A stretch of DNA of 64,000 nt, taken from positions 248,001-312,000 of the forward strand of contig JASTWF010000088.1 of assembly GCA_030390025.1 (NCBI GenBank). The letters run 5' to 3'. Positions within the stretch are counted from its first letter, which is position 1; each line of letters starts with the position of its first letter. This document shows, piece after piece, positions 1 through 64,000 of this stretch. Below the pieces are notes generated by a model that was not told the DNA's origin, made no database searches, and was given only the letters and a program-made list of their open reading frames with translations. The position numbers and the translations under genes are program-made. This DNA is from Squalus acanthias. Taxonomy: Eukaryota.

Positions 1-1387
1 CCACAATCCTTTGCGCGGTGGCCTCAAGGGGGTCCACCGGCAGGAAGGTCCCGCCCACGGTGAGCCCCTTCTCGATGGCCAGGGACACCGCCCGCTCCGA
101 CCCCAGGAAGAACACAGCCTTGCCGTACATTTTAGAGGCGGCGACGATGGCTGAAGGGCCGACAACCCCAGCCATGGCTTTAACGCACGCCTCTATAGTC
201 ATGTTGGGGTGAGTGTAGCTCTTGACCCCATTCTTCCTCGTAAGGAGGGTAAAAGGTGACGGGGTAACAGGAGGACTCGTGGCTGCGGCCGTGGCCGCGG
301 CTGCCACGCTCGCATACGTCCTCGCTGCCCCCGCCACCGACGAAGATGTACTCGCCATAATGGAGGGTTCTTTAAGGGCTACACTCACCCCAAGTCACAG
401 GCCTGAAGGTGTTAATGGCCTTGGTTTTTTTTTCCCTGAGCAGAGGGAGCTCTTAAATTGAAGGCACACCTCTCCCTTTAGTTGATTGAATTGGGAGAGG
501 GGCCTTCTCCCCTCTGCTCAATGGGTATTTAATAAAAAGTTAATTGAGGTGCCTCTTAGAGAGAGAGGCAGAGAGAGACAGAGACAAAGAGAGAGAGAGA
601 GGAGGTAGGAAGGAGGGAAGCCGCAAGGGCAGGGTCGCCACTCAGGATGGTGGGTGGGTGGGTGGGTGGGTGTTGGCAGGGGGTGCACTCTCCGATGTAA
701 TAAAAGTCTTTGGTGGTGGTGGTCTTCTGGTGGGGGGAGAAGATGTCTTCACCTGGGACAGCTGGAGATGCCCAGGCTCAGTCCTGCACCAGGTCTTAAC
801 GATGCCCAATTGGATTAAATTAATTGGGGAACTTCACCTAGGCAGCTCCAGCTGTCCCAGGTCAGGCAATGGGAAAGGGGTGTTTAATATGGTGTGTGCG
901 GCCTAGCTTTTACAAAAGCCACACACACACACACACACCCCTTGGATGTTCCGGCCTTCTTCTTTTCTTCTTTCCTCCCCCCACCTACAAAACAAAGTCT
1001 CTGGGAGAGTGCCCCAGAATCACACCCACCTGTAGCTGTTGTTCTTTCCTTCCTCCTCCTTCCAAACAGTTGATGGTTGTTTTGTTGTTTTCTCCCCTCT
1101 CTCCCTCTCCTAAAATGGAGGCCAATTGAGGAGGCAGTGTGGAAAGGCCTCTCCTCTGGTGTTAATGGCCTTGGCCTTTCTTTTCTTATCTTTCTCCTCT
1201 CCTGTCCTCTCTCTCCAGGCACCTCAGTAGTGGTTGTTGGTTGTTGGTGGTGGTCTGCTGCCTGGTCTCCTTCTCCTTCTCCTCTTCCTGCTCACAGAGA
1301 CCACCACTCTGCTGCTGCTGCTCCTTCGTCAGCAGCTCCGAAAGCTTGTGATTTCAAATAAAGCTGTTGGACTATAACCTGGTGTTG
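1..1387 (-). mobile_element. Tx1-clade non-LTR retrotransposon, copy A (5' UTR and start of ORF1; runs off window)
   Basis: 1-540 is near-identical to 7180-7720 (period about 7179 bp). Joined head-to-tail to copy B at AACCTGGTGTTG (1376-1387). Confidence 0.9.
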
Positions 1388-1454
1388 ATCTTTTTGGTTT
1401 GTCAAATCAAAATTTACTGTAAATCAATTAAAACTTTAAATGAAACTTAACAAA

Positions 1455-4400
1455 TCAAATCAAAATTTGGAAGTCCGGGGTGACGATGCACTCCAGTCCC
1501 CGCGGCGCCCACCGGTCACGGAAAAACTCAAGCGTGCCGGCGGACACCGCGTGCTCCATCTCCAGGGCCACCCGGGCGCGAACATGGCCGCGGAAGAGAG
1601 GCAGGCAATCGGGCCGAACGACCCCCTCGACCGCCCGCTGCCTGGACCAATTAATGGCTTTCTTGGCCAGGCCCAGGAGCAGTCCTACGAGGAGGTCCTC
1701 CGACCTACCCGCTCCCCTCCGCACCGGGTGACCGTAGATCAGGAGCGTGGGGCTGAAGTGCAACCAGAAATTGAGGAGCAGCCCCTTCAAATAATGAAAG
1801 AGGGGCTGCAACCTCTCACATTCAACATAAATGTGATAAACGGACTCCTCCAGGCCGCAAAAATGGCAAGCAGCCTGGGAGTCCGTAAACCTACTTAAAA
1901 TCCTATTGCACGGGACTGCTCCGTGCAACACCCTCCAGGCCAAGTCCCCAATAGAACAAGGGAAGACTCCCGCGTAGAGAGCCTTCCAATGGGGACCTTC
2001 GCCTCCGCCGGACGGCAGGATGGTACGCCAAGGCGTGTCCGGACGGCAGACGAAGATGGCAAAGTGGAGAGTGTGCAGGAGCAGCCCGTACAGGAAACGC
2101 CTCCGTGCGGATTGAAAGGGCACGGAGGGCATTTCTCCGAGAAGGCTCAAGTGGTGAGGCGGCGGCTCCCGAGGGAGGATTCGGGGCCGGGCGCCGATAA
2201 GGAATTCCGTCCGAACGGGGGTCAGTTCGGACGGGATCGCCCCACGTGCTTGAGCCTCCTCGACACACCTAGTGGAGACGGGGCCCAGTGCCACTTTTAG
2301 CGACTCGATGGCTTTGACCGCGAGCCGGACGTTGACCCAAGACATGCGCCTCGCCAACTCCTCCGGCGCCATCCAGCCCGCTCCTCCGCCATCGAGCAGG
2401 TCCCCGACTCTGGTCACCTTACCGGGCACAGCCCTGCCCTCCGCCAGCCAGCCGAACCCGCGGTCGTGGTGGTGCGGATTCCTGAACAGCGGCTCCCGAA
2501 GGACGGCCGCCGCTCCTGACGGGGGAGAACTGCGCTCGGAGGCGACGCTGTTCCAAACCCATAGCAGTTCCTGGTAGAAGACAGGCAGCTCCCGCAGGCT
2601 GGCACGCGTGCCACCCACTCTCACAAACAGGAGCTGCGTGTCGTAATTGAGGCCGTGCAGCTGGCGGAAGAAATACGTCGCCAGCGCACGCCACCTAGGA
2701 GGATTCTCCACGTACAGGTATCTCTGCAGCGTCTGAAGACGGAAAGTCGCCGCCTGGGTGCGAAGGCACACCAGCGCCTGACCGCCCTCCCTAAGCGGGA
2801 GACTCAAAACCGCGGCAGAGACCCAGTGCTTCCTTTTGTCCCAGAAGAAGTCGACGAGCTTCTTCTGCATCTTGGCGACAAACGCAGGGGGAGGGATCAA
2901 AGTGATCAACCGGTACCACAACATGGCGGCCACCAGCTGGTTTATGACCAGCGCTCGACCCCTGTAGGACAACACTCGGAGCAGTCCTGTCCAGCGCCCT
3001 AGGCGAGCGGTGACTTTGGCCTCCAGCTCTTGCCAGTTCGCCGGCCAGGCGTCCTCGGCCGGGCTGAGGTAGACTCCCAGGTAGAGGAGGTGCGTGGTGC
3101 TCCAGGCGAAAGGCCCGAACTCCTCCGGCAGGGAGTCCACCCGCCATGGGCCCACCAGGAGTCCAGAACATTTCTCCCAGTTGATCTTGGCGGAGGATGC
3201 GTCCGAGTAAATCTGCTGGCATTCTCGCATCCTCCGCAAGTCGACGGGATCCGTGACCGCGAGGAGCACGTCATCGGCGTAAGCCGAGAGGACCACCTCC
3301 ACGCCCGGCCCTTGCAGAGCCAGTCCCGTCAACCTCTTCCGCAAGAGGCGCAGGAAAGGCTCCACGCAAACGGCGTATAACTGACCGGACATGGGGCATC
3401 CCTGACGCACCCCCCTCCCGAAGCGAAGGGGCGCCGTCAAAGACCCGTTAACTTTAATGAGACACTCCGCGGCGGCGTACAGAAGTCGGATCCGGGCGAC
3501 GAAATGCGTCCCGAACCCGAATGCGCGCAGAGTCCCGAAAAGATACTCGTGATCCACCCTGTCGAACGCCTTCTCCTGATCCAGGGAAAGGAAGGCGACC
3601 GACAGACCAGCCCTCTGGGAATGGTGGACCAGGTCCCGGACCAGATGGATGTTATCGTGGATACTCCGGCCCGGGACCGTGTAGGACTGGTCGGGGTGGA
3701 TCATGCGGGCCAGCACGGTGCCAAGGCGAGCAGACATAGCCCTGGCGAAAATTTTGTAGTCCGTGCTGAGGAGGGAGACCGGGCGCCAGTTCTTAAGTAG
3801 GCGGAGATCGCCCTTCTTGGGCAGCAGGACGATGACCGCCCTGCGCCAAGAGAGGGGCATCTCCCCGGTCGCCAGACTTTCCCCCAGGACCCGCGCGTAG
3901 TCGTCCCCCAAGACGTCCCAGAACGCCCTGTGGAACTCCACGGTCAGCCCGTCCAGCCCCGGGGACTTGCCCCTCGAGAGCTGGCGCAGGGCGCCGGTCA
4001 GCTCCGCCAGGCTTAGCGGAGCTTCTAAATTCTCGGCGCCCTCCGGGCCGACCTTCGGCAGGTCCTCCCACAAAACTCTGCGCGCATCCTCGCTGGACGG
4101 ATCCGAAGAGAACAGAGCCCCGTAATAGGCCCGGGCCTCCGCGCTGATGCCCTCCGGATCCGAGACCAGAGATCCGTCGTCGGCCAGCAGCCCCAAGAGC
4201 TGCTTACGGACCCCCCGTCTTTTTTCCAGCGAGTAGAAGAAGGGGGAGCCGCGGTCCAGGTCCCGCAGGAACTGGATCCGCGACCTCACGTACGCGCCTC
4301 GGGACCCGACCAGCTGCAGGTCCTTCAGCGCGCCCTTCTTCTCTTCGTACACCTTCCGCAGGGCCGGGTCCTCGACGACTTGACCGAGACGGGACTCCAG

Positions 4401-5354
4401 GTCGAGCACTTCTTTCTCCAATCGCCCGACCCGGGCCTCCCGCCTCTTGGTCGACCCCTTCGCGTACTCCTGACAGAAGACGCGGACGTGAGCCTTGCCC
4501 ACGTCCCACCATAGCCTCAAGGAGGGGAAGCCTCCCCGCTTCCTTCTCCAGTCGGCCCAGAACCGGCGAAACGAATCCCGGAACCGCGCGTCCTCCAGCA
4601 GCAGGTTGTTAAAATGCCAGTACGCGGACCCCCCCCGCGCGCGCAGCGGAGCGAGCTCCGCCCACACCAGGTGGTGGTCCGTGCACGGCACCGGCCGCAT
4701 GGAAGCCGCCGGAACGCAGGAGACGTACGCCCGGGAAATGTAAAGGCGGTCGATTCTGGACCTTCCTCCTCCAGACCTCACGCTCGTGAAGGCGCTGGAG
4801 TCGGGATGGAGATTTCGCCAGACGTCCACCAAGTCGAAGGACCCGACCAGGTCCCGCAACTTCTCCATCGCCGCCGGGCTTCGCGGGGGACCCGACCGGT
4901 CCCGCGCCTCGAGGGTACAATTGAAATCCCCCCCGAGGATGACGCACTCGCCCACGTCGATGGAGCCCAGAAGAGCGGACACTTCTCCGAAGAAGCGCAC
5001 TTGCTGCGCACCGGTCCGGGGGGCGTACACGTTCACTAAATGGAGCGGCACGCCTCCCAGGCGAACAGTGACCTGGAGCAAGCGGCCCGGCACGTGCTCC
5101 TTGACCCTCAAGATCTCCGGCTGAAAATGCGGGGCCAGCAAGACAGCCACCCCGCAGGAATTGTTGGAGAGGTGACTCATGCTGACCCCTCCTTGCCACT
5201 CCAGGAGCCACGTGGCCTCGTCTCCCGGAACGGTGTGGGTTTCTTGCAGGAAGCACACCGCATATTTCCCGTCCCGAAGGACCGAGAAGTTATTGAATCT
5301 ACGGCGCGCCTCCCTGCTGCCGTTGATGTTGAGGCTGGCTATGGTTATCTTCAT
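1455..5354 (-). CDS. Tx1 ORF2: AP endonuclease + reverse transcriptase + C-terminal zinc finger (intact, about 1300 aa)
   Basis: Motifs SLNING, LQETH, GGDFN, RIDRLYI and TDHH (APE); KSPGLDG, WRPVSLL, DQEKAFD, GVRQGCPMS and AYADD (RT); CHFC...H..VEC at the C-terminus. Confidence 0.93.
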   Translation of the reverse strand: MKITIASLNINGSREARRRFNNFSVLRDGKYAVCFLQETHTVPGDEATWLLEWQGGVSMSHLSNNSCGVAVLLAPHFQPEILRVKEHVPGRLLQVTVRLGGVPLHLVNVYAPRTGAQQVRFFGEVSALLGSIDVGECVILGGDFNCTLEARDRSGPPRSPAAMEKLRDLVGSFDLVDVWRNLHPDSSAFTSVRSGGGRSRIDRLYISRAYVSCVPAASMRPVPCTDHHLVWAELAPLRARGGSAYWHFNNLLLEDARFRDSFRRFWADWRRKRGGFPSLRLWWDVGKAHVRVFCQEYAKGSTKRREARVGRLEKEVLDLESRLGQVVEDPALRKVYEEKKGALKDLQLVGSRGAYVRSRIQFLRDLDRGSPFFYSLEKRRGVRKQLLGLLADDGSLVSDPEGISAEARAYYGALFSSDPSSEDARRVLWEDLPKVGPEGAENLEAPLSLAELTGALRQLSRGKSPGLDGLTVEFHRAFWDVLGDDYARVLGESLATGEMPLSWRRAVIVLLPKKGDLRLLKNWRPVSLLSTDYKIFARAMSARLGTVLARMIHPDQSYTVPGRSIHDNIHLVRDLVHHSQRAGLSVAFLSLDQEKAFDRVDHEYLFGTLRAFGFGTHFVARIRLLYAAAECLIKVNGSLTAPLRFGRGVRQGCPMSGQLYAVCVEPFLRLLRKRLTGLALQGPGVEVVLSAYADDVLLAVTDPVDLRRMRECQQIYSDASSAKINWEKCSGLLVGPWRVDSLPEEFGPFAWSTTHLLYLGVYLSPAEDAWPANWQELEAKVTARLGRWTGLLRVLSYRGRALVINQLVAAMLWYRLITLIPPPAFVAKMQKKLVDFFWDKRKHWVSAAVLSLPLREGGQALVCLRTQAATFRLQTLQRYLYVENPPRWRALATYFFRQLHGLNYDTQLLFVRVGGTRASLRELPVFYQELLWVWNSVASERSSPPSGAAAVLREPLFRNPHHHDRGFGWLAEGRAVPGKVTRVGDLLDGGGAGWMAPEELARRMSWVNVRLAVKAIESLKVALGPVSTRCVEEAQARGAIPSELTPVRTEFLIGARPRILPREPPPHHLSLLGEMPSVPFQSARRRFLYGLLLHTLHFAIFVCRPDTPWRTILPSGGGEGPHWKALYAGVFPCSIGDLAWRVLHGAVPCNRILSRFTDSQAACHFCGLEESVYHIYVECERLQPLFHYLKGLLLNFWLHFSPTLLIYGHPVRRGAGRSEDLLVGLLLGLAKKAINWSRQRAVEGVVRPDCLPLFRGHVRARVALEMEHAVSAGTLEFFRDRWAPRGLECIVTPDFQILI

Positions 5355-5379
5355 CTCAGAAGCATAGTGCAACCTCTAC

Positions 5380-7537
5380 CTAACGGAGGGGAGGGAGGGC
5401 GGTCACTGACGACCGCCACTCCCTCAGCAGCCCAGTGTGGAACGTCTTGAGCCGACGCAGCTCGAGCCGGCCAACGTCCTTGTCCGCGCCCATGATTTTA
5501 ACGGCGGCGCGGACGGACACGACGAGCAGCGTCAGCTCCGACCATTTGTCGAGGGCCAGCCGGATCTTCTTGTGACGACCCTGGCTCATGGCCATAAAAT
5601 CCCGGAGTTCCCCTACGGGGATGAGGGGAGAGTCGGTGAAGGGCACGAGGGCGTCCATCGCCTCGCTGCCGATGGACTCCAAATCGTCCTCGTTGCCCCC
5701 CACCGAGTCCCCGTCCTCCTCCGGGAGGTCGTCACCGGCGGCCAACCCATCCGTCACACAGGGTGCAGCGAACGGCTCGGCCGCACCGGCCGGCCCCGCC
5801 TCCGTCACGATCCCACCCCCAGGATCGGTGGCAGAGGAGTCCACCCTGGGCTCCTTCAGGGGCGCCGGGCCGGGAGGCGGCGGCGGCAGTTCGGGGCCCC
5901 CCCCCCGCCTCAGGCGCCGGGGCGACCGGAGAAACCGGGGAGAAAATAATCCCAAATTCCTCCAGCACGTCCGGCGCCAACAACAGAGACGGAGTCAGGG
6001 GGCTTTCCGTCTCCCCGCCACCAACCTCCGACCCAGCAGGCTGGGGATTGCTACACTCCTCCACCAGGTCGAGCAGTCCCTGGGAGATGTCTGGGTTATA
6101 AAAGGCGGGCTCGGCTTCAGCCTCTTTGGCCTCGCCCGCCCCAGTCCCCAGGACGCCCGACCCGGCGAGGAGCAACGGTTCCGGTACTACATTTCCCTCC
6201 GCGGGTTGTTCCGCGCCCCCCTCCACGGGCAGGGTCTCTTCCCCATCCCCGGGAGGCACAGGTCGGACAGACTCGTCTGTCTCACCCTCCCGAGGGACAG
6301 ACGACCCCTGCCGATCGCGCGCGACGATGACGGTGGTGGGGTGGGGCGCAGCACCCGCGGCGGGCGACTGCCCCCCTTTTGCGGAGGGACCTTCCTCCTC
6401 GCAGTCCTCCTGCTGGGGGCGGAGCTTTCTTTTTAACAAGTTGGGGCCCGGAGAGGGGGAGGCCTCCATGTCTGCTGGGGCCTCCCTCTCTGCCCCCTTC
6501 CGACGACTGGGTTTCTTGGGCCCCTCGGGCCCGAGCCCGGCCGCAGGTCTTAATTCAGCTGCCTCAGCAGTTGCGGTCACGGTCGCGGGCCCGGGCACGA
6601 GGACCCCCCCAGTCTCATGCGTCCCGACCAACTCCGCGATATACTCGGGCGTGAGTTCTGTCAATTCCGATGTTTCCTCCGCGAGGGGATCCGCCCTTAG
6701 GTGTTTAGTTTTCCTACGCGCCTTCCTTCCCCCCGGACGCTCTCCCTCCTCCCCGCCGGAGGCCGTGGTGGTGTTGGCCTCCGATTTCGACCGCGCATCC
6801 GTCGCCGTCGACGCGCGGACAGTATCAGGGGGAGGGGGGGCGGCGGCGCCAACCCCGGCCGCGCCAGGTGTCGTGGCGGCCTTGGAGGCGGGGCAGTTTT
6901 TGCGGACGTGCCCCACCTCCTTACAGGCGTAGCACCGCGCGCCGTCCGAGGTCCAGAAGACGCGGTGGGCGGTCCCCCCGTGGAGCACCGTGAACGCGCC
7001 GTCCGCGTCCTCCTCCCGCGCCAGCCGGACGAAAAGCTGGCGCCGGAAGGAGAAGACGTGCCGAAGGCTGGCTTCCCGGAAGCCGAGCGGGATGGGTGTG
7101 ATCCCCGACCTCACCTCCCCCAGTTGACGTAGGTGGGGGAGGAGGAGCTCACCCGGAACAAAGGGCGGGACGTTGGAAACCACAATCCTTTGCGCGGTGG
7201 CCTCAAGGGGGTCCACCGGCAGGAAGGTCCCGCCCACGGTGAGCCCCTTCTCGATGGCCAGGGACACCGCCCGCTCCGACCCCAGGAAGAACACAGCCTT
7301 GCCGTACATTTTAGAGGCGGCGACGATGGCTGAAGGGCCGACAACCCCAGCCATGGCTTTTACACACGCCTCTATAGTCATGTTGGGGTGAGTGTAGCTC
7401 TTGACCCCATTCTTCCTCGTAAGGAGGGTAAAAGGTGACGGGGTAACAGGAGGACTCGTGGCTGCGGCCGTGGCCGCGGCTGCCACGCTTGCGTACGTCC
7501 TCGCTGCCCCCGCCACCGGCGAAGATGTGGTCGCCAT
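5380..7537 (-). CDS. Tx1 ORF1 (gag-like, CCHC zinc knuckle), with an apparent frameshift in the C10 run at 5897-5906
   Basis: CYACKEVGHVRKNC knuckle and VSNVPPF motif. The probable C-terminal helical segment (LRDFMAMSQGRHKK...) lies in the adjacent frame. Confidence 0.8.
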
Positions 7538-8574
7538 AATGGAGGGTTCTTTAAGGGCTACACTCACCCCAAGTCACAGGCCTGAAGGTGTTAATGGCCT
7601 CGGTTTTTTTTTCCCTGAGCAGAGGGAGCTCTTAAATTGAAGGCACACCTCTCCCTTTAGTTGATTGAATTGGGAGAGGGGCCTTCTCCCCTCTGCTCAA
7701 TGGGTATTTAATAAAATGTTAATTGAGGTGCCTCTTAGAGAGAGAGGCAGAGAGAGACAGAGACAAAGAGAGAGAGAGAGGGGGCAGGAAGGAGGGAAGC
7801 CGCAAGGGCAGGGCCGCCACCCAGGATGGTGGGCGGGTGGGTGCCGGCAGGGGGGTGCACTCTCCGATGTAATAAAAGTCTTTGGTTGTGGTCTTCTGGT
7901 GGGGGGAGAAGACGTCTCCACCTGGGACAGCCGGAGATGCCCAGGCCCAGTCCCGCACCAGGTCCCAACGATGCCCAATAAGATAAAACCAACCGGGGAC
8001 TTCACCTAGGCAGCTCCAGCCGTCCCAGGTCAGGCAATGGGAAAGGGGTGTCCAACATGGTGTGTGCGGCCCAGCCTCCACAGAAGCCACACACACTCAC
8101 ACACACACCCCCTAGATGTTCCGGCCCTCCTCCCCTCCTCCCTCCTCCCCCCACCCACAAAACAAAGTCTCTGGGAGAGTGCACCAGAACCACACCCACC
8201 CGCAGCTGCCGCTCCCCCCCTCCTCCCTCCCTCCAAACAGATGATGGACGTCCCGTTGCCCTCTCCCCTCTCTCCCCCTCCCAAAATGGAGGCCAATCGA
8301 GGAGGCAGTGTGGAAAGGCCTCTCCTCCGGTGCCCGACGGCCCCGGCCTTCCCCTCTCATCTTTCTTTCTCCTCTCCTGTCCTCTCTCTCCAGGCACCCC
8401 AGTTGTTGTGGTCGTTGGTTGTTGGTGGCGGCCCGCCGCCCGGTCTCCCCCTCCCCCTCCTCCTCCCGCCCACAGAGACCACCACTCCGCCGCTGCTGCT
8501 TCAGCTGCTCCTTCGTCAGCAGCTCCGAAAGCCCGCGACCTCAAACAAAGCTGTTGGACAACAACCTGGCGTTG

Positions 8575-8627
8575 TGCGACTTCTCATTTTTGTCCACCCC
8601 AGTCCCACACCGGCATCTCCGCATCAT
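8575..8627 (+). mobile_element. Remnant of Penelope-like terminal sequence (downstream half of the Tx1 target)
   Basis: TGCGACTTCTCATTTTTGTCCA...CCGGCATCTCC.CATCAT matches the reverse complement of about 63358-63402. Confidence 0.85.
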
Positions 8628-11587
8628 AAATCAAACATGGCCACAGTAAATACTAATTCTAATAGGTCTAAGAGCGTTAAAAAAACAAGCCTGAAAGCTT
8701 TGTGTCTTAATGCAAGGAGCATTCCGAACAAGGTGGATGAATTAGCTGCGCAAATAGAGGTAAACAAATATGATTTGATTGGGATTACCGAAACATGGCT
8801 CCAGGGTGGCCAAGGCTAGGAACTCAACATCCAGGGGTACTCAATATTCAGGAAAGATAGGCAAAAAGGAAAGGGAGGTGGGGTAGCATTGCTGGTTAAA
8901 GAGGGGATTAACACAATTGAAAGGAAGGATATTAGCTCTGATGATGTGGAATCTGTATGGGTTGAACTGAGAAATAACAAGGGGCAGAAAACATTAGTGG
9001 GAGTGATATATGGACCTCCAAACAGTAATGCGGAGGTTGGGGATGGCATTAAAAGGGAAATTAGAGAAGCGTGCAATAAGGGCACAGCAGTCATCATGGG
9101 TGACTTTAATCTACATATAGATTGGGCTAACCAAATTAGTAACAATACTATGGAGGAGGAATTCCTGGAGTGTTTACGGGATGGTTTCCTGGACCAATAT
9201 GTCGAGGAACCAACCAGAGATCAGGCCATCTTAGACTGAGTATTATGCAATGAGAAAGGATTAATTAGCAATATTGTTGTGCGAGGCCCCTTGGGTCGGA
9301 GCGATCATAATATGATAGAATTCTTCATTAGGATGGAGGGTGAAGTAGTTGACTCAGAGACTGGGGTCCTGAATTTAAATAAAGGAAACTATGATGGTAT
9401 GAGGTGCGAGTTGGGTAGGATTGATTGGGGAATGTCACTCAAAGGGTTGACGGTGGATAGGCAATGGCAAACATTCAAAGACCGCATAGACGAACTACAG
9501 AATTTGTTCATCCCAGTTTGGCATAAGAATAAAACAAAAAGGTTGACTCAACCGTGGCTAACAAGGGAAATTAGGGATAGCATAAGATCCAAGGAGAGGG
9601 CATATAAATTGGCCAGAAAAAGCAGTAACCCTGAGGATTGGGAGCAGTTTAAGATTCAACAAAGGAGGACAAAGGGATTAATTAAGAAGGGGAAAATAGA
9701 ATACGAGAGTAAGCTTGCAGGGAACATAAAAACTGACTGTAAAAGCTTTTATAGATATGTGAAGAGAAAAAGATTAGTGAAATCAAGCATAGGTCCCTTG
9801 CAGTCAGAATCAGGGGAACTTATAATGGGGAACAAAGAAATGTCAGTCCAATTAAATACATATTTTGGTTCTGTCTTCACAAAGGAGGACACAAATAACC
9901 TCCCAGAGATGTTGGGGAACATAGGGTCTGATGAAAGGGAGGAACTGAAAGAAATCAGTATTTGTAGGGAAATGGTGTTAGGGAAATTGAAGGGATTGAA
10001 GGCCGATAAATCCCCAGGGCCTGATAATCTACATCCTAGGGTACTTAAGGAAGTGGCCCTAGAAATAGTAGATGCATTGCTGATCATCTTCCAACATTCG
10101 ATGGAATCTGGAACAGTACCTATGGATTGGAGGGTAGCTAATGTTACCCCACTATTCAAAAAGGGTGGTAGAGAGAAAACGGGGAATTACAGACCTGACA
10201 TCGGTAGTGGGGAAAATGCTAGAATCCATTATAAAAGATGTAATAGCTGAGCACTTGGAAAACAGTGACGGGATCGGACAAAGTCAACATGGATTTACAA
10301 AAGGTAAATCATGCTTGATTAATCTACTGGAATATTTTGAGGATGTAACTGGTAAAATAGATAAGGGAGAACCAGTGGATGTGGTGTATTTGGACTTCCA
10401 AAAGGCTTTTGATAAGGTCCCGCATAAGAGATTAGTGTGTAAAGTTAAGGCACATGGGATTGGGGGCAAGGTATTGACTTGGATAGAGAACTGGTTGGCA
10501 GACAGAAAGCAAAGAGTTGGAATAAACGGGTCTTTTTCCGAGTGGCAGGCAGTGACTAGTGGGGTACCGCAGGGATCGGTCCTTGGACCCCAGCTATTCA
10601 CAATATATATTAATGATCTAGACAAGGGAACTAGATGTAATATCGCCAAGTTTGCAGACGACACAAAACTGGGTGGGCGCGTGTGCTGCGAGGAGGATGC
10701 CGAGAAACTCCAGGATGATTTGGACAGGTTGGGTGATTGGGCAGAAGCGTGGCAGATGCAATACAACGTGGATAAATGCGAAGTTATCCACTTTGGTGTC
10801 AAAAACAGAAAGGCAGATTATTATCTGAATGGCAATAGATTGGGAGACGGGGAAGTGCAACGAGACCTGGGTGTCCTTGTGCACCAGTCGTTGAAGGTAA
10901 GTATGCAGGTGCAGCAGGCGGTTAAGAAGGCAAATGGTATGTTGGCCTTCATAGCGCGAGGGTTTGAGTACAGGAACAAGGATGTTTTGCTGCAGTTGTA
11001 CAGGGCCTTGGCGAGACCACACCTTGAGTACTGTGTGCAGTTTTGGTCGCCTTATTTGAGGAAGGATGTTCTTGCCATGGAAGGAGTTCACCGAAGATTC
11101 ACAAGGCTGATACTTGGGATGGCAGGAATGACGTATGAAGAAAGATTGGGTCGATTGGGCTTATACTCGCTGGAGTTTAGAAGAATGAGAGGGGATCTCA
11201 TTGAAACTTATAAAATTCTGACAGGACAGGACAAACTAGATGCAGGAAGGATGTTCCCGATGCTCGGGGAGTCCAGAACCAGGGGTCACAGTCTAAGGAT
11301 AAGGGGTGAGCCATTTAGCACAGAAATGAGGAGGAATTTCTTCACCCAGAGAGTGGTGAACCTGTGGAATTCTCTGCCACAGAAGGCAGTAGAGGCCAAT
11401 TCATTAAATTGATTCAAGAAGGAGTTGGATATATTTCTTAAGGGTAAAGGGATCAAGGGAAACGTATGGGGAGAAAGCAGGGACAGGGTACTAAATTTGG
11501 ATGATCAGCCATGATCGCATTAAATGGCGGAGCAGGCTAGCGGGGCCGAATGACGTACTCCTGTTCCTATCTTCTATGATTCTATGA
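8628..11587 (+). mobile_element. CR1-clade LINE (ORF2 APE-RT, disrupted by stops and a frameshift)
   Basis: Motifs LNARSI, ITETW, GDFN, KSPGPD, LDFQKAFD, GVPQGSVLGP and KFADD; short repeated tail TTCTATGA. Confidence 0.9.
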
Positions 11588-11589
11588 AG

Positions 11590-11946
11590 AGAGGCACTCG
11601 GGCTGAATGACCCACTCCACCCGTCAGCAGCATCTAACCTGGACCTGTGAATGGCCACATTGGCCGGGCCCAGGAGCAGTCCCACAAAGTGATCTCCCGG
11701 CTTGCCCTCCTCCCTCCACACCGGGTGACCAAAGATCAGGAGGGTGGGACTGAAGTGCAGCCAGAAATGGAGGAGCAGCCCCTTCAAATAGTGGAAGAGG
11801 CTGCAACCCCTCACACTCCATATATACATGGAGCACAGACTCCTCCAGGCTGCAGAAAAGGCAGGCGGCCTGGGAGTCCGTGAACCTGCTTAAAACCTTA
11901 TTGTACGGGACTGCTCAGTGCAACACCCTCCAGGCCAATTCCCCAA
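11590..11946 (-). mobile_element. Old degenerate Tx1-family ORF2 C-terminal fragment
   Basis: Translates to LFHYLKGLLLHFWLHFSPTLLIFGHPV, homologous to copy B at about 1600-1950. Confidence 0.8.
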
Positions 11947-12005
11947 CAAAGGCGCCATATAAATACAAGTCTCTTTTCTTTCGGTATTGGAGCAGTCAGG
12001 TTCTG

Positions 12006-12609
12006 CCTGGTAACAGCTGATGGTACCTGACCACTGGCTCTGATTGGAACCTTTCTGTCTAGTAATTAAGACAACGTTATCTTCGATCTTTGATTGGTCC
12101 ATTTCTGACCGATAATCGTTGAAGGTTGGTAACCGCTGGTAACAGGTGACGATAAATTTCCCGGTCCATGATTGGTTTCTCTCTGCCTAGCTCTGATTGG
12201 TCGCTCTCTGCCCAGCTCTAATTGGTCGTTAAAACAACAGAAAACGCTGGAATAAACAGATTTTTATCTGTTTCAACTCCTGCACCTTTCTCAGTTCTGA
12301 CGAAGGGTTTCGACCTGAACCGTTAACTCTCTTTCTCTCTCCACGGATGCTGCCTGGCCTGCTGAGTTTTTCCAGCGTTTTCTGTTGTTATTTCGGATTT
12401 CCAGCATCGGCAGTATTTTGCTATCTAATTGGTCGTTCTCTGTCCGGCTCTGATTGGTCGCTCGCTGCCTGGCTTTGATTGGTTCCACTCTGCCCGGCCC
12501 TGATTGGTCGCTCACTGCCCGGCCCTGATTGGTCGTTCGTTGCACTGCCGTATTTGGTAGCTCTTTGCCCGGTCCTGATTGGTCTCTCGCTGCCCGCTCC
12601 CTATTTAAA
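12006..12609 (+). promoter_or_regulatory. MHC class II promoter: two X-Y modules, an array of Y-box (ATTGG) repeats and a TATA-like motif
   Basis: X1 CCTGGTAACAGCTG (12006-12019) + 20 nt + CTGATTGG (12040-12047). X1 GCTGGTAACAGGTG (12135-12148) + 19 nt + ATGATTGG (12168-12175). Further (C/T)T(G/A)ATTGG motifs to about 12582. TATTTAAA at 12602. Confidence 0.8.
12231..12423 (+). mobile_element. Short Penelope-like insertion with degenerate hammerhead motif, inside the promoter
   Basis: CTGACGAAGGGTTTCGACCTGAACCGTT; inverted leading segment; flanking 14-bp direct repeat TCTAATTGGTCGTT; homologous to about 51780-51900. Confidence 0.75.
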
Positions 12610-12666
12610 GGCCGCTCTCTCTGTATCTACATTTGTGCTCCCGCCCTGTGCTTGAATCATTCCGCA

Positions 12667-12769
12667 ATGTCCCCGCTCCGGGCTGCTGATCCCCGCTCAC
12701 TCTGGATCAGGATCCCGCTCATTATCTGCAGCGCGCTCCTCTTCAATGGAGAGAGGGACACCGGGGCCG
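12667..12769 (+). CDS. MHC class II beta exon 1 (leader)
   Basis: MSPLRAADPRSLWIRIPLIICSALLFNGERDTGA, phase-1 donor G|GTAAGT. Confidence 0.88.
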
Positions 12770-12782
12770 GTAAGTACCGTCC

Positions 12783-14435
12783 GACCGCAGTTAGACCGGC
12801 TCCGGGGGAGGGAGAGAGACCGGAGTTAGACCGGCTCCAGGGGAGGGAGAGAGACCGGAGTTAGACCGGCTCCGGGGGAGGGAGGGAGCCCGGAGTTAGA
12901 CCGGCTCCGGGGGAGGGAGAGAGACCGGAGTTAGACCGGCTCCGAGGGAGGGAGAGACCGGAGTTAGACCGGCTCCGGGGGAGGGAGAGACCGGAGTTAG
13001 ACCGGCTCCGGGGGAGGGAGAGAGCCCGGAGTTAGACCGGCTCCGGGGGAGGGAGAGAGACCGGAGTTAGACCGGCTCCGGGGGAGGGAGAGAGAGACCG
13101 GAGTTAGACCGGCTCCGAGGGAGGGAGAGACCGGAGTTAGACCGGCTCCGGGGGAGGGAGAGACCGGAGTTAGACCGGCTCCGGGGGAGGGAGAGAGACC
13201 GGAGTTAGACCGGCTCCGCGGGAGGGAGAGACCGGAGTTAGACCGGCTCCGGGGGAGGGAGAGAGACCGGAGTTAGACCGGCTCCGGGGGAGGGAGAGAG
13301 ACCGGAGTTAGACCGGCTCCGGGGGAGGGAGAGAGACCGGAGTTAGACCGGCTCCGCGGGAGGGAGAGACCGGAGTTAGACCGGCTCCGGGGGAGGGAGA
13401 GAGACCGGAGTTAGACCGGCTCCGAGGGAGGGAGAGACCGGAGTTAGACCGGCTCCGGGGGAGGGAGGGAGAGACCGGAGTTAGACCGGCTCCGGGGGAG
13501 GGAGGGAGACCGACCGGAGTTAGACCGGCTCCGGGGGAGGGAGGGAGACCGACCGGAGTTAGACCGGCTCCGGGGGAGGGAGGGAGACCGACCGGAGTTA
13601 GACCGGCTCCGGGGGAGGGAGGGAGAGAGACCGGAGTTAGACCGGCTCCGGGGGAGGGCGAGGGAGAGAGAGAGACCGGAGTTAGACCGGCTCCGGGGGA
13701 GGGCGAGGGAGAGAGAGAGACCGGAGTTAGACCGGCTCCGGGGGAGGGCGAGGGAGAGAGACCGGAGTTAGACCGGCTCCGGGGGAGGGAGGGAGAGAGA
13801 GAGACCGGAGTTAGACCGGCTCCGGGGGAGGGAGGGAGAGACCGGAGTTAGACCGGCTCCGGGGGGGGAGAGACAGAGACCGGAGTTAGACCGGCTCCGG
13901 GGGAGGGAGGGAGAGAGACCGGAGTTAGACCGGCTCCGGGGGAGGGCGAGGGAGAGAGAGAGACCGGAGTTAGACCGGCTCCGGGGGAGGGAGGGAGAGA
14001 CCGGAGTTAGACCGGCTCCGGGGGAGGGAGGGAGAGACCGGAGTTAGACCGGCTCCGAGGGAGAGAGAGAGAGACCGGAGTTAGACCGGCTCCGAGGGAG
14101 GGAGAGACCGGAGTTAGACCGGCTCCGGGGGAGGGAGGGCGAGACCGGAGTTAGACCGGCTCCGGGGGAGGGAGGGCGAGACCGGAGTTAGACCGGCTCC
14201 GGGGGAGGGAGGGCGAGACCGGAGTTAGACCGGCTCCGGGGGAGGGAGGGCGAGACCGGAGTTAGACCGGCTCCGGGGGAGGGAGGGCGAGACCGGAGTT
14301 AGACCGGCTCCGGGGGAGGGAGGGCGAGACCGGAGTTAGACCGGCTCCGGGGGAGGGAGGGCGAGACCGGAGTTAGACCGGCTCCGGGGGAGGGAGGGCG
14401 AGACCGGAGTTAGACCGGCTCCGGGGGCGGGAGGG
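12783..14435. repeat. G-rich minisatellite, about 33-40 bp unit (GACCGGAGTTAGACCGGCTCCGGGGGAGGGAGA), roughly 45-50 copies
   Basis: Directly visible; starts just after the exon 1 donor. Confidence 0.97.
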
Positions 14436-14989
14436 AGGCCGTTGTCTATACGGTCCACTAAGCTCACCATTTTCTATTACCATAGATGTCAATTACAAAG
14501 GCGTCACTTGTAATGTGCGCTGGATATTTCGGGCAGATTCAGCTGATCAATCAGCAGTTCACATCTCGTTAAAGTGCGATTACCTTGAATACTCAATCCC
14601 CGCTACATAGTGTTAGTTTGTACTATCAACACTTTTTACAAGTATGTCTTAAAGTTTGAAGCTGTGTACGCTCTAGTTTACTTTGTTCACTGGCTTGGTA
14701 GCATTATGAATGAGTTTGATGTTTGAAGTTTTGTGATTTAAGTTTTTTTGTTTCGTAAACGAGGTCTTCAACACATCCTACGTATAGATGTGACTTTCTT
14801 ACTTTTTTAAATAGAATGTTAAAGTTGCACAGGATCTGAACTGATTTGACTAATTTCCAGGCCTTGGAGCCAGTCTGATTCCTGCAGTTTGAAGCTGATC
14901 TTAGGCAAGAACTCGAGGGATAGTAATGTGTAGTTCGGTGATGTGAAGGCATTGAGTTGGTTTCTGTATTTCCTCATGCAGCCAACTAG

Positions 14990-15380
14990 GGGTACTGTAG
15001 CATAGTGGTTATGGACTAGTAATCCAGAGGTTTGGATTAATGATCCAGGAACAGATTTCAAATCCCACCATGGCAGCTGTGGAATTTAAATTCAGTTAAT
15101 TAAATAAATCTGGAATTTTAAAAAATTAGCAATGATTACTATGAAGCTACCAGATTGTTATTAAAAACCCATCTGGTTCACTAATGTCCTTTTTTAGGGA
15201 AGGAAATCTGTCGTCCTTACCCTGCCTGGCCTATATGTGACTCCAGACCCACAGCAATGTGGTTGACTCTTACCTGCCTTCTGAAATGGCAGCTCACCAC
15301 CACTTTCTCGAGGACAATTAGGGATGAGCAATAAATGCTGGCCTTGCCAGTGATGCCCACATCCAATGAATGGAAAAAAA
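14990..15380 (+). mobile_element. tRNA-derived SINE whose tail is shared with the LINE 3' end at 45736-45830
   Basis: tRNA-like head (TAGCATAGTGG...TTCAAATCCC); tail TAAATGCTGGCCTTGCCAG.GATGCCCACATCC. Confidence 0.7.
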
Positions 15381-18300
15381 ACTGCCATTCTTTTGAGGAG
15401 AATGGTTATTTGATTCAGTAATGTCAGGTTACCTACTAACCTCATGACTGCGAGTATTGTATTATACCCCAGCCTCACTACAGTGCTGTTGGTTGAACTT
15501 GTTTGTACTTTAAAGTTTCTCACACTAAGATCTCACCAGCCTTTCTTTGATCTGACCTTGCTTCTGAATGGAGCTCTTCATTTAAATTGTTTTTGCTCAC
15601 CGTCTCATTCCAAGGTGCCTCTTAGCTTTTACCTGGAGGAGACAAGGTGAACTTCCTCAGCTTTTGCTTTCCCAGTGTAACTTTGGGAATCCCATTTCCA
15701 TGTGTAAATGGGATTTGCCTTAAATTTCTTTTTGAAGTTACGATTGCAGACCAGGAGAAACCCAAGGAAATTCCTGGTGCAAGTGTGCAGCATCAAACTA
15801 CACATCATGGTGCTTGGGGAAACAACCTTCTCCTGGTAGAGCTGCTCAATAATGAAGCCCATACCTACAGTGGGTGTTGTAAGGAGCCTTGTTGTGGGTG
15901 GGGGAAATTGAGCACACTGACCTACATGGCTGATGTAAAGCATGTCACATTCATGATTGTTGAACTTCTAACAAGCCAAATACTGAGATGGAATTCCATG
16001 ATCAGTGCATAATAAATGAAGAATTCATGAGTGGATGTCAAGTACAGATGCAATGATACCTGTGGTGGTATGTGCACATCCATCAAGACCCATGGGCTTA
16101 TCACCACATCTGCTTCAATAGAGGCTGATGTGGAGATGCCCCATCTGTTCCAAGCTCACCTGCTGAGAACTTCTATAACCAGTTGTTTATCTGAAATACC
16201 TTTTTTGCTTTCCTTGCTCTCAAACTATTCTTTGTAATAGAAGGGGAATGAAGGACTTGGGGCAGATTTAAGGAGGGAGCACTGACTCTTATTGAATTCC
16301 ATTTTTGATGCACAGCTCTGAAGCCAGTCTGCAGGGTGAATGAACAACTGTACTCCATGTAGAGATGTTAAACCAAAGCCCCATCTACCCCCCTCAGTGG
16401 ACATAATAGATCAGTGCTTTGGGACATCTGAGGTCATGCAAATTCCCTTGTAAAATGTAACAGTTGGAGCCCAAGTGTTCCATAGCATTGAGACTGGGTT
16501 TGGTCCCTTTGTCCTTTACTTTCCCTGCAGATGTCTGTACCAGTTGTGAAAACCATGACTCCCTGTTGAAGGTGCACTCCTGCATACAGCCCTTGAGTGT
16601 GTTTATGAATTCCCCTGAAGGCAAACCTAGTAGGGTACCAATCCTTGGCCCATATGGTGCAGGAGCACTTGCCAGCTGCTTGCTGTTTTGCTCCTCCTCA
16701 AACTCACTGTCTAAATCCTCTCCCCTCCACCCCGAAGCTTGGATCTGTGCCATTGGAGTGTGTGACAAACCTGCTTGGAAGTGCTGAGTTCTTGAATGCC
16801 ACCACCTCCCCTTGGAATGTGTTCAGGAGGGGATGCCTGCAAAGAGAATCATAGAATGATACAGTACAGAAGGTCATTTGGCCCACTGCCTGTGCTGGCT
16901 CTCTGGTAGAGCTAGCCAATTAATCCCACTCCCTTGCTCTTTCCCCATAGCCCTGTAACTTGTTTTCCTTCAAGATAAATATCTAATTCCTTTTTTTAAA
17001 GTTGCTATTGAATCTGCTTCCACCACCTTTAGGCAGTGCATTCCAGATCACACCTTGCTGTGTAATTTTTTTCCCCTTGTCACCTGATTCTTTGCCAATC
17101 ACCATAAACCTGTGTCCTCTGGTTACTGACCCTTCTGCCACTGGAAACAGTTACTCCTTCGTTTCTCCTTAGTTACTCTATCAAAACTGTTTAACAAATT
17201 AGGTTTGTACAGTCTGAGAACGTGCAGTGTACCTAGCTTCCCCAGGGTGCATCAGCAAGCTGCATGGATGCAATATTTTTCTTCCAAGTTCAACTTTCTG
17301 TTCAGTTGCTTTCCTTTATTTGTTTTTGAAGGCAAATTTGATGCAGTGGCTGCTAAGTACCTGTCTTCTGATACTTAATCTTTAGAGGGATGGCTGCAAT
17401 GTGAATTTGAGGAAGCTGCCTTCAGCCCCTTCCACTACCATGTCCTCTATGCTGGATGTCCCATCTGGATACACTGATCTGTATGACACACTGCAGGGTG
17501 TCTCTGGTATGGGTGAAGCTGGTAGTCACTGGCCTTCCAAACAATTACTAATTTCTGTCCAATTTGGCAATGACTGACTTGTGTAACTGGATGACCCAAG
17601 ATGTCAAGGTAATTATCAATGAGGCCATTCAGCCCATCTTAACTCAGCCATCCATTCCCCATTGCAGCATCTAATTGTTTCCTCAATGGCTTTTTTGCCA
17701 TCACCATTTTAGCTAAGTTTATTTCATAAATTGATCGCTTTGTGTGAATTTCCTGATGCTTGGTTTTTTTACTTGTCCTCTAGTTCTATTTAGTTTAATT
17801 TAATATTCCAGGTTAACTTTTTTCCTCCCATTCCCTTAATCTTTTATAGCCCTGAGTATTTTAAACCAACACTCGACACAAGGTTTTAGATCGATAGTCG
17901 AGGTGTCTTTATTACACCGGTGGGGAGACAGTCTGCTCTGTCTTTAGCCAGACTTCTCCAAATTGTTACAGCAAACACTACATTCTTGTACATTAAAATA
18001 CACATGGCCATCTCATGCACAATTCATTCCTGCCACCTGATTGGATCTTGGCCCGCATGCACCTTCATGGATTGGTTACGAATCTTAATGTAAACATGTG
18101 TAAGCTGCCTCCTCAATCAATCACTCAAACTGCTGAACGCTGATTAAAAGATACCTTGGAATGTGACCCAGATAATAAAGTTCTTACGGGCAGTTGAAAT
18201 GCTGGACATCCTGTCTCCACTTAATTGTTTTTAGTCTTCAAAGGTCAGTTATCTTGACCGCATAGTTATAGATGTGGCCTTTCATGTTAGCCCCTGTCTT

Positions 18301-18904
18301 TCTTTCACCATTCAGTGAAACTGCCAGCGATGTCATTTTAACTCTCTTCCTACTTCACCCTCTAAGATCACCTCTTGCATCTTCTCCTTTCCAGGCTGAA
18401 AATCCCAAGTCTTTCCTCAGAACTCAACCCCCTGACAGTGGATCAGCCTCATGGTTCCTCTTTGCAATGCCCCCAGCACATGACTGTCTCTTGTCTGTGC
18501 CAGAACTTGGGATTAAATCACAATTGTTCCAGGCCCAGCCTAGATCTTCTATAGGTTAGCAGAAACAGGTTTAAACATATTCGCCCAGATCTTGCTGGAG
18601 TGGTGCATCTGAGTGCCCCATTAGACTTTTTCCTGCATTCTTCAGCTCAATTTTTTTGTGCTGCAAATTGTTGGAAGTGCGAGCTAATATCTGGGTGGTG
18701 AGAGCATGGTGCATGGGCTCTCTCTGAATAGCGGGACTAACAGTCTATCTCCTTAACCGATTGACATTTAAGGAGTGAAAGAGATGGGGTGAATTAGTCC
18801 CATTCCAGAGACTTGAGCACAAAAATCTAGGCTGACACTCCAGTATAGTGCTGAGGGAGTGCTGCACTGTCGAGGTGCCATCTTTCAGATGAGGGCTTTG
18901 TGTG

Positions 18905-20987
18905 TTGTGGGTTTGGCGGGGGGCTCAGTGTCATGGGTTTGGCGCGGGGGGGGTGGGCTCAGTGTCATGGGTTTGGCGCGAGGGGGGGTGCGCTCTGTCA
19001 TGGGTTTGGCGCGGGGTGGGGGTGGCTCAGTGTCCTGTGTGCGGGGGGGGGGCTCAGTGTCCTGTGTGTGTGTGGGGGGGTTCAGTGTCCTGTGTGTGTG
19101 GGGGGGTTCAGTGTCCTGTGTGTGTGGGGGGGCTCAGTGTCCTGTGTGTGTGGGGGGGCTCAGTGTCCTGTGTGTGTGGGGGGGCTCAGTGTCCTGTGTG
19201 TGTGGGGGGGCTCAGTGTCCTGTGTGTGTGGGGGGGTGGGGCTCAGTGTCCTGTGTGTGTGGGGGGGGGGCTCAGTGTCCTGTGTGTGGGGGGGGGGGGG
19301 CTCAGTGTCCTGTGTGTGTGGGGGGGGGGGGCTCAGTGTCCTGTGTGTGTGGGGGGGGGGGCTCAGTGTCCTGTGTGTGTGGGGGGGGGGGGCTCAGTGT
19401 CCTGTGTGTGTGGGGGGGGGGGGCTCAGTGTCCTGTGTGTGTGTGGGGGGGGGGGGGGGCTCAGTGTCCTGTGTGTGTGTGGGGGGGGGGGGGGGGGGCT
19501 CAGTGTCCTGTGTGTGTGGGGGGGGGGGCTCAGTGTCCTGTGTGTGTGGGGGGGGGGGGGGCTCAGTGTCCTGTGTGTGGTGGGGGGGGGGGCTCAGTGT
19601 CCTGTGTGTGGGGGGGGCGGGGGGGCTCAGTGTCCTGTGTGTGGGGGGGGGAGGGGCTCAGTGTCCTGTGGTGGGGGGGGGGCTCAGTGTCCTGTGAGTG
19701 GGGGGGGGCCTCAGTGTCCTGTGTGTGTGGGGGGGTGTGGCTCAGTGTCCTGTGTGTGTGTGGGGGGGGGCTCAGTGTCCTGTGTGTGTGTGGGGGGGGG
19801 GGCTCAGTGTCCTGTGTGTGTGTGTGGGGGGGGCTCAGTGTCCTGTGTGGGGGGGGGGTGGGGGGCTCGGTGTCCTGTGCGTGTGTGTGGGGGGGGGTGG
19901 GGGGGCTCGGTGTCCTGTGTGTGTGTGTGGGGGGGGGGGGGGGGGGGCTCAGTGTCCTGTGTGTGTGGGGGGGGGGGCTCAGTGTCCTGTGTGTGGGGGG
20001 GGGGGGGGGGCTCAGTGTCCTGTGTGGGGGGGGGGGTGNNNNNNNNNNNNNNNNNNNNNNNNNNNNNNNNNNNNNNNNNNNNNNNNNNNNNNNNNNNNNN
20101 NNNNNNNNNNNNNNNNNNNNNNNNNNNNNNNNNNNNNNNNNNNNNNNNNNNNNNNNNNNNNNNNNNNNNNNTGTGGGGGGGGGGCTCAGTGTCCTGTGTG
20201 TGGGGGGGGGGGGGGCTCAGTGTCCTGTGTGTGTGGGGGGGGGGGGCTCAGTGTCCTGTGTGTGGGGGGGGGAGGGGCTCAGTGTCCTGTGGTGGGGGGG
20301 GGGGCTCAGTGTCCTGTGAGTGGGGGGGGGCCTCAGTGTCCTGTGTGTGTGGGGGGGTGTGGCTCAGTGTCCTGTGTGTGTGGGGGGGGGGGGGGGCTCA
20401 GTGTCCTGTGTGTGTGTGGGGGGGGGGGGGGGCTCAGTGTCCTGTGTGTGTGTGTGGGGGGGGCTCAGTGTCCTGTGTGTGGGGGGGGGGGGGGCTCAGT
20501 GTCCTGTGTGGGGGGGGGGGTGGGGGGCTCAGTGTCCTGTGTGGGGGGGGGGGGTGGGGGGCTCAGTGTCCTGTGTGGGGGGGGGGGTGGGGGGCTCGGT
20601 GTCGTGTGTGGGGGGGGGGGGGGTGGGGGGCTCGGTGTCCTGTGCGTGTGTGTGGGGGGGGGTGGGGGGGCTCAGTGTCCTGTGTGTGTGGGGGGGGGGG
20701 GGGGCTCAGTGTCCTGTGTGTGTGTGGGGGGGGGGGGGGGCTCAGTGTCCTGTGTGTGTGTGTGGGGGGGGCTCAGTGTCCTGTGTGTGGGGGGGGGGGG
20801 GGGCTCAGTGTCCTGTGTGGGGGGGGGGGTGGGGGGCTCAGTGTCCTGTGTGGGGGGGGGGGTGGGGGGCTCAGTGTCCTGTGTGGGGGGGGGGGTGGGG
20901 GGCTCGGTGTCGTGTGTGGGGGGGGGGGGGGTGGGGGGCTCGGTGTCCTGTGCGTGTGTGTGGGGGGGGGGTGGGGGGGCTCGGTGT

Positions 20988-21027
<40 letters not shown>

Positions 21028-21700
21028 GGGGGGGGGGGGCTCTGTGTCCTGTGTGTGTGGGGGGGGGCTCAGTGTCCTGTGTGTGTGGGTGGGGTGGGGG
21101 GCTCGGTGTCCTGTGTGTGGGGGGGGGGGCTNNNNNNNNNNNNNNNNNNNNNNNNNNNNNNNNNNNNNNNNNNNNNNNNNNNNNNNNNNNNNNNNNNNNN
21201 NNNNNNNNNNNNNNNNNNNNNNNNNNNNNNNNNNNNNNNNNNNNNNNNNNNNNNNNNNNNNNGTGTGGGGGGGGGAGGGGCTCAGTGTCCTGTGGTGGGG
21301 GGGGGGGCTCAGTGTCCTGTGAGTGGGGGGGGGCCTCAGTGTCCTGTGTGTGTGGGGGGGTGTGGCTCAGTGTCCTGTGTGTGGGGGGGGGGGGCTCGGT
21401 GTCCTGTGTGTGGGGGGGGGGGGGCTCGGTGTCCTGTGAGTGGGGGGGGGCCTCAGTGTCCTGTGTGTGTGGGGTGGGGGGCTCGGTGTCCTGTGTGTGG
21501 GGGGGGGGGGCNNNNNNNNNNNNNNNNNNNNNNNNNNNNNNNNNNNNNNNNNNNNNNNNNNNNNNNNNNNNNNNNNNNNNNNNNNNNNNNNNNNNNNNNN
21601 NNNNNNNNNNNNNNNNNNNNNNNNNNNNNNNNNNNNNNNNNNNNNNNNNNNNNNNNNNNNNNTGTGAGGGGGGGGGCTCAGTGTCCTGTGTGTGTGCTTG
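18905..21700. repeat. G/T-rich minisatellite (CTCAGTGTCCTGTGTGTG(G)n) with three assembly gaps
   Basis: Directly visible; N-runs at about 20039-20171, 21132-21262 and 21512-21662. Confidence 0.97.
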
Positions 21701-21760
21701 GGGGTGTGGTTTATGCGGTAGTTTACGGACCCCCCCTCTCTCTCTCTCTCTCTCTCTCAG

Positions 21761-22024
21761 GGGCTCACTCCGAGATTGAGATTTTCGGATGTGAGTTTAA
21801 CAGCACCGGGGACTGGATCTACACTTACCAGTATGTCTATGACCAAGAACTGATCTCGTACTACGACTATAAGCGGAAGAAGTTCATCGTGGTGAAGGAC
21901 TGGATGAAGGGGAATGTCGACAGATGGAACGCAGGCGGCGATGCGGAAGCGCAGTACCAGTCCGGGACCACTTTCTGTGAGACCAACATTCCGGTCATTT
22001 CCGAATACGTGCTGCCCCGGCAAG
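21761..22024 (+). CDS. MHC class II beta exon 2 (beta-1 peptide-binding domain)
   Basis: (G)AHSEIEIFGCEFNSTGDW...YDQELISYYDY...DRWN...FCETNIP...LPRQ. 264 nt, AG/GT, phase 1-1, Cys pair and NST glycosylation site. Confidence 0.95.
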
Positions 22025-23770
22025 GTGAGCCCCGGGGGTGGGGGCGGGGGAGGTCCGACTGCCGTCACCTGCGGTACCCGGGACAGCCCGGGGTGGGTGG
22101 GGGGTCCGAGAGTTTAAACACACCCGCCCAGGGCACCCGCTCACCAAGGCGCCCCCCGCCCCGCCCTCGACCCCACCCCGGGCTCCCGGCCCGCACTGAC
22201 CCCCGGCACGGACCCGACCCGAAACTCCGGGTCGAAACCCCGGGCCCAGGCCCACTAGTTCACTAATTGGCCATTCAGAATATCAATGTACAACTAAACA
22301 TCAGCCCTGAATGAAGACCAATGATCAGGCTGTTGCTTCAAGGTGTCCCAAGTTAACCAATGCAATAAAAAGTAGTTTAAGCTCTGTGGGGGCACATGCA
22401 GTTTTTCTGGCCAATTTGAAACCCAATGGCCTGACATGACATGAACTCCCAAGATTGCAGCTGTAGCCAATATTCCATCAGTTGTTATTGGAAAGAGTGA
22501 AGGACACAAATCGACACATTTGAGAATTTGGGAAGCAGGAAATGAGCTCGGGTGCAAAATTTATTTCCTCAGGCATCCCCCTCCCACCCCTAGGAAATAG
22601 AGATTTTTGCCATTGGTGCATTTTGAAGTGATTTGACCTTGTTTGTTTTACATTATATGACTGTACTGTTCTCTCAAAGGATGACGTCAGCTGCCACCTT
22701 GTAAGCATATAGGTGAAACAATACTCTGGCGCACAATCGAGCTTAAACTAGCAATTTTTAAATGGCTGACAAAAATAAACATCACCCTTCATGTAACTGC
22801 AGAAATACCAGTTGCTCTTATCTATTCCAGTGTTTAAACTACTTTGAGCTCTGCCTACCCCCCAAAAAAACTTGTCTTCACACGTCACCACGCAACTGCT
22901 GGGATGGCCAGCCATTGCCCTCAAACCCCTCCCTGCCAGAAGAGGTCACTGCAAAAGACTGACCAAAATCACATACCCAACCATTGCCATGCCACTCTAT
23001 GCTACAAGTACAGCCACATTAAAGTGTTACCGCTTCACACCTACTGTACTAAAAGGAGCGAGTAAAAGCTTTTCTATATCTCTGCATAATCAGGACTCCA
23101 ACACAATCTCATGTTCATGTATTACAGCAGTTTGCTACAAATCCAATATAGCCCATCAAAAATGGACACTGCAAGACCATAGTCTCCAATTATCTTTTAA
23201 CCATAAATTTCATAACATTTAATACCAAATTTGCTATATTTTAAAGAATACAGTTTAAATCAGAACTTGTTTGCTAAATTTTAGAATTTAGATACTTTAA
23301 ATATTTTTGTTCTTTGCTTTTTGCTAGCAAAATAGCTCTGTGCGGTTCCATTCCACTTAATCCCAGCACCTGCCCTGCCCCACCCTGCTACACATTAATG
23401 TTGTGTTGTTACTGATGGAGTTCTTGGTTGTTGGCCTCTCTTTTTGGGCTGGGCTGGGTTTTTTTTTAAACTTGTTGCAATCCCTTTTCAATGAACTGGA
23501 ACAAGGCTTCCAGGAGTGAGTCAGGGAAGTTTCAAATCTAACTGAACTGACAGCACTCTGCCCCTGCAGATAGTGGGCCAGGGAGCAACAAAAGAATCTG
23601 GTTAATGTTTAATGAGTTGCACTGTGGTCAACATTCCACTTCAGTCTTTCCCTCACCCCAGAAGTGATTTTTGCATATAAATTTTGTGATGTGCTCTGGA
23701 CTGTGGTAGCACTGAAATGATGTTAACCCAGTGTTTCTAAAGTTAACTCTCTATGCATTTTCTGTTCCAG

Positions 23771-24051
23771 TCAAACCACAGGTGACTATCCGGTCGAAAG
23801 CATCTGCATATTCCGGACCCTCTGCCATACTCATTTGTTACGCCGTTGGGTTTTACCCTGCAAAGATTACTGTCACTTGGCTGAAAAATGGACAGAGTGT
23901 TTCAGACGCAGATGTCACGTTGAGCTGTTGTCAAATGGTGACTGGACCTATCAGGTTCGCCAGTACCTCCAGTATCACCCGGTGTATGGGGATAAATATA
24001 GCTGTCGTGTGGAGCACAGCAGCGTGACCGGGTCAATAAGTGAGGACTGGG
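23771..24051 (+). CDS. MHC class II beta exon 3 (Ig C1 beta-2 domain) with a 1-nt deletion near 23918
   Basis: VKPQVTI...LICYAVGFYPAKITVTWLKNG...DVT / VELLSNGDWTYQ...YSCRVEHSS...DW. The exon is 281 nt; 282 would keep frame. Confidence 0.93.
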
Positions 24052-24137
24052 GTAAGAGATGTTACACAACCTAGTACAGCTTTGGAATGGGTACAGGGAC
24101 TTTACACTGCAGGTGTAGTGCCCAGAATTGGACACAC

Positions 24138-24816
24138 TGGCCCGTAATTTCCGATAGGAGCTTCCTGCGTGTGGATGCCTCCTATCGGGGGAAAAAATCT
24201 ATGCCCTTACCTGAGGGCTCCCGAGGTCCAGACTCTTCTGCTCCTGGGCGCCTCCTGGTGTGCGCGTGATCACATGGGCCAGGCGAGTCAATGGGAGAAG
24301 GGAATCCCCCTTCATACGTTTGACAGAAGTCAAAAGTATGAATGGGATCACTGAAAAAAGACATCAAAACATATTAAAAAATTTTAAAGTCACATTTTTT
24401 AAGAGTTAAAATTGCATTAAATTAAATTTTTTAAAAACTTAATTTTTTGAGAAAAATAATTAGTTTTTTACGGGGCTAAAAATAAACTTTTTAAAGTATT
24501 TTTGAATACTTGAGTATTATAAGTGGGGAAAAAAAATTTAATTTTTTTTTTTAACTCTTATGCTGATAAAAGTAGGTCTTACGCCTGCTTTTACCAGGTA
24601 AGATTTTTAAGGGATTTCAGCAGGCGGAGGTTCTGCAGAAAGTGGAACCATCCATCCGCAGAGGCCCTTCTCCAGGGCAGGCGGAGGATCTGTCGAGGAT
24701 TCTTGACAGATTGGAAGTTCCGGTTTTCAGCGCATGCCTGAAACCGGCACTTGCAAGGTCCCTACGGTTGTGTACACAGCTCGTACACACCCGTAGGGAT
24801 TGGAAATTACGGGCCA
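24138..24816. mobile_element. MITE (non-autonomous DNA transposon, possibly PIF/Harbinger-type) inserted in a CR1 fragment
   Basis: 15-bp TIRs TGGCCCGTAATTTCC / GGAAATTACGGGCCA; AT-rich core; CR1-like sequence resumes on both sides. Confidence 0.7.
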
Positions 24817-24899
24817 ATATTTCAGCTGAGGCCTAACCAGTTATTTAAAGGATTAGCATAACTTTCTTGCTTTTGTACTCTGCCTATAACCTGGTGTTG

Positions 24900-27499
24900 C
24901 TCTTTTTGGTTGACAAATCAAAATTTACTGTAAATCAATTAAAACTTTAAATGAAACTTAATAAATCAAATCAAAATTTGGAAGTCCGGGGTGACGATGC
25001 ACTCCAGCCCCCGCGGCGCCCACCGGTCGCGGAAAAACTCAAGCGTGCCGGCGGACACCGCGTGCTCCATCTCCAGGGCCACCCGGGCGCGAACATGGCC
25101 GCGGAAGAGAGGCAGGCAATCGGGCCGAACGACCCCCTCGACCGCCCGCTGCCTGGACCAATTAATGGCTTTCTTGGCCAGGCCCAGGAGCAGTCCCACG
25201 AGGAGGTCCTCCGACCTACCCGCTCCCCTCCGCACCGGGTGACCGTAGATCAGGAGCGTGGGGCTGAAGTGCAACCAGAAATTGAGGAGCAGCCCCTTCA
25301 AATAATGAAAGAGGGGCTGCAACCTCTCACACTCAATATAAATGTGATAGACGGACTCCTCCAGGCCGCAGAAATGGCAAGCAGCCTGGGAGTCCGTAAA
25401 CCTACTTAAAATCCTATTGCACGGGACTGCTCCGTGCAACACCCTCCAGGCCAAGTCCCCAATAGAACAAGGGAAGACTCTCGCGTAGAGAGCCTTCCAA
25501 TGGGGACCTTCGCCTCCGCCGGACGGCAGGATGGTACGCCAAGGCGTGTCCGGACGGCAGACGAAGATGGCAAAGTGGAGAGTGTGCAGGAGCAGCCCGT
25601 ACAGGAAACGCCTCCGTGCGGATTGAAAGGGCACGGAGGGCATTTCTCCGAGAAGGCTCAAGTGGTGAGGCGGCGGCTCCCGAGGGAGGATTCGGGGCCG
25701 GGCGCCGATAAGGAATTCCGTCCGAACGGGGGTCAGTTCGGACGGGATCGCCCCACGTGCTTGAGCCTCCTCGACACACCTGGTGGAGACGGGGCCCAGT
25801 GCCACTTTTAGCGACTCGATGGCTTTGACCGCGAGCCGGACGTTGACCCAGGACATGCGCCTCGCCAACTCCTCCGGCGCCATCCAGCCCGCTCCTCCGC
25901 CATCGAGCAGGTCCCCGACTCTGGTCACCTTACCGGGCACAGCCCTGCCCTCCGCCAGCCAGCCGAACCCGCGGTCGTGGAGTTGCGGATTCCTGAACAG
26001 CGGCTCCCGAAGGACGGCCGCCGCTCCTGACGGGGGAGAACTGCGCTCGGAGGCGACGCTGTTCCAAACCCATAGCAGTTCCTGGTAGAAGACAGGCAGC
26101 TCCCGCAGGCTGGCACGCGTGCCACCCACTCTCACAAACAGGAGCTGCGTGTCGTAATTGAGGCCGTGCAGCTGGCGGAAGAAATACGTCGCCAGCGCAC
26201 GCCACCTAGGAGGATTCTCCACGTACAGGTATCTCTGCAGCGTCTGAAGACGGAAAGTCGCCGCCTGGGTGCGAAGGCACACCAGCGCCTGACCGCCCCT
26301 CCCTAAGCGGGAGACTCAAAACCGCGGCAGAGACCCAGTGCTTCCTTTTGTCCCAGAAGAAGTCGACGAGCTTCTTCTGCATCTTGGCGACAAACGCAGG
26401 GGGAGGGATCAAAGTGACCAACCGGTACCACAACATGGCGGCCACCAGCTGGTTTATGACCAGCGCTCGACCCCTGTAGGACAACACTCGGAGCAGTCCT
26501 GTCCAGCGCCCTAGGCGAGCGGTGACTTTGGCCTCCAGCTCTTGCCAGTTCGCCGGCCAGGCGTCCTCGGCCGGGCTGAGGTAGACTCCCAGGTAGAGGA
26601 GGTGCGTGGTGCTCCAGGCGAAAGGCCCGAACTCCTCCGGCAGGGAGTCCACCTGCCATGGGCCCACCAGGAGTCCAGAACATTTCTCCCAGTTGATCTT
26701 GGCGGAGGATGCGTCCGAGTAAATCTGCTGGCATTCTCGCATCCTCCGCAAGTCAACGGGATCCGTGACCGCGAGGAGCACGTCATCGGCGTAAGCCGAG
26801 AGGACCACCTCCACACCCGGCCCTTGCAGAGCCAGTCCCGTCAACCTCTTCCGCAAGAGGCGCAGGAAAGGCTCCACGCAAACGGCGTATAACTGACCGG
26901 ACATGGGGCATCCCTGACGCACCCCCCTCCTGAAGCGAAGGGGCGCCGTCAAAGACCCGTTAACTTTAATGAGACACTCCGCGGCGGCGTACAGAAGTCG
27001 GATCCGGGCGACAAAATGCGTCCCGAACCCGAATGCGCGCAGAGTCCCGAAAAGATACTCGTGATCCACCCTGTCGAACGCCTTCTCCTGATCCAGGGAA
27101 AGGAAGGCGACCGACAGACCAGCCCTCTGGGAATGGTGGACCAGGTCCCGGACCAGATGGATGTTATCGTGGATACTCCGGCCCGGGACCGTGTAGGACT
27201 GGTCGGGGTGGATCATGCGGGCCAGCACGGTGCCAAGGCGAGCAGACATAGCCCTGGCGAAAATTTTGTAGTCCGTGCTGAGGAGGGAGACCGGGCGCCA
27301 GTTCTTAAGTAGGCGGAGATCGCCCTTCTTGGGCAGCAGGACGATGACCGCCCTGCGCCAAGAGAGGGGCATCTCCCCGGTCGCCAGACTTTCCCCCAGG
27401 ACCCGCGCGTAGTCGTCCCCCAAGACGTCCCAGAACGCCCTGTGGAACTCCACGGTCAGCCCGTCCAGCCCCGGGGACTTGCCCCTCGAGAGCTGGCGC
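24900..27499 (-). mobile_element. Tx1 copy C, 5'-truncated (RT to 3' end), in intron 3 of MHC IIB
   Basis: Nearly identical to 1388-3988, with one extra C near 26296 causing a frameshift. TSD AACCTGGTGTTG at 24888-24899 and 27500-27511. Confidence 0.93.
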
Positions 27500-27522
27500 A
27501 ACCTGGTGTTGTGCGACTTCTC

Positions 27523-28570
27523 TATTTATAAAGCCAAGGATCCCATATGCGTTTTTTAATAGCCTAATCAACTTGTCCTGCACCTTCAAAGATTTGCGTA
27601 CATACACCTCCAGGTCTCCCTGCGCCCTCTTTAAAATTATACCATCTTTAAAATTATACCATCAGTTCATGTTGCCTCTCCTCGTCTTTGCAAAACTATT
27701 CACTTTACACTTGTTAAATTTTGTCTGCCCATTTCACCAGTCTATGTCCTTCTGAAGTCTGTTACTATGCTCCTCACTGTTTACTGCATTTCCAAACTTT
27801 GTCATCTGCAAACTTTGAAATTATGCCCTGTATACCCAAGTTCAGGTCATTAATACATCAAAGAACAGTAATCCTAATGCTGACCCCTGGGGAACACCAC
27901 TGTATTCTAGCCTCCAGTCTGAAACAACCATTCACCACTACTCTCTGCCATCTGTCCCTTAACCAATTTTGTATCCATGCTGCCACTACCCAATTAATCC
28001 CATGTACTTCAATTTGCTAACAAATCTATTATGTGGTACTTTGTCAAACACCTTTTGCAAGTCTATATACACATCAACTGCACTCAATCAAGTTGGTCAA
28101 ACAATTTGCCTTTAACAAATCCATGCTGGTTGTCATTTATTAATCCATGTTTTTCCAAGTGAATTTATTTTGTCTTGTAGTATTGTCTCCTAAAGTTTCC
28201 CCACCACAGACATTAGGCTGACTGATCTGTAGTTACCTGATTTATTCCCCCTCCTTTCTTTGAACAGGGGTGTAACATTTGCAACCCTCCAGTCCTCTGG
28301 CACCACCCCATATCTAAGGGGATTGGAAGATTGTGACCAGAGCCTCTGCAATTTCCACCCTTGCTTCCTTCAGCAACCTAGGATGCATCCCATACTGACC
28401 GGGTGACCTTTCTACTTTGAAGACTGGCAACCTTTAAGTACCTCCTCTTGATCTATTCTTGTATTACCCAATTTCTCTACTGCCTCCTCCCTTACTGCTA
28501 CATTGGCAGCATCCTCTTTAGTGAAGACGGATTCAAAGTACTCATTTAGTACTTTGGCCATGCCCTCTGC
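27523..28570 (-). mobile_element. Degenerate CR1 LINE (continues 24075-24884; more at about 29110-29810)
   Basis: RT-like remnants (reverse complement of KFADD, GVPQGS, DLQKVFDKVPH); sequence is contiguous across the Tx1 and MITE insertions. Confidence 0.75.
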
Positions 28571-30040
28571 CATATATACTAATTGTCCTTGTACAAATGT
28601 TCCACAGTATTACATTAAATGTCTGACAATTAATACAACCGGATCTTCCCACAAATTCCAAGATAATCAGACTTGACCATCGTGGGCTGCCTCAAGGCAA
28701 GGAACTTCCGACTGTCCCAAGACCGCTCTAACTTTTGGGAGGGATCTTTATACTATTTGGCTACCTTGGGCTGCACGTACACGCCCTCTTCTAGTCATAA
28801 TCTGACTCTGGGTGGCCATCACCCCATCTCTCATCTTGGCTGGAGACACTGTACCTCTCAGGAATGCGTAAGACTGTTCTCAAAGTGCCAGTTATTTTAT
28901 GGCCTTGGATCCTGCCTTCAAATACATCAAGTAAGAGTAGTTTCCCATGTTGGGTATGTGGGTCTCCTCGCAGCCAGTTTTCTTATCTTGGTAAGGGTTA
29001 CCTCTTGACCTGGGAGTTGCAGCTAAGGGATTTCAGAATTCCGTCTCTTAGCTTCTTTGTTCATAAATGGGGACAAGATTCAATCCCCACCCCCTCCCTC
29101 CACATTCACTCTCTGGCTAAAATGTTAATGCAAAGCCAGCATGGATTCTTGACCATTTAAACCACTGTAAAACATTCTAACACTTCCCTGGTACCCACAA
29201 CCTTTGTCATGCTCTCTCTATTTCCCCTCATTTTCCTTTTTCAGTTCTCCTCTGCACTTTCTGTATTCTGCTGGGTTCTCCACAGATTATGTATCTGACA
29301 TTTTACCATAAGCCTCCTGTTTCTCTCATTTTAACCTTTCTATCTTTAGTCATCAGAGAGCTCTAGCTTTGGATGATCTTCCTTTTCCCCCTGGTGGGAA
29401 TGTCTATTCTGTACCCTGAACTATCTCCACTTTGAAGGCCTCCCATTGCTCATTTACTATTTTACCAGCCAATCTGTGATTCTAATCCACCTGGGCTAGA
29501 TCCCTTTTCAACTCACTGAAATTAGCCCTCTTTCAGTTGAGTATTTTAACCTTTGTCCCTTGTCCTTTTACTCTAAACCTGATATTGTGATCGCTGTTTC
29601 CTAAATGCTCCCCCACTGAAACATGCTCCCACTTGCCCCACTTCATTCCCCAGAACTAGATCTAGCACCAGATCCTTCCTTTGTTGGGCTGGAAACATGC
29701 TGATCGAGAATATTCTCTTGTACACATTTCAGGAATTCCTCCACCTCCTTTCCTTTACACTGTTACTATCCCAGTCTATATTAGGATAATTGATGTCCCC
29801 CATTATCAGTGCTGTATTTGTCTGATTACCTGTTCACTCTGCTCTGTACATTAGTAATTCAGTGACAATGCAACAGTGGAAACAAAGTTCTAGTGTAATT
29901 ATCATTAACTTACTGTGGCTTTCTGATCAAACAAACTAGAGTATACATTTGTACCTTCTCTGGATTCAGTTCTTCAGTGTTATAGCTCCAGGCTCATTGT
30001 GTTTCAATAATGCTGCTATAATGCCTGTTTCACTTGGTAG

Positions 30041-30157
30041 AAGTACAGAGCACACCTGAATCGGAGAGAACCAAGATCATCATTGGAAGCCTGGGCTTTG
30101 GGTTTGGGCTGATCATCCTGCTGGCTGGAGTGATAATGAGGCTGAAGAATGCTAAAG
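30041..30157 (+). CDS. MHC class II beta exon 4 (connecting peptide + TM)
   Basis: (E)VQSTPESERTKIIIGSLGFGFGLIILLAGVIMRLKNAK; class II beta glycine pattern; phase 1-1. Confidence 0.92.
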
Positions 30158-30977
30158 GTGAGGTTCTGTTCCTGTCTGAGGAATACAGGGTACTCCAGCC
30201 CTCAGACTGCTGTCTGTGCCTGGGGCTCATGGTGCCCTCAAGCAGTCTATAAGCTGCATTCATATTGCACTATATATAAAAAAGCTCAGGCTGATGGCTG
30301 GGAATACCCAGATAATTAATTTAAAAAGTGAGCTGGATGTGTAATGAACCGTTATAGTAACCCAGGTTATAACAGTGCAGGGCCATCCATGCAGTATCCC
30401 CACTAACAGCCATGTTTCCTGTATTCTACAGATTTAAAGCCCATCTTTCCAAGGCCCTGACGGGATGAAATTGCAATGTAACCAGACACGAACAGGCTCA
30501 TTAAAAATGCTGCAGTCCAGTAACTGCTACTGATTCTGACAGCGTTTCAGTGAATGAGAAATGGAGCACAGGCAGTGATAGAAGTTCACTGAGCAGGTTA
30601 GGTGCAGGGGAAATGGGGGGCCTGAATTAAATAGTGTTCAGGATAAAACACTTAATGCTGCAAACACATGGCTTGTGAATTTGACTAGGAGTGCCCTGGG
30701 TAGCATTAGTGTGAAAGCAGTTGTGAATCCTGTCTACACTTCCCCTGCCACACTTTCTAAATGTTGGATAGGTATGGGGTGCTGATTAATTTTAGTATTA
30801 AGAAAATCAGGACTGCTCCAAATCAGTCTCGCTGACCTCTGCTTGATCGGTGCTCCCATTGAGCAAGACTCCTAATAGGCGGAGTCTCATTTACCCATGT
30901 TCAATGCATTAACTGACTAACTGGTGCTCCATGAGGCTTGATCTTACTCTACTGACCATGTTTACTTTCTCTTTCAG

Positions 30978-31007
30978 CTATCCTGGATTCCAGCAATCAC
31001 GGCCCAC
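30978..31007 (+). CDS. MHC class II beta exon 5 (cytoplasmic)
   Basis: TTTCAG|(A)ILDSSNHGP|GTAAGT, 30 nt, in frame. Confidence 0.85.
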
Positions 31008-31570
31008 GTAAGTATCCCAGCAGGAAGATTATTTTTAGATCTATTGGTGTGGCAGCGGATGCTCTCTAAAATGAGGAGTGTCAGTTCTGACTAATACAAC
31101 GTTTTTTATCATAACATCCAGAGTGCCTGGGGCAGGTACAGCATGGGTTAGATAGAGTAAAGCTTCACTCTGCTCTGTCCCCAACAAGCACTGACTGGGA
31201 ACTGGATTGAGCCTGCCCCAAACCCATTTCATATGGGATCGCTGCTGCTGGTCAAGATTACACTCGCATCGAGGGGATGAAAGTTTGTGTAGGTGAAAGC
31301 CAGTGCACGAAGCCTCTTGCACCAGTCCCATCTCTGCAGAAATGAGTGGTTGGGGAGCTGTGGAGATTGTTTCCCAACCCTGAACTATCCAGGACCCTCA
31401 TGTCACAGACTGATCAATTAGCATCTGTCTCTCTGACACATCATGAGATCTTAGTCTAGGTTTTCCTATTGCTGCAATGGTGGCCCCTGACGACCCCCCA
31501 CCCCACCTGATATTTCCAGTCTTGTGTTCGTTTCCATGATTTTGGCAGCCTCCCTGGCTTCCCCTCATTG

Positions 31571-31834
31571 TTGTACAACTCCAGCCCATTGCACCAGTGT
31601 GCATTATACAACTCCAGTCCATTGCACCAGTGTGTGAATTATACAACTCCAGCCCATTGCACCAGAGTGTGTATTATACAACTCCAGCCCATTGCACCAG
31701 AGTGTGCATTATACAACTCCAGCCCATTGCACCAGTGTGTGCATTATACAACTCCAGCCCATTGCACCAGTGTGTGTATTATACAACTCCAGCCCATTGC
31801 ACCAGAGTGTGTATTATACAACTCCAGCCCATTG
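31571..31834. repeat. 33-35 bp minisatellite (TACAACTCCAGCCCATTGCACCAG.GTGTG.ATTA), about 8 copies
   Basis: Directly visible. Confidence 0.95.
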
Positions 31835-31985
31835 CTATTTGCCCACTGAGGTTAATCGCAGGCTGGCCATGTGCAGCGTGATGATTCACGTTCAGTGTGT
31901 GCTGGGAGTGCAGAGATGACACGTTCCCTGGAGCTCTCCTGTCTGGGCCCTGTGCTTTCTAACCCGGGTAACCTTTGTGTTTCAG

Positions 31986-32011
31986 GTCTGATGGGTCCAG
32001 CCCTCAGTTAA
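31986..32011 (+). CDS. MHC class II beta exon 6 (C-terminus RLMGPALS*)
   Basis: TTTCAG|GT CTG ATG GGT CCA GCC CTC AGT TAA. Candidate ATTAAA poly(A) signal at 32689. Confidence 0.85.
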
Positions 32012-32300
32012 GTGACCCCCTCACAAGGATTTGATCTGAGATATCGGAATGACAGACAGGATTAAACAGCTTTAAAATGCTCCTTCACTGCTTCCTCTGA
32101 CTCGGTATCAGACGTGACTACGGCTCGCTGGGTGCAAGGCTACTTGACCTTGGCTTTTCATTGTTTGAGATTAAATTTGTGATGTTGCAGGAGATCTTTA
32201 CACTGCAGCTTGTTTATCATGCTAAATACACACCTAAAAACAGGGGTATGATCAGTATGCAGCTTACTGTCATCTGGGTCCTGACCAGTGACTAACCCTC

Positions 32301-32498
32301 CCCCAGTACAGGTATCGGTGCAGACTTTAGGGTGTAGCTCTGATCAGCGTGGACTCCCAGTACAAATGATGCAGGTATCTGTGCAGGGTGTAGCACTGAT
32401 CAGCGTGGACTCTCCCAGTACAAATGATGCAGGTATCAGTGCAGGGTGTAGCTCTGATCAGCGTGGCCTCCCAGTACAAATGATGCAGGTATCTGCAG
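32301..32498. repeat. About 57-bp tandem repeat (about 3.5 copies) in the putative 3' UTR
   Basis: CCCAGTACAAATGATGCAGGTATC.GTGCAGGGTGTAGC.CTGATCAGCGTGG units. Confidence 0.85.
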
Positions 32499-33103
32499 AT
32501 CTGATTGAGTCTTGCCTGTTTAACATTTGCGTGTCTGTCCATTCAGTCTTGTTGTAAATGTTTTGAAAACTACATATTTTTAATTCTCAGGTTCTCTAGA
32601 TTTTATATCTAAATGATTTGATGCAAATTTTGATTTAATAACCTTTTAATGATCTTTGGTGAATTTCTGTCATAGTGGAATCAGTTTGATTAAAGACCTT
32701 TGTACTTGGGACTCCTGCTGTTGGTCCTTCACTGTCACACTCACCATTCTCACACACATCAAATCACACACTTACTGTCACTCACAGCTCCCACACTCAC
32801 CAGTTTGAGGGGCATATTCATTCCTAATTATTCAACTTTAGGGATGTTACAAAGTGTCTGGGGAGGTGCAGACACTGTCCTTTCACCTTTTCTGCTGACA
32901 ATAGGGGGTTGATGTGAATTGAGTATGGGTCATCTGAGCCCAGCTCCTGGTGTGCACACCTCTATACTGGCCATCCCATGGTGTATGAGCTGTTGCAGGG
33001 CAGAGACTGGGTATTTTGCAATGAGTGGCTAACACTCTAACCCTCAAAGCCTCTCCACCAGGCAAAAGTCAGGAGTGCAACAGAATATTGACAGAATACT
33101 CAC

Positions 33104-33387
33104 CTGGGTAGTGTTGTAGCCTCAAGGCTGAACACCATTCGCCGCACTGCAGTGTGCTCGATTAGTGCCCAACACTTGATTCAATGCAAATATAGCTGGT
33201 TAGCAGAGTAACCATGGGAGCCAGACTGGGGCAAAGTGTCACCTGTTGGAAATTGCACCATGTGTATTTAATTCAGCCTAGCCCCTCACTGTCTATTAGA
33301 ATGGTGACAGAGATACTGGTTACCCCAACTGATTCACTGTCTCCACCATTTCACGACAGCTGTAGACGTATCTCAGGACTGAGACAG
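33104..33387 (-). pseudogene. Degenerate class II beta-1-like exon (pseudogene 1)
   Basis: TCTCTAG acceptor and CAG|GTGAGT donor. (A)VSVLRYVYSC has Cys at position 11, as in exon 2. DSEGLG*IKYTWCNFQQV aligns ungapped with DQELISYYDYKRKKFIVV. Stops and frameshifts present. Confidence 0.5.
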
Positions 33388-34164
33388 CTAGAGAATAACC
33401 ATACACATGGAGGTGGTGTACAAATAATGACTGAGCATTGGTCCAACTACCCAGAGATTTACCTTCTCTCTCATGGGAGTGTCTACTGGTACAGGCTGAC
33501 ACTGACACTCATTGAATAACCATTTCCTGAACTGAGGAGGGGCGACAGGTGCAGACTGACAGTCACTCATTGAATAACCATCTCACTGAGCCCATTGGCT
33601 GGTACAGACAGTGACAGTATCACTCATTGCACAACAGGCTCCTGAGCCCATGGAGGGTCTACAGGTACAGGCTGATGCTGACCACGTGTATATGAATTGA
33701 GTCAGCTCCCTCTGAATTTCCAGTTGGATGTGACTAATCTCAGGTAAATCAAGAAAAGTCTGTACTAGAAGAGTCACCAAGCAAAAGCTCTGGGTGATGA
33801 CTGGACTGCTCCAGTTTGTGTGATGAGAATTGTTTATTGGACAGGCCTGACTGAGGTGCCTGAGCCCTGTTTAAATAACACCTGTAGAACCTGTCTCAAA
33901 GAGCACGTAACTGGAGTGCCCAGCAAAGGTTGTGCTGAACTCTTCACTTCCTCACTAGCTCAAGGTGAGCACTGCCTGATCAAGCACTCCAAGGCCACCT
34001 ATAGTATGGGTCACCTAGGGTAAAGTCCCAAACACTCCCCCAGCAGATCGAGATCCCTAGCCTAGCACAGAGCATTACATGGAATTACAACACAAACAGG
34101 CTGTTCTGCCCAAGCAGTCTCTGTTTGTCTTTCCCCTCCACAGTCACCTGACTCAGTTTCAGCT

Positions 34165-37145
34165 CCTAATCATACCTATGGTCTGGGTGCGAAGCATCAG
34201 CTGTTACCTGAGACCCCATGTATGCAGGTAATACCACCAAGGGGCAGTATGTAGATGAGAAATAGGAGGAGGCCAAGGATATATCCAGGGGATTTGGGGG
34301 TGGGTGGGAAGAGCAGCCATTGCTGGAGAGGCTCTGCCAGGGCAGGTAAGTTTTGATGAGCTGAAGTTTGAGGGGTGGGGGTGGAGGATGGGATGGTAGC
34401 CAGGAGAATACTGGAATAGTCGAATCTGGAGGTAACACAAGCATGAATGAGGGTTTCAGTGGTAGATGGGATGAAGTAGGGGTGCAAGCAGGCATTGTTG
34501 TGGAGGTAAGCAGTCTTTGTGATGGAGGGAAAATGGGGTCAGAAGCTCAGCTCAGGGTCAAATCGAACGCCCTGGTCACAAACAGCCTGGTTCAACCTGA
34601 GACGGGCCAGGGAGAGGGATGGAATCAGTGACAAGGGTTCAGAGATTTTGGTCTTCCCAATATTTAGCAGGAGGAAATTGCTGCTGATCCAAGACTGGAT
34701 GTTCGACAAGCAGTGTGACAACAAATAAACAGAGGCAGTGGAGGTTGAGAGATGTGTCGGTGAGGTAGATCTGGGTCTCGTCAGTGTATATGTTGAAGTT
34801 GGCCCCATTCCTGCAGATGATGTAGATAAGGAAGACAGGGTGAAGGATGCATTCTTGAGGCAACCGTGGGGACATGAAAAATAAGCCATTGCTGAAGATT
34901 CTTTAGCTTTGATCAGATAGGCAAGAGTGGAACTAAGTGAGGGCAGTCCAACTGAGCTGGACAGCGGAGGGGAGGCATTGAATTAAGATGGTTTAGTTAA
35001 TTATGTCATAGGCTAAAGAGAGGTTGAGGAGGGATAGTGCACCCTGGTCATAGGCAAGAGGATGCCATTTATGAATTTGGTAAGGGCTGTTTCAATGCTA
35101 TGACAAGGGTGAAAATCTGATTGGACGGATTCAAACATGGAGCTGCAGGAAAGATGGGAATGGATTTGAGCGGCGACCACACACGCAAGGACTTGAGAGG
35201 AAAGGGAGGTTGGAGATGGGTCAGTAGTTTGCAGCAGGGTCAAGGGTGTATTTTTTGAAGAGTGGGGGTGATAATGGCACATTTGAAGGGAAGGGGGACA
35301 GTACCTGAGGGGAGAAAGCCATTAACAATATCAGCTAACATAGGGGTCAGGAAGGGAAGTTGGGTGGTCAGCAGTTTAGAAACATAGAAACATAGAATCT
35401 AGGAGCAGGAGTAGGCCATTCGGCCCGTCGAGCCTGCTCCACCATTCAATACGATCATGGCTGATCATCCAAATCCAGTACCCTGTCCCTGCTTTAATCC
35501 CCACAGTACACATATCCCACCCTACCCCTGTAACCCCACGTATTTAATTCCCCCTAACATATCCCATCCTATCCCCATAACCCCACATATTTAATCCCCC
35601 CCTAACACTAAGGGTCAATTTATCATAGCCAAATCAACCTAACCCGCACATTTTTGGACTGTGGGAGGAAACCGGAGCACCCGGAGGAAACCCACGCAGA
35701 CACGGGGAGAATGTGCAAACTCCACACAGACAGTCACCCGAGGTCAGATTCGAACCCGGGTCTCTGGCGCTGTGAGGCACCAGTGCTAACCACTATGCCA
35801 CCGTGCTGTGTTTAGTAGGAATGGGGTCAAGGGAGCAGGAGGTGGGTTTCTTGGACAAGATAAACTTGGAGAGGACAGGAGGGGAGATAGAGAAACTAAA
35901 GAAAGATGAAAGAGCCTGGGGGAGGTTTGGCCGGGTGAGCTAGGGGAAGGGAGGAAAGCAGCAGACGCAGCTGAATGGATGGTCTCAATCTTGGTGACAA
36001 AGAAGTCCATGAGCTCCTCTCACTTGTTGTTGGAGATGAGGGTGGAGTGAACAGGGCAGAGGAGTTTAAAGAGATATTTTGTGGTGGAGAAATGTAGTTG
36101 ATGGTTATCTTTGCTCTCCAGGATAGTGAGCAGTTCTGGCTTAGGGGAGAGAGGCCCGATAGTATGCGATGTGGTCCAGCCAGATCTGGTGGTGATGGTT
36201 AAACCAGTTGTGTGCCAGGTATGCTGAAATGTGTGACCATAGACTTGAGCGAACAAAGATCAGGGTTGGGAGAGAGTAAAGGTTTCACTGGGGGACGAGG
36301 GCATTAAAGGTGTAGGTGAGGGAGTGGTTAGACAGAATGACAGCTGCAGAACTATCATGATGAAAAGAGGGCTACAGGCTAGACAGTTGGTAGATTGTAA
36401 GTGATTTGGGGGAAAGCTTTTTCCAGGGATAGATGTAGAAGGAAGTGGGTTGGCAGAGGTGAGTAGTGAGGGATATAAGGAAGTGGTCAGAGATGGCCTC
36501 ATCTATGGGAGTAGAGAGGCCAGTGGAGATGGCAACTTCAAGAGGGTGGCTGTGAATATGGGTAGGAGAGTTTATATGGAGGGAGAGATTAAGGGTGGAC
36601 AGGAGGTCAGTGAACTCAGGAGGGAGAGCAGGGTGAGTGGAGATGGAGGTTGAATTCACTGAGGATGAGGAGTCATTCAGTGCAGAGGCTGTGGGAGGCA
36701 AGGATTGAGGATACCTTGGTGAGAAACTCGAGGAGGGGCTGGGGGGGTGGTCGACAGCGAGGACTTTAAAGCAGAGGTGGAACAAGATGACGTGCTCGAA
36801 GGAGAAGAAGGTATCAGAGGAGTAGAGGAAAGACAAGTGTGACTTGGTGATAAGGGCCACACCGCCACTGTGGCGGTCTGGGCGGGGCAGGTGGTGGAAG
36901 GTATAGTCCGGCAGGGAGGCTTCATTAAGGGGGAAGGTGTGGTCACCCGTGAGCCAAGTTTCTGTCAAGGCCATGATGTCGATGCAATCATCCACAATAC
37001 GGTCCTGGATGGCAAGGGCCTTGTTCACAGGTGAATGGACTTTCTGGAGGGAGATACGGAGAGGGGCGGTGATTGTTAATCCACGGGCAGAGGCAAGGGT
37101 GAGTTGGGTAAGCAGGACAGGAGAAGGTCATTGAGGATAGCCCCT
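34165..37145 (-). mobile_element. Degenerate L2-clade-like LINE
   Basis: MALTETWL and GGVALI (APE), FHPCHSIETAL, LIHACVTSRFDYS remnants. Confidence 0.75.
35379..35809 (-). mobile_element. HE1/V-SINE-type tRNA SINE
   Basis: tRNA head with GTTCGAAT B box, central GGGTTTCCTCCGGGTGCTCCGGTTTCCTCCC domain and CR1-derived tail; near-identical to 43426-43824. Confidence 0.8.
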
Positions 37146-37293
37146 AGCGATGGGCGGCAAGGTCAGTGCGAGAGGGGGATGGGACAGTTGGGGTACAGTG
37201 TCCATATACAACGTCAAACAACTCTATACAACTCTGAAAATGGTCTTTAACTGCAAAAGCTGGTTTATTGCAAGTATAGCCCCTCCCCCACAC

Positions 37294-37625
37294 ACAGTAC
37301 CACACACCGGCAAGCCACGATTTCAAATCCTCTTTCTTTGGTATGGGGAAGTGAAAATGAGATAAAATAGGAACTTTGATCCGACACATGGGACTGTTCC
37401 AAACAATATTCCATTCATGTCCAAATAAGGAAGTGTTTGTGCTTGTCTGTGGTACAGTAAAAGATTCACTGTCAGCAAGAGAACTGGCCATATAACCACA
37501 GCTTCGATTTGGAAATGACACCATCCCACCTGTGAACAGTATCTGGGGCAACACTGTGCCAACTAACCAATAGGAGCCTTCCAATAGCAATTTCTCATCA
37601 GTTGCTAAGAGCCTGTCACATGCAG
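37294..37625 (-). promoter_or_regulatory. X-Y box module + Ets-IRF composite site + decayed leader exon (pseudogene 1)
   Basis: X1 CTTAGCAACTGATG (37609-37596), 21 nt, CCTATTGG (37574-37567). ATG at 37524. GGAAGTGAAA at 37347-37356. Paralogous to 61505-61735. Confidence 0.7.
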
Positions 37626-40600
37626 CCACTCAAACTGAAGCCTCAGTTGTTAGTGTATGGAAACGAATGCACCAGGGACACTGGATTCGAATAAGATGGC
37701 GAAGGGGCATCTCAGGCTGTGCCTTCCACGAATATCCTTCCATACCGAGGTGATGGTGGAACGACTGCTGCAAGACTCTGGCCTCAAATCACGCCCTTCA
37801 TATACCTGGTAGTTGGACACAGAAAGCAGAGGCTTCCTGCCACAGGAACATAGGAATTGCTGGATAAAAAAAGACCAGGGTCCATGGAGTTCGCCTTCGA
37901 CCATCCCGGTAGTCACATGACACAATGATGGAGCTGTTGACTAATCACAGCCGTCAATCTCAACAACAGACCCAGATACGAGGCGAGGAAACCCCCAGTG
38001 GTGGAGAGCTTTGGGAACCAGAGGTCCAAAGTCACCTGTTCCTCCCGAGCGCGCTCCACTCACCACACATCATGTCTCAAATTACTCATATTGTATCCCA
38101 AAATATTATTTTCCGAAAGAAATCTATTAATTTGTATTTGAATAAATCAATACTAACTGTTTCCACCATCTCCCTAAGGAGCCTTTTCCATAGATTGACC
38201 TCTCGCTCACTGAAATATTGTTTCCACAGATTAGTTTTGAATTTGCTCCTTCGAGTGCAGGCCTTGTCCTCTGATTCTACTGTTCTGGACAAGGTGAAAG
38301 AGCTTGTCACAGTCGACATTATCCCGTCCCTTTAGAATCCTAAAAACAGCAAACATATCACCCCTCAGCCTTCTCTTTTCCAGGAAGGACATGCCCAATT
38401 TACAAAATCACTGCTCATAATCCAATCCCTCCATCCCCTCACTCATTCTGGTCGCACTCTTCTGTATCCTTTCAATAGCTGCTATATCCTTTCTGTATTG
38501 TGATGACCAGAACTGTACACAGTATTCTATTGGAAGAAGCACTGAGAGTAGCAAGGGCACAGAATGTACTCTGGGTGGGGGACTTTAATGTCCATCACCA
38601 AGAGTGGCTCGGTAACACCACTGCCGACCGAGCTGGCCGAGTCCTGAAGGACATAGCTGCCAGTCTGGGCCTGCGACAGGTGGTGCGAGTACTAACACGA
38701 GAGAAAAACCTACTTGAACTCGTCCTCACCAATCTACCTGTTCCAGATGCATCTGTCCATGACAGTATTGGTAGCAATGACCACCCCACAGTCATTGTGG
38801 AGACAAAGTCCCATCTTCACACTGAGGACACCCTCCATCGTGTTGTGTGGCACTACCACCGTGCTAAATGAGATAGATTCAGAACAGATCTAGCAGCTCA
38901 AAACTGGGCATCCATGAGGCGCTGTGGGCCATCAGCAGCAGCAGAATTGTATTCCACCACAATCTGTAACCTCATGGCCAGGCATATCCCTCACTCTACC
39001 ATTATCATCAAGCCAGGGGACCAACCCTAGTTCCATAAGGAGTGTGGAAGAGCATGCCAGGAACAGCACCAGGCATACCTAAAAATGAGGTACCAACCTA
39101 GCACAAAGGAAGAGGCAACACAGGACGACATGCATGCTAAAAAGCAAAAGCAGCATGCTATAGATAGGGATAAGCAATCCCACAATCAACGGATCAGATC
39201 AAAGCTCTGCAGTCCTGCCACATCCAGTCGTGAATGGTGGTGGACCATTAAACAACTAACGGGAGGAGGAGGCTCCATGAATATCCCCATCCACAATGAT
39301 TGTGGAGCCCAGCACGTAAGTGCTGAGCGTTTGCAACCATCTTCAGCCAGAAGTGCCGAGTGGATAATCCATATCGACCTCCTCCTGAGGTTCCCACCAT
39401 CAAAGAAGCCAGTCTTCAGTCAATTCGATTCACTCCACATGATATCTAGAAATGGCTGAGCGCACTGAATACAGCAAAGGCTATGGGCCCCGACAACATC
39501 CGGGCTGTCATGCTGAAGACTTGTGCTCCAGAACTAGCCGTGCCTCTAGCCAAGCTGTTCCATTACAGCTACAACATTGGCACCTATCCGACAATGTGGA
39601 AAACTGCTCAGGTATGTCCTGTCCACAAAAGCAGGACAATTCCAATCCAGCCAATTACCGCCCCATCAGTCTACTCTCAATCATCAGCAAAGTGATGGAA
39701 GGTGTCATCGACAGTGCCATCAAGCAGCACTTACTCACCAATAACCTGCTCACTGATGCCCAGTTTGGGTTCCGCCAAGACCACTCAGCTCCCGACCTCA
39801 TTATAGCCTTGGTCCAAACATGGACAAAGGAGCTGAATTCCAGAGGTGAGCTGAAAGTAACTGCCCTTGACATCAAGGCAGCATTTGACCAAGGGTGGCA
39901 TCAAGGAGCCTTAGTAAAGCTGCAGTCAATGGGAATCAGGGGGGGAAAACTCTCCACTGGTTGGAGTCATACCTCACACAAAGGAAGATGGTTGTGGTGG
40001 TTGAAGGTCAATCATCACAGCCCTAGGACATCACTGCAGGAGTTCCTCAGGGCAGTGTCCTAGGCCCAACCATCTTCAGCTGCTTCATCAATGACCTTCC
40101 CTCCAGCATCAGGTCAGATATGGGGATGTTCGCTGATGACTGCACAGTGTTCAGTGCCATTCACAACTCCTCAGATAATGAAGCAGTCCATGCCCGCATG
40201 CAACAAGACCTGGACGATGTTCAGGCTTGGGCTGATAAATGGCAGGTAACATTCACACCACAGAAGTGCCAGGCAATGACTATCTCCAACAAGCGAGAGT
40301 CTAACTACCGCCCCTTGACATTCAATGGCATTACCATTGCCGAATCCCCCACCATCAATATCCTGGGGGGTCACCATTGACCAGAAACTTAACTGGACCA
40401 ACCACATAAATACTGTGGCGACAAAAGCAGGTCAGAGGCTAGGTATTCTGTGATGAGTGTCTCACCTCCTGACACCCCAAAGCCTTTCCACCATCTACAA
40501 GGCACAAATAAGGAGTGTGATGGAATACTCTCCACTTGCCTGGATGAGTGCAGCTCCAACAGCACACAAGAAGCTCAACACCATCCAGGACAAAGCAGCC

Positions 40601-41687
40601 CGCTTGATTGGCACCCTATCCACCACCTTAAACATTCACTCCCTCCACCACCACCAGCGTACCGTGGCTGCAGTGTGTACCATCTACAAGATGCACTGCA
40701 GCAACTCGCCAAGGCTTCTTCAGCAGCACCTCCCAAACCCGCGACCTCTTCCACCTAGAAGGACAAGGGCAGCAGGCGCATGGGAACACCACCATCTCCA
40801 AGTTCCCCTCCAAGTCACACACCCTCCTGACTTAGAAGTATATCGCCAATCCTTCATCATCGCTGGGTCAAAATCCTGGAACTCCCTACCTAACAGCACT
40901 GTGGGAGTACCTTCACCACATGGAATTCTTCTTCTTAGGCAGTCCCTCAGAACCGAGGATGACTTGCTTCCACACTAAAAATGAGTTCTCAGGTGACTGA
41001 TGAATCCAATGCGGGACCTACAGTCTCTGTCACAGGTGGGGCAGACGGTGGTTGAAGGGGCGGGTGGGTGGGGTGCTTGGGTTGACGTGCGCTCCTTGCG
41101 CTGCCTGCGCTTGGCTTCCGCTTGCTCCCGGCGAAGAGACTCGAGGTGTTCGGCGCCTTCCCGGATGCTTCTCCTCCACTTTGTGCGGTCTTGGGCCAGG
41201 GATTCCCAGGTGTCGGTGGGGATGTTGCACTTTTTCAAGGAGGCTTTGAGGGTGTCCTTGAAGTGTTTCCTCTGCCCAACTGGGGCTCTCTTGCTGTGTC
41301 GGAGCTCCAATTAGTGCGCTTGTTTTGGGAGTCGCATATCGGGCATGCGGACGATGTGGCCCGTCCATCGGAGCTGATCGAGCGTGGTCAAAGCTTCGAT
41401 GCTGGGGATGTTGGCCTAAGTGAGAACACTGACGTTGGTGCGCCTATCCTGCCAATGGATTTGCAGGATCGTGCGGAGTCAGCGTTGGTGGTACCTCTCC
41501 AGTGCTTTGCGGTGCCTGCTGTACATGGTCCATGTCTCTGAAGCATACAGCAGGGTGGGTATCACTACTGCTCTGTAGACCATGAGCTTGGTGCTGGGTT
41601 TGAGATCCTGGTCTTCAAACACTCTCTTCCTCAGGAGACCGAAGGCTGCACTGGCACACTGACGGCAGTGTTGGACTTAGTCATCGA

Positions 41688-44600
41688 AAGAGTTGGTGCA
41701 GGAGGGAGGGCATTAGTTCCCTGGATCACTGAGTCTGCTTCTGGGGAAGGTGGGATCTGTACAAGTCGGACGGGCTGCACCTAAACTGGAACGGGACCAA
41801 CATCCTTGCGGGGAGGTTTGCTAGTACTGTTGTGGGGGGCGGGGGGGTTTAAACTAACTTGGCAGGGGGATGGGATACGGAGTGGAGCTATAGTAGGGGG
41901 TGATGCACAGCCAAATATAGAGGAAAAAACAAGTCAGCCTGGAAGGCAGAGCAAATATGTAATGGCACAAGGGAGTATGGCAAGACTGGGTGGCATTTAT
42001 TTTAATGCAAGGAGTCTTGCGAGTAAGGCAGATGAATTGAAGGTGTTGATGAACACATGAGAGTATGATATTGTTGCTATCACAGAGACATGGTTGAGGG
42101 AGGGGCAGGACTGGCAGCTCAATATTCCGGGGTATAGAATCTTCAGGCGAGACAGAGGGAGGTGTAAAAGAGGAGGGGGTGTCGCAATATTAATCAAGGA
42201 GTTAATTACTGCTGTAAGGAGATTTGATATCTCAGCAGGTTCCTCTAATGAGGCCATATGGGTAGAACTTAAAAACAAAAAGGGGGCAAGCACTTTGCTG
42301 GGAGTGTACTATAGGCCCCCAAACAGTCAGGGGGAGATAGAGGAACAGATATGTAGGCAAATCTCAGAGAAGTGTAGAAATAATAGGATAATAATAGTAG
42401 GGGATTTCAACTTCCCCAATATTAACTGGGATAGTCAGAGTGTGAAAGGCTTAGAGGGTGCGGAATTCTTAAAGTGCATCCAGGAGAGCTTTTTGAGTCA
42501 GCATGTAGAAAGTCCTACAAGAGAGGGGGCGGTACTGGACCTAATTCTAGGGAATGTAGCTGGGCAAGTGGTAGAAGTGTCAGTAGGAGAGCATTTTGGT
42601 GACAGTGACCATAATTCGGTGAGATTTAAAGTAGTCATGGAAAAGGACAAAGGGCTGGACCGGAAATCAAGGTTCTAAATTGGGGAAGGCCGATTTTAAT
42701 ATGATAAGGCAGGATCTGGCCAAAGTGGATTGGGATAAACTACTTGTAGGAAAATCCACATCAGAGAAGTGGGAGCCTTTCAGAAAGGAAATAGAGAGAG
42801 TACAACGGCAACATGTTCCCGTAAAGGTCAAGGGTGGGACCAACAAGCCCAGGGAACCCTGGATGTCAAGGGATATACAAGAATGGATTCGGAAAAAAAG
42901 GGAGGCTTTTGGCAGATAAAAAGGACTAAAAACAGTGGAAGCTCTAGAGGAATATAGAAAGTGCAGGGGGGTGCTTAAAAAGGAAATTAGGAGAGCGAAG
43001 AGGGGACATGAAAAAACACTGGCGGGCAAAATAAAGGAAAATCCCAAGGTGTTTTATAAGTATATTAAGGGCAAGAGGATAACCAGGGAAAGAGTAGGGC
43101 CCATTAGGGACCAAAGTGGCAATCTGTGTGTAGAGCCGGAAGATGTGGGTGAAGTTTTAAATGAATATTTTGCATCTGTGTTCACTATGGAGAAGGACGA
43201 TGTAGGCATAGAAATCAGGCAGGGGGATTATGATATAGTTGAACAAATTAGTATTGAGTGGGAGGAGGTACTAGCGGTTTTAGCGGGCTTAAAAGTGGAT
43301 AAATCCCCAGGCCCAGATGAGATGTATCCCAGGCTGCTGTGTGAGGCAAGGGAGGAGATTGCAGGGGCTCTGGCACAAATTTTCAGAACTGCTCTGGCCA
43401 CAGGGGAGGTGCCAGAAGACTGGGGAAACATAGAAACATAGAATCTAGGAGCAGGAGTAGGCCATTCGGCCCGTCGAGCCTGCTCCACCATTCAATACGA
43501 TCATGGCTGATCATCCAAATCCAGTACCCTGTCCCTGCTTTAATCCCCACAGTACACATATCCCAACCTACCCCCGTAACCCCACGTATTTCATTCCCCC
43601 TAACATATCCCATCCTATCCCCATAACCCCACATATTTAATCCCCCCCTAACACTAAGGGTCAATTTATCATAGCCAAATCAACCTAACCCGCACATTTT
43701 TGGACTGTGGGAGGAAACCGGAGCACCCGGAGGAAACCCACGCAGACACGGGGAGAATGTGCAAACTCCACACAGACAGTCACCCGAGGTCAGATTCGAA
43801 CCCAGGTCCCTGGCGCTGTGAGGCTAACGTAGTACCATTATTCAAGAAGGGTAGTAGGGATAAACCAGGGAATTACAGGCCAGTGAGCCTAACATCAGTG
43901 GTCGGGAAATTATTGGAAAAAATTCTGAGGGACAGAATTAGTCTCCACTTGGAGAGGCAAGGATGAGTCAAGAATAGTCAGCATGGCTTTGTCAGGGGGA
44001 GATCATGTCTAACCAATTTGATTTAATTTTTCGAGGAGGTGACTAGGTGTGTGGATGAGGGTAGTGCAGTTGATGTAGTTGACATGGACTTCAGTAAGGC
44101 TTTTGACAAAGTCCCGCATGGGAGACTGGTCAAGTAGGTAAGAGCCCATGGGATTCAGGGCAATTTGGCACATTGGATCCAAAATTGGCTTAGTGGCAGG
44201 AGGCAGAGGGTGCTGGTTGAAGGTTGTTTTTGTGACTGGAAGCCTGTGTCCAGTGGTGTACCGCAGGGATCGGTGCTGGGTCCTTTGCTGTTTGTAGTGT
44301 ACATTAATGATTTAGATATGAATGTAGGAGGTATGATCAGTAAGTTTGCAGATGAAATGAAAATTGGTGGAGTGGTAAATAGCGAGGAGGGAAGCCTCAG
44401 GCTACAGGACAATATAGATGGGTTGGTTAGATGGGCAGAACAGTGGCAAATGGAATTTAACCCTGAAAAGTGTGAGCTGATGCATTTTGGGAGGACTAAC
44501 AAGGCAAGGGAATACACAATGAATGGTAGGACCCTAGGAAGGACAGAGGATCAGAGGGACCTTGCTGTGCATGTACATATATCCCTGAAGGCAGCAGAAC

Positions 44601-45262
44601 AGGTAGATAAGGTGGTTAAAAAGACATATGAGGTAATTGCCTTCATTAGCCGAGGCATAGAATATAAGAGCAGGGAGGTTATGGTGGAGCTGTACAAAAC
44701 GCCAGTTAGGCCACAGCTGGAATACTGTGTGCAGTTCTGGTCGCCACACTATAGGAAGGTTGTGATTGCATTGGAGAGGGTGCCGAGGAGATTCACCAGG
44801 ATGTTACCTGGGCTGGAGCATTTCAGCTATGAGGAGAGACTGGACAGGCTGAGGCTGTTTTCCTTAGAGCAGAGAAGGCTGAGGGGGGACCTGATTGAGG
44901 TGTACAAAATTATGAGGGGCATAGATAGGGTAGATAGAAAGAAACTTTTCCCCTTAGTAGAGGGGTCAATAACCAGGGGGCATAGTTTCAAGGTAAGGGG
45001 CAGGAGGTTTAGAGGGGATTTGAGGAAAAACTTTTTCACCCAGAGGGTGGTTGGAATCTGGAATTCACTGCCTGAAAGGGTGGTAGAGGCAGGAACCCTC
45101 ACAACATTCAAGAAGCATTTACATGAGCACTTGAAACGCCATAGCATACAAGGCTACGGACCAAGTGCTGGAAAATGGAATTAGAATAGAGAGGGCTTGA
45201 TGGCCGGCGCGGACACGATGGGCCGAAGGGCCTCTTTCTGTGCTGTATAAATCTATGACTCT
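41688..45262 (+). mobile_element. CR1 LINE nested in the RTE element
   Basis: FNARSL, YYRPP, GDFN, KSPGPD, GVPQGSVLGP; tail TCTATGACTCTATG. Confidence 0.88.
43426..43824 (-). mobile_element. HE1/V-SINE-type SINE nested in the CR1
   Basis: Near-identical to 35379-35809; interrupts the CR1 reading frame between EDW and ANVVPLFKKG. Confidence 0.8.
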
Positions 45263-46815
45263 ATGTCTGCCCTTGTTGACAGTAGGCTCCCGAGGTATGG
45301 AAAGTGGTCCACGTTGTCCAAGGCCTCGTTATGGATTTTGATAATCGGGGAGCTGTACTGTGTGGCAGGGGCAGGTTGGTAGAGGACCCTTGTCTTACGG
45401 ATGTTTAATGTAAGGCCCATGCTCTCGTACACTTCGGTGAAGGTGTTGACGATGGTTTGGAGTTCGGCCTCAGTGTGTGTGCAGACGCAAGCGTCGTCTG
45501 CATACTGTAATTCAATGACAGAGGATGGGATGACCTTGGATCTGGACTGGAGGCGACGGAGGTTGAACAGTTTCCCGTTTGTTCTGTAGATTAGCTCCAC
45601 TCCAGTGGGGAGCTTACTGAGGGTGAGATGGAGCATTGCAGCAAGGAAGATTGAGAAGAGCGTTGGTGCGATGACATAGCCTTGCTTGACCCCGGTCCGT
45701 ACGTGAATTGGTTCTGTGGTGGATCCATTGGTCAGGACGGTTCAAGAAGGCAACTCACCAACCCCTTCTCAAGGTCAATTAGGGATGGGACATAAATGCT
45801 GGCCTTGACAGCGATGCCCACATCCCATAAAAAAGGAATTAAAAAAACATTTTTAAAAGTGCTGCCGCACCAATGATTTATAACGTGGCAGGATTTCCTC
45901 ACTATTTCAGCACAGTAGCGACCTGTTAATACATCCCAACTTCTGATTTGCTTTCCTCACTGCCACTGAGCATTGTTGCGACAGTTTCAATTTATTGTCA
46001 GTCAGGACTCCCCAATCTCAGTCATTTTCCATGCACATTATTCTCTTTCCATTTAAGTAATTGTCTCTTCCTGGATTTTTTGTCCCCATGTGAAGCACTT
46101 TGCATTTCTCTACATTGAATTTCATCTGCCACCTGTCTGCCCAATTCCCAACTTTGTTCAATTGCTCCTGTAGCTTATCCTGTTCAGTTTTGGAGTCTAC
46201 CACCTTCATTAGCTTTGTATCACCTGCAGATTTAGCCACTGTACTCATGACTCCTATCTCCAGACCATTGATGAAGATATTAAAGAAAAGAGGTCCCAAA
46301 ACAGACCGCTGTGGGACCCCATTAGTAACATTCTCCCAGGCTGAGACAATTCCTGATTCACTATCCTCTCAGTTCAGTCAACCAATTATGTATCCATCAT
46401 AAAATATTTCCACTGATTCCCACTTTCTTTATTCTCAGTACCAGCCTCTCCAGAGGAATTGTATCGAAGGCCTTACTGAAATCCAAGTTCACCACATCCA
46501 CCCTTAAAGAAAACCAGTGAGTTAGATCGGCGAGACCCTGTTCAACCACTGTCCACAGATCTCCAGGAAAGAACACCTGCAGCACAGAGACTCCCCATAA
46601 TATATTAAACACTGTCAGCTGAAGGGAGGCAGCCTTTTCCGCATTCTCCATAGGTCTGTTAGCTTTCTCCCCAGTTTGGTGCAATGGAATCCTCCCAGGA
46701 ACATTCCCTATGGGTGAACTTTGAACCTGGCACAAGAAGGGGATCATCAGGGTTGACGCTCTCCTCACCAAAAGCCCGATCCCACCCTCCCTACACTGAG
46801 CTGACAAAGTCTCAC

Positions 46816-46934
46816 CCTCGCCCTACTGCTGTGTGAGCTCCAAGGTAATCCGGCCCCAAACAGTACCTCCAGCAGAACCCAGCAAACACATCTCCATCCT
46901 GAGCATCTCCATCTCAGAAAATGACACACAAAGC
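46816..46934 (-). pseudogene. Degenerate class II beta TM-like exon (pseudogene 2)
   Basis: SEMEMLRMEMCLLGSAGGTVWGRITLELTQQ*GE aligns ungapped, to the same phase-1 donor, with PESERTKIIIGSLGFGFGLIILLAGVIMRLKNAK. G|GTGAG donor. Confidence 0.45.
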
Positions 46935-47144
46935 CTGAAGGGGCCCTGGGAATGAGACCCAGAACAGAAAAGCAGAGAGGTGTGTAACAAAGTGTGCAAA
47001 GGCCAACTGAAGATCAGACACTTAATGTACCAGACCCCTCACAACCACCACAAATCCCAGCCAGACGGATGGTGTCCAAAGGAACCGTCTGTGACCAAAA
47101 GGTCACACAGTCCACGGCTTTGTACCATACGATTCCAACCTGTG

Positions 47145-47432
47145 ACCAGGTCACACTGGTCCATGGCTTTGTACTATGAAGTGTGTTAACAAAATGTGTA
47201 CAAGTTTCTGGACAAAAAGGGCAGAGGTGACGGCTTCATACTAAGTGGGCCCCATGCCAGGTTCTCGAGTGTGTCAGTGATCCCATATACAGCATTGAAA
47301 GCATCACGGGCAGGATCCTGCTCCTCATAGATCCTCCTGATTGTTATCACATACAAACACCATGTTATCTACAAAACAATGGCTTCAAACTGGGATTGAG
47401 AGAACTCTGATGCCAGACTGACTGTAACTGCC
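47145..47432 (-). pseudogene. Degenerate Ig-C1 (beta-2-like) exon (pseudogene 2)
   Basis: One frame gives QFEAIVL*ITW...TDTLENLAW...NLYTF. This matches the spacing of GFYPAKITVTW and NGDW-x17-Y-x-C; the F codon TTT is one change from TGT. Confidence 0.45.
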
Positions 47433-50400
47433 AAAGCAAAATACTGTGGATGCTGGAATTCTGAAATAAAAACAGGTCTGGCAGTATCTGTGGAGAGAGA
47501 AACAGAGTTAACGTTGCAGGTCGATGACCTTTCATCAGAACTGGAAAAAGTTAGAGATGTAACAGGTTTTAAGCAAGTGCAGAGGCAGGGAAAGGGGAAA
47601 GGGAGAAAAGAACAAAAGGGAAGATCTGTGATAGGACAGAAGGCAGGAGAGATTAAATGACAAATGGGATGATAGTGCAAGGCAAGAGAGGATGGTAATA
47701 GGACAAATAAAGAAACAAAAGATGGGACTAGAGGAGGTGTAAATGGCCGCAGGAGAATCATTACCAACAGCTGTTGTCCGAAAAAATGGGAGCAGTGGTT
47801 ATGATCTGAAATTTTTGAACTCAATGTTGAGTCCGGAAGGCTGTAGAGTGCCTAAACGAAAGATGAAATGCTGTTCCTCGAGCTTGCATTGAGCTTAATT
47901 ACAACAGTGTAGGAGACCGAGGACGGAGAGATCAGAGTGGGACTGGGGCAGAGATTTAAAGTGACAGACAACTGGAAGCTCAGGATCACACTTGCGGACT
48001 GAACAGAAGTGTTCAGTAAAGCGATCACCCAATGTAAAGGAGACTGCATTGTGAGCAGCAAATACAGTATGCTAAATTGAAAGTACAACAAGTAAATCGT
48101 TGTTTCACCTGGAAGGAGTGTCAGGAGCCCTGGACAGTGGGAAGGGAGGAGGTAAAGGGGCAGGTGTTGCATCTCCAGCGCTTGCATGAGAAGGTGCCGT
48201 GGGAAGGGGAGGGAGTGTTGGAGGTGATTGAAGAGTGGACCATGGTGTCGCAGAGGGAATGCTGAAAGGGGAGGGGAGGGGAAGAGATGTTTGGTGGTGG
48301 TATCATGCTAGAGGTGGCGGAAATGGCGGAGGATGATCCGTTGACTGTGGAGGCTGGTGGGGTGGAAGGTGAGGACAAGGGAAACATAAGAAATAGAACA
48401 TAAAAACATAAGAAATAAGAGCAAGAGTACGCCATATGGCCCCTCGAGCCTGCTCCACCATTCAATAAGATCATGGTTGATCATCCACTTTCCCGCCCGA
48501 TCTCCATATCCCTTGATTCCCCTAGAGTCCAAAAATCTATCTATCTCAGTCTTGAATATACTCAAAGACTCAGCATTTATCCCTACTCTCTGTTTTCTGT
48601 CCATTAACCAATCCTCTATCCATGCTATTATATAACCCCCAACTCCATGAGCCCTAATCTTGTGTAATAACCTTTTATGTGGCACCTTATCAAATGCCTT
48701 TTGGAAATCCAAATATACTACATCCACTGGTTCCCCTTTATCTACCCTGCTAGTTACATCCTCAAAAAACTCTAATAAATTTGTCACACGATTTTCCGTT
48801 CATAAAACCATGTTGACTCTGCCTAAACATGTTATGATTTTCTAAGTGACTTGATACCACTTCCTTAACAATGGATTCCAGCATTTTCCCGAAGACTGAT
48901 GTCAGGCTAACTGGCCTGTAGTTCCTTGTTTTTTTTCTCCCTCCTTTCTTGAATAGCGGTGTTACACTTGCGACCTTCCAATCCACTGGGACCATTCTAG
49001 AATCTAGGGAATTTTGATAGATCAAAACCAATGCATCCACTATTTCTTCAGCCACTTCTTTTAGAACCCCAGGATGTAGGCCGTCAGGTCCAGGGGATTT
49101 GTCGGCTTTTAGTTCCATTAGTTTCTCTAGTACTTTTTCTCTACTTATATTAATTACGTTAAGTTCCTCACCCTCATTAGACCCTTGGTTCCCCCCATTT
49201 TTGGTATGCTTTTTGTGTCTTCTACTGTGAAGACAGATACAAAATATTTGTTTAACGTTTCTGCCATTTCCTTATTCCCTAGAATAATTTCTCCTGTCTC
49301 AGCCTCTAAGGGACCAATGTTTACTTTTGCTATTCTCTTCCTTTTTACATACTTGTAGCAGCTCTTACAATCTGCTTTTATATTTCTTGCTAGTTTTCTC
49401 TCATATTCTATTTTTCCCTTTTTATCAATTTTTTGGTCATCCTTTGCTGGTTTCTGAAACTCTCCCAATCCTCAGGCTAACTATTATTATTTGCAACATT
49501 ATAAGCTTCTTCTTTCAATCTAATGCTATCCTTAACTTCTTTAGTTTTCACGGTTGGATCACTTTTCCTGTGGAGTTTTTGTTTCTCAATGGAATGTATT
49601 TTTGTTGAGAATTATGAAATATTTCTTTAAATGCTAGCCACTGCTTATCTTTTGGCATACCGTTTAATCTATTTTTCCAATCTACCTTAGCCAACTCGCC
49701 CCTCATACCTATGTAATTGGCTTTATTTAAGTTTAAGACTCTAGTTTCGGACTTAGGCAAGTCACTCTCAAAATTAATGTGAATTTATATCATATTATGA
49801 TCACTCTGCCCGAAAGGATCCTTTACTATAAGATTGCTAATTAACCCTGTCTCATTACACAATACAAGATCTAAAATAGCCTGTTCCCTGGTTGGTTCCA
49901 TGATGTATTGTTCTAGGAAACTGTCCCGAATTCATTCCATAAACTCATCCTCCAGACTACCTTTGCCAATTTGATTTGTCCAGTCTATATGAAGATTAAA
50001 GTCCCCCACGATAGGGAACCCTATCATGGTTCTGGGAGGGAGGGGAAGGGGTAAGAACAGAAATGTGGGAAATAGAACGGACACAGTCGAGGGCCCTTTC
50101 AATCATGGTGGGGAGGAATCCTGAGTTGAGGAAGAAGGAAGACATATCGGAAGCACTGATATGGAAGGTGGCATCGTCAGAACAGATGCAACGGAGAAAT
50201 TGGGAGAATGGAATAGAGTCCTTACAGGAAGCGAGGTTGGAGGAAGTGTAGTCAAGATAGCTGTGGGAGTCAGTAGATACTGGTTGACAGCCTATCCCCA
50301 GAAATGGAGACAGAGAAGTCGAGGAAGGGAAGGGAAGAGTCGGAGATGGATCATGTGAAGGCGAGGGAAGGGTGGAAATTGGAAGCTAAGTGATGACATT

Positions 50401-50820
50401 TTCCAGTTCAGGGTGAGAGCAGGAAACGGCAACAATACAGTGATCTATGTCCCAGAAAAAGAGGTGAGGGAGGGGACCTGAGTAGAACTGGAACAAAGAA
50501 TGTGCCATATATCCCACGAAAAGGCAGGCACAGCTAGGACCAATGTTCCCGTGTTGCTGCGCGGCCGCGATGTCGCCCAGCTGTTTGAAGCTCCCGCGCA
50601 GGCCACTTGCCGGTGTCTCAATGGAATAACCGCGCATGCGCGGAAGTTTGAATGGACCGGGCATCCCCTTAAAGGGGCTGCGTACCGTAAAAAAATTTTT
50701 TTTTACAGGATAATTGGCTAGGACCCATTCGGGTTCCCATAGGGGGAAGTGAGTGGAGTCAAAGGAGAAGATATTCAATGTGAGAACAAGTTCAGCCAGA
50801 AGGAGGAGGGTGGTGGTGGA
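47433..50820 (-). mobile_element. Penelope-like element fragments (47433-48385, about 50010-50820) split by a CR1 (about 48385-50010)
   Basis: GTFSCKRWRCNTC zinc motif, GIY-YIG remnants, degenerate hammerhead near 47505-47545; CR1 RT motifs in between. Confidence 0.75.
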
Positions 50821-51139
50821 AGGGGACTTTATTATTAAGTTGCTGGTATGTTTACACAGGATTGAGAAACACAGATCGTGCGAAGGCAGTTCAGCTTGGG
50901 CTCTATTGTGCAGGGAGGGGGAAGGGCTTGAGTGGAAAATCCCCGACTACAAACAGCAGATAAACAGATTTACCAATGTCTCAACTTGCATGGTGTAATT
51001 AATGTGCTAGTAAAATGAACACACTCCAGCCAATTAAATTGCACATCTGCAATGTGCCATCTGTTGCCAGGCAGGATGTGTTTTTAAGGTTTCATTTGGA
51101 TACAGAGGATTTCATTATCAACATATGGTCTGTAGAGAC

Positions 51140-52185
51140 TGTCCCTCAGCCCCAGGGTGGATATATCACCCTGTGTTTCCCTGACAGTGTTTCCCAGGGT
51201 GGATATATCACCCTGTGTTCCCCTGACAGTGTTCCCCAGGGCAGATATATCATCCGGTCTCCTCTGCATTGGGGAGACCAAATGCAGATTGGGTGACCGC
51301 TTAGCAGAACACCTCCGTTCAGTCCGTAAGGGTGACCCCGAGTGTCCGGTGGCCTGTCACTTTAATTCTCCACTCCACTCCCACTCTGGCCTCTCCATCC
51401 TCGGCCTCTTACACTGTTCCAATGAAGCTCAACGTAAGCTCGAGGAACAGCACCTCATCTTTCGCTTAGGCACTTTACAACCTTCTGGACTTAACATCGA
51501 GTTCAACAATTTCAAACCATAACCTCTGCCCCTATCTTCTTTTTTCATTTTTTTTCTCTCTCTCTCACATGGTATCTGTTGATCATTCTGCCATTGCCAT
51601 TTACACTTCATCTAGAGTCATCTTTTGTTTCTTAACTTGTCACATGACCATCTCCTTTTGCCTTGCACCATCATCCCTTTTGTCTATTAATCTCTCCTGC
51701 CTTCCATCCTATCACAGACCTTCCCTTTTGTTATTTCCTCCCCTCCCCCCTTTCTCTGCCCCTACACTTGCTTAAAAACCTGTTCCATCTCCAACTTTTT
51801 CCAGTTCTGACGAAGGGTCATCGACCTGAAATGTTAACTTTGTTTCTCTCTCCACAGATGCTGCCGGACCTGCTGAGTATTTGTAGCATTTTCTGTTTAT
51901 ATCACCCGGTGTTCCCCTGACAGTGTTCCCCAGGGCGGATATATCACCTTGTGTTCCTCTGATAGTGTTCCCCAGGGCAGCTATATCACCCTGTGTTCCT
52001 CTGATAGTGTTCCCCAGGGCGGATATATCACCCTGTGTTCCCCTGACAGTGTTCCCCAGGGCAGATATATCACCCTGTGTTCCCCTGAAAGTGTTCCACA
52101 GGGCGGATATATCACCCTGTGTTCCCCTGACAGTGTTCCCCAGGTTGGATATATCACCCTGTGTTCCTCTGAGAGTGTCTCCCAG
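51140..52185. repeat. 39-bp minisatellite (GGATATATCACCCTGTGTTCCCCTGACAGTGTTCCCCAG) interrupted by a Penelope 3' fragment
   Basis: Units at 51140-51250 and 51900-52185. Confidence 0.9.
51251..51900 (+). mobile_element. Penelope-like 3' fragment (GIY-YIG C-terminus + hammerhead-like motif)
   Basis: LCIGETKCRLGDRLAEH...GLNIEF; AGTT-CTGACGA-AGGGTC ATC GACCT-GAAA-TGTT-AACT at about 51803-51839. Confidence 0.82.
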
Positions 52186-55025
52186 CCCTGGGTATGTCCC
52201 ATCCCACCAGCAGGACAGACCCACCAGGGGTGGCCGCACAGTGGTATACAGTCGGGAGAGAGTGGCTTGGAGATTCCTCAGCATTGACTCCGGACCCCAT
52301 GAAGTCTCATGGCATCAGGTCAAACACGGGCAAGGAAATCTCCTGCTGATTACCACCTAGCTCACACTATTCCGCATTGAATTTAATCTGTCATGTATCC
52401 ACCCATTCCACCAGCCTGTCTATGTCCTCTTGAAGTCTATTACTATCTTCCTCACTGTTTACTACATTTCCTAGTTTCGTGTCATTTGCAAGTTTTGAAA
52501 TTGTGCCCTGTATCCCCAAGTCCAAGTCATAATCTATATCAAAAACAGCAGTGATCCTAGTACAAAACCCTGGGGAATACTACTGTATACCTCCCTCCAG
52601 TCTGAAAAACAGCCATTCACCACAACTCTGTTTTCTATCCCTTAGTCAATTTTGTATCCATGCTGCTACTGCTCCTTTTATCCCATGGACTGCAATTTTG
52701 CCAACAAACCTAATATGTGGTACTTTATCAAACTCCTTTTGAAAGTCCATGTACACTATATCAACTGCACTGCCCTCATCCACCCTCTCTGTTACCTCAT
52801 CAAGAAACTCAAACAACTTAGTCAAACATGATTTGCCCTAAAAAAAATCCGTGCTGGCTTTCTGTTATTGGTCCATACTTGTCCAAGTGGCTGTTAATTC
52901 TGTCTCAGATTATTGTTTCTAAAAGCTTCTCCACCACCAACGTTAAACTGATGGGCCCATAATTGCCAGATTTATCCTTCCCCCTTTTTTGAACAAGGGT
53001 GTAACTTTTGCAATCTTCCAGTCCTCTGGAAACACTTGACCTCATCCTCACCAATCTACCTGTTGCAGATGCATCTGTCCATGACTGTATTGGTAGGAGT
53101 GACCAAATTGGTGGAGACAAAATCCCGTCTTCAAGCTGAGCACACCCTCCAATGTGTGACATTACCACTGTGCTAAATGGGATACATTCAGAACAGATCT
53201 AGCAGCTCAAAACTGGGTATCCATGAGACGCTGTGGGCCATCATCAACAGCAGAATTATATTCCACCTCAATCTGTAACCTCATGGCCCGGCATATCCCT
53301 CACTCTACCATTACCATCAAGCCAGGCGACCAACCCTGGTTTAATGAGGAGTGTAGAAGAGCATGCCAGGAGCAGCACCAGGTGTACCTAAAAATGAGGT
53401 GCCAACCTGGCAAAGCTACAACACAGGACTACGTGCATGCTAAACAGCAGAAGCAGCATGCTATAGACAGAGCTAAGCAATCCCACAATCAACGGATCAG
53501 GTCAAAGCGCTGCAGTCCTGCCACATCCAGTCGTGAATGGTGGTGGACAATTAAACAACTAACTGGGGGAGGAGGCTGCATCTCAATTATGCTCAATCAT
53601 GGCAGAGCCCAGCACGTGAGTGCAAAAGACAAGGCTGAAGCGTTCACAACTATCTTCAGCCAGAAGTGTCGAGGAGCTGATACATCGCGGCTTCCTCCTG
53701 AGGACCCCACCATCACAGATGCCAGTCTTCAGCCAATTTGATTCACTCCACATGATATCAAGAAGCAGCTGAATGCACTGGATGCAGCAAAGGCTATGGG
53801 CCCTGAGAACATCCTGGATGTCGTGCTGCAGACTTGTGCTCCAGAACTAGCCATGTCTCTAGCCAAGCTGCTCCAGTATAGCTATAACACTGGCATCTAC
53901 CTGACAAAGTGAAAACTTTGGTCCTGGGAATCCTCAACATTGACTTCGGATTCCATGAAGTCTCATGGCTTCAGGTCAAACATGGGCAAAGAAACCTTCT
54001 GCTGATTACCACCTACCGCCCTCCCTCAGCTGATGAATCAGTACTCCTCCATATTGAAGACCCTTGGAAGAAGCACTGACGGTGGCAAAGGCACAGAACG
54101 TACTCTGAGTGGAGGACTTCAATGTCCATCACCAAGAGTGGCTCGGTAGCACCACTACTGACTGAGCTGGCCGAGTCCTGAAGGACATAGCTGCCAGACT
54201 GGGCCTGCGGAGGGTGGTGAGAGAACTAACACGAGGGAAAAACCTACTTGACCTTGGCCTCCCCGATCTACCTGTCACAGATGCATCTGTCCATGACAGT
54301 ATTGGTAGGAGTGATCACCGCACAGTCCTTGTAGAGACTAAGTCCTGTCTTCACACTGAGGACACCCTTCATCGTGTTGTGTGGCACTACCACTGTGCTA
54401 AATGGGATAGATTCAGAACAGATCTAGCAGCTCAAAACTGGGCATCCATGAGACACTGTGGGCCATCAGCAGCAGCAGAATTGTTTTTCACCACAATCTG
54501 TAACCTCATGGCCCAGCATATCCCTCACTCTACCATTACCATCAAGCCAGGTTACCAACCCTGGTTCAATGAGGAGTGTAGAAGAGCATGCTGGGAGCAG
54601 CACTAGGCGTACCTAAAAATGAAGTGGCAAACTGATGAAGCAACATCACAGGACTACATACATGCTAAACAGGGGAACCATCATGCTATAGACAGAGATA
54701 AGCGGTCCCACAACCAATGGATCAGATCAAAGCTCTGCCTGACCTAGTGTCTGTCCTTCTTAAATAAACCCCGTATCAGCAGCTCCTCTGACAGTGTCCC
54801 CAGTCCAAGTTTATTTATTTAACCCTAGGCTCCCCTGACAATGTCTCCCAGTACAAGGTTGTTTATCTAACCCTGGGCTCCCCTGACGTGTTAGTTCAGT
54901 CACCTTGCATATTTAGTGGATCAGCGATGTTACTGTCCGATCCCAATCACAGTGGGTAATGACCGATGGAAAGTGAACTGGAGCCATTCTGAAGCAGGAT
55001 GTCCTGTGCAGTCATTCTCCATCAC

Positions 55026-55252
55026 CTGGTCGGACGTTGTTTAGACTTTGTGTTTTTGTGCGTGTGATTGGCAGTGTGAGAGGCAGTAATGATAAATTAC
55101 ACCACGCACCCTCTGACAGCTTGATGCTGCCCTGTCTCAACAATCCAGGGGTCACGTCCAACACAAAGCTTCCCTTCCATTCACAGCGGACAGATAACAG
55201 CGTCTGTGGTTAGTAATGTAACCAACACAGGCCTGAACTCGTGTCTGCCCTT
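55026..55252 (-). pseudogene. Degenerate class II peptide-binding-domain-like exon (pseudogene 2)
   Basis: TTTAAG acceptor and CCAG|GT donor, both phase 1. (E)GQTRVQAC...YLSAVNGREA[fs]VLD...AWCN...C..RP. Confidence 0.45.
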
Positions 55253-56294
55253 CTTAAACAAACCCCATATCAGCAGCTGTGTGATGGAAGTTGTGTGAAG
55301 CCGGTGTTATTATATCTACAGCAGGCTGAAGGTCCTTGTATAAAGAATGGCTTCCTGGTGTCCAGCCTTTGATAGTGTTAGCTGGACTTTCCTTTTTCCA
55401 ATTGGAGTTGATGGGAATGTTAGGGTTGAAATTAGGAACACAGTAACAAGAGGAGGCCATTCAGCCCCTCGAGCCTAATCCGCCATTCCATTAGATTATG
55501 GCTGATCTGTATCTTAACTCCATCTACCCGCCTTGGTTCCGTAACCCTTAATACCCTTGCCTAACAATAAATCTACCAATCTCAGTTTTGAGATTTTCCA
55601 AACTCAACAGTTTTTTGGGGCAGAGAGTTCCAGATTTCCACTACCTTTTGTGTGAAGAAGTGCTTTCTGACATCACCCCTGAACTAATTGTAAGGCTATG
55701 TCCCCTTGTTCTGGACTCCCCCACCAGAGGAAATAGTTTCTCTCTATCCACACTATCTACTCCTTTAAACATCTTAAACACCTCAATTAGATCACCCCTT
55801 CATCTTTTATATTCAAGGGAATGCAAGCCTATGTCTGTGCAACCTGACTTATAATTTAACCCTTTTAGCCCCGGTATCATTCTGGTGAATCTGTGCTGCA
55901 GTGGAGAAGTGGGCAAGGGGGAATGAGGGATGGGTATAGGGACAGCAGAAGGGAGGGTGATGGGGTGGGCAGAAGAAAGGCAGGGGGGCAAACTGTTCCA
56001 TCCTCAACATCTTCGTCTTCTAGCATCCGCAGTATTTTGCTATTGTATTAGCGTTCCATCCTCACACCTGGACTTTCTTTTAAATCAGGGGAGGGGTTAT
56101 GAGCTAAAAGGCCCATGGCTCTTCCTTTGCACAGAGGAGGTGAGGGGTGGTCTTCCCTCATTCAGGGCCCAATTACCTACTCATTGTGCGGGAGGGAGCT
56201 ACTGTCCCACAGGCCTCCACTGTGCACTCAGTGCAGGGGAGGACCTAGTATTCTCCTCTTGTTAGGCACCCTATCCAATGACTTGAAAGGTAAC

Positions 56295-56673
56295 AGGTGT
56301 GGTGCAGTTGTAGCGCTCTCACCTCTGAGTCAGAAGGTTGTGGATTCAAGTTCAACTCCAGTGACTTGAGCACAAAATCTAGGCTGGCACTCCAGTGCAG
56401 TCCTGAGGGAGAGCTGCACTGTCAGAGGTGCTGCCAGATGAGACGTAAAAACAGCTGAATGTAAATGATCCCATGGCGTTATTTGAAGTAGAGCAGGGAA
56501 GTGCTCACCGGTGTCCTGGACAATATTTATCGCTCAACCAATATCACTAAAACAGATTATCTGGTCATTATCTCATTGCTGTTTGTGGAACCTTGCTGTA
56601 CGTAAATTGGCCGCTGCATTCACCTACACTTCAAAAGTAATCCTGAGGTGAAAGGTGCCATATAGCTACAAGT
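56295..56673 (+). mobile_element. DeuSINE (SacSINE1-like)
   Basis: tRNA-like head, TTGAGCACAAAATCTAGGCTG...GATCCCATGGC...CAGATTATCTGGTCATT central domain; fragment also at about 18800-18893. Confidence 0.7.
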
Positions 56674-58958
56674 AGCCAAGTTGTTCCAGTGCAGCTATGA
56701 CACTGGCAGCTACCCGACAATGTGGAAGATTGCCCAGGTATATCCTATCCACAAAAGAACAGGCTAAATCTAACCCGCCATACATCCTAATGGTACATGA
56801 GCAATGCCGTGAAGCGATAGCTGAAGCAAATAGGGTGTTAGGGTGTATCCACAGGACAATTGAAATGAGGCATACTACTTTGTCCTTGTACAGGACCTTG
56901 GTCAGGCCGCACTTGGATTACTGTGCCCAGTTTTGATCTCCTCACATGATGGGGCTTTGGAGAGGGTACAGAGGAGGGCCACTAGACTAATTCCTAGTTT
57001 AAAGCATCTTAATTATCAAGATAGACTAAAAGACTTTAGAGAAGCGTAGACTTAGAGGTGATCAGATTCTGGTTTATAAGATGATGAATGGAATAGATTG
57101 TGTTCCAGTTGACAGTTTGTTTCAATTAAGTAGGTTAGGCAGGACCAGGGGTCACAAATTTAAGTTGTATAAGGCCAGATCTAGGTTAGATGTCAGGAGG
57201 TGGTTCTTTTCCCAGAGAATAGTGGACCTCTGGAACAGGCTGCTGTCCCGTGCAGTGAACGCTGATTCGCTGAATTCCTTCTGGCTGGGGTGGAGATCAC
57301 CTCTTACAGAATGTAGGTACTGCAGGGAATTCATGGCCAGGGTGATCTCCTGGACTAGTTTCAATTGCCTAGATTGGTCAGAGAGGAATTTCCCAGCCAT
57401 TTTTCCACAAATTGGCCTCGATTTTTTATCATTTTTTTTGCTAGGAGTTCACATGGTTTCAGGTAGGGTGCAGTGTATATATTGTGATACACAAGGTGTC
57501 ACAATTGTGTGGGCCAGGCTCGATGGGCCAGAGAGTATTTACCTGTCCATCATTGTTTGTATGTTCATATATTTGGTCAATTACCACCTATCAGCCTCCT
57601 CCTGGTCATCAGTAAAGTGATGGAATCATCAGCAATGACATTGAGTGATCCTCAGTCTCCAACACTCGGTTCGAGTTCCACCAGAACTTGGCTCCAGACC
57701 TCATCATAGCCTTGATCCAGACATGGGCACATGAGCTGAATGCCAGAGGAGGGGAGGTGAGATTAGCTGCCTTCAACATCAAGGCAGAATTTGACAAAGG
57801 AGCCCAGGCAAAACTGAACTCAATGTGGGTAAAAGAGAAACCCCTCCAGTGGCTGGAGTCATGCCTGATGGGAAAGAAGATGGTTGTGGTTGTCGGAGGC
57901 CAATCATTGCAGCCTCAGGACATCATTGCAGAAGTAGCTCAGGGAAGTGCCCTTGCCCAATTATCTTGTTACTTCATCAATGACTTTTGCTCCAGGATGT
58001 TCACTGACAATTGATTCCACAGTGTTGAGCTCCATTCAAACTCCTCCAATAATGGATAACTCACCACTTACCTGGCTGTTACAGCCACAACATCATTCAA
58101 GATGCTCAACACCATCCAGAGCATCAGTGCCTCTGTAGCTGGACTTAATATCGACTCCCTCTACCACCAGCGCACCCATGGCTGGAGTATGTATGATCTA
58201 CAGGATGCACTCTAGCAACTCACCAAGGTTACTTCACCAAGCTCCACTTTTCTCCCCATGAACCTCGACAATCAGCAAGGAAAAGAACATCAATGTTGTG
58301 GTACCCTCCAAGTCACACACCATCCTGACTTGGACAAATATCGGCAATTCCTTCATCGTGGCTGGGTCAATATCCTGGAACATCCTAGTGACCAGCACTG
58401 TGGGAGCACCGTCACCAGACCGACTGCAGCGATTCAAGGAGAAGGCTCACCACCACCTTCTCAACGCAGCTAGTGATAGATAATCAATCTGTTCATGGCA
58501 GCATTACCCAGAAAACAAAAAAGTTCATTCTCATTCTGTTGGTGTCCTTTCCTGAAATTTCATATTTCTGTCCTGATCATCACTAATTCTACGTGTGGGA
58601 CCCTCTTTAGGGTGGTGCTGGGGGGTGGGGGGGGGGGGGGGGGTAATGTTCCAAAAACTTTACATTTCCGAAGGTCTTTACAAGAACAATCAATAACATG
58701 CCGCCCACTCCTCGTGGACTCCTCGTGTGCCTTTACCACCAGCAATGTGTGAGCTCACATTAATTAGCATTCATTAGCACATATGTAAATGTAAAGTGTT
58801 ATGTTCAGTGACAACATTGGAGAAATGACAGCAACTTCTGACTGAGGATCTCTTTCCCCACTAATGTTAATTGAAGTCACTGTATATTCAACAATGGAGC
58901 CCAACAGCAAATTTACTGCCTCAGTCTGGAATAAATGGTTAGCATCTAGAAGATCAAT

Positions 58959-61448
58959 CCTGATATTGGTGCTGTATATAGTAACCCCTGCCCCGTGATT
59001 GTTCCCCATCCCGTTTCTCTATTTCCCCCTTCAGTGCTCCCTGATATTCGTGCTGTATATAGTAACCCCTGCCCTGTGATTGCTCCCCATCCTGTATCTC
59101 TATTTCCCCCTTCAGTACTCCCTGATCTTCAAGCTGTATGTAGTAAACCCTGCCCCGTGATTGCTCCCCATCCTGTATCTCTATTTCCCCCTTCAGTACT
59201 CCCTGATATTGGTGCTGTATATAGTAACCCCTGCCCTGTGATTGCTCCCCATCCTGTATCTCTATTTCCCCATTCAGTACTCCCTGATATTGGTGCTGTA
59301 TATAGTAACCCCTGCCCCGTGATTGCTCCTGATCCTGTATCTCTATTTCCACCTTCAGTACTCTCTGATATTGGTGCTGTATAGAATAACCCCTGCCCCG
59401 TGATTGTTCCCCATCCTGTATCTCTATTTCCCCCTTCAGTACTCCCTGATAATGGTGCTGTAAATAGTAACCCCTGCCCTGTGATTGCTCCCTATCCCGT
59501 TTCTCCATTTCCCCCTTCAGTACTCCCTGATATTGATGCTGTATATAGTAACCCCTGCCCCGTGATTGTTCCCCATTCTGTATCTCTATTTCCCCCTTCA
59601 GTACTCCCTGATATTGGTGCTGTATATAGCAACCCCTGCCCCATGATTGTTCCCCATTCTGTATCTCTATTTACCCCTTCAGTACTCCCTGATATTGGTG
59701 CTGTATATAGTAACCCCTGCCCCGTGATTGTTCCCCATCCTGTTTCTCTATTTCCCCCTTCAGAACTCTCAGATATTGGTGCTGTAAATAGTAACCCCTG
59801 CTCCGTGATTGTTCCCCATCCTTTATCTCTATTTCCCCCTACAGTGCTCTCTGATATTGGTGCTGTATATAGTAACCCCTGCCCTGTGATTGCTCCCCAT
59901 CCTGTATCTCTATTTCCCCCTTCAGTACTCTCGGATATTGGTGCTGTATATAGTAACCCCTGCCCCGTGATTGTTCCCCATTCTGTATCTCTATTTCCCC
60001 TTCAGTACTCTGATATTGGTGCTGTATATAGTAACACCTGCCCTGTGATTGCTCCCCATCCTGTATCTCTATTTCCCCCTTCAGTACTCTCTGATATTGG
60101 TGCTGTATATAGTAACCCCTGCCCTGTGATTGCTCCCCATCCTGTATCTCTATTTCCCCCTTCAGTGCTCTCTGATATTGGTGCTGTATATAGTAACCCC
60201 TGCCCTGTGATTGCTCCCCATCCTGTATCTCTATTTCCCCCTTCAGTGCTCTCTGATATTGGTGCTGTATATAGTAACCCCTGCCCCGTGATTGTTCCCC
60301 ATCCCGTTTCTCTATTTCCCCCTTCAGTACTCCCTGATATTGGTGCTGTAAATAGTAACCCCTGCCCTGTGATTGCTCCCCATCCCATTTCTCTATTTCC
60401 CCCTTCAGTACTCCCTGATATTGGTGCTGTAAATAGTAAACCCTGCCCTGTGATTGTTCCCCATTCTGTATCTCTATTTCCCCCTTCAGCACTCCCTGAT
60501 ATTGGTGCTGTATATAGTAACCCCTGCCCCATGATTGTTCCCCATCCTGTATCTCTATTTCCCCCTTCTGTACTCCAAGATATTGGTGCTGTATATAGTA
60601 ACCCCTGCCCCGTGATTGTTCCCCATTCTGTATCTCTATTTCCCCCTTTAGTACTCCAAGATATTGGTGCTGTATATAGTAACCCCTGCCCCGTGATTGC
60701 TCCCCATCCCGTTTCTCTATTTCACCCTTCAGTGCTCTCTGATATTGGTGCTGTATATAGTAACCACTGCCCCGTGATTTTTCCCCATCCTGTATCTCTA
60801 TTTCCCTCTTCAGTACTCCCTGATATTGTTGCTGTATATAGTAACCCCTTCCCTGTGATTGCTCCCCATTCTGTATCTCTATTTCCCCCTTCAGTACTCC
60901 AAGATATTGGTGCTGTATATAGTAACCCCTGCCCAGTGATTGCTCCCCATCCCGTTTCTCTATTTCCCCCTTCAGTGCTCTCTGATATTGGTGCTGTATA
61001 TAGTAACCCCTGCCCCGTGATTGTTCCCCATTCTGTATCTCTATTTCCCCCTTCAGTACTCCAAGATATTGGTGCTGTATATAGTAACCCCTGCCCCGTG
61101 ACTGCTCCCCATCATGTATCTCTATTTCCCCCTTCAGTACTCCCAGATATTGGTGCTGTAAATAGTAACCCCTGCCCTGTGATTGCTCCCCATCCTGTAT
61201 CTCTATTTCCCCCTTCAGTGCTCTCTGATATTGGTGCTGTATATAGTAACCCCTGCCCCGTGATTGTTCCCCATCCTGTATCTCTATTTCCCCCTTCAGT
61301 ACTCCCTGATATTGGTGCTGTATATAGTAACCCCTTCCCTGTGATTGTTCCCCATCCTGTATCTCTATTTCCCCCTTCAGTACTCTCTGATATTGGTGCT
61401 GTATAGAGTAACTCCCGCCCTGTGATTGCTCCCCATCCAGTTTCTCTA
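58959..61448. repeat. 81-bp tandem satellite, about 30 copies
   Basis: Unit CCTGATATTGGTGCTGTATATAGTAACCCCTGCCC.GTGATTG.TCCCCATCC.GT.TCTCTATTTCCCCCTTCAGT.CTC. Confidence 0.97.
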
Positions 61449-61504
61449 TGTCCGCTGCGTAGCTCTATGGTCACACACTGAGCCCAATGTCCTACCTACT
61501 GATG

Positions 61505-61735
61505 ACAGTACCACACAGTGGCAGACAAACAGCTCTCAGCGTAATTTCTTGCTGTGGGGAAGTGAAACAGGAAGTGCTTTGGTTTGACTCAACCTTGTTC
61601 CAAAGAATATTCCCAAATAAGGATGTCTTGTGCGTACCTGGGTTTAGAGTGAGACCATGGTGGTTTACACCGCTAGCCAATAGGATCTGTAGAGCGCCAG
61701 TCTGTCATCTGTTGCTGAGAGAGGCTCTCTCATGG
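61505..61735 (-). promoter_or_regulatory. X-Y box module + Ets-IRF, ETS and AP-1 sites + leader remnant (pseudogene 2)
   Basis: X1 CTCAGCAACAGATG (61719-61706), 21 nt, CCTATTGG (61684-61677). ATG at 61658 and CAG|GTACGC donor. GGAAGTGAAA 61558-61567, CAGGAAGTG 61568-61576, TGACTCA 61585-61591. Confidence 0.72.
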
Positions 61736-61914
61736 AGTTTTCAAATTTACAACAATCACTGGGCTTATGTAAGATGAGGCACTTGGACTTCTCCAGGGTG
61801 AGCAGGAGATGCAGGTCCATGAACTTAGCTTTGGTGAAACCCCTCAATGGAACAGTTCCCCATACAGGTATATGCACCATAGTCCCAAATATAGGTGGGC
61901 TGTCCCACAGGTCA

Positions 61915-63355
61915 ATACATAGGATTACATAGGATATACGACACAGAAACAGGCCATTCGGCCCAACCAGTCAATACCGGTGTTTATGCTCCACTCGAGC
62001 CTCCTCCCGCCTTTCCTCATCTAAGTCTATCAGCATAACCCTCTATTCCGTTTTCCCTCATATGCTTGTCTAGCCTCCCTTTAAATGCATCTATACTATT
62101 CGCTTCAACCACTCCCTGTTGTAGCGAGTTCCACATTCTCACCACTCTTTGGGTAAAGAAGTTTCTTCTGAATTCCCTATTGCATTTCTTGGTGACAGTC
62201 TTATATTGATGGCCTCTAGTTATGCTCTTCCCTACAAGTGGAAACATTTTCTCTGTATCCACTCTATCAAAATTTTTCATAATTTTAAAGACCTTTATGA
62301 GGTGACCCCTCAGCCTTCTTTTTTCAAAGGAAAAGAGACCCAGCCTGTTCATCCTTTCCTGTTATGTGTACCCTCGCATTTCTGGTATCATCCTTGTAAA
62401 TCTTCTCTACACCCTCTCCAGTACCTCTATATCCTTTTTATAATATGGCGACCCAAACTGTACGCAGTACTCTAAGTGTGGTCTAACCAAGTTCGATACA
62501 GGCTTAGCATAACTTCCCTACTTTTCAATTCTAACCCTCTAGAAATAAACCCTAGTGCTTAGTTTGCTATTTTTATGGCCTGGCTAACCTGTGTCGCAAC
62601 TTTCAGTGATTTGTGTATTTGTACTCAGAGATCCATTTGTTCCTCTACCCCACCTAGACTCGCACCCTCCAAGTGATAAGTGACCTCCCTATTCTTCCTA
62701 CCAAAATGTAATACCTCACATTTATCTGTGTTGAACTTCATTTGCCAATTATATGCCCATTTTGCAAGTTTATTAATGTCCTCCTGTAATTTGTTGCAGC
62801 CCTCCTCAGTATTGACTATCCCCCCCAATTTGGTGTCATCTGCAAATTTAGAAATTGTGTTTTTGATTCCTAAGTCTAAATCATTAATATAAATTGTGAT
62901 CAACAGTGGTCCCAGCACTGATCCTTATGGAACACCACCACCCACCTTCTGCCATTGTGAATAACTACCCTTTACTCCTACTCTCTGCTTTCTGTCCTGA
63001 AGCCAGCCAGCAATCCATTCTGCTACTTGTTCCCTGACTCCACATTCTCTGACCTTCTTCATCAGTCTATTATGGGGTACCTTATCGAAGGCCTTTCAAA
63101 AATCCAGATAAATTACATTGATTGCATTACCATTGTCTACTCTCTCTGTTACCTCTTCAAAAAATTCAATAAGGTTGGTCAAGCAAGACTTTCCCTCTTG
63201 AAATCCATGCTGACTAGTCATTATTATATATTTGGTTTCTAGATGATCTTCTATTTTCTCCTTTATTGGGGTTTCTATTATTTTTTCTGCCATCGATGTT
63301 AAGCTGACTGGTCTATAATTCTCTGGACATGTTCTACCCCCTACTTAAATATAGG
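61915..63355 (-). mobile_element. CR1 LINE 3' portion
   Basis: SQHGF..GKSCLTNL, KFADDTKLGG, RRNFFTQRVV..WNSL. Confidence 0.85.
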
Positions 63356-63356
63356 T

Positions 63357-64000
63357 CATGATGTGGAGATGCCGGCGTTGGACAAAAATGAGAAGTCGCA
63401 CAACACCAGGTTATAGTCCAACAGATTTATTTAATTTTACAAGCTTTCGGAGCAGTTCGCTCCTTCGTCAGGTAAGTTAGCAGTGAGAGAATCTCCCAGA
63501 ATTCACAATTTAAACACAGACAAAATCTATTCACATCTTTCCCTACATCAAAGAGCACAGCCAAGACAATGAGATGTGTCCCAGGGGGTCCAACGTGTCA
63601 AACCACCTGCTGGCTGCATATCCTGTCAATTTGTGTAGGTTCTTGTGTTAGTCTTTTTAAAAAAAAACACCTGGGAAGACCGGCCATGATGTCAAGTCAC
63701 GTTCTGTATCGTGACATGAACCCGATATCGCGATTGAGGCCATCCTCATAGACTTCCTCAGAAGACGAACACGGGACACAACCAACAGAGTACCCTACGT
63801 CGTCCAGTACTTCCCCAGAGTGGAAAAACTACGCCATGTTCTTCGCAGCCTTCAACATGTCATCGATGACGACGAACACCTTGCTAAGGCCATCCCCACG
63901 CCTCAACTACTCGCCTTCAAGCAGCCGCCTAACCTCAAAAGTACCATCGTTCGCAGCAGATTACCCATCTTTCAGGAGAACAGCAACCAAGACACCACAC
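63357..64000. mobile_element. Penelope-like element with inverted structure (minus-strand 3' end 63357-63748; plus-strand ORF fragment from 63749)
   Basis: Minus strand: EDGLNRDIGFMSRYRT* ORF end. Plus strand: RVPYVVQYFP...AFKQPPNLKSTIVRSRL. Confidence 0.85.
63437..63475 (-). ncRNA. Minimal type I hammerhead ribozyme of the Penelope terminus
   Basis: UUAC-CUGACGA-A-GGAGC GAACU GCUCC-GAAA-GC-UU-GUAA. Stem I UUAC/GUAA, stem II GGAGC/GCUCC, palindromic minimal stem III. Confidence 0.75.

What the first reader, a model, noticed from the sequence alone, without database searches (positions are those of the whole stretch)
1376..27523. Sequence-specific Tx1 retrotransposon that targets the terminus of a Penelope-like element (a parasite of a parasite)
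Seen: copy B (junction 1387/1388) and the independent 5'-truncated copy C (24899/24900) both begin immediately after CTATAACCTGGTGTTG. Both end before (A)ACCTGG(T/C)GTTG-TGCGACTTCTC, giving an 11-12 bp TSD in copy C. The uninterrupted target GGACTATAACCTGGTGTTGTGCGACTTCTC is present on the minus strand at about 63392-63421, some 35 nt downstream of the hammerhead ribozyme of a Penelope-like element. Established: Tx1-clade APE elements are often target-specific (other transposons, snRNA/tRNA/5S genes, microsatellites). Inference: this family uses an abundant Penelope terminus as its safe harbour; I do not recall this target being described. ORF2 is intact and the copies are near-identical, so it is probably recently active.
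Basis: partly seen in the sequence, partly recalled or inferred. Interest (0 to 1): 0.9.

Follow-up and report, generated by a model that had tools for sequence, protein, structure and literature searches.

The report
Penelope-targeting Tx1 LINE builds tandem arrays
A young jumping gene inserts almost only at one exact spot in the end of another, far more abundant jumping gene, and it returns to sites it already occupies, building tandem arrays whose units have new tails but copy their front end from the neighbouring unit.

Summary
Confirmed and extended. The element is a young Tx1-clade LINE (ORF2 50% identical to Xenopus Tx1L). 884 of 987 pattern-defined 3' ends in the genome follow the same target, which lies in the pseudo-LTR of an active Penelope-like element (at least 72,634 exact sites). 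Two off-target copies duplicate GTGTTG, so it is target, not element.

(1) B's 3' flank is not Penelope but the 5' end of tandem copy A: many full-length copies carry 43-55 nt of target at their 5' end, which rebuilds the site. (2) In 7 arrays, truncated neighbours share truncation point and TSD, yet 31 of 34 pairs have different 3' tails. This fits new reverse transcription finished by copying the resident neighbour (inferred). (3) B's first 773 nt are A-to-G hyper-edited with ADAR-type context; a second such copy exists.

Tx1 families that target other transposons are known. A Penelope target, these mosaic arrays and edited copies were not found in the papers searched; Repbase and Dfam could not be checked. 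The scan noted the Penelope targeting twice before, on other pieces of this genome.

The parts
1..1387 (-). 5' part of tandem copy A (full length 7174 bp, continues left of the window; at least 4 units in this array)
1333..1386 (+). 54-nt target copy (Penelope sense) at A's 5' end, preceded by an inverted half of the hammerhead motif at 1320-1332; this is the site next to B's 3' end
1388..8574 (-). Copy B, full-length Tx1-clade LINE (7187 bp), the last unit of the array on the Penelope-tail side
1455..5354 (-). ORF2, 1299 aa: APE endonuclease, RT and zf-RVT; 50% identical to Tx1L ORF2 over 1299 aa
5732..7537 (-). ORF1 with CCHC knuckle; frame of 613 aa stop-to-stop in B and A, shorter than the 730-aa form of other copies
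7782..8570 (-). A-to-G hyper-edited tract of B's 5' UTR: 91 of 228 A changed, depleted after a 5' G
8520..8573 (+). Edited 54-nt target copy at B's 5' end (element-borne, RNA-templated)
8575..8627 (+). Unedited Penelope 3' end and optional tail beside B
24884..27522 (-). 5'-truncated copy C (24900-27499) with TSD at 24888-24899 and 27500-27511, inside a 27-bp Penelope remnant that itself sits in a dispersed repeat
63358..63471 (-). Empty Penelope terminus: hammerhead-like motif 63471-63441 and intact target 63416-63390
   Evidence: Rfam found no match
63715..64000 (+). Penelope ORF remnant (RT C-terminus running into GIY-YIG beyond the window); the 63.4-kb terminus is its inverted arm

Best explanation
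A recently active Tx1L-related LINE with a sequence-specific APE endonuclease. It nicks the Penelope-sense strand at ...CCTGGTGTT|GTGCGAC..., 40 nt past the hammerhead cut and about 12 nt before the nearer Penelope 3' end, and inserts antisense by target-primed reverse transcription. Target and orientation are shown; nicking is inferred. Truncated copies get 11-15-bp TSDs (shown). Many full-length RNAs carry 43-55 nt of target at their 5' end (shown), so the cDNA end can pair with the target just behind its own primer, which rebuilds an intact site (pairing inferred). At an occupied site a new cDNA starts from a different RNA, then switches to the homologous resident copy and copies its 5' junction. 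The result is a tandem unit with a new tail but the old length and TSD. The mosaic pattern is shown; the switch is inferred. Unequal exchange adds higher-order repeats in some arrays. Some RNAs are ADAR-type hyper-edited over the 5' ~780 nt before insertion. The signature is shown; the duplex partner is not identified, and an antisense transcript is my guess.
For: Specificity: 884 of 987; 28 of 30 and 29 of 30 fetched loci; off-target TSDs. Nick position: the base after GTGTT is G or C at 3' junctions and tracks the tail type, but is G in 57 of 57 junctions on the Penelope-tail side (overlapping loci counted more than once). 5' target copy: differs from the copy's own 3' flank in 11 of 14 solo or first full-length copies, L174 having only an 18-bp flank; edited in B; matches rare local variants in C2:68.2 Mb. 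Mosaic arrays: 34 equal-length adjacent pairs in 7 arrays, 31 with different tails, 139 differences in the first 60 nt against 152 expected for independent copies. In the 10 long pairs, 13 differences in the 5' half against 33 expected. Full-length neighbours are identical for at least 100 nt from the 5' end in 10 of 15 pairs, against 2 of 190 independent pairs. Editing: 91 of 228 A; edited fraction by 5' neighbour U 0.68, A 0.56, C 0.38, G 0.19; second copy L181 with 77 sites, 53 shared, 31 expected. Activity: ORF2 intact in 32 of 44 full-length copies.
Against: No biochemistry and no RNA on record. The test on the last 100 nt before the TSD was weak (16 differences against 23 expected), and 3 of 8 single-pair tests were not significant. 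Arrays are few and were picked by me from listed clusters; C17 was left out of the counts, and adjacent pairs are not independent. Higher-order repeats (C17, C3256, an ABAB pattern at C2:68.2 Mb) show that unequal exchange also acts. C2:154 Mb has a full-length copy at the array's other junction, so growth is not always on one side. About 10% of 3' ends miss the exact flank. Rfam did not detect the hammerhead and Pfam did not detect GIY-YIG.
Confidence: 0.72

Rival explanations
1. Same target specificity, but arrays expand only by unequal exchange or slippage of one inserted copy. Tails are replaced afterwards by abortive reverse transcription (3' conversion) at each unit's junction.
For: Higher-order repeats in C17 and C3256 and near-identical neighbours such as C2998 units 2 and 3. 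An insertion at the 3'-side junction is seen at C2:154 Mb.
Against: The two- and three-unit arrays L085, C3:168 Mb, C3:151 Mb and C5:5.78 Mb already have all-different tails, with no identical-unit intermediate. In C8 a variant near the 5' junction appears at unit 10 and is kept by units 11-14 under changing tails.
Confidence: 0.17
2. Ordinary double insertion into the TSD, as for R1; equal lengths come from truncation hot spots or from transcripts of the truncated unit.
For: R1 arrays form this way (PMC2718515, passages). L095/L096 are neighbours of different length, 339 and 313 bp.
Against: Truncation points are array-specific (about 160, 245, 268, 312, 485, 800, 955 and 985 nt) and carry array-specific TSD variants. 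Transcripts of the resident unit would repeat its tail, yet tails differ as much as between independent copies.
Confidence: 0.07
3. The Tx1 copies hitch-hike: a Penelope copy bearing one Tx1 insertion was spread by Penelope's machinery, so there is no Tx1 target specificity.
For: The Penelope family is very active, with many intact ORFs. C sits in only 27 bp of Penelope sequence.
Against: Flanks come from different Penelope variants. TSDs vary per copy and reproduce local variants. Off-target copies share only GTGTTG. ORF2 is intact in 32 of 44 copies.
Confidence: 0.03
4. The A-to-G tract in B is an assembly or sequencing artefact, or ordinary divergence.
For: B's 5' end is unique in the assembly (next best 86-88%), and the contigs laid did not confirm it.
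Against: One substitution type on one strand, bounded tract, ADAR-type 5' context (preference recalled), unedited flank next to it, and a second copy on another contig and of another 5' class edited over the same interval.
Confidence: 0.06

Closest known systems
Tx1L of Xenopus laevis (UniRef YTX2 entry; Tx1 clade)
   Same: Best full-length named hit, 50% identity over 1299 aa; same starred clade in a quick tree; inserts into another transposon, Tx1D (PMC4494074 and PMC6719617, passages).
   Different: The target here is the pLTR of an active Penelope-like retroelement, not a piggyBac-type DNA transposon. The Tx1L paper (PMC85248) was not held, so its junction and array behaviour could not be compared.
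Crocodilian Tx1-Mar, Tx1-8_Crp, Tx1-4_AMi and Tx1-9_AMi
   Same: Tx1 families that prefer other transposons (Mariner-N4, LTR elements, Harbinger); tandem SINEU-3 copies around a TSD (PMC4494074, section 15 and passages).
   Different: No Penelope target is named in the main text (0 occurrences). Supplementary figures were not read.
R1 of Drosophila (tandem arrays in 28S rDNA)
   Same: APE element, 14-bp TSD, arrays formed by insertion into the TSD, target sequence at the RNA's 5' end that anneals at the junction (PMC2718515, passages).
   Different: R1A carries upstream target and makes a deletion; this element carries downstream target and makes a 43-55-bp duplication. Equal-length truncated units with different tails were not in the passages read.
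Double-insertion tandems as satellite precursors (McGurk and Barbash 2018, PMC5932611)
   Same: Non-LTR tandems with the TSD kept in the junction.
   Different: There, dimers with distinct 5' truncations are the evidence for independent insertion (passages). Here the truncation is shared and the tail differs.
Penelope-like elements (PAc of Anolis, PMC11167929)
   Same: The host repeat has pLTR-ORF-pLTR layout, a hammerhead-like motif and an optional 30-40-nt tail (passages).
   Different: This is the target, not the element under study. Here the motif lies wholly upstream of the start codon.

Membership tests
Tx1 clade non-LTR retrotransposon | Two ORFs; ORF2 with APE endonuclease, RT and C-terminal zinc motif | tested here: met
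   PF03372 and PF00078 above cut-off, PF13966 below it; ORF1 PF00098
Tx1 clade non-LTR retrotransposon | ORF2 groups with Tx1L | tested here: met
   50% identity to Tx1L; starred clade with P0004 in a FastTree of 23 of the 56 proteins held (query plus 55 hits), with no named L1 outgroup
Tx1 clade non-LTR retrotransposon | Sequence-specific insertion with TSD | tested here: met
   884 of 987 on target; TSD 11-15 bp
Tx1 clade non-LTR retrotransposon | The endonuclease itself nicks the target | not testable with these tools
   needs biochemistry
A Tx1 family already in Repbase or Dfam | Identity to a deposited consensus | not testable with these tools
   no such library available
Penelope-like element (the target repeat) | Single ORF with RT and C-terminal GIY-YIG | tested here: met
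   919-aa frame with RVT_1; Atlas feature hits 0.96-0.97 to clusters 18-27% GIY-YIG; Pfam GIY-YIG itself not hit
Penelope-like element (the target repeat) | pLTRs, inverted arrangements, optional tail | tested here: met
   L197 direct repeats; inverted pairs and two 3' end classes among 30 empty sites
Penelope-like element (the target repeat) | Hammerhead ribozyme in the pLTR | tested here: inconclusive
   core motifs and stem II present by eye and by fold (consensus recalled); Rfam no match at E<=1; cleavage untested
ADAR hyper-editing | Clustered one-strand A-to-G changes, depleted after a 5' G | tested here: met
ADAR hyper-editing | A long double-stranded RNA substrate | tested here: inconclusive
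   longest internal inverted repeat in the element is 26 bp; no RNA reads

The most novel reading that the evidence does not exclude
A vertebrate APE LINE closes its insertion by letting the cDNA end invade homologous DNA right behind its own primer: the target copy for full-length RNAs, or the resident copy at an occupied site. One insertion then sets a unit length that later, unrelated RNAs keep extending, which is a retrotransposition-driven route from LINE to satellite-like array inside Penelope termini. ADAR-edited RNAs that still integrate record the RNA-templated part.
Probability: 0.6. Interest if true: 0.78.

Novelty: new variant of a known kind. Interest (0 to 1): 0.62.

Why it matters
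How non-LTR insertions are completed at the 5' junction is an open question. This genome holds about a thousand young 3' ends at one defined site, with natural markers: tail types, local target variants and edited RNA. These markers show which bases came from RNA and which from neighbouring DNA, so the question is directly testable. The family adds a retroelement terminus to the list of Tx1 targets. It inserts between the ribozyme motif and the start codon of an active Penelope pLTR, where it could disable Penelope copies (inference). It is also a compact, intact, sequence-specific vertebrate APE retrotransposon for insertion-tool work.

Tried and rejected
Rfam on 62800-64000 at E<=1 found nothing. 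Pfam on the Penelope fragment and on the full ORF gave no GIY-YIG. A sense-strand hammerhead formed by the inverted motif half in the Tx1 5' UTR was considered by eye and rejected, because stem III does not pair. No long internal inverted repeat explains the editing. Penelope-mobilised solo 5' UTR fragments: of 45 5'-end loci, 42 run on to the locus edge; the other three (L046, L056, L184) stop early, L046 at an N run and L184 at the edge of a short locus, so no support. The last-100-nt test was weak. Sequencing runs: no RNA holder listed. Contigs of coded organisms B and C cover ORF2 at about 99% or more, but the tables shown list no element-target junction for them, so conservation of the target in other species is untested. 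Contigs of run X1 join truncation points 1627, 1671, 2036, 2410 and 3100 to the target, but X1 may be the source sample. L083 was dropped from the array counts: its left junction lies in an inverted Penelope tail. The C8 row used the wrong junction pair and is not used. The 18 full-length copies among 20 regions are not an unbiased share, since I chose loci that ran past 1.5 kb. The Tx1L endonuclease paper was not held. The maximum-likelihood tree did not finish.
Full report
Observation. All junctions are in the sequence. The element runs on the minus strand. B spans 1388-8574, C spans 24900-27499, and 1-1387 is the 5' end of a further copy A, about 90% identical to 7180-8574. The array continues left of the window with at least four units. 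ORF2 of B has APE, RT and zf-RVT matches and ORF1 a CCHC knuckle. The best full-length named relative is Xenopus Tx1L ORF2, 652 of 1299 residues identical, in one starred clade in a FastTree of 23 proteins. Partial hits at 69-75% are from cartilaginous fishes, which suggests the host group. C has a frameshifting insertion at 26296. ORF2 is intact in 32 of 44 full-length copies examined.

Target specificity. A tail pattern without target matches 987 places in the 3.7-Gb assembly; the same pattern preceded by CCTGGTGTTS matches 884; reversed controls give 0. Units inside arrays count separately. Fetched loci agree: 28 of 30 best-scoring and 29 of 30 position-ordered. Off-target copies L014 and L102 have unrelated flanks but duplicate GTGTTG on both sides, so these bases are target. 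The base after GTGTT is G or C at 3' junctions and follows the tail type, but is G in 57 of 57 junctions on the other side. TSDs of on-target truncated copies are 11-15 bp to that point.

The target. The exact 27-mer occurs 72,634 times; this count includes sites rebuilt at Tx1 5' junctions. A full copy of the host repeat (L197) has direct repeats around a 919-aa frame with RT. Its C-terminal part scores 0.96-0.97 with clusters in which 18-27% of members carry GIY-YIG; Pfam itself did not call that domain. The target lies in both pLTRs, 40 nt past the predicted hammerhead cut and about 55 nt before the ATG. The hammerhead is a by-eye match to a recalled consensus; Rfam gave nothing. Empty sites end either just after GACTTCTC or about 40 nt later, like the optional PLE tail that marks two RT start sites (PMC11167929, passages). 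The target is therefore among the first bases Penelope copies and should survive in very short insertions (inference). C sits in such a 27-bp remnant inside a dispersed repeat.

5' ends. Three classes occur: about 55 nt of target plus an inverted half of the hammerhead motif; about 43 nt of target; or an ordinary TSD-sized overlap (L167, L175, L177, L181; L171 ends with a small target deletion). In 11 of 14 solo or first full-length copies with a long target copy, that copy differs from the element's own 3' flank; the other 3 share common variants. In L174 the flank holds only 18 bp of target. So the segment usually comes from the RNA. At C2:68.2 Mb it matches two rare local variants out to about 55 nt, so it can also be templated by local DNA. 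Either way an intact target is rebuilt beside the 5' end.

Mosaic arrays. Seven arrays of truncated units were analysed (L085, C8, C3256, C2:154 Mb, C3:151 Mb, C3:168 Mb, C5:5.78 Mb); C17 and L083 were left out. Within each array most units stop at the same private point and carry the same TSD, including local variants. Of 34 equal-length adjacent pairs, 31 differ in the tail, with 139 differences in the first 60 nt against 152 expected for independent copies. In the 10 pairs of 480 nt or more, the 3' halves hold 95 differences (69 expected) and the 5' halves 13 (33 expected). C3:151 Mb units 1 and 2 differ 11 times in 125 nt and not at all in the next 840 (2 of 276 independent pairs do as well). 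Against this, 3 of 8 single-pair tests were not significant and the last-100-nt test gave 16 against 23. Full-length neighbours are identical for at least 100 nt from the 5' end in 10 of 15 pairs, against 2 of 190 independent pairs, often with 30-96 substitutions elsewhere. Higher-order repeats show unequal exchange as well, and L095/L096 are a plain double insertion.

Mechanism. Shown: fixed site and orientation, TSDs, a target copy at many 5' ends, new-tail/old-junction units. Inferred: ORF2 nicks the Penelope-sense strand and primes cDNA; the cDNA end then pairs with homologous DNA just behind the primer, is extended to the nick and is ligated. At an occupied site the homologous DNA is the resident copy, so an incomplete cDNA is finished from it. 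The main rival is DNA-level duplication followed by tail conversion. Both need repeated ORF2 attack on occupied sites and homology-directed completion.

Editing. Against the column majority of 27 full-length units, B has 91 A-to-G changes at 228 A positions within nt 4-773; the other 26 units have 5-22 over their whole length. The edited fraction by 5' neighbour is U 0.68, A 0.56, C 0.38 and G 0.19, the order I recall for ADAR. The edits run through the target copy to 4 nt from the junction and stop there. No other copy is above 88% identical to this end. Among 122 alignments of 5' regions, overlapping loci included, one other copy (L181) is edited over the same interval. It shares 53 of its 77 sites with B's 81, where 31 are expected by chance; this fits site preference or a shared edited parent. 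The duplex partner is unknown; the shared boundary suggests an antisense transcript (guess).

Comparison with what is known. Tx1 families are known to target Tx1D, Mariner, LTR and Harbinger elements, U2 genes and microsatellites (PMC4494074, section 15 and passages; PMC4640811 and PMC6719617, passages). R1 forms arrays by inserting into its TSD and can carry target at the RNA 5' end (PMC2718515, passages). Double insertion seeds satellites, with distinct truncations as its mark (PMC5932611, passages). Searches for a Tx1 family with a Penelope target, for this array pattern and for ADAR-edited genomic LINE copies listed no paper whose title or abstract start describes them; I saw most hits only as listings. 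Repbase, Dfam, Kojima and Fujiwara 2004 and the Tx1L papers were not available, and the supplements of PMC4494074 were not read; any of these may bear on novelty. Two earlier notes of this scan report the same targeting and tandem copies on other pieces of this genome; I tested those claims here. A word search for edited copies and a sequence search found no note.

Verdict. Real, well supported, and a new variant of a known kind. The target alone is a modest addition. The mosaic arrays and edited copies are the surprising and testable part. Interest 0.62.

Noticed in passing
window 11592-11946: Old, about 80% identical fragment of the same Tx1 lineage (matches 1603-1951); its flanks were not examined.
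   Followed up: no
L159 (C1109:644000-652700): Off-target copy whose 3' 1.6 kb is 99% identical to B but whose upstream part is far more divergent (87% overall, different 5' UTR), next to an inverted copy; possibly a chimera with a sister family.
   Followed up: partly
C2:164562528-164562729 (L145); C4:152277702-152277863: Both arms of a short inverted Penelope carry a Tx1 insertion, tail to tail (first case read, second from the listing).
   Followed up: partly
L083: Insertion at a secondary site (CCGGTGTT) on the reverse strand of the Penelope tail.
   Followed up: partly
L070 4756-5108 (C17 array, unit 6): A 350-bp piece of the Tx1 5' end follows a TSD directly, without the rest of the element.
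   Followed up: no
L116, L164, L181 and window 24780-27640: Penelope 3' ends recur at the same position (just before TATTTAT) of a dispersed repeat, a hint of a Penelope insertion hot spot.
   Followed up: partly
genome-wide: The Penelope family has many copies with open frames of 919 aa or more and frequent inverted pairs; 56,021 first-look candidates.
   Followed up: partly
window 12783-14441, 18893-21779, 58959-61453: Tandem repeat blocks (the last with an 81-bp period) that give long spurious open frames.
   Followed up: no
window 9093-11412 and 43835-50012: Decayed LINE copies (CR1/L2-like by recalled resemblance) flank the array and recur through the window.
   Followed up: no
runs X7, X12, X15: Contigs from coded organisms B and C match ORF2 at about 99% or more, so the family is shared with close relatives or recently transferred.
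   Followed up: partly

Follow-up and report, generated by a model that had tools for sequence, protein, structure and literature searches.

The least understood step of target-primed reverse transcription is the one in which the LINE 5′ end is joined and the second strand completed (PMC3774820, PMC2718515; here and below, statements on published systems refer to the available parts of the cited sources). In crocodilians, Tx1-Mar families insert into other transposons with a fixed orientation, SINEU-3 is found in tandems around a target site duplication (TSD), and the 5′ end of one SINEU-2 subfamily is extended by target-like sequence (PMC4494074). In earwig R2, every 5′ junction carries 22 bp of 28S sequence from downstream of the target; annealing of cDNA to target has been proposed to yield the uniform 5′ junctions of R2, whose 5′ end is made by an HDV-like ribozyme (PMC3774820). 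Drosophila R1 forms head-to-tail copies separated by the TSD, each later copy having inserted into the TSD that borders its predecessor on the 5′ side; the ancestral R1 RNA has been proposed to hold little or no target sequence at its 5′ end, and R1 junctions vary (PMC2718515). L1 cDNA can copy nearby DNA, which is rare (22 instances) and typically involves less than 250 bp (10.1101/2024.08.27.596794). Finally, Penelope-like elements typically have a tail of 30-40 bp and, beside the pLTR, a truncated copy in inverted orientation (PMC8557442, PMC11167929); their pLTR hammerhead and the tail have been described (PMC11167929).

The element, its copies and its target

The window, that is, the whole stretch of 64,000 nucleotides analysed here, lies at C3751:248001-312000 within the 3.7-Gb genome that was searched. 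Three Tx1 copies, all on the minus strand, stand out in it: the 5′ part of copy 1 (1-1387, with the start of ORF1 at 358 and the 5′ UTR), which runs on leftward beyond the window; the full-length copy 2 of 7187 nt (1388-8574), inserted at the head of copy 1; and a 5′-truncated copy with a 12-bp TSD (24900-27499, within 24888-27511), which has a target stub of only some 25 bp around it. The array formed by the first two extends past the left edge of the window; it has three full units, and a fourth enters N. ORF2 of copy 2 (1455-5375, minus strand) encodes AP endonuclease, RT and zf-RVT domains, of which the first two were found by Pfam as PF03372 and PF00078, and its closest named full-length relative is ORF2 of Xenopus Tx1L (50% identity over 99% of ORF2). 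Partial ORF2 matches reach 75% in horn shark and 69% in ray, and protein relatives of the element occur in sturgeon and turtle as well. ORF1 of copy 2 (5732-7537, minus strand) has a CCHC zinc knuckle, a weak match at the Pfam cut-off (PF00098, 20.9 bits against 20.8). By these features of its sequence, and by its target specificity with TSD, the element is a LINE of the Tx1 clade. About 900 young copies are present in the genome, and ORF2 is open in 47 of 94 sampled copies.

The Tx1 insertions lie antisense at one site of a repeat that we take to be Penelope-like, a name that goes back to the first-pass annotation and to structural marks of such elements, namely a pLTR hammerhead, an inverted truncated copy and a tail. 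An empty target with an intact minimal hammerhead remains at 63358-63475 (minus strand), and the remaining target with its tail flanks the 5′ end of the array at 8575-8627 (plus strand). The hammerhead at 63437-63475 (minus strand) is a prediction from fold and motifs: stems I and II form and both core motifs are present, and an Rfam search gave no hammerhead report at that position. A 17-nt target motif occurs three times in the window, against 0.18 expected. Pattern searches of the genome gave 883 exact target junctions against 1105 3′-end motifs, and 72,885 exact empty targets; filled targets number about 636, or 0.9%, as a rough estimate from exact patterns.

Some of these targets are palindromic, and the first 100 junctions listed include 4 cases of a Penelope palindrome occupied on both arms; they make up 8 of 72 free-site junctions, against about 0.9% filling in general. 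The tail-to-tail Tx1 pairs lie at C2:164562553/164562679, C2:164776948/164777074, C4:43982377/43983235 and C4:152277727/152277813. The partners on the two arms differ in 5′ class, and it thus appears that some target loci are simply hot for insertion.

Several further observations touch on the target and on the rest of the window. The stub that holds the truncated copy lies inside an element presumed to be CR1-like (24880-27525) and bounds the size of the target. Two off-target insertions, L266 (C2:47.92 Mb) and L320 (C2:150.18 Mb), keep 7-13 nt of target likeness beside the nick, which offers a lead to the endonuclease motif. At the 3′ junctions, the final base of the TSD-like part is often C where the target has G; this base is therefore likely supplied by the element RNA, and the nick may lie one base earlier. 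A 355-bp piece at 11592-11946, about 80% identical to the Tx1 3′ region, derives from a sister family or an older one. Open frames occur in three tandem repeat arrays, at 12781-14441, 18893-21709 and 58959-61456, the last with an 81-bp period. A 400-bp direct repeat (35379-35778 and 43425-43824, 98.75% identity, 8 kb apart) encloses an endonuclease-like frame at 36372-37127, and the two repeat copies are possibly LTRs of one element.

Target-derived heads and their likely passage through RNA

Both 5′ ends in the window bear about 55 nt of Penelope-like target up to the cut, as the first-pass annotation had claimed. In copy 1, this target-derived head occupies 1333-1387 (minus strand, antisense to the repeat), its last 12-15 nt correspond to the TSD, and it is 90.6% identical over 53 nt to 63401-63453; copy 2 has its counterpart at 8504-8574 (minus strand). 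The piece had been placed upstream of the cut; it is present, but in element orientation it lies downstream of the nick. It is indeed far longer than the 12-bp TSD of the truncated copy. Nor is it a one-off junction that was later duplicated: the flipped junction described below has 245 exact matches genome-wide (of the first 100, 96 lie on this Tx1 and 4 on Penelope only), and the 5′ UTR motif adjoining it has 912.

The head is both widespread and variable in length, since full-length Tx1 copies start with 16-55 nt of Penelope-like target, and target sequence is carried by 29 of 30 unselected 5′ ends. A long TSD was considered as its source and rejected. In 25 of 41 copies with a Penelope-like 3′ flank, head and flank disagree within 50 nt, mostly at recurring subfamily-diagnostic sites and, in 7 copies, within the first 15 nt; the head is thus the element's own. 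The TSDs themselves, as read on truncated copies, measure 12-15 bp. Among shortened copies, L245 and L325 show the same 240-nt 5′ truncation at two loci, either a short non-autonomous family or a recurrent stop, and L327, L076, L149 and L138 are internally deleted with both ends kept, one of them being only about 130 nt long.

Next to the head, both 5′ ends carry the 13-nt reverse complement of the hammerhead 5′ half that had been reported for them (1320-1332 in copy 1, minus strand; it equals the hammerhead 5′ half on the element sense strand). This flip is one among several junction variants. The 30 unselected 5′ ends comprise 5 with the exact flip, 4 with a core-breaking variant, 3 with near variants, and 18 from which it is absent, these last having a head of about 52 nt (5), one of about 40 nt of two kinds (9), or belonging to a short class (4) with 16-17 nt of target and no hammerhead piece, one of whose four members has lost the TSD part. 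Counted from the listing, the first 100 of 494 flip-like junctions include 55 with the hammerhead sequence and 43 with the core-breaking variant, and some copies of the family in contigs of two other organisms have the core-breaking variant, too. Nine of the flipped bases already exist in the UTR of the short class.

It had been suggested that the inversion arose by capture through fold-back or template switching and that it would disable the ribozyme. The second point turns out to be beside the matter, given that Tx1 mRNA holds the hammerhead 3′ half in antisense. As to the first, the flip is only one variant, and it matches a junction that Penelope makes without Tx1 (2807 matches to fold-backs at the hammerhead, some palindromes being counted twice). 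Either Tx1 took in a Penelope fold-back junction or a chance likeness was completed by recombination; the flipped half would be a by-product of recombination with such junctions, aided by the 9-nt match native to the UTR. It is dispensable and without needed function, and we regard it as the least important part of the finding. A hammerhead ribozyme in the Tx1 head was rejected, because neither strand shows the fold or paired core motifs in the same test that finds 63437-63475, and neither Rfam nor a crude loop motif revealed an HDV-like ribozyme at the 5′ junction. When the 5′ classes were ordered by UTR distance, no signal emerged: distances between classes were mostly 0.03-0.04, and those of the flipped class, with edited copies included, 0.05-0.07. 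Apart from Tx1, the fold-back junctions of Penelope number in the thousands, their centres lying no more than about 25 nt from the hammerhead 5′ side (L180-L209), and they constitute a large data set on how such elements make inverted ends.

A natural marker of the RNA is provided by the 5′ UTR of copy 2 (7785-8570, minus strand). Compared with copy 1 on the plus strand, copy 2 shows 86 T>C changes and 1 C>T; compared with an unedited sibling on the sense strand, it shows 89 A>G changes at nucleotides 5-790, and 5 in the last 5.7 kb. The preference of ADAR for the 5′ neighbour follows the order U, A, C, G; here, the edited fraction is 13/18 after U (0.72), 35/61 after A (0.57), 23/70 after C (0.33) and 12/70 after G (0.17). 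By this pattern, the changes appear to be ADAR-type hyper-editing, and the head of copy 2 is edited, too. Only three edited genomic copies were found; in the second, L089 (C5:114.06 Mb), 7 of 18 A in the first 60 nt are changed to G, and the third, L274 (C1560), has 76 A>G-type changes, none of them clear in the first 73 nt. Because editing acts on RNA and reaches into the head, the head including its TSD-like part was likely present in Tx1 RNA and reverse-transcribed. Among the listed pieces of four sequencing runs, none crosses the Tx1 5′ junction, and the open-access literature, at listing level, yielded nothing on edited genomic LINE copies.

As to the partner strand, an internal hairpin was rejected as the ADAR substrate, the longest inverted repeat of the UTR (26 nt) being too short for 790 nt. 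In the window copy as in L274, the edited stretch covers roughly the first 800 nt of the 5′ UTR, which suggests an antisense transcript starting near nucleotide 800. Editing in L089 stays within the head, a segment antisense to the abundant Penelope-like repeat.

Stepwise growth of arrays on the 5′ side

Tandem and solo copies, which the first-pass annotation had proposed to count, are about equally frequent: of 91 5′ ends on C1-C4, 46 are solo and 45 stand in 15 arrays of 2-6 units, these being lower bounds because exact motifs were used. As in R1-type tandem arrays, the units are separated by target sequence and are added on the 5′ side. The annotation had further proposed a self-regenerating site, with the 55-nt head and the flipped half as a dedicated target-rebuilding device that drives the arrays. 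The target sequence on 29 of 30 unselected 5′ ends and the growth on the 5′ side agree with it, and the segment is element-borne and the arrays are real; that the 55-nt segment regenerates the site is, however, not supported. Among the first 100 junctions listed, 42 of 96 of the flipped class are filled, that is, have another Tx1 3′ end directly upstream, and the short class is filled as often (36/93 from the listing, p 0.55). Moreover, truncated copies with 12-15-bp TSDs form tandems and off-target copies stack as well, which together with the filling of the short class indicates that the head does not make the arrays. With the flip missing from 18 of the 30 heads and broken in its core in 43 of the first 100 flip-like junctions, a dedicated device seems to us very improbable. 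The numbers, too, ask for more than a rebuilt site: a junction on a Tx1 5′ end is about 45 times as likely to be filled as a free target, and observed filling is about 40% where a rebuilt site predicts about 1%. Target rebuilding alone is thus insufficient.

What else takes place was sought in 94 full-length copies extracted from 119 stretches, a sample enriched for the flipped class. Shared tracts were scored in 34 of 35 adjacent pairs, two hyper-edited copies being left out; the thresholds came from 4122 non-neighbour pairs, whose 99th percentile is 158 nt for 5′ tracts and 1755 nt for 3′ tracts. The 5′ tract exceeds its threshold in 22 of the 34 pairs and the 3′ tract in 1 (Fisher p 5e-8, which overstates the contrast since the thresholds differ and pairs within an array are not independent). 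The first 129 nt are identical in 18 of 34 adjacent pairs, against 0.36% of non-neighbours, and five adjacent pairs have more than 2500 nt in common from the 5′ end. Adjacent units differ at 6-81 diagnostic sites; one upstream copy nevertheless shows zero diagnostic differences from its neighbour over 6703 nt, followed by a new 3′ end. The same polarity is seen, and more clearly, in truncated arrays, each of which has one truncation point and different 3′ ends (6 units of 486 nt, 3 of 955, 2 of 987, 2 of 165 and 4 of 2260; a 2 x 240-nt pair at L245 was excluded, as its truncation point recurs at L325). Their junctions are mostly private, the 4 x 2260 array lies at a non-Penelope site, and their 3′ ends belong to different genome-wide end types, up to four under one private junction. 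In the 987-nt pair, all 18 differing columns fall in the 3′ 480 nt.

Private changes tell the order in which the units arrived. In 13 of 14 arrays, the 3′-most copy exceeds its neighbour in the number of such changes, and in no array does it have fewer; with all 34 pairs taken together, the figures are 19 against 8 (p 0.052). The medians are 2 for copies seated on another one, 9 at the base of an array and 14 for solo copies. By this record, units were added singly, each on the 5′ side. An array could conceivably also form in one burst, if a finished cDNA ended in primer sequence and the RT moved straight on to a further RNA. By construction, a full-length cDNA does terminate in the primer end, and R2 proteins make longer products by template jumping, in head-to-tail repeats (PMC11371274). 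However, independent RNAs would not repeat one truncation point, and the ages of the units differ as the medians show, so that we give such bursts very little credence.

A stronger rival is re-insertion into the TSD, as in Drosophila R1, at a few accessible sites, followed by gene conversion or unequal crossing-over, with no switch at the time of integration. Any TSD regenerates the site, as truncated copies show here and as is known from R1 (PMC2718515), the doubly filled palindromes with partners of different 5′ class attest to hot loci, and one four-unit array of the form X-Y-X-Z fits unequal exchange. Misaligned exchange, on the other hand, should give equal sharing at the 5′ and 3′ ends, and not 22 against 1 of 34, and it offers no account of truncated units that repeat a private junction under up to four 3′ types. 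We therefore deem this explanation unlikely as a whole; hot sites probably contribute to the excess of tandems alongside copying from the neighbour, and not in its place. That the sharing, or the tandem itself, is an artefact of assembly or polishing is scarcely credible: the units are about 99% alike and the arrays were read from the assembly, but they occur at many loci on chromosome-size contigs, adjacent units differ at those 6-81 diagnostic sites, an edited copy stands beside an unedited one, the 165-nt pair spans less than 400 bp, and an artefact would not be polar.

A new cDNA thus likely finishes by switching to the resident copy. This reading has its counter-cases, however: 12 of 34 neighbours lack a long shared 5′ tract; the head of window copy 2 came from RNA and not from its neighbour; one truncated tandem pair has different truncation points (344 and 318); three units of the 4 x 2260 array have one 3′ type, so that plain duplication could explain them; and unequal crossing-over fits the X-Y-X-Z array as well.

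Probable integration by homology downstream of the nick

Taken together, we consider it probable that this Tx1 LINE, inserting antisense at one Penelope-like site and carrying a head of 16-55 nt, completes its integration by pairing of the cDNA with matching DNA just downstream of the nick. The series opens with site-specific insertion, for which the 12-15-bp TSDs on truncated copies provide the record, and goes on with a head that travels with the element in DNA and would be present in its RNA. At an empty target, the cDNA end would then anneal to the target top strand and give precise, mostly full-length insertions. Most copies of typical LINEs are truncated. Homology at an empty site would be available to full-length cDNA alone, by way of its head, and this would account for the fact that at least 46 of 72 insertions at free sites are full length. 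Beside a resident copy, in turn, any cDNA would have homology; it could switch onto that copy at the homologous position and copy back to the junction, and the resulting unit would join a new 3′ end to the 5′ end of its neighbour, which is the pattern found in the arrays. The switch falls within the first 600 nt in most full-length tandem copies, and the 45-fold excess must therefore have more behind it than the rescue of short cDNAs. Private changes mark the outcome as the gain of one unit at a time on the 5′ side, and window copy 2 would represent an alternative route, in which the head was taken from RNA to the end. In more general terms, we incline, with moderate confidence, to the view that here a LINE completes integration mainly by homology downstream of the nick, that target sequence has repeatedly been captured as a 5′ landing handle, and that a resident copy serves as template for the rest. 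If true, the arrays are chains of RNA/DNA mosaics and the family recombines at every jump.

The wider interest of the locus is that about 900 young copies record the joining step through natural markers, namely edited RNA heads, subfamily-tagged 3′ ends and private junctions. These markers speak for a joining route through homology downstream of the nick. Such a rule is directly testable and bears on full-length site-specific insertion by RNA-templated tools. A search of the open-access literature returned nothing on this Tx1 element or on neighbour-copied tandem units. In the available parts of the sources, each ingredient has precedent: transposon targeting, TSD stacking, carriage of target sequence at the 5′ end, cDNA copying of nearby DNA, and template jumping.

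R2 has a restriction-like endonuclease, and its 5′ end is made by an HDV-like ribozyme, whereas Rfam and a crude loop motif found none in this Tx1 head. Like our element, earwig R2 bears target sequence from downstream at its 5′ end, and the RNA of other R2 elements, too, begins with 28S sequence (PMC3774820). Our element belongs to the Tx1 clade as do Xenopus Tx1L and the crocodilian Tx1-Mar families; it shares transposon targeting with Tx1-Mar, tandems with SINEU-3 and target-like sequence at the 5′ end with one SINEU-2 subfamily (PMC4494074). It differs from Tx1-Mar and SINEU in that its target is a Penelope-like pLTR and that nearly all full-length copies carry a head from downstream of the nick; neighbour-copied 5′ ends are not described in the available part of that source (PMC4494074). 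As in Penelope-like elements, the target repeat has an inverted copy and a tail, whereas the Tx1 head is a mere fragment that cannot form the ribozyme (PMC8557442, PMC11167929). Head-to-tail stacking through the TSD is common to this element and Drosophila R1, for which the available account does not describe truncated units of equal length with different 3′ ends (PMC2718515). Compared with the templated insertions of L1, finally, the Tx1 route looks routine and copies up to 6.7 kb of the element itself (10.1101/2024.08.27.596794).

Follow-up and report, generated by a model that had tools for sequence, protein, structure and literature searches.

Two Tx1-clade LINE copies of Squalus acanthias with a hypermutated 5' UTR that probably derives from ADAR-edited RNA

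The window, a stretch of 64,000 nucleotides from the Squalus acanthias assembly, starts inside an array in which a 7.2-kb element is repeated on the minus strand. The array alignment contains at least three head-to-tail units. Its 5'-terminal unit, copy B (1388..8574, minus strand), was delimited by self-alignment, array alignment and ORFs as a full-length Tx1-clade non-LTR retrotransposon, and judging by its sequence it is a young LINE with intact ORFs. The unedited 5' end of the neighboring unit, copy A (1..1387, minus strand), served as the reference.

ORF1 (5732..7573, minus strand) comprises 613 amino acids from stop to stop, with the first in-frame ATG near 7537, and contains a CCHC zinc knuckle, a motif typical of ORF1 in the Tx1 clade; the Pfam match to zf-CCHC scores 20.9 bits, just above the cut-off of 20.8. 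ORF2 (1455..5375, minus strand), of 1306 amino acids, is intact and contains the APE endonuclease, the reverse transcriptase and a C-terminal zinc domain identified by Pfam. It is 50% identical to ORF2 of Xenopus Tx1 over 1299 aligned positions (99% of the query), the match of human L1 ORF2 is much weaker, and the highest identities are shown by partial homologs from cartilaginous fishes. In longer alignments the body of copy B differs from other copies by about 0.4–1.2% without an excess of T-to-C changes, and the body spectrum likewise reveals no such excess in ORF2. The family is young, as indicated by this small divergence and by one 24-nt motif of the unedited UTR with 974 exact matches in the genome.

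Insertion of the family is site-specific. The 3' junctions come after one 16-nt site in 88 of 92 cases, and the 141 full-length 5' junctions abut the other half-site (73), the next unit (66) or something else (2). The target looks like the terminal repeat of a Penelope element. An empty Penelope-like site, which the initial annotation used as the outgroup and in which T is retained, is located at 63358..63453 (minus strand), and half of a site flanks copy B at 8575..8627 (plus strand). A GIY-YIG-like motif was seen by eye in seven ORFs, two of which are the same ORF, among the 26 target loci scanned, including the ORF beside 63358–63453; none of four such ORFs near the target matched a Pfam family, and Rfam gave no credible match and no hammerhead in 1–10000 and 63200–63700. 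Preference for other repeats as targets is described as typical of the Tx1 clade in the available portion of PMC4494074. The element resembles Xenopus Tx1 and Tx1-Mar, as presented there, in its ORF2, in a fixed site within another repeat and in tandem insertions, but differs from them in using a Penelope-like terminal repeat as its target and in having a copy of that target at the 5' tip.

Two types of 5' end, with ~53 nt or ~16 nt of target-like sequence, are found in the family (L150, L163, L166, L171, L174, L184), and the older copies L126–L130 have still other 5' ends. In type I copies the target-like tip corresponds to 8522..8574 (minus strand) of copy B. The 5'-truncated and unedited copy C (24884..27511, minus strand) has an 11-nt target-site duplication (TSD), and truncated arrays show, by eye, duplications of about 14–18 nt. 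The fragment of target repeat that received copy C is ~27 bp long, thus a very short target suffices; the fragment itself interrupts another repeat, which we take to be CR1/L2-like. Tandem short 5'-truncated copies with a shared truncation point and mixed 3'-end haplotypes occur at L085 (C3256) and L110 (C8:141.70–141.71 Mb). Opposite copies in a tail-to-tail arrangement, ~13 kb apart, were found at C2:164556115/164569125 and C2:164770505/164783541 (motif positions), and perhaps reflect one insertion into each arm of an inverted target repeat.

The 5' UTR of copy B carries a hypermutated tract (7785..8570, minus strand), which covers roughly the initial 790 nt of the element's RNA and in which A has changed to G on the RNA strand only. 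The dozens of T-to-C changes on the plus strand reported in the initial annotation are readily reproduced: between A (601–1387) and B (7781–8574), 85 of 227 T read C, C-to-T changes are absent and 14 substitutions are of other types. Both sequence motifs quoted there are present, and the adjoining segment is indeed nearly identical, with nine substitutions in 7180–7780, one of them T-to-C among 125 T. The state of B is derived, as had been argued, since against 62 other distinct copies of the same genome its private changes in the tract are 68 T-to-C and a single G-to-C, the latter within an indel-rich stretch; the 63-copy alignment shows no private change of B in 7180–7780. When the count is limited to family-invariant T (present in ≥90% of the other copies), C is read at 78 of 202 positions in 7785–8570 and at 0 of 116 in 7180–7780. 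Overall, ~40% (39%) of A in the first ~790 nt of the RNA of B read G, and the part of ORF1 compared with the family (7180–7573) contains no edits.

The tract is bounded on the inner side, where the first edit is at 7785, by a GA microsatellite (7737..7780, plus strand), and the last edit is at 8570. That the changes end at the insertion boundary is confirmed by the flank (8575–8627), which keeps all 15 of its T where 5.5 edits are expected (P about 10^-3.4). The last edit was correctly positioned in the initial annotation; the “TSD-equivalent” in which it was placed there is the end of the 53-nt target-like tip of type I copies. A one-way T-to-C skew is displayed by one of the 21 repeat pairs of the window of at least 150 bp, namely A/B, in a scoring that left out three tandem-repeat regions.

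Other hyper-edited copies had been proposed as something to look for, and one more was found. Copy D (C1560:288145–289000; L112, L114) is a second full-length hyper-edited copy, with an intact ORF2 and an ORF1 of 572 amino acids from stop to stop. Its private UTR changes are 59 T-to-C and one G-to-A. In the coordinates of copy A, editing begins at A606 in B; in D it begins at A635, apart from a lone change at A437, the only one among 116 sites in A1–600. Two parts of the D tract are clean, a gap of ~125 bp at A830–955 (0/27, P about 10^-8) and the final ~52 nt, which contain 17 T (P about 10^-4), and gene conversion or a template switch is a possible source of both.

All five patterns built on the edited form match B and four match D, with no third copy; the patterns demand exact matches, so that two edited copies represent a lower bound. 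Among 143 distinct UTR copies two are edited and the rest show at most 10 T-to-C changes relative to A; this sample is non-random, being assembled from similarity searches and 60 stretches around the first 100 listed matches of the unedited motif, and 62 of its 141 unedited copies aligned across the GA repeat. The C state is thus not that of a common subfamily, as two edited copies stand against the 974 unedited motif matches. An edited-form pattern for the 3' UTR has no match in the genome, 250 body alignments (427,781 aligned bases, redundant) contain at most six T-to-C changes per 300 bp, these in diverged copies, and no daughters of B or D were found. Low-level editing as a source of family variation was considered and rejected. 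Its initial signal was circular, and rare T-to-C changes in the 141 unedited copies occur at 3/40 sites edited in both B and D, 4/35 edited in one, 6/79 edited in neither and 10/107 outside the tract.

The sequence context of the edits agrees well with ADAR on the 5' side and partially on the 3' side. Human ADAR1 acting on a ~800-bp duplex prefers 5' neighbors in the order U>A>C>G and 3' neighbors in the order G>C~A>U (PMC3113232, available portion). In B, the edited fraction by 5' neighbor on the RNA strand is 0.72 for U (13/18), 0.59 for A (29/49), 0.35 for C (23/65) and 0.16 for G (11/68; chi-square p=4.7e-7), so that the anticipated depletion after a 5' G is seen, G being the lowest of the four. 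The enrichment before a 3' G, also anticipated, is weak: the fractions are 32/74 for G, 24/53 for A, 9/23 for U and 11/50 for C (p=0.058), with G similar to A and C lowest. In D, the 5' neighbors give A 23/35, C 19/48, G 16/59 and U 6/11, with G again lowest and A above U, and on the 3' side G is similar to A and C is lowest (p=0.03). Sites with a 5' G are edited at 16–27% in B and D, above what the in-vitro coefficients suggest, and the low editing before a 3' C is contrary to the human models.

Sites were also ranked by the published eight-term coefficients for human ADAR1 and ADAR2, as given in Supplementary Data 1, the portion of PMC3113232 used. For B (76 edited of 203 sites) the AUC is 0.76 with ADAR1 and 0.72 with ADAR2, and falls to 0.45 and 0.43 when the 5' and 3' neighbors are swapped; for D it is 0.69 and 0.67, with a permutation p≤0.0005 for the models of B and D. 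The 39% of edited A in B lies under the ceiling of 50–60% for long duplexes. Hyper-edited RNAs, in the parts of PMC4365171 and PMC3113232 at hand, share with the tract the dense A-to-G change on one strand, the depletion of 5' G, the order U>A>C>G and a level below 60% of A; what differs here is that the changes are in assembled genomic DNA and that the enrichment of 3' G is weak.

A base-calling, polishing or assembly artefact had been raised as a real alternative. B and D are known from the assembly only, on the unplaced contigs C3751 and C1560, yet an artefact is scarcely credible as the source of the tract, and an assembly artefact is unlikely for both copies. The T-to-A changes that had caused concern, at 7980, 7985, 8248 and 8560, are common to 25, 11, 27 and 7 other copies, correspondingly, and the only A-to-C change, at 8606, falls in the flank; the changes of B other than T-to-C are ordinary polymorphisms. 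An artefact should also not produce a sole substitution type that is A-to-G on the sense strand of the element whichever contig strand carries the copy, nor an ADAR context, a halt at the insertion junction of B, or the same inner boundary at two loci with partly different sites, and it should not leave the other 141 distinct UTR copies unchanged. The known Sanger trace error concerns G-to-A changes (PMC2873906, available portion). Five public DNA runs from two samples contained 0.05–0.06 of the sampled words, in line with the 69 of 821 31-mers that are common to B and unedited copies; among public-run contigs (90%, three runs; 98%, four runs) none spans the edited stretches and none is listed across 8626/8627, which is uninformative either way.

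The one-way sense-strand spectrum, the ADAR context, the stop at the junction and the second copy with a matching tract all support the reading of the initial annotation that edited RNA was reverse-transcribed. As far as sequence can tell, it is very probable that ADAR hyper-edited a double-stranded 5' stretch of the element RNA and that a new heritable insertion arose in which the inosines had been copied as G. ADAR would have acted on a duplex restricted to the 5' UTR, the reverse transcriptase of the element would read inosine as G, and the edited cDNA would be inserted by target-primed reverse transcription in the germ line. The identity of the enzyme as ADAR, the RNA stage of the change and germline insertion by target-primed reverse transcription are each likely on this evidence, and most likely edited RNA retrotransposed at least twice.

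The two copies could alternatively descend from a single edited ancestral source, followed by further editing and recombination. B and D can be compared at 180 sites: 44 of these carry edits in the two copies alike, 24 are edited in B alone, 20 in D alone, and 92 are clean in both, and on the 153 sites outside the gap of D the 44 common edits compare with 28.8 expected from the 5' context. This excess fits site preferences beyond the nearest neighbor but could also hint at common ancestry, for which the mosaic nature of the family speaks as well, B and D having common best-matching copies at distance 0 in A1–300. Such an origin is nevertheless very unlikely, since patterns built on the common edits find B and D only and reveal no copy that carries just those edits. 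The UTRs of B and D have 12 non-T/C differences, and for nine of them the two alleles both occur in unedited copies, so that the interspersed haplotype differences segregate in the unedited family. The two copies are of different 5'-end type and are both the 5'-terminal units of their own arrays, and their bodies are 51 substitutions apart, in the typical range of 33–78 for other copies. The mosaicism of the family is too strong for a template switch at the GA repeat to be recognized.

Deamination of the DNA in place would proceed through an antisense R-loop, in which the sense DNA is held in an RNA:DNA hybrid and ADAR acts on dA. ADAR is active on RNA:DNA hybrids, the polarity would be the same, the inner boundary possibly also, and the edit at 8570 in the TSD-sized tip would be accounted for. 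We regard this as highly improbable, because an R-loop has no reason to end at the junction (0/15 T in the flank), neighboring array units of the same sequence are unedited, and fixation at 39% requires escape from repair, to which hypoxanthine in DNA is subject. Even less credence is given to error-prone reverse transcription, for example under a dTTP shortage, by which dC would be incorporated opposite A toward the end of cDNA synthesis. The tract is copied last, and the polarity is the expected one, but the ADAR context is left without a reason, as are the abrupt start of the changes, which is at one and the same position in two insertions, and the clean gap and last ~52 nt of D.

If the RNA origin is accepted, the edits serve as a natural tracer of the 5' junction. 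Those at 8562 and 8570 are 13 and 5 nt from the junction of B, and at 8560 the tip carries a family allele that the 3' flank of B does not have. These three positions suggest that the target-like tip of B was likely copied from RNA, and with it the greater part of the terminal 11 nt, which have the size of a TSD. The RNA would have begun with the target-like tip, and its cDNA version would have replaced the target DNA at the 5' junction. That the cDNA version prevails is expected if the end of the cDNA anneals to the target overhang, and the 5' junctions of R2 resemble this outcome.

The double-stranded partner of the edited RNA could in principle be the RNA itself. The whole unedited 787-nt UTR is predicted to fold with a z of -9.6 relative to 20 shuffles, and the GA repeat lies close to the end of its structured domain. 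Edited A are nevertheless depleted at predicted pairs (18/70 paired, 58/130 unpaired; neighbor-adjusted p=0.005). Those 200-nt windows whose start lies within the first 400 nt give a z of -1.4 to +0.6 and yet are edited at ~40%, and unedited windows in the ORFs reach a z of -6.8. The depletion at predicted pairs and the structured but clean ORF windows indicate, within the limits of the folding model, that the RNA's own fold is not what accounts for the edits.

A fold-back duplex, formed by long-range structure of the UTR or by an inverted copy beside the source locus, shares the same ADAR core and is a rival for the partner only; we consider it rather unlikely. In its favor are the strong overall fold with its boundary near the GA repeat, the hot sites common to B and D beyond the 5' context, and the existence of inverted UTR fragments (L138, L198). 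It conflicts with the preference of the edits for A predicted to be unpaired, with the heavy editing of the most 5' windows, which lack local structure, and with the absence of editing from structured ORF windows. An intrinsic fold should make edited copies common, and two were observed against 974 with no low-level signal; an inverted copy specific to one locus is not expected to give an identical boundary on two haplotypes. As for solo UTRs as the partner, L198, L215 and L138 are one-off rearrangements, and L191 and L062 begin at N runs and carry no information on this point. The first three contain rearranged 5' UTR fragments with inverted neighbors.

Retrotransposition of edited RNA can also be combined with a separate antisense transcript, which would start near the GA repeat and run out through the 5' end, the edited tract being the sense/antisense overlap. 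That the boundary is common to two haplotypes suggests a feature intrinsic to the element, and such a transcript is the simplest candidate. It would be comparable to the product of the antisense promoter of mammalian L1, and we put the chances of this partner at about even. The 5' UTR antisense promoter of L1 may yield double-stranded RNA (PMC8208052, available portion), and the predicted geometry, a sense/antisense overlap within the 5' UTR, is alike, although the Tx1 antisense transcript is hypothetical. It speaks against the ADAR reading that, according to the accessible part of PMC5224506, ADAR1 restricts L1 in HeLa cells without detectable editing of its RNA. A search for antisense-edited copies revealed none among the 30 of 39 pattern matches that were checked, the pattern having caught a family SNP. 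This partner predicts an antisense transcript that begins close to 7780, and editing of the RNA within the 5' UTR only.

Proviruses of avian retroviruses (RAV-1, avian leukosis virus) also record ADAR-type A-to-G hypermutation. The likeness lies in edited RNA being reverse-transcribed into integrated DNA over a limited region, but those are exogenous LTR viruses in infected cells, and here an endogenous non-LTR element is edited within its 5' UTR. APOBEC G-to-A fossils in genomic LTR elements are well described (PMC4866542, PMC2873906, in the portions available) and are likewise clustered, one-way, strand-biased traces of a host deaminase in single copies; in that case G-to-A arises on the cDNA of LTR elements, and here A-to-G would arise on RNA. 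The screen in PMC4866542, as far as its available text goes, chose G-to-A and not A-to-G changes. No description of ADAR-hyper-edited LINE copies in inherited DNA was found in open-access titles and abstracts, subscription papers being outside this scope, and the available parts of PMC3197674 and PMC5974252 contain nothing on edited retrocopies. What is new is a reproducible edited 5' UTR domain in two intact full-length insertions.

If this origin is correct, rare copies record in DNA both a double-stranded RNA domain and a 5' junction built from RNA. The UTR would have been rewritten and upstream AUGs added, with the ORFs spared, so that the new copy may be silenced. The UTR of B contains upstream AUGs at RNA nt 215 (8358–8360, 82 codons) and nt 517 (8056–8058, 18 codons), both of which are lacking in A and D. 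From the sequence, the AUG at nt 517 arises from the edit at 8056, and that at nt 215, located in an indel-rich stretch, probably from the edit at 8358. These upstream AUGs could lower the translation of ORF1. It is tentatively proposed, with some doubt, that the antisense transcript of the GA repeat forms a ~790-nt duplex that is edited by ADAR in the germ line, that the edited RNA still retrotransposes, and that this amounts to a heritable ADAR-based defence against LINEs. The event is rare, with two edited copies against 974 unedited motif matches, and its evolutionary weight in the Tx1 family looks small.

Three further open frames overlap the tract, 7982–8629 and 8010–8819 on the plus strand and 8002–8583 on the minus strand, all without a Pfam match; the two on the plus strand are probably by-products of the T-to-C changes, which remove stop codons. 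Elsewhere, the window contains tandem arrays at 58959–61453 (81-bp period, ~91% identity), 12783–14441 and 18893–21510, and a direct duplicate of 400 bp with 98.75% identity at 35379–35778 and 43425–43824.

What the first reader, a model, noticed from the sequence alone, without database searches (positions are those of the whole stretch)
37294..61735. Two paralogous non-coding modules keep X box, 21-nt spacer, Y box and Ets-IRF site although their exons have decayed
Seen: 37294-37625 and 61505-61735 share colinear blocks (ACAGTACCACACA; TGGGGAAGTGAAA; TGTTCCAAA.AATATTCC; CCAAATAAGGA.GT; CCAATAGG; CATC.GTTGCT.AGAG). The X1 boxes CTTAGCAACTGATG and CTCAGCAACAGATG are closer to the HLA-DR X1 consensus than those of the intact gene, while the spacer sequence has diverged at constant length. 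Established: mammalian class II loci use distal X-Y modules and PU.1/IRF sites as long-range enhancers. Inference: dead promoters retained as enhancers, a possible origin for such locus-control elements.
Basis: partly seen in the sequence, partly recalled or inferred. Interest (0 to 1): 0.72.

Follow-up and report, generated by a model that had tools for sequence, protein, structure and literature searches.

The report
Shark MHC class II distal enhancers
Downstream of a shark immune gene (MHC class II beta) lie two old duplicated switches, plus a third related one, built from the same DNA motifs that turn these genes on in mammals; they are probably long-range enhancers, but the idea that they are promoters of dead genes is not shown.

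Summary
Modules A (37294-37611) and B (61505-61721) are real paralogs: alignment score 101 against 26±4, 0 of 1000 shuffles. They share six blocks, including X1, a 21-nt spacer, Y and an exact Ets-IRF site. All three are inverted and lie 5-30 kb 3' of a cartilaginous-fish class II beta gene. Module A is covered by one contig in each of three related organisms, so it is not a high-copy repeat at 80% likeness or more. It shows 0 substitutions in 78 motif positions against 20 in 240 others. One test went the other way: run-length clustering of the A-B alignment is not above neutral. No beta or Ig-C1 exon remnant was found, and A and B do not resemble the gene's own promoter. 'Decayed exons' therefore rests only on a post hoc leader-like stretch in A; alpha-chain leaders could not be tested. 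Best reading: distal RFX/NF-Y/CIITA enhancers with RUNX and Ets-IRF inputs, like mammalian distal S'-Y' elements (about 0.55). Activity is untested.

The parts
37294..37611 (-). Module A: X1-Y pair (X to Y on the minus strand) followed by Ets, unknown block, EICE and RUNX-like blocks; candidate distal enhancer
37596..37609 (-). A: X1 box (RFX site), 12/14 to the DRA-type 14-mer; unchanged in the listed differences of 3 organisms
37567..37574 (-). A: Y box (ATTGG, NF-Y), 24 nt after X1; a second CCAAT lies inside the spacer at 37581-37585
37446..37524 (-). A: possible leader-exon-like remnant (ATG at 37524, out-of-frame hydrophobic run, no intact donor). Post hoc lead only
   Evidence: no match to an elasmobranch beta-leader profile
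37421..37435 (+). A: CCAAATAAGGAAGTG, read as an Ets (PU.1/Spi-type) site; the overlapping CArG-like box is broken by a 1-nt deletion in organism A while AGGAAGTG stays
   Evidence: motif names recalled
37395..37412 (+). A: conserved block TGTTCCAAAxAATATTCC, factor unknown; its one variable position in orthologs (37404) is the position that differs between A and B
37347..37356 (+). A: Ets-IRF composite element GGAAGTGAAA (fits GGAAnnGAAA)
   Evidence: consensus from PMC4334403 passage
37299..37304 (-). A: RUNX-like TGTGGT inside the 13/13 block, 37 nt from the EICE block in both copies
   Evidence: RUNX consensus recalled
61505..61721 (-). Module B: paralog of A. RUNX-like 61510-515, EICE 61558-567, extra Ets site AGGAAGTG 61569-576, block 61596-613, Ets/CArG-like 61613-626, Y 61677-684, X1 61706-719
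51030..51071 (-).
50743..50943 (.). Sites next to module C: NF-kB-like 10-mer at 50934-50943 (minus) and PU-box GGGGAAGTG at 50743-50751; neither motif is enriched in the window as a whole
   Evidence: consensus recalled
11986..12666 (+). Promoter of the beta gene: X-Y at 12006-12047 (11/14, 23 nt), second X-Y at 12135-12175 (10/14, 22 nt), 12 ATTGG boxes including a 25-bp array, TATTTAAA at 12602
12667..32010 (+). MHC class II beta gene, exons 12667-12769, 21761-22024, 23771-24051, 30041-30157, 30978-31007, 31986-about 32010; 1-nt frameshift near 23917-23921 in this assembly. Nearest candidate target

Best explanation
A and B are two copies of an old enhancer cassette, and C is a third, separately diverged X-Y element. 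Together they form a cluster of inverted distal enhancers 5, 19 and 30 kb 3' of a shark class II beta gene. SHOWN: the motifs, their geometry, the paralogy, single copy at 80% likeness or more, and motif-biased conservation. INFERRED: RFX binds X1 and NF-Y binds Y at a fixed helical phase, making a CIITA docking platform. The neighbouring RUNX-like, Ets and Ets-IRF sites bind RUNX and PU.1/Spi-IRF4/8, opening the element in B cells and dendritic cells or macrophages. The element then loops to class II promoters in the region (this beta gene, its alpha partner outside the window, or both). The cassette was duplicated long before the sampled species split: the two ungapped spacers differ at 53% (about 0.9 substitutions per site) while orthologs differ at 2.4-5.5%.
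For: X-Y pairs far above chance. Both exact GGAAGTGAAA sites in the window are in A and B. In the two ungapped A-B segments, motif positions are 33 of 35 identical against 42 of 73 others (Fisher p=4e-5); X1+CCAAT alone 17 of 19 against 14 of 26 (p=0.011). Two spacers keep their length exactly while their letters diverge. Orthologs of A (differences of runs X1 and X10 pooled): 0 of 78 motif positions substituted against 20 of 240 others (p=0.003; circular-shift p=0.003); with indels 1 of 78 (p=0.018); consensus-defined sites only 0 of 46 against 20 of 272 (p=0.04; shift p=0.07). One contig per run over the module, depth 4-20, beside repeats at depth 10^3-10^5. No exon remnants and no A-B homology outside the modules. 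Mammalian precedent: distal S'-Y' and XL elements bind RFX and CIITA and act as enhancers (PMC7866136, PMC2677874 passages), and an S-Y module was tested in both orientations (PMC1802633 passages).
Against: No binding, chromatin or reporter data. Run-length clustering of the A-B alignment is not above uniform neutral decay at matched identity (5 runs of 8 or more against 3.8±1.5; 187 of 600). The module as a whole is no better conserved than its flanks (organism B: 18/318 against 3/82 and 12/219). The ortholog test is partly circular, because motifs were defined on the window's own letters; it falls to p=0.06-0.14 when wildcard positions and indels are counted; and 53 difference rows were not shown. 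No clear S box or X2/CRE in A or B, although mammalian S-Y modules are strictly four-part (PMC1802633 passage). The X1-ATTGG gap is 24 nt in A and B against 23 in C and in the first promoter module. Only module A was checked across species. A leader-like stretch in A hints at a promoter origin. The nearest gene has a frameshift in this assembly, so the target is uncertain.
Confidence: 0.55

Rival explanations
1. One reading: A and B (perhaps C) are the promoter, leader exon and start of intron 1 of lost minus-strand genes, most likely class II alpha copies. Their downstream exons were erased and their binding sites were kept as enhancers. This differs from the best explanation in origin, not in present function.
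For: An ATG lies 47, 23 and 43 nt after ATTGG in A, B and C, and is homologous in A and B. One frame off from A's ATG there is a hydrophobic run (15-residue mean 2.49, reached by 10 of 562 same-size segments; the real leader scores 2.17). B's spacing after the ATG is 1 nt shorter, which is the offset that would put that run in frame. B has a donor-like CAG|GTACGC where A has CAG|ACAAGC. A has two CCAAT boxes, and organisms B and C show a third (37629 C>A). Elasmobranch class II regions hold one to four copies each of alpha and beta genes (PMC10751288 passage).
Against: The implied exon would end in phase 0 or 2, while the real leader exon ends in phase 1. Y-to-ATG is 23-47 nt against 89 nt with a TATA box in the real promoter. 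No match to elasmobranch beta leader, beta1, beta2 or TM profiles. 148 of 150 C1-domain proteins hit only the real exon 3. No Ig or MHC Pfam hit in 150 of 198 minus-strand and 76 of 180 plus-strand frames. No A-B homology beyond the modules. All signs were picked after the fact.
Confidence: 0.25
2. The modules are live CIITA-driven promoters of unannotated minus-strand transcripts (non-coding RNA, or the first exon of a gene whose other exons are not recognisable).
For: All three face the same way. An S-Y nucleosome-free region can set a start site without core-promoter sequence (PMC2677874 passage). B has a Kozak-type ATG and a donor-like site.
Against: No coding exon or Rfam family nearby. 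The ATG frames are short or non-homologous. The donor-like site is absent in A.
Confidence: 0.1
3. Neutral relics: an old low-copy repeat or duplicated scrap in which the blocks survive by chance.
For: Run-length test not significant. The module overall is no more conserved than its flanks. Copies under 80% likeness cannot be counted without a genome.
Against: Single copy at 80% or more in three organisms. Conserved positions coincide with independently known class II and lymphoid motifs beside a class II gene. Three separate X-Y pairs where 0.04 are expected.
Confidence: 0.1

Closest known systems
Distal S'-Y' enhancers of the human class II locus and invariant chain (HLA-DRA S'-Y' at -2.3 kb; Ii S'-Y' and Y''-S''; Krawczyk 2004 as cited in PMC1802633, PMC2677874, PMC7866136; passages read, the 2004 paper itself not seen)
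   Same: X1-Y pair with class II spacing, far from a start site, several per locus.
   Different: Here in a cartilaginous fish and 3' of a beta gene; no recognisable S or X2 in A and B; embedded in a duplicated 220-320 bp cassette with RUNX-like, EICE and Ets sites; binding and activity untested.
XL9 and DR/DQ super-enhancers between HLA-DRB1 and DQA1 (PMC4811771, PMC7041702; passages read)
   Same: Intergenic elements of a class II region that combine X-Y/CIITA sites with IRF4 motifs.
   Different: XL9 is CTCF-centred (CTCF not tested here). No rigid EICE-RUNX-X-Y cassette appears in the passages read, and neither paper mentions PU.1. No sequence homology is claimed.
Ets-IRF composite element, GGAAnnGAAA, bound by PU.1/Spi-B with IRF (PMC4334403, passages read)
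   Same: Exact match in both modules, unchanged in the listed ortholog differences.
   Different: Occupancy not shown; the generic 10-mer is not enriched window-wide (4 against 3.1 expected).
Proximal S-X-X2-Y promoter module of class II genes (PMC2278383, PMC1351924; passages read)
   Same: X1 and Y sequence, order and spacing.
   Different: No gene follows; no shared TATA; no alignment to this beta gene's own promoter beyond X-Y.

Membership tests
MHC class II S-X-X2-Y (S-Y) module | X1 box (RFX site) | tested here: met
   12/14 (A), 12/14 (B), 13/14 (C) to the 14-mer seen in a probe in PMC4806502; its attribution to HLA-DRA is recalled
MHC class II S-X-X2-Y (S-Y) module | Y box (ATTGG) 3' of X1, same orientation, fixed spacing | tested here: met
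   24, 24 and 23 nt; 23 and 22 nt in the gene's own promoter. The HLA-DRA value of 23 is recalled
MHC class II S-X-X2-Y (S-Y) module | X2 (CRE-like) box overlapping the 3' end of X1 | tested here: inconclusive
   By eye: B has only a TGAC half-site, A and C none; the second promoter module has TGACG. Consensus recalled
MHC class II S-X-X2-Y (S-Y) module | S/W box at fixed distance 5' of X | tested here: inconclusive
   B and C share a GAAA(A)C-pyrimidine stretch ending 14 nt before X1; A has none. No shark S consensus available; mammalian consensus recalled
MHC class II S-X-X2-Y (S-Y) module | Binds RFX and NF-Y and recruits CIITA in vivo | not testable with these tools
   needs ChIP or footprinting
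Distal S'-Y'/XL enhancer | Lies away from any class II start site, within the class II region | tested here: met
   5-30 kb 3' of the beta gene, no class II exons found in 32-64 kb; sequence beyond 64 kb unseen, 2.3 kb past module B
Distal S'-Y'/XL enhancer | RFX/CIITA-dependent enhancer activity and looping to class II promoters | not testable with these tools
   needs reporter assay and chromatin contact data
Class II pseudogene promoter (orphan promoter) | Recognisable remnants of downstream class II exons | tested here: not met
   sensitivity for a beta exon 3 was 12/12 at 10% and 20% decay, 6/12 at 30%, 1/12 at 40%
Class II pseudogene promoter (orphan promoter) | Leader exon with phase-1 donor after the Y box | tested here: inconclusive
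   Leader-like run and donor-like site, but out of frame and phase 0 or 2; no beta-leader match
Class II pseudogene promoter (orphan promoter) | Homology to the 5' region of an intact paralog | tested here: inconclusive
   Not met for the beta gene; no alpha gene in the window and no alpha protein retrieved
High-copy dispersed repeat | Many genomic copies | tested here: not met
   One contig per run over 37218-37591 in runs X1, X10, X13 at 80% likeness; copies under 80%, such as B itself, are not counted

The most novel reading that the evidence does not exclude
A and B are fossil 5' ends (promoter, leader exon, start of intron 1) of lost shark class II alpha genes whose X-Y and intronic Ets/IRF/RUNX sites were kept as long-range enhancers. 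Gene birth-and-death in the MHC would then have seeded its locus-control elements, caught here in the oldest lineage with an MHC.
Probability: 0.25. Interest if true: 0.72.

Novelty: new variant of a known kind. Interest (0 to 1): 0.47.

Why it matters
If these are enhancers, then long-range control of class II genes by several distal RFX/NF-Y/CIITA platforms, joined to lymphoid and myeloid Ets-IRF and RUNX inputs, is not a mammalian add-on. It also exists in cartilaginous fish, the earliest-branching living lineage with an MHC. My searches found no paper on shark class II X-Y elements: (MHC class II, shark, X box, Y box, promoter) gave 0; (shark, class II, X-box, distal, enhancer, CIITA) gave 0; one search gave 1 review; one search gave 14 papers (13 listed), none about sharks by title. 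The library lacks most subscription journals. Three short elements with exact coordinates make the question directly testable, and an alignment with an intact shark alpha gene would settle whether such enhancers come from dead genes.

Tried and rejected
No whole genome is held, so there was no genome-wide copy count or view beyond the window. No RNA holder listed among the runs, and the guessed-RNA run X6 had no cover over module A: no evidence either way on transcription. Pattern scan of metagenome contigs: 0 matches. Earlier-findings look-ups by sequence and nearby place: nothing. Rfam: 0 matches in the window. Atlas search with the 79-residue frame over module A: no usable hit. Attempts to fetch shark class II alpha proteins for a leader comparison failed: only beta chains, class I-like and other C1 proteins came back, and the alignment FASTA supplements of PMC8010645 cannot be read here; they bear on the leader-remnant question. 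Exon 2 alone missed Pfam MHC_II_beta and gave only weak PDB hits, mostly DR beta (best E 0.14); identity as class II beta rests. CArG/SRF reading of CCAAATAAGG set aside: broken in organism A while the overlapping Ets core stays. A and B as copies of the beta promoter rejected. Hits outside known exons (best E 2e-4 at 3956-4048, filter off) lie in a GC-rich retroelement frame and were treated as compositional; the best in 32-64 kb was E 0.031. The run-length test gave a null result and is counted against the best explanation.
Full report
SETTING. The window holds one MHC class II beta gene on the plus strand, with exons at 12667-12769, 21761-22024, 23771-24051, 30041-30157, 30978-31007 and 31986 to about 32010, with canonical splice sites. 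Elasmobranch class II beta proteins align to the leader, beta1, beta2 and transmembrane exons. The closest is a zebra shark beta chain, P0202, at 79% over exon 3 against at most 66% for the other 58 of 59 proteins tried. This suggests the rarer of the two shark lineages described in PMC8010645 (passages and figure-legend section read; the lineage name DAB is my inference). Exon 3 has 281 nt, so the gene carries a 1-nt frameshift in this assembly; I could not test whether it is real. The promoter has two X-Y pairs (12006-12047 and 12135-12175), twelve ATTGG boxes and a TATA-like box at 12602. Most of 32-64 kb is retroelement debris and an 81-bp tandem array.

OBSERVATION. The local alignment scores 101 against 26.1±4.2 for shuffles (0 of 1000), and no other tile of the window exceeds 45.5. 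On the minus strand each module reads X1, 21 nt, Y, then an Ets-type site, an 18-nt block of unknown factor, an Ets-IRF element and a RUNX-like site. Two spacers keep their exact length while diverging: X-Y, 21 nt, 9 identical; RUNX-EICE, 37 nt, 18 identical. The claim that A and B are closer to the consensus than the gene's boxes is true by one base (12 against 11). The 14-mer was seen in a probe list in PMC4806502 (one passage); that it is the HLA-DRA X1 box is recalled, and the held text of PMC2191754 did not show it.

IS IT A REPEAT? No genome is held. Laying contigs of four coded runs on 37150-38150 at 80% likeness showed one contig over module A in each of the three runs with cover: organism A 12 differences in 501, organism B 41 in 768, organism C 35 in 632. 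Depth there was 4-20, while neighbouring repeats reached 10^3-10^5. The fourth run, a guessed RNA run, had no cover there. A is therefore single-copy at that likeness and present in three related organisms. Older copies, such as B itself, are below the threshold.

IS IT CONSTRAINED? For: pooling the listed differences of runs X1 and X10, 0 of 78 reader-specified motif positions are substituted against 20 of 240 other module positions (Fisher p=0.003, circular-shift p=0.003); 1 of 78 with indels (p=0.018); consensus-defined sites 0 of 46 against 20 of 272 (p=0.04). The one variable position in the 18-nt block is the one that differs between A and B. In the two ungapped A-B segments, motif positions are 33 of 35 identical against 42 of 73 (p=4e-5), and X1 plus CCAAT alone 17 of 19 against 14 of 26 (p=0.011). 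Against: long perfect runs in the A-B alignment are no more frequent than under uniform decay to the same identity (187 of 600). The module as a whole is no better kept than its flanks (18/318 against 3/82 and 12/219). With wildcards and indels counted, p rises to 0.06-0.14. Motifs were defined on the window's own letters, which biases the test. All 12 differences of the X1 contig over the module were listed, but only 33 of 41 for X10 and 29 of 35 for X13; X13 was left out of the count, and I infer, but did not see, that the missing X10 rows lie in the repeat-overlapping ends. Net: moderate evidence of motif-level purifying selection.

ARE THERE DECAYED EXONS? None was found. The gene's own exons and 59 class II-related proteins hit nothing in 32-64 kb better than E 0.03. 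Profiles from 23 elasmobranch beta chains (leader, beta1, beta2, TM) find only the real exons. 148 of 150 C1-domain proteins hit exon 3 and no other MHC-like place. Pfam gave no Ig or MHC family in the 150 longest of 198 minus-strand frames or in 76 of 180 plus-strand frames in non-repeated sequence. A-B similarity stops at the module edges, and neither module aligns to the beta promoter beyond X-Y. Limits: simulated decay of exon 3 was detected 12 of 12 times at 10% and at 20% substitution, 6 of 12 at 30% and 1 of 12 at 40%, and the spacers imply about 0.9 substitutions per site between A and B, so old exons could be invisible. No alpha chain could be fetched.

A and B share an ATG after the Y box (37524 and 61658). 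A has a hydrophobic run one frame off (10 of 562 comparable segments reach it). B's spacing after the ATG is one base shorter, and B has a donor-like site where A has a degenerate one. But the phase would be 0 or 2 rather than the phase 1 of the real leader exon, the Y-to-ATG distance is half or less of that in the real promoter, and all of this was picked after the fact.

MECHANISM. Most likely (0.55) these are distal enhancers. RFX on X1 and NF-Y on Y form a CIITA platform, as at mammalian promoters and distal S'-Y' elements (PMC7041702, PMC2677874, PMC7866136, PMC1802633, PMC2278383; passages read). The adjoining Ets-IRF (consensus from a PMC4334403 passage), Ets and RUNX-like sites would give B-cell and myeloid specificity. 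The platform would act by looping on the beta gene, on an alpha partner outside the window, or on both; elasmobranch class II regions hold alpha and beta genes linked to beta-2-microglobulin (PMC10751288, passages read). Motifs, geometry, copy number and conservation are shown; binding, activity and target are inferred. Rivals: the same function but descended from dead gene 5' ends (0.25), live promoters of unannotated transcripts (0.1), neutral relics (0.1).

COMPARISON AND NOVELTY. It works like the distal S'-Y'/XL enhancers of the human class II locus. X1, Y, spacing and distal position are met; S and X2 are inconclusive; activity is untestable here. Membership as a pseudogene promoter fails on exon remnants and is inconclusive on the leader. 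IRF4 sites in the human XL9 element are documented (PMC4811771, passages read), but PU.1 is not mentioned there or in PMC7041702. Searches found no description of shark class II X-Y elements in the held library, which lacks most subscription journals. PMC9992475, PMC1351924 and PMC8010645 were read as passages only; other papers were seen only as search listings; Krawczyk 2004 and Gomez 2005 were seen only as citations. Earlier scan notes added an analogous duplicated NF-Y/RFX cassette in a human promoter (e1-626174, unchecked) and agreed that this is a shark-like genome (e1-7940627).

VERDICT. A real, non-repetitive, probably constrained cluster of X-Y elements in a shark class II region: a new variant of a known kind, interest 0.47. 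The bolder claim of origin from dead genes is open at about 0.25 and can be decided by one alignment against an intact shark alpha gene.

Noticed in passing
window 23917-23921 (exon 3 of the class II beta gene): Exon 3 is 281 nt, one base short; the frame shifts in mid beta2 domain while all other exons and splice sites look intact. Assembly error or a recent null allele.
   Followed up: partly
window 11986-12666: The beta promoter is unusual: two X-Y pairs 530-660 nt upstream of the ATG, separated from the TATA box by a short interspersed repeat (12268-12422) and a 25-bp tandem array in which each unit carries a CCAAT box (12 ATTGG in all).
   Followed up: partly
window 12783-14437 and 18918-21511: Intron 1 of the beta gene starts with a 37-bp G-rich array (45 copies) and ends with a roughly 31-bp G-rich array with N gaps, directly against exons 1 and 2.
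   Followed up: no
window 58959-61453: An 81-bp tandem array (31 copies, about 91% alike, one long open frame on the plus strand) ends about 50 bp from module B.
   Followed up: no
window 37626-37630: Organisms B and C have a further CCAAT box here (37629 C>A), about 16 nt 5' of X1 in module A where an S box would be expected; the window and organism A lack it.
   Followed up: no
window 50545-50700: GC- and CpG-richer stretch next to module C with a palindromic GCGCATGCGC (NRF1-like, recalled) and CGGAAGT; it may be a common non-autonomous repeat rather than part of the element.
   Followed up: no
window 1458-7573 and about 24900-27500: A retroelement on the minus strand with a 1306-codon open endonuclease-reverse transcriptase frame and an upstream ORF, and a near-identical truncated copy inside intron 3 of the beta gene, so recently active.
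   Followed up: no
window 35379-35778 and 43425-43824: Two 400-bp interspersed repeat copies 98.75% identical, inserted into older LINE fragments.
   Followed up: no
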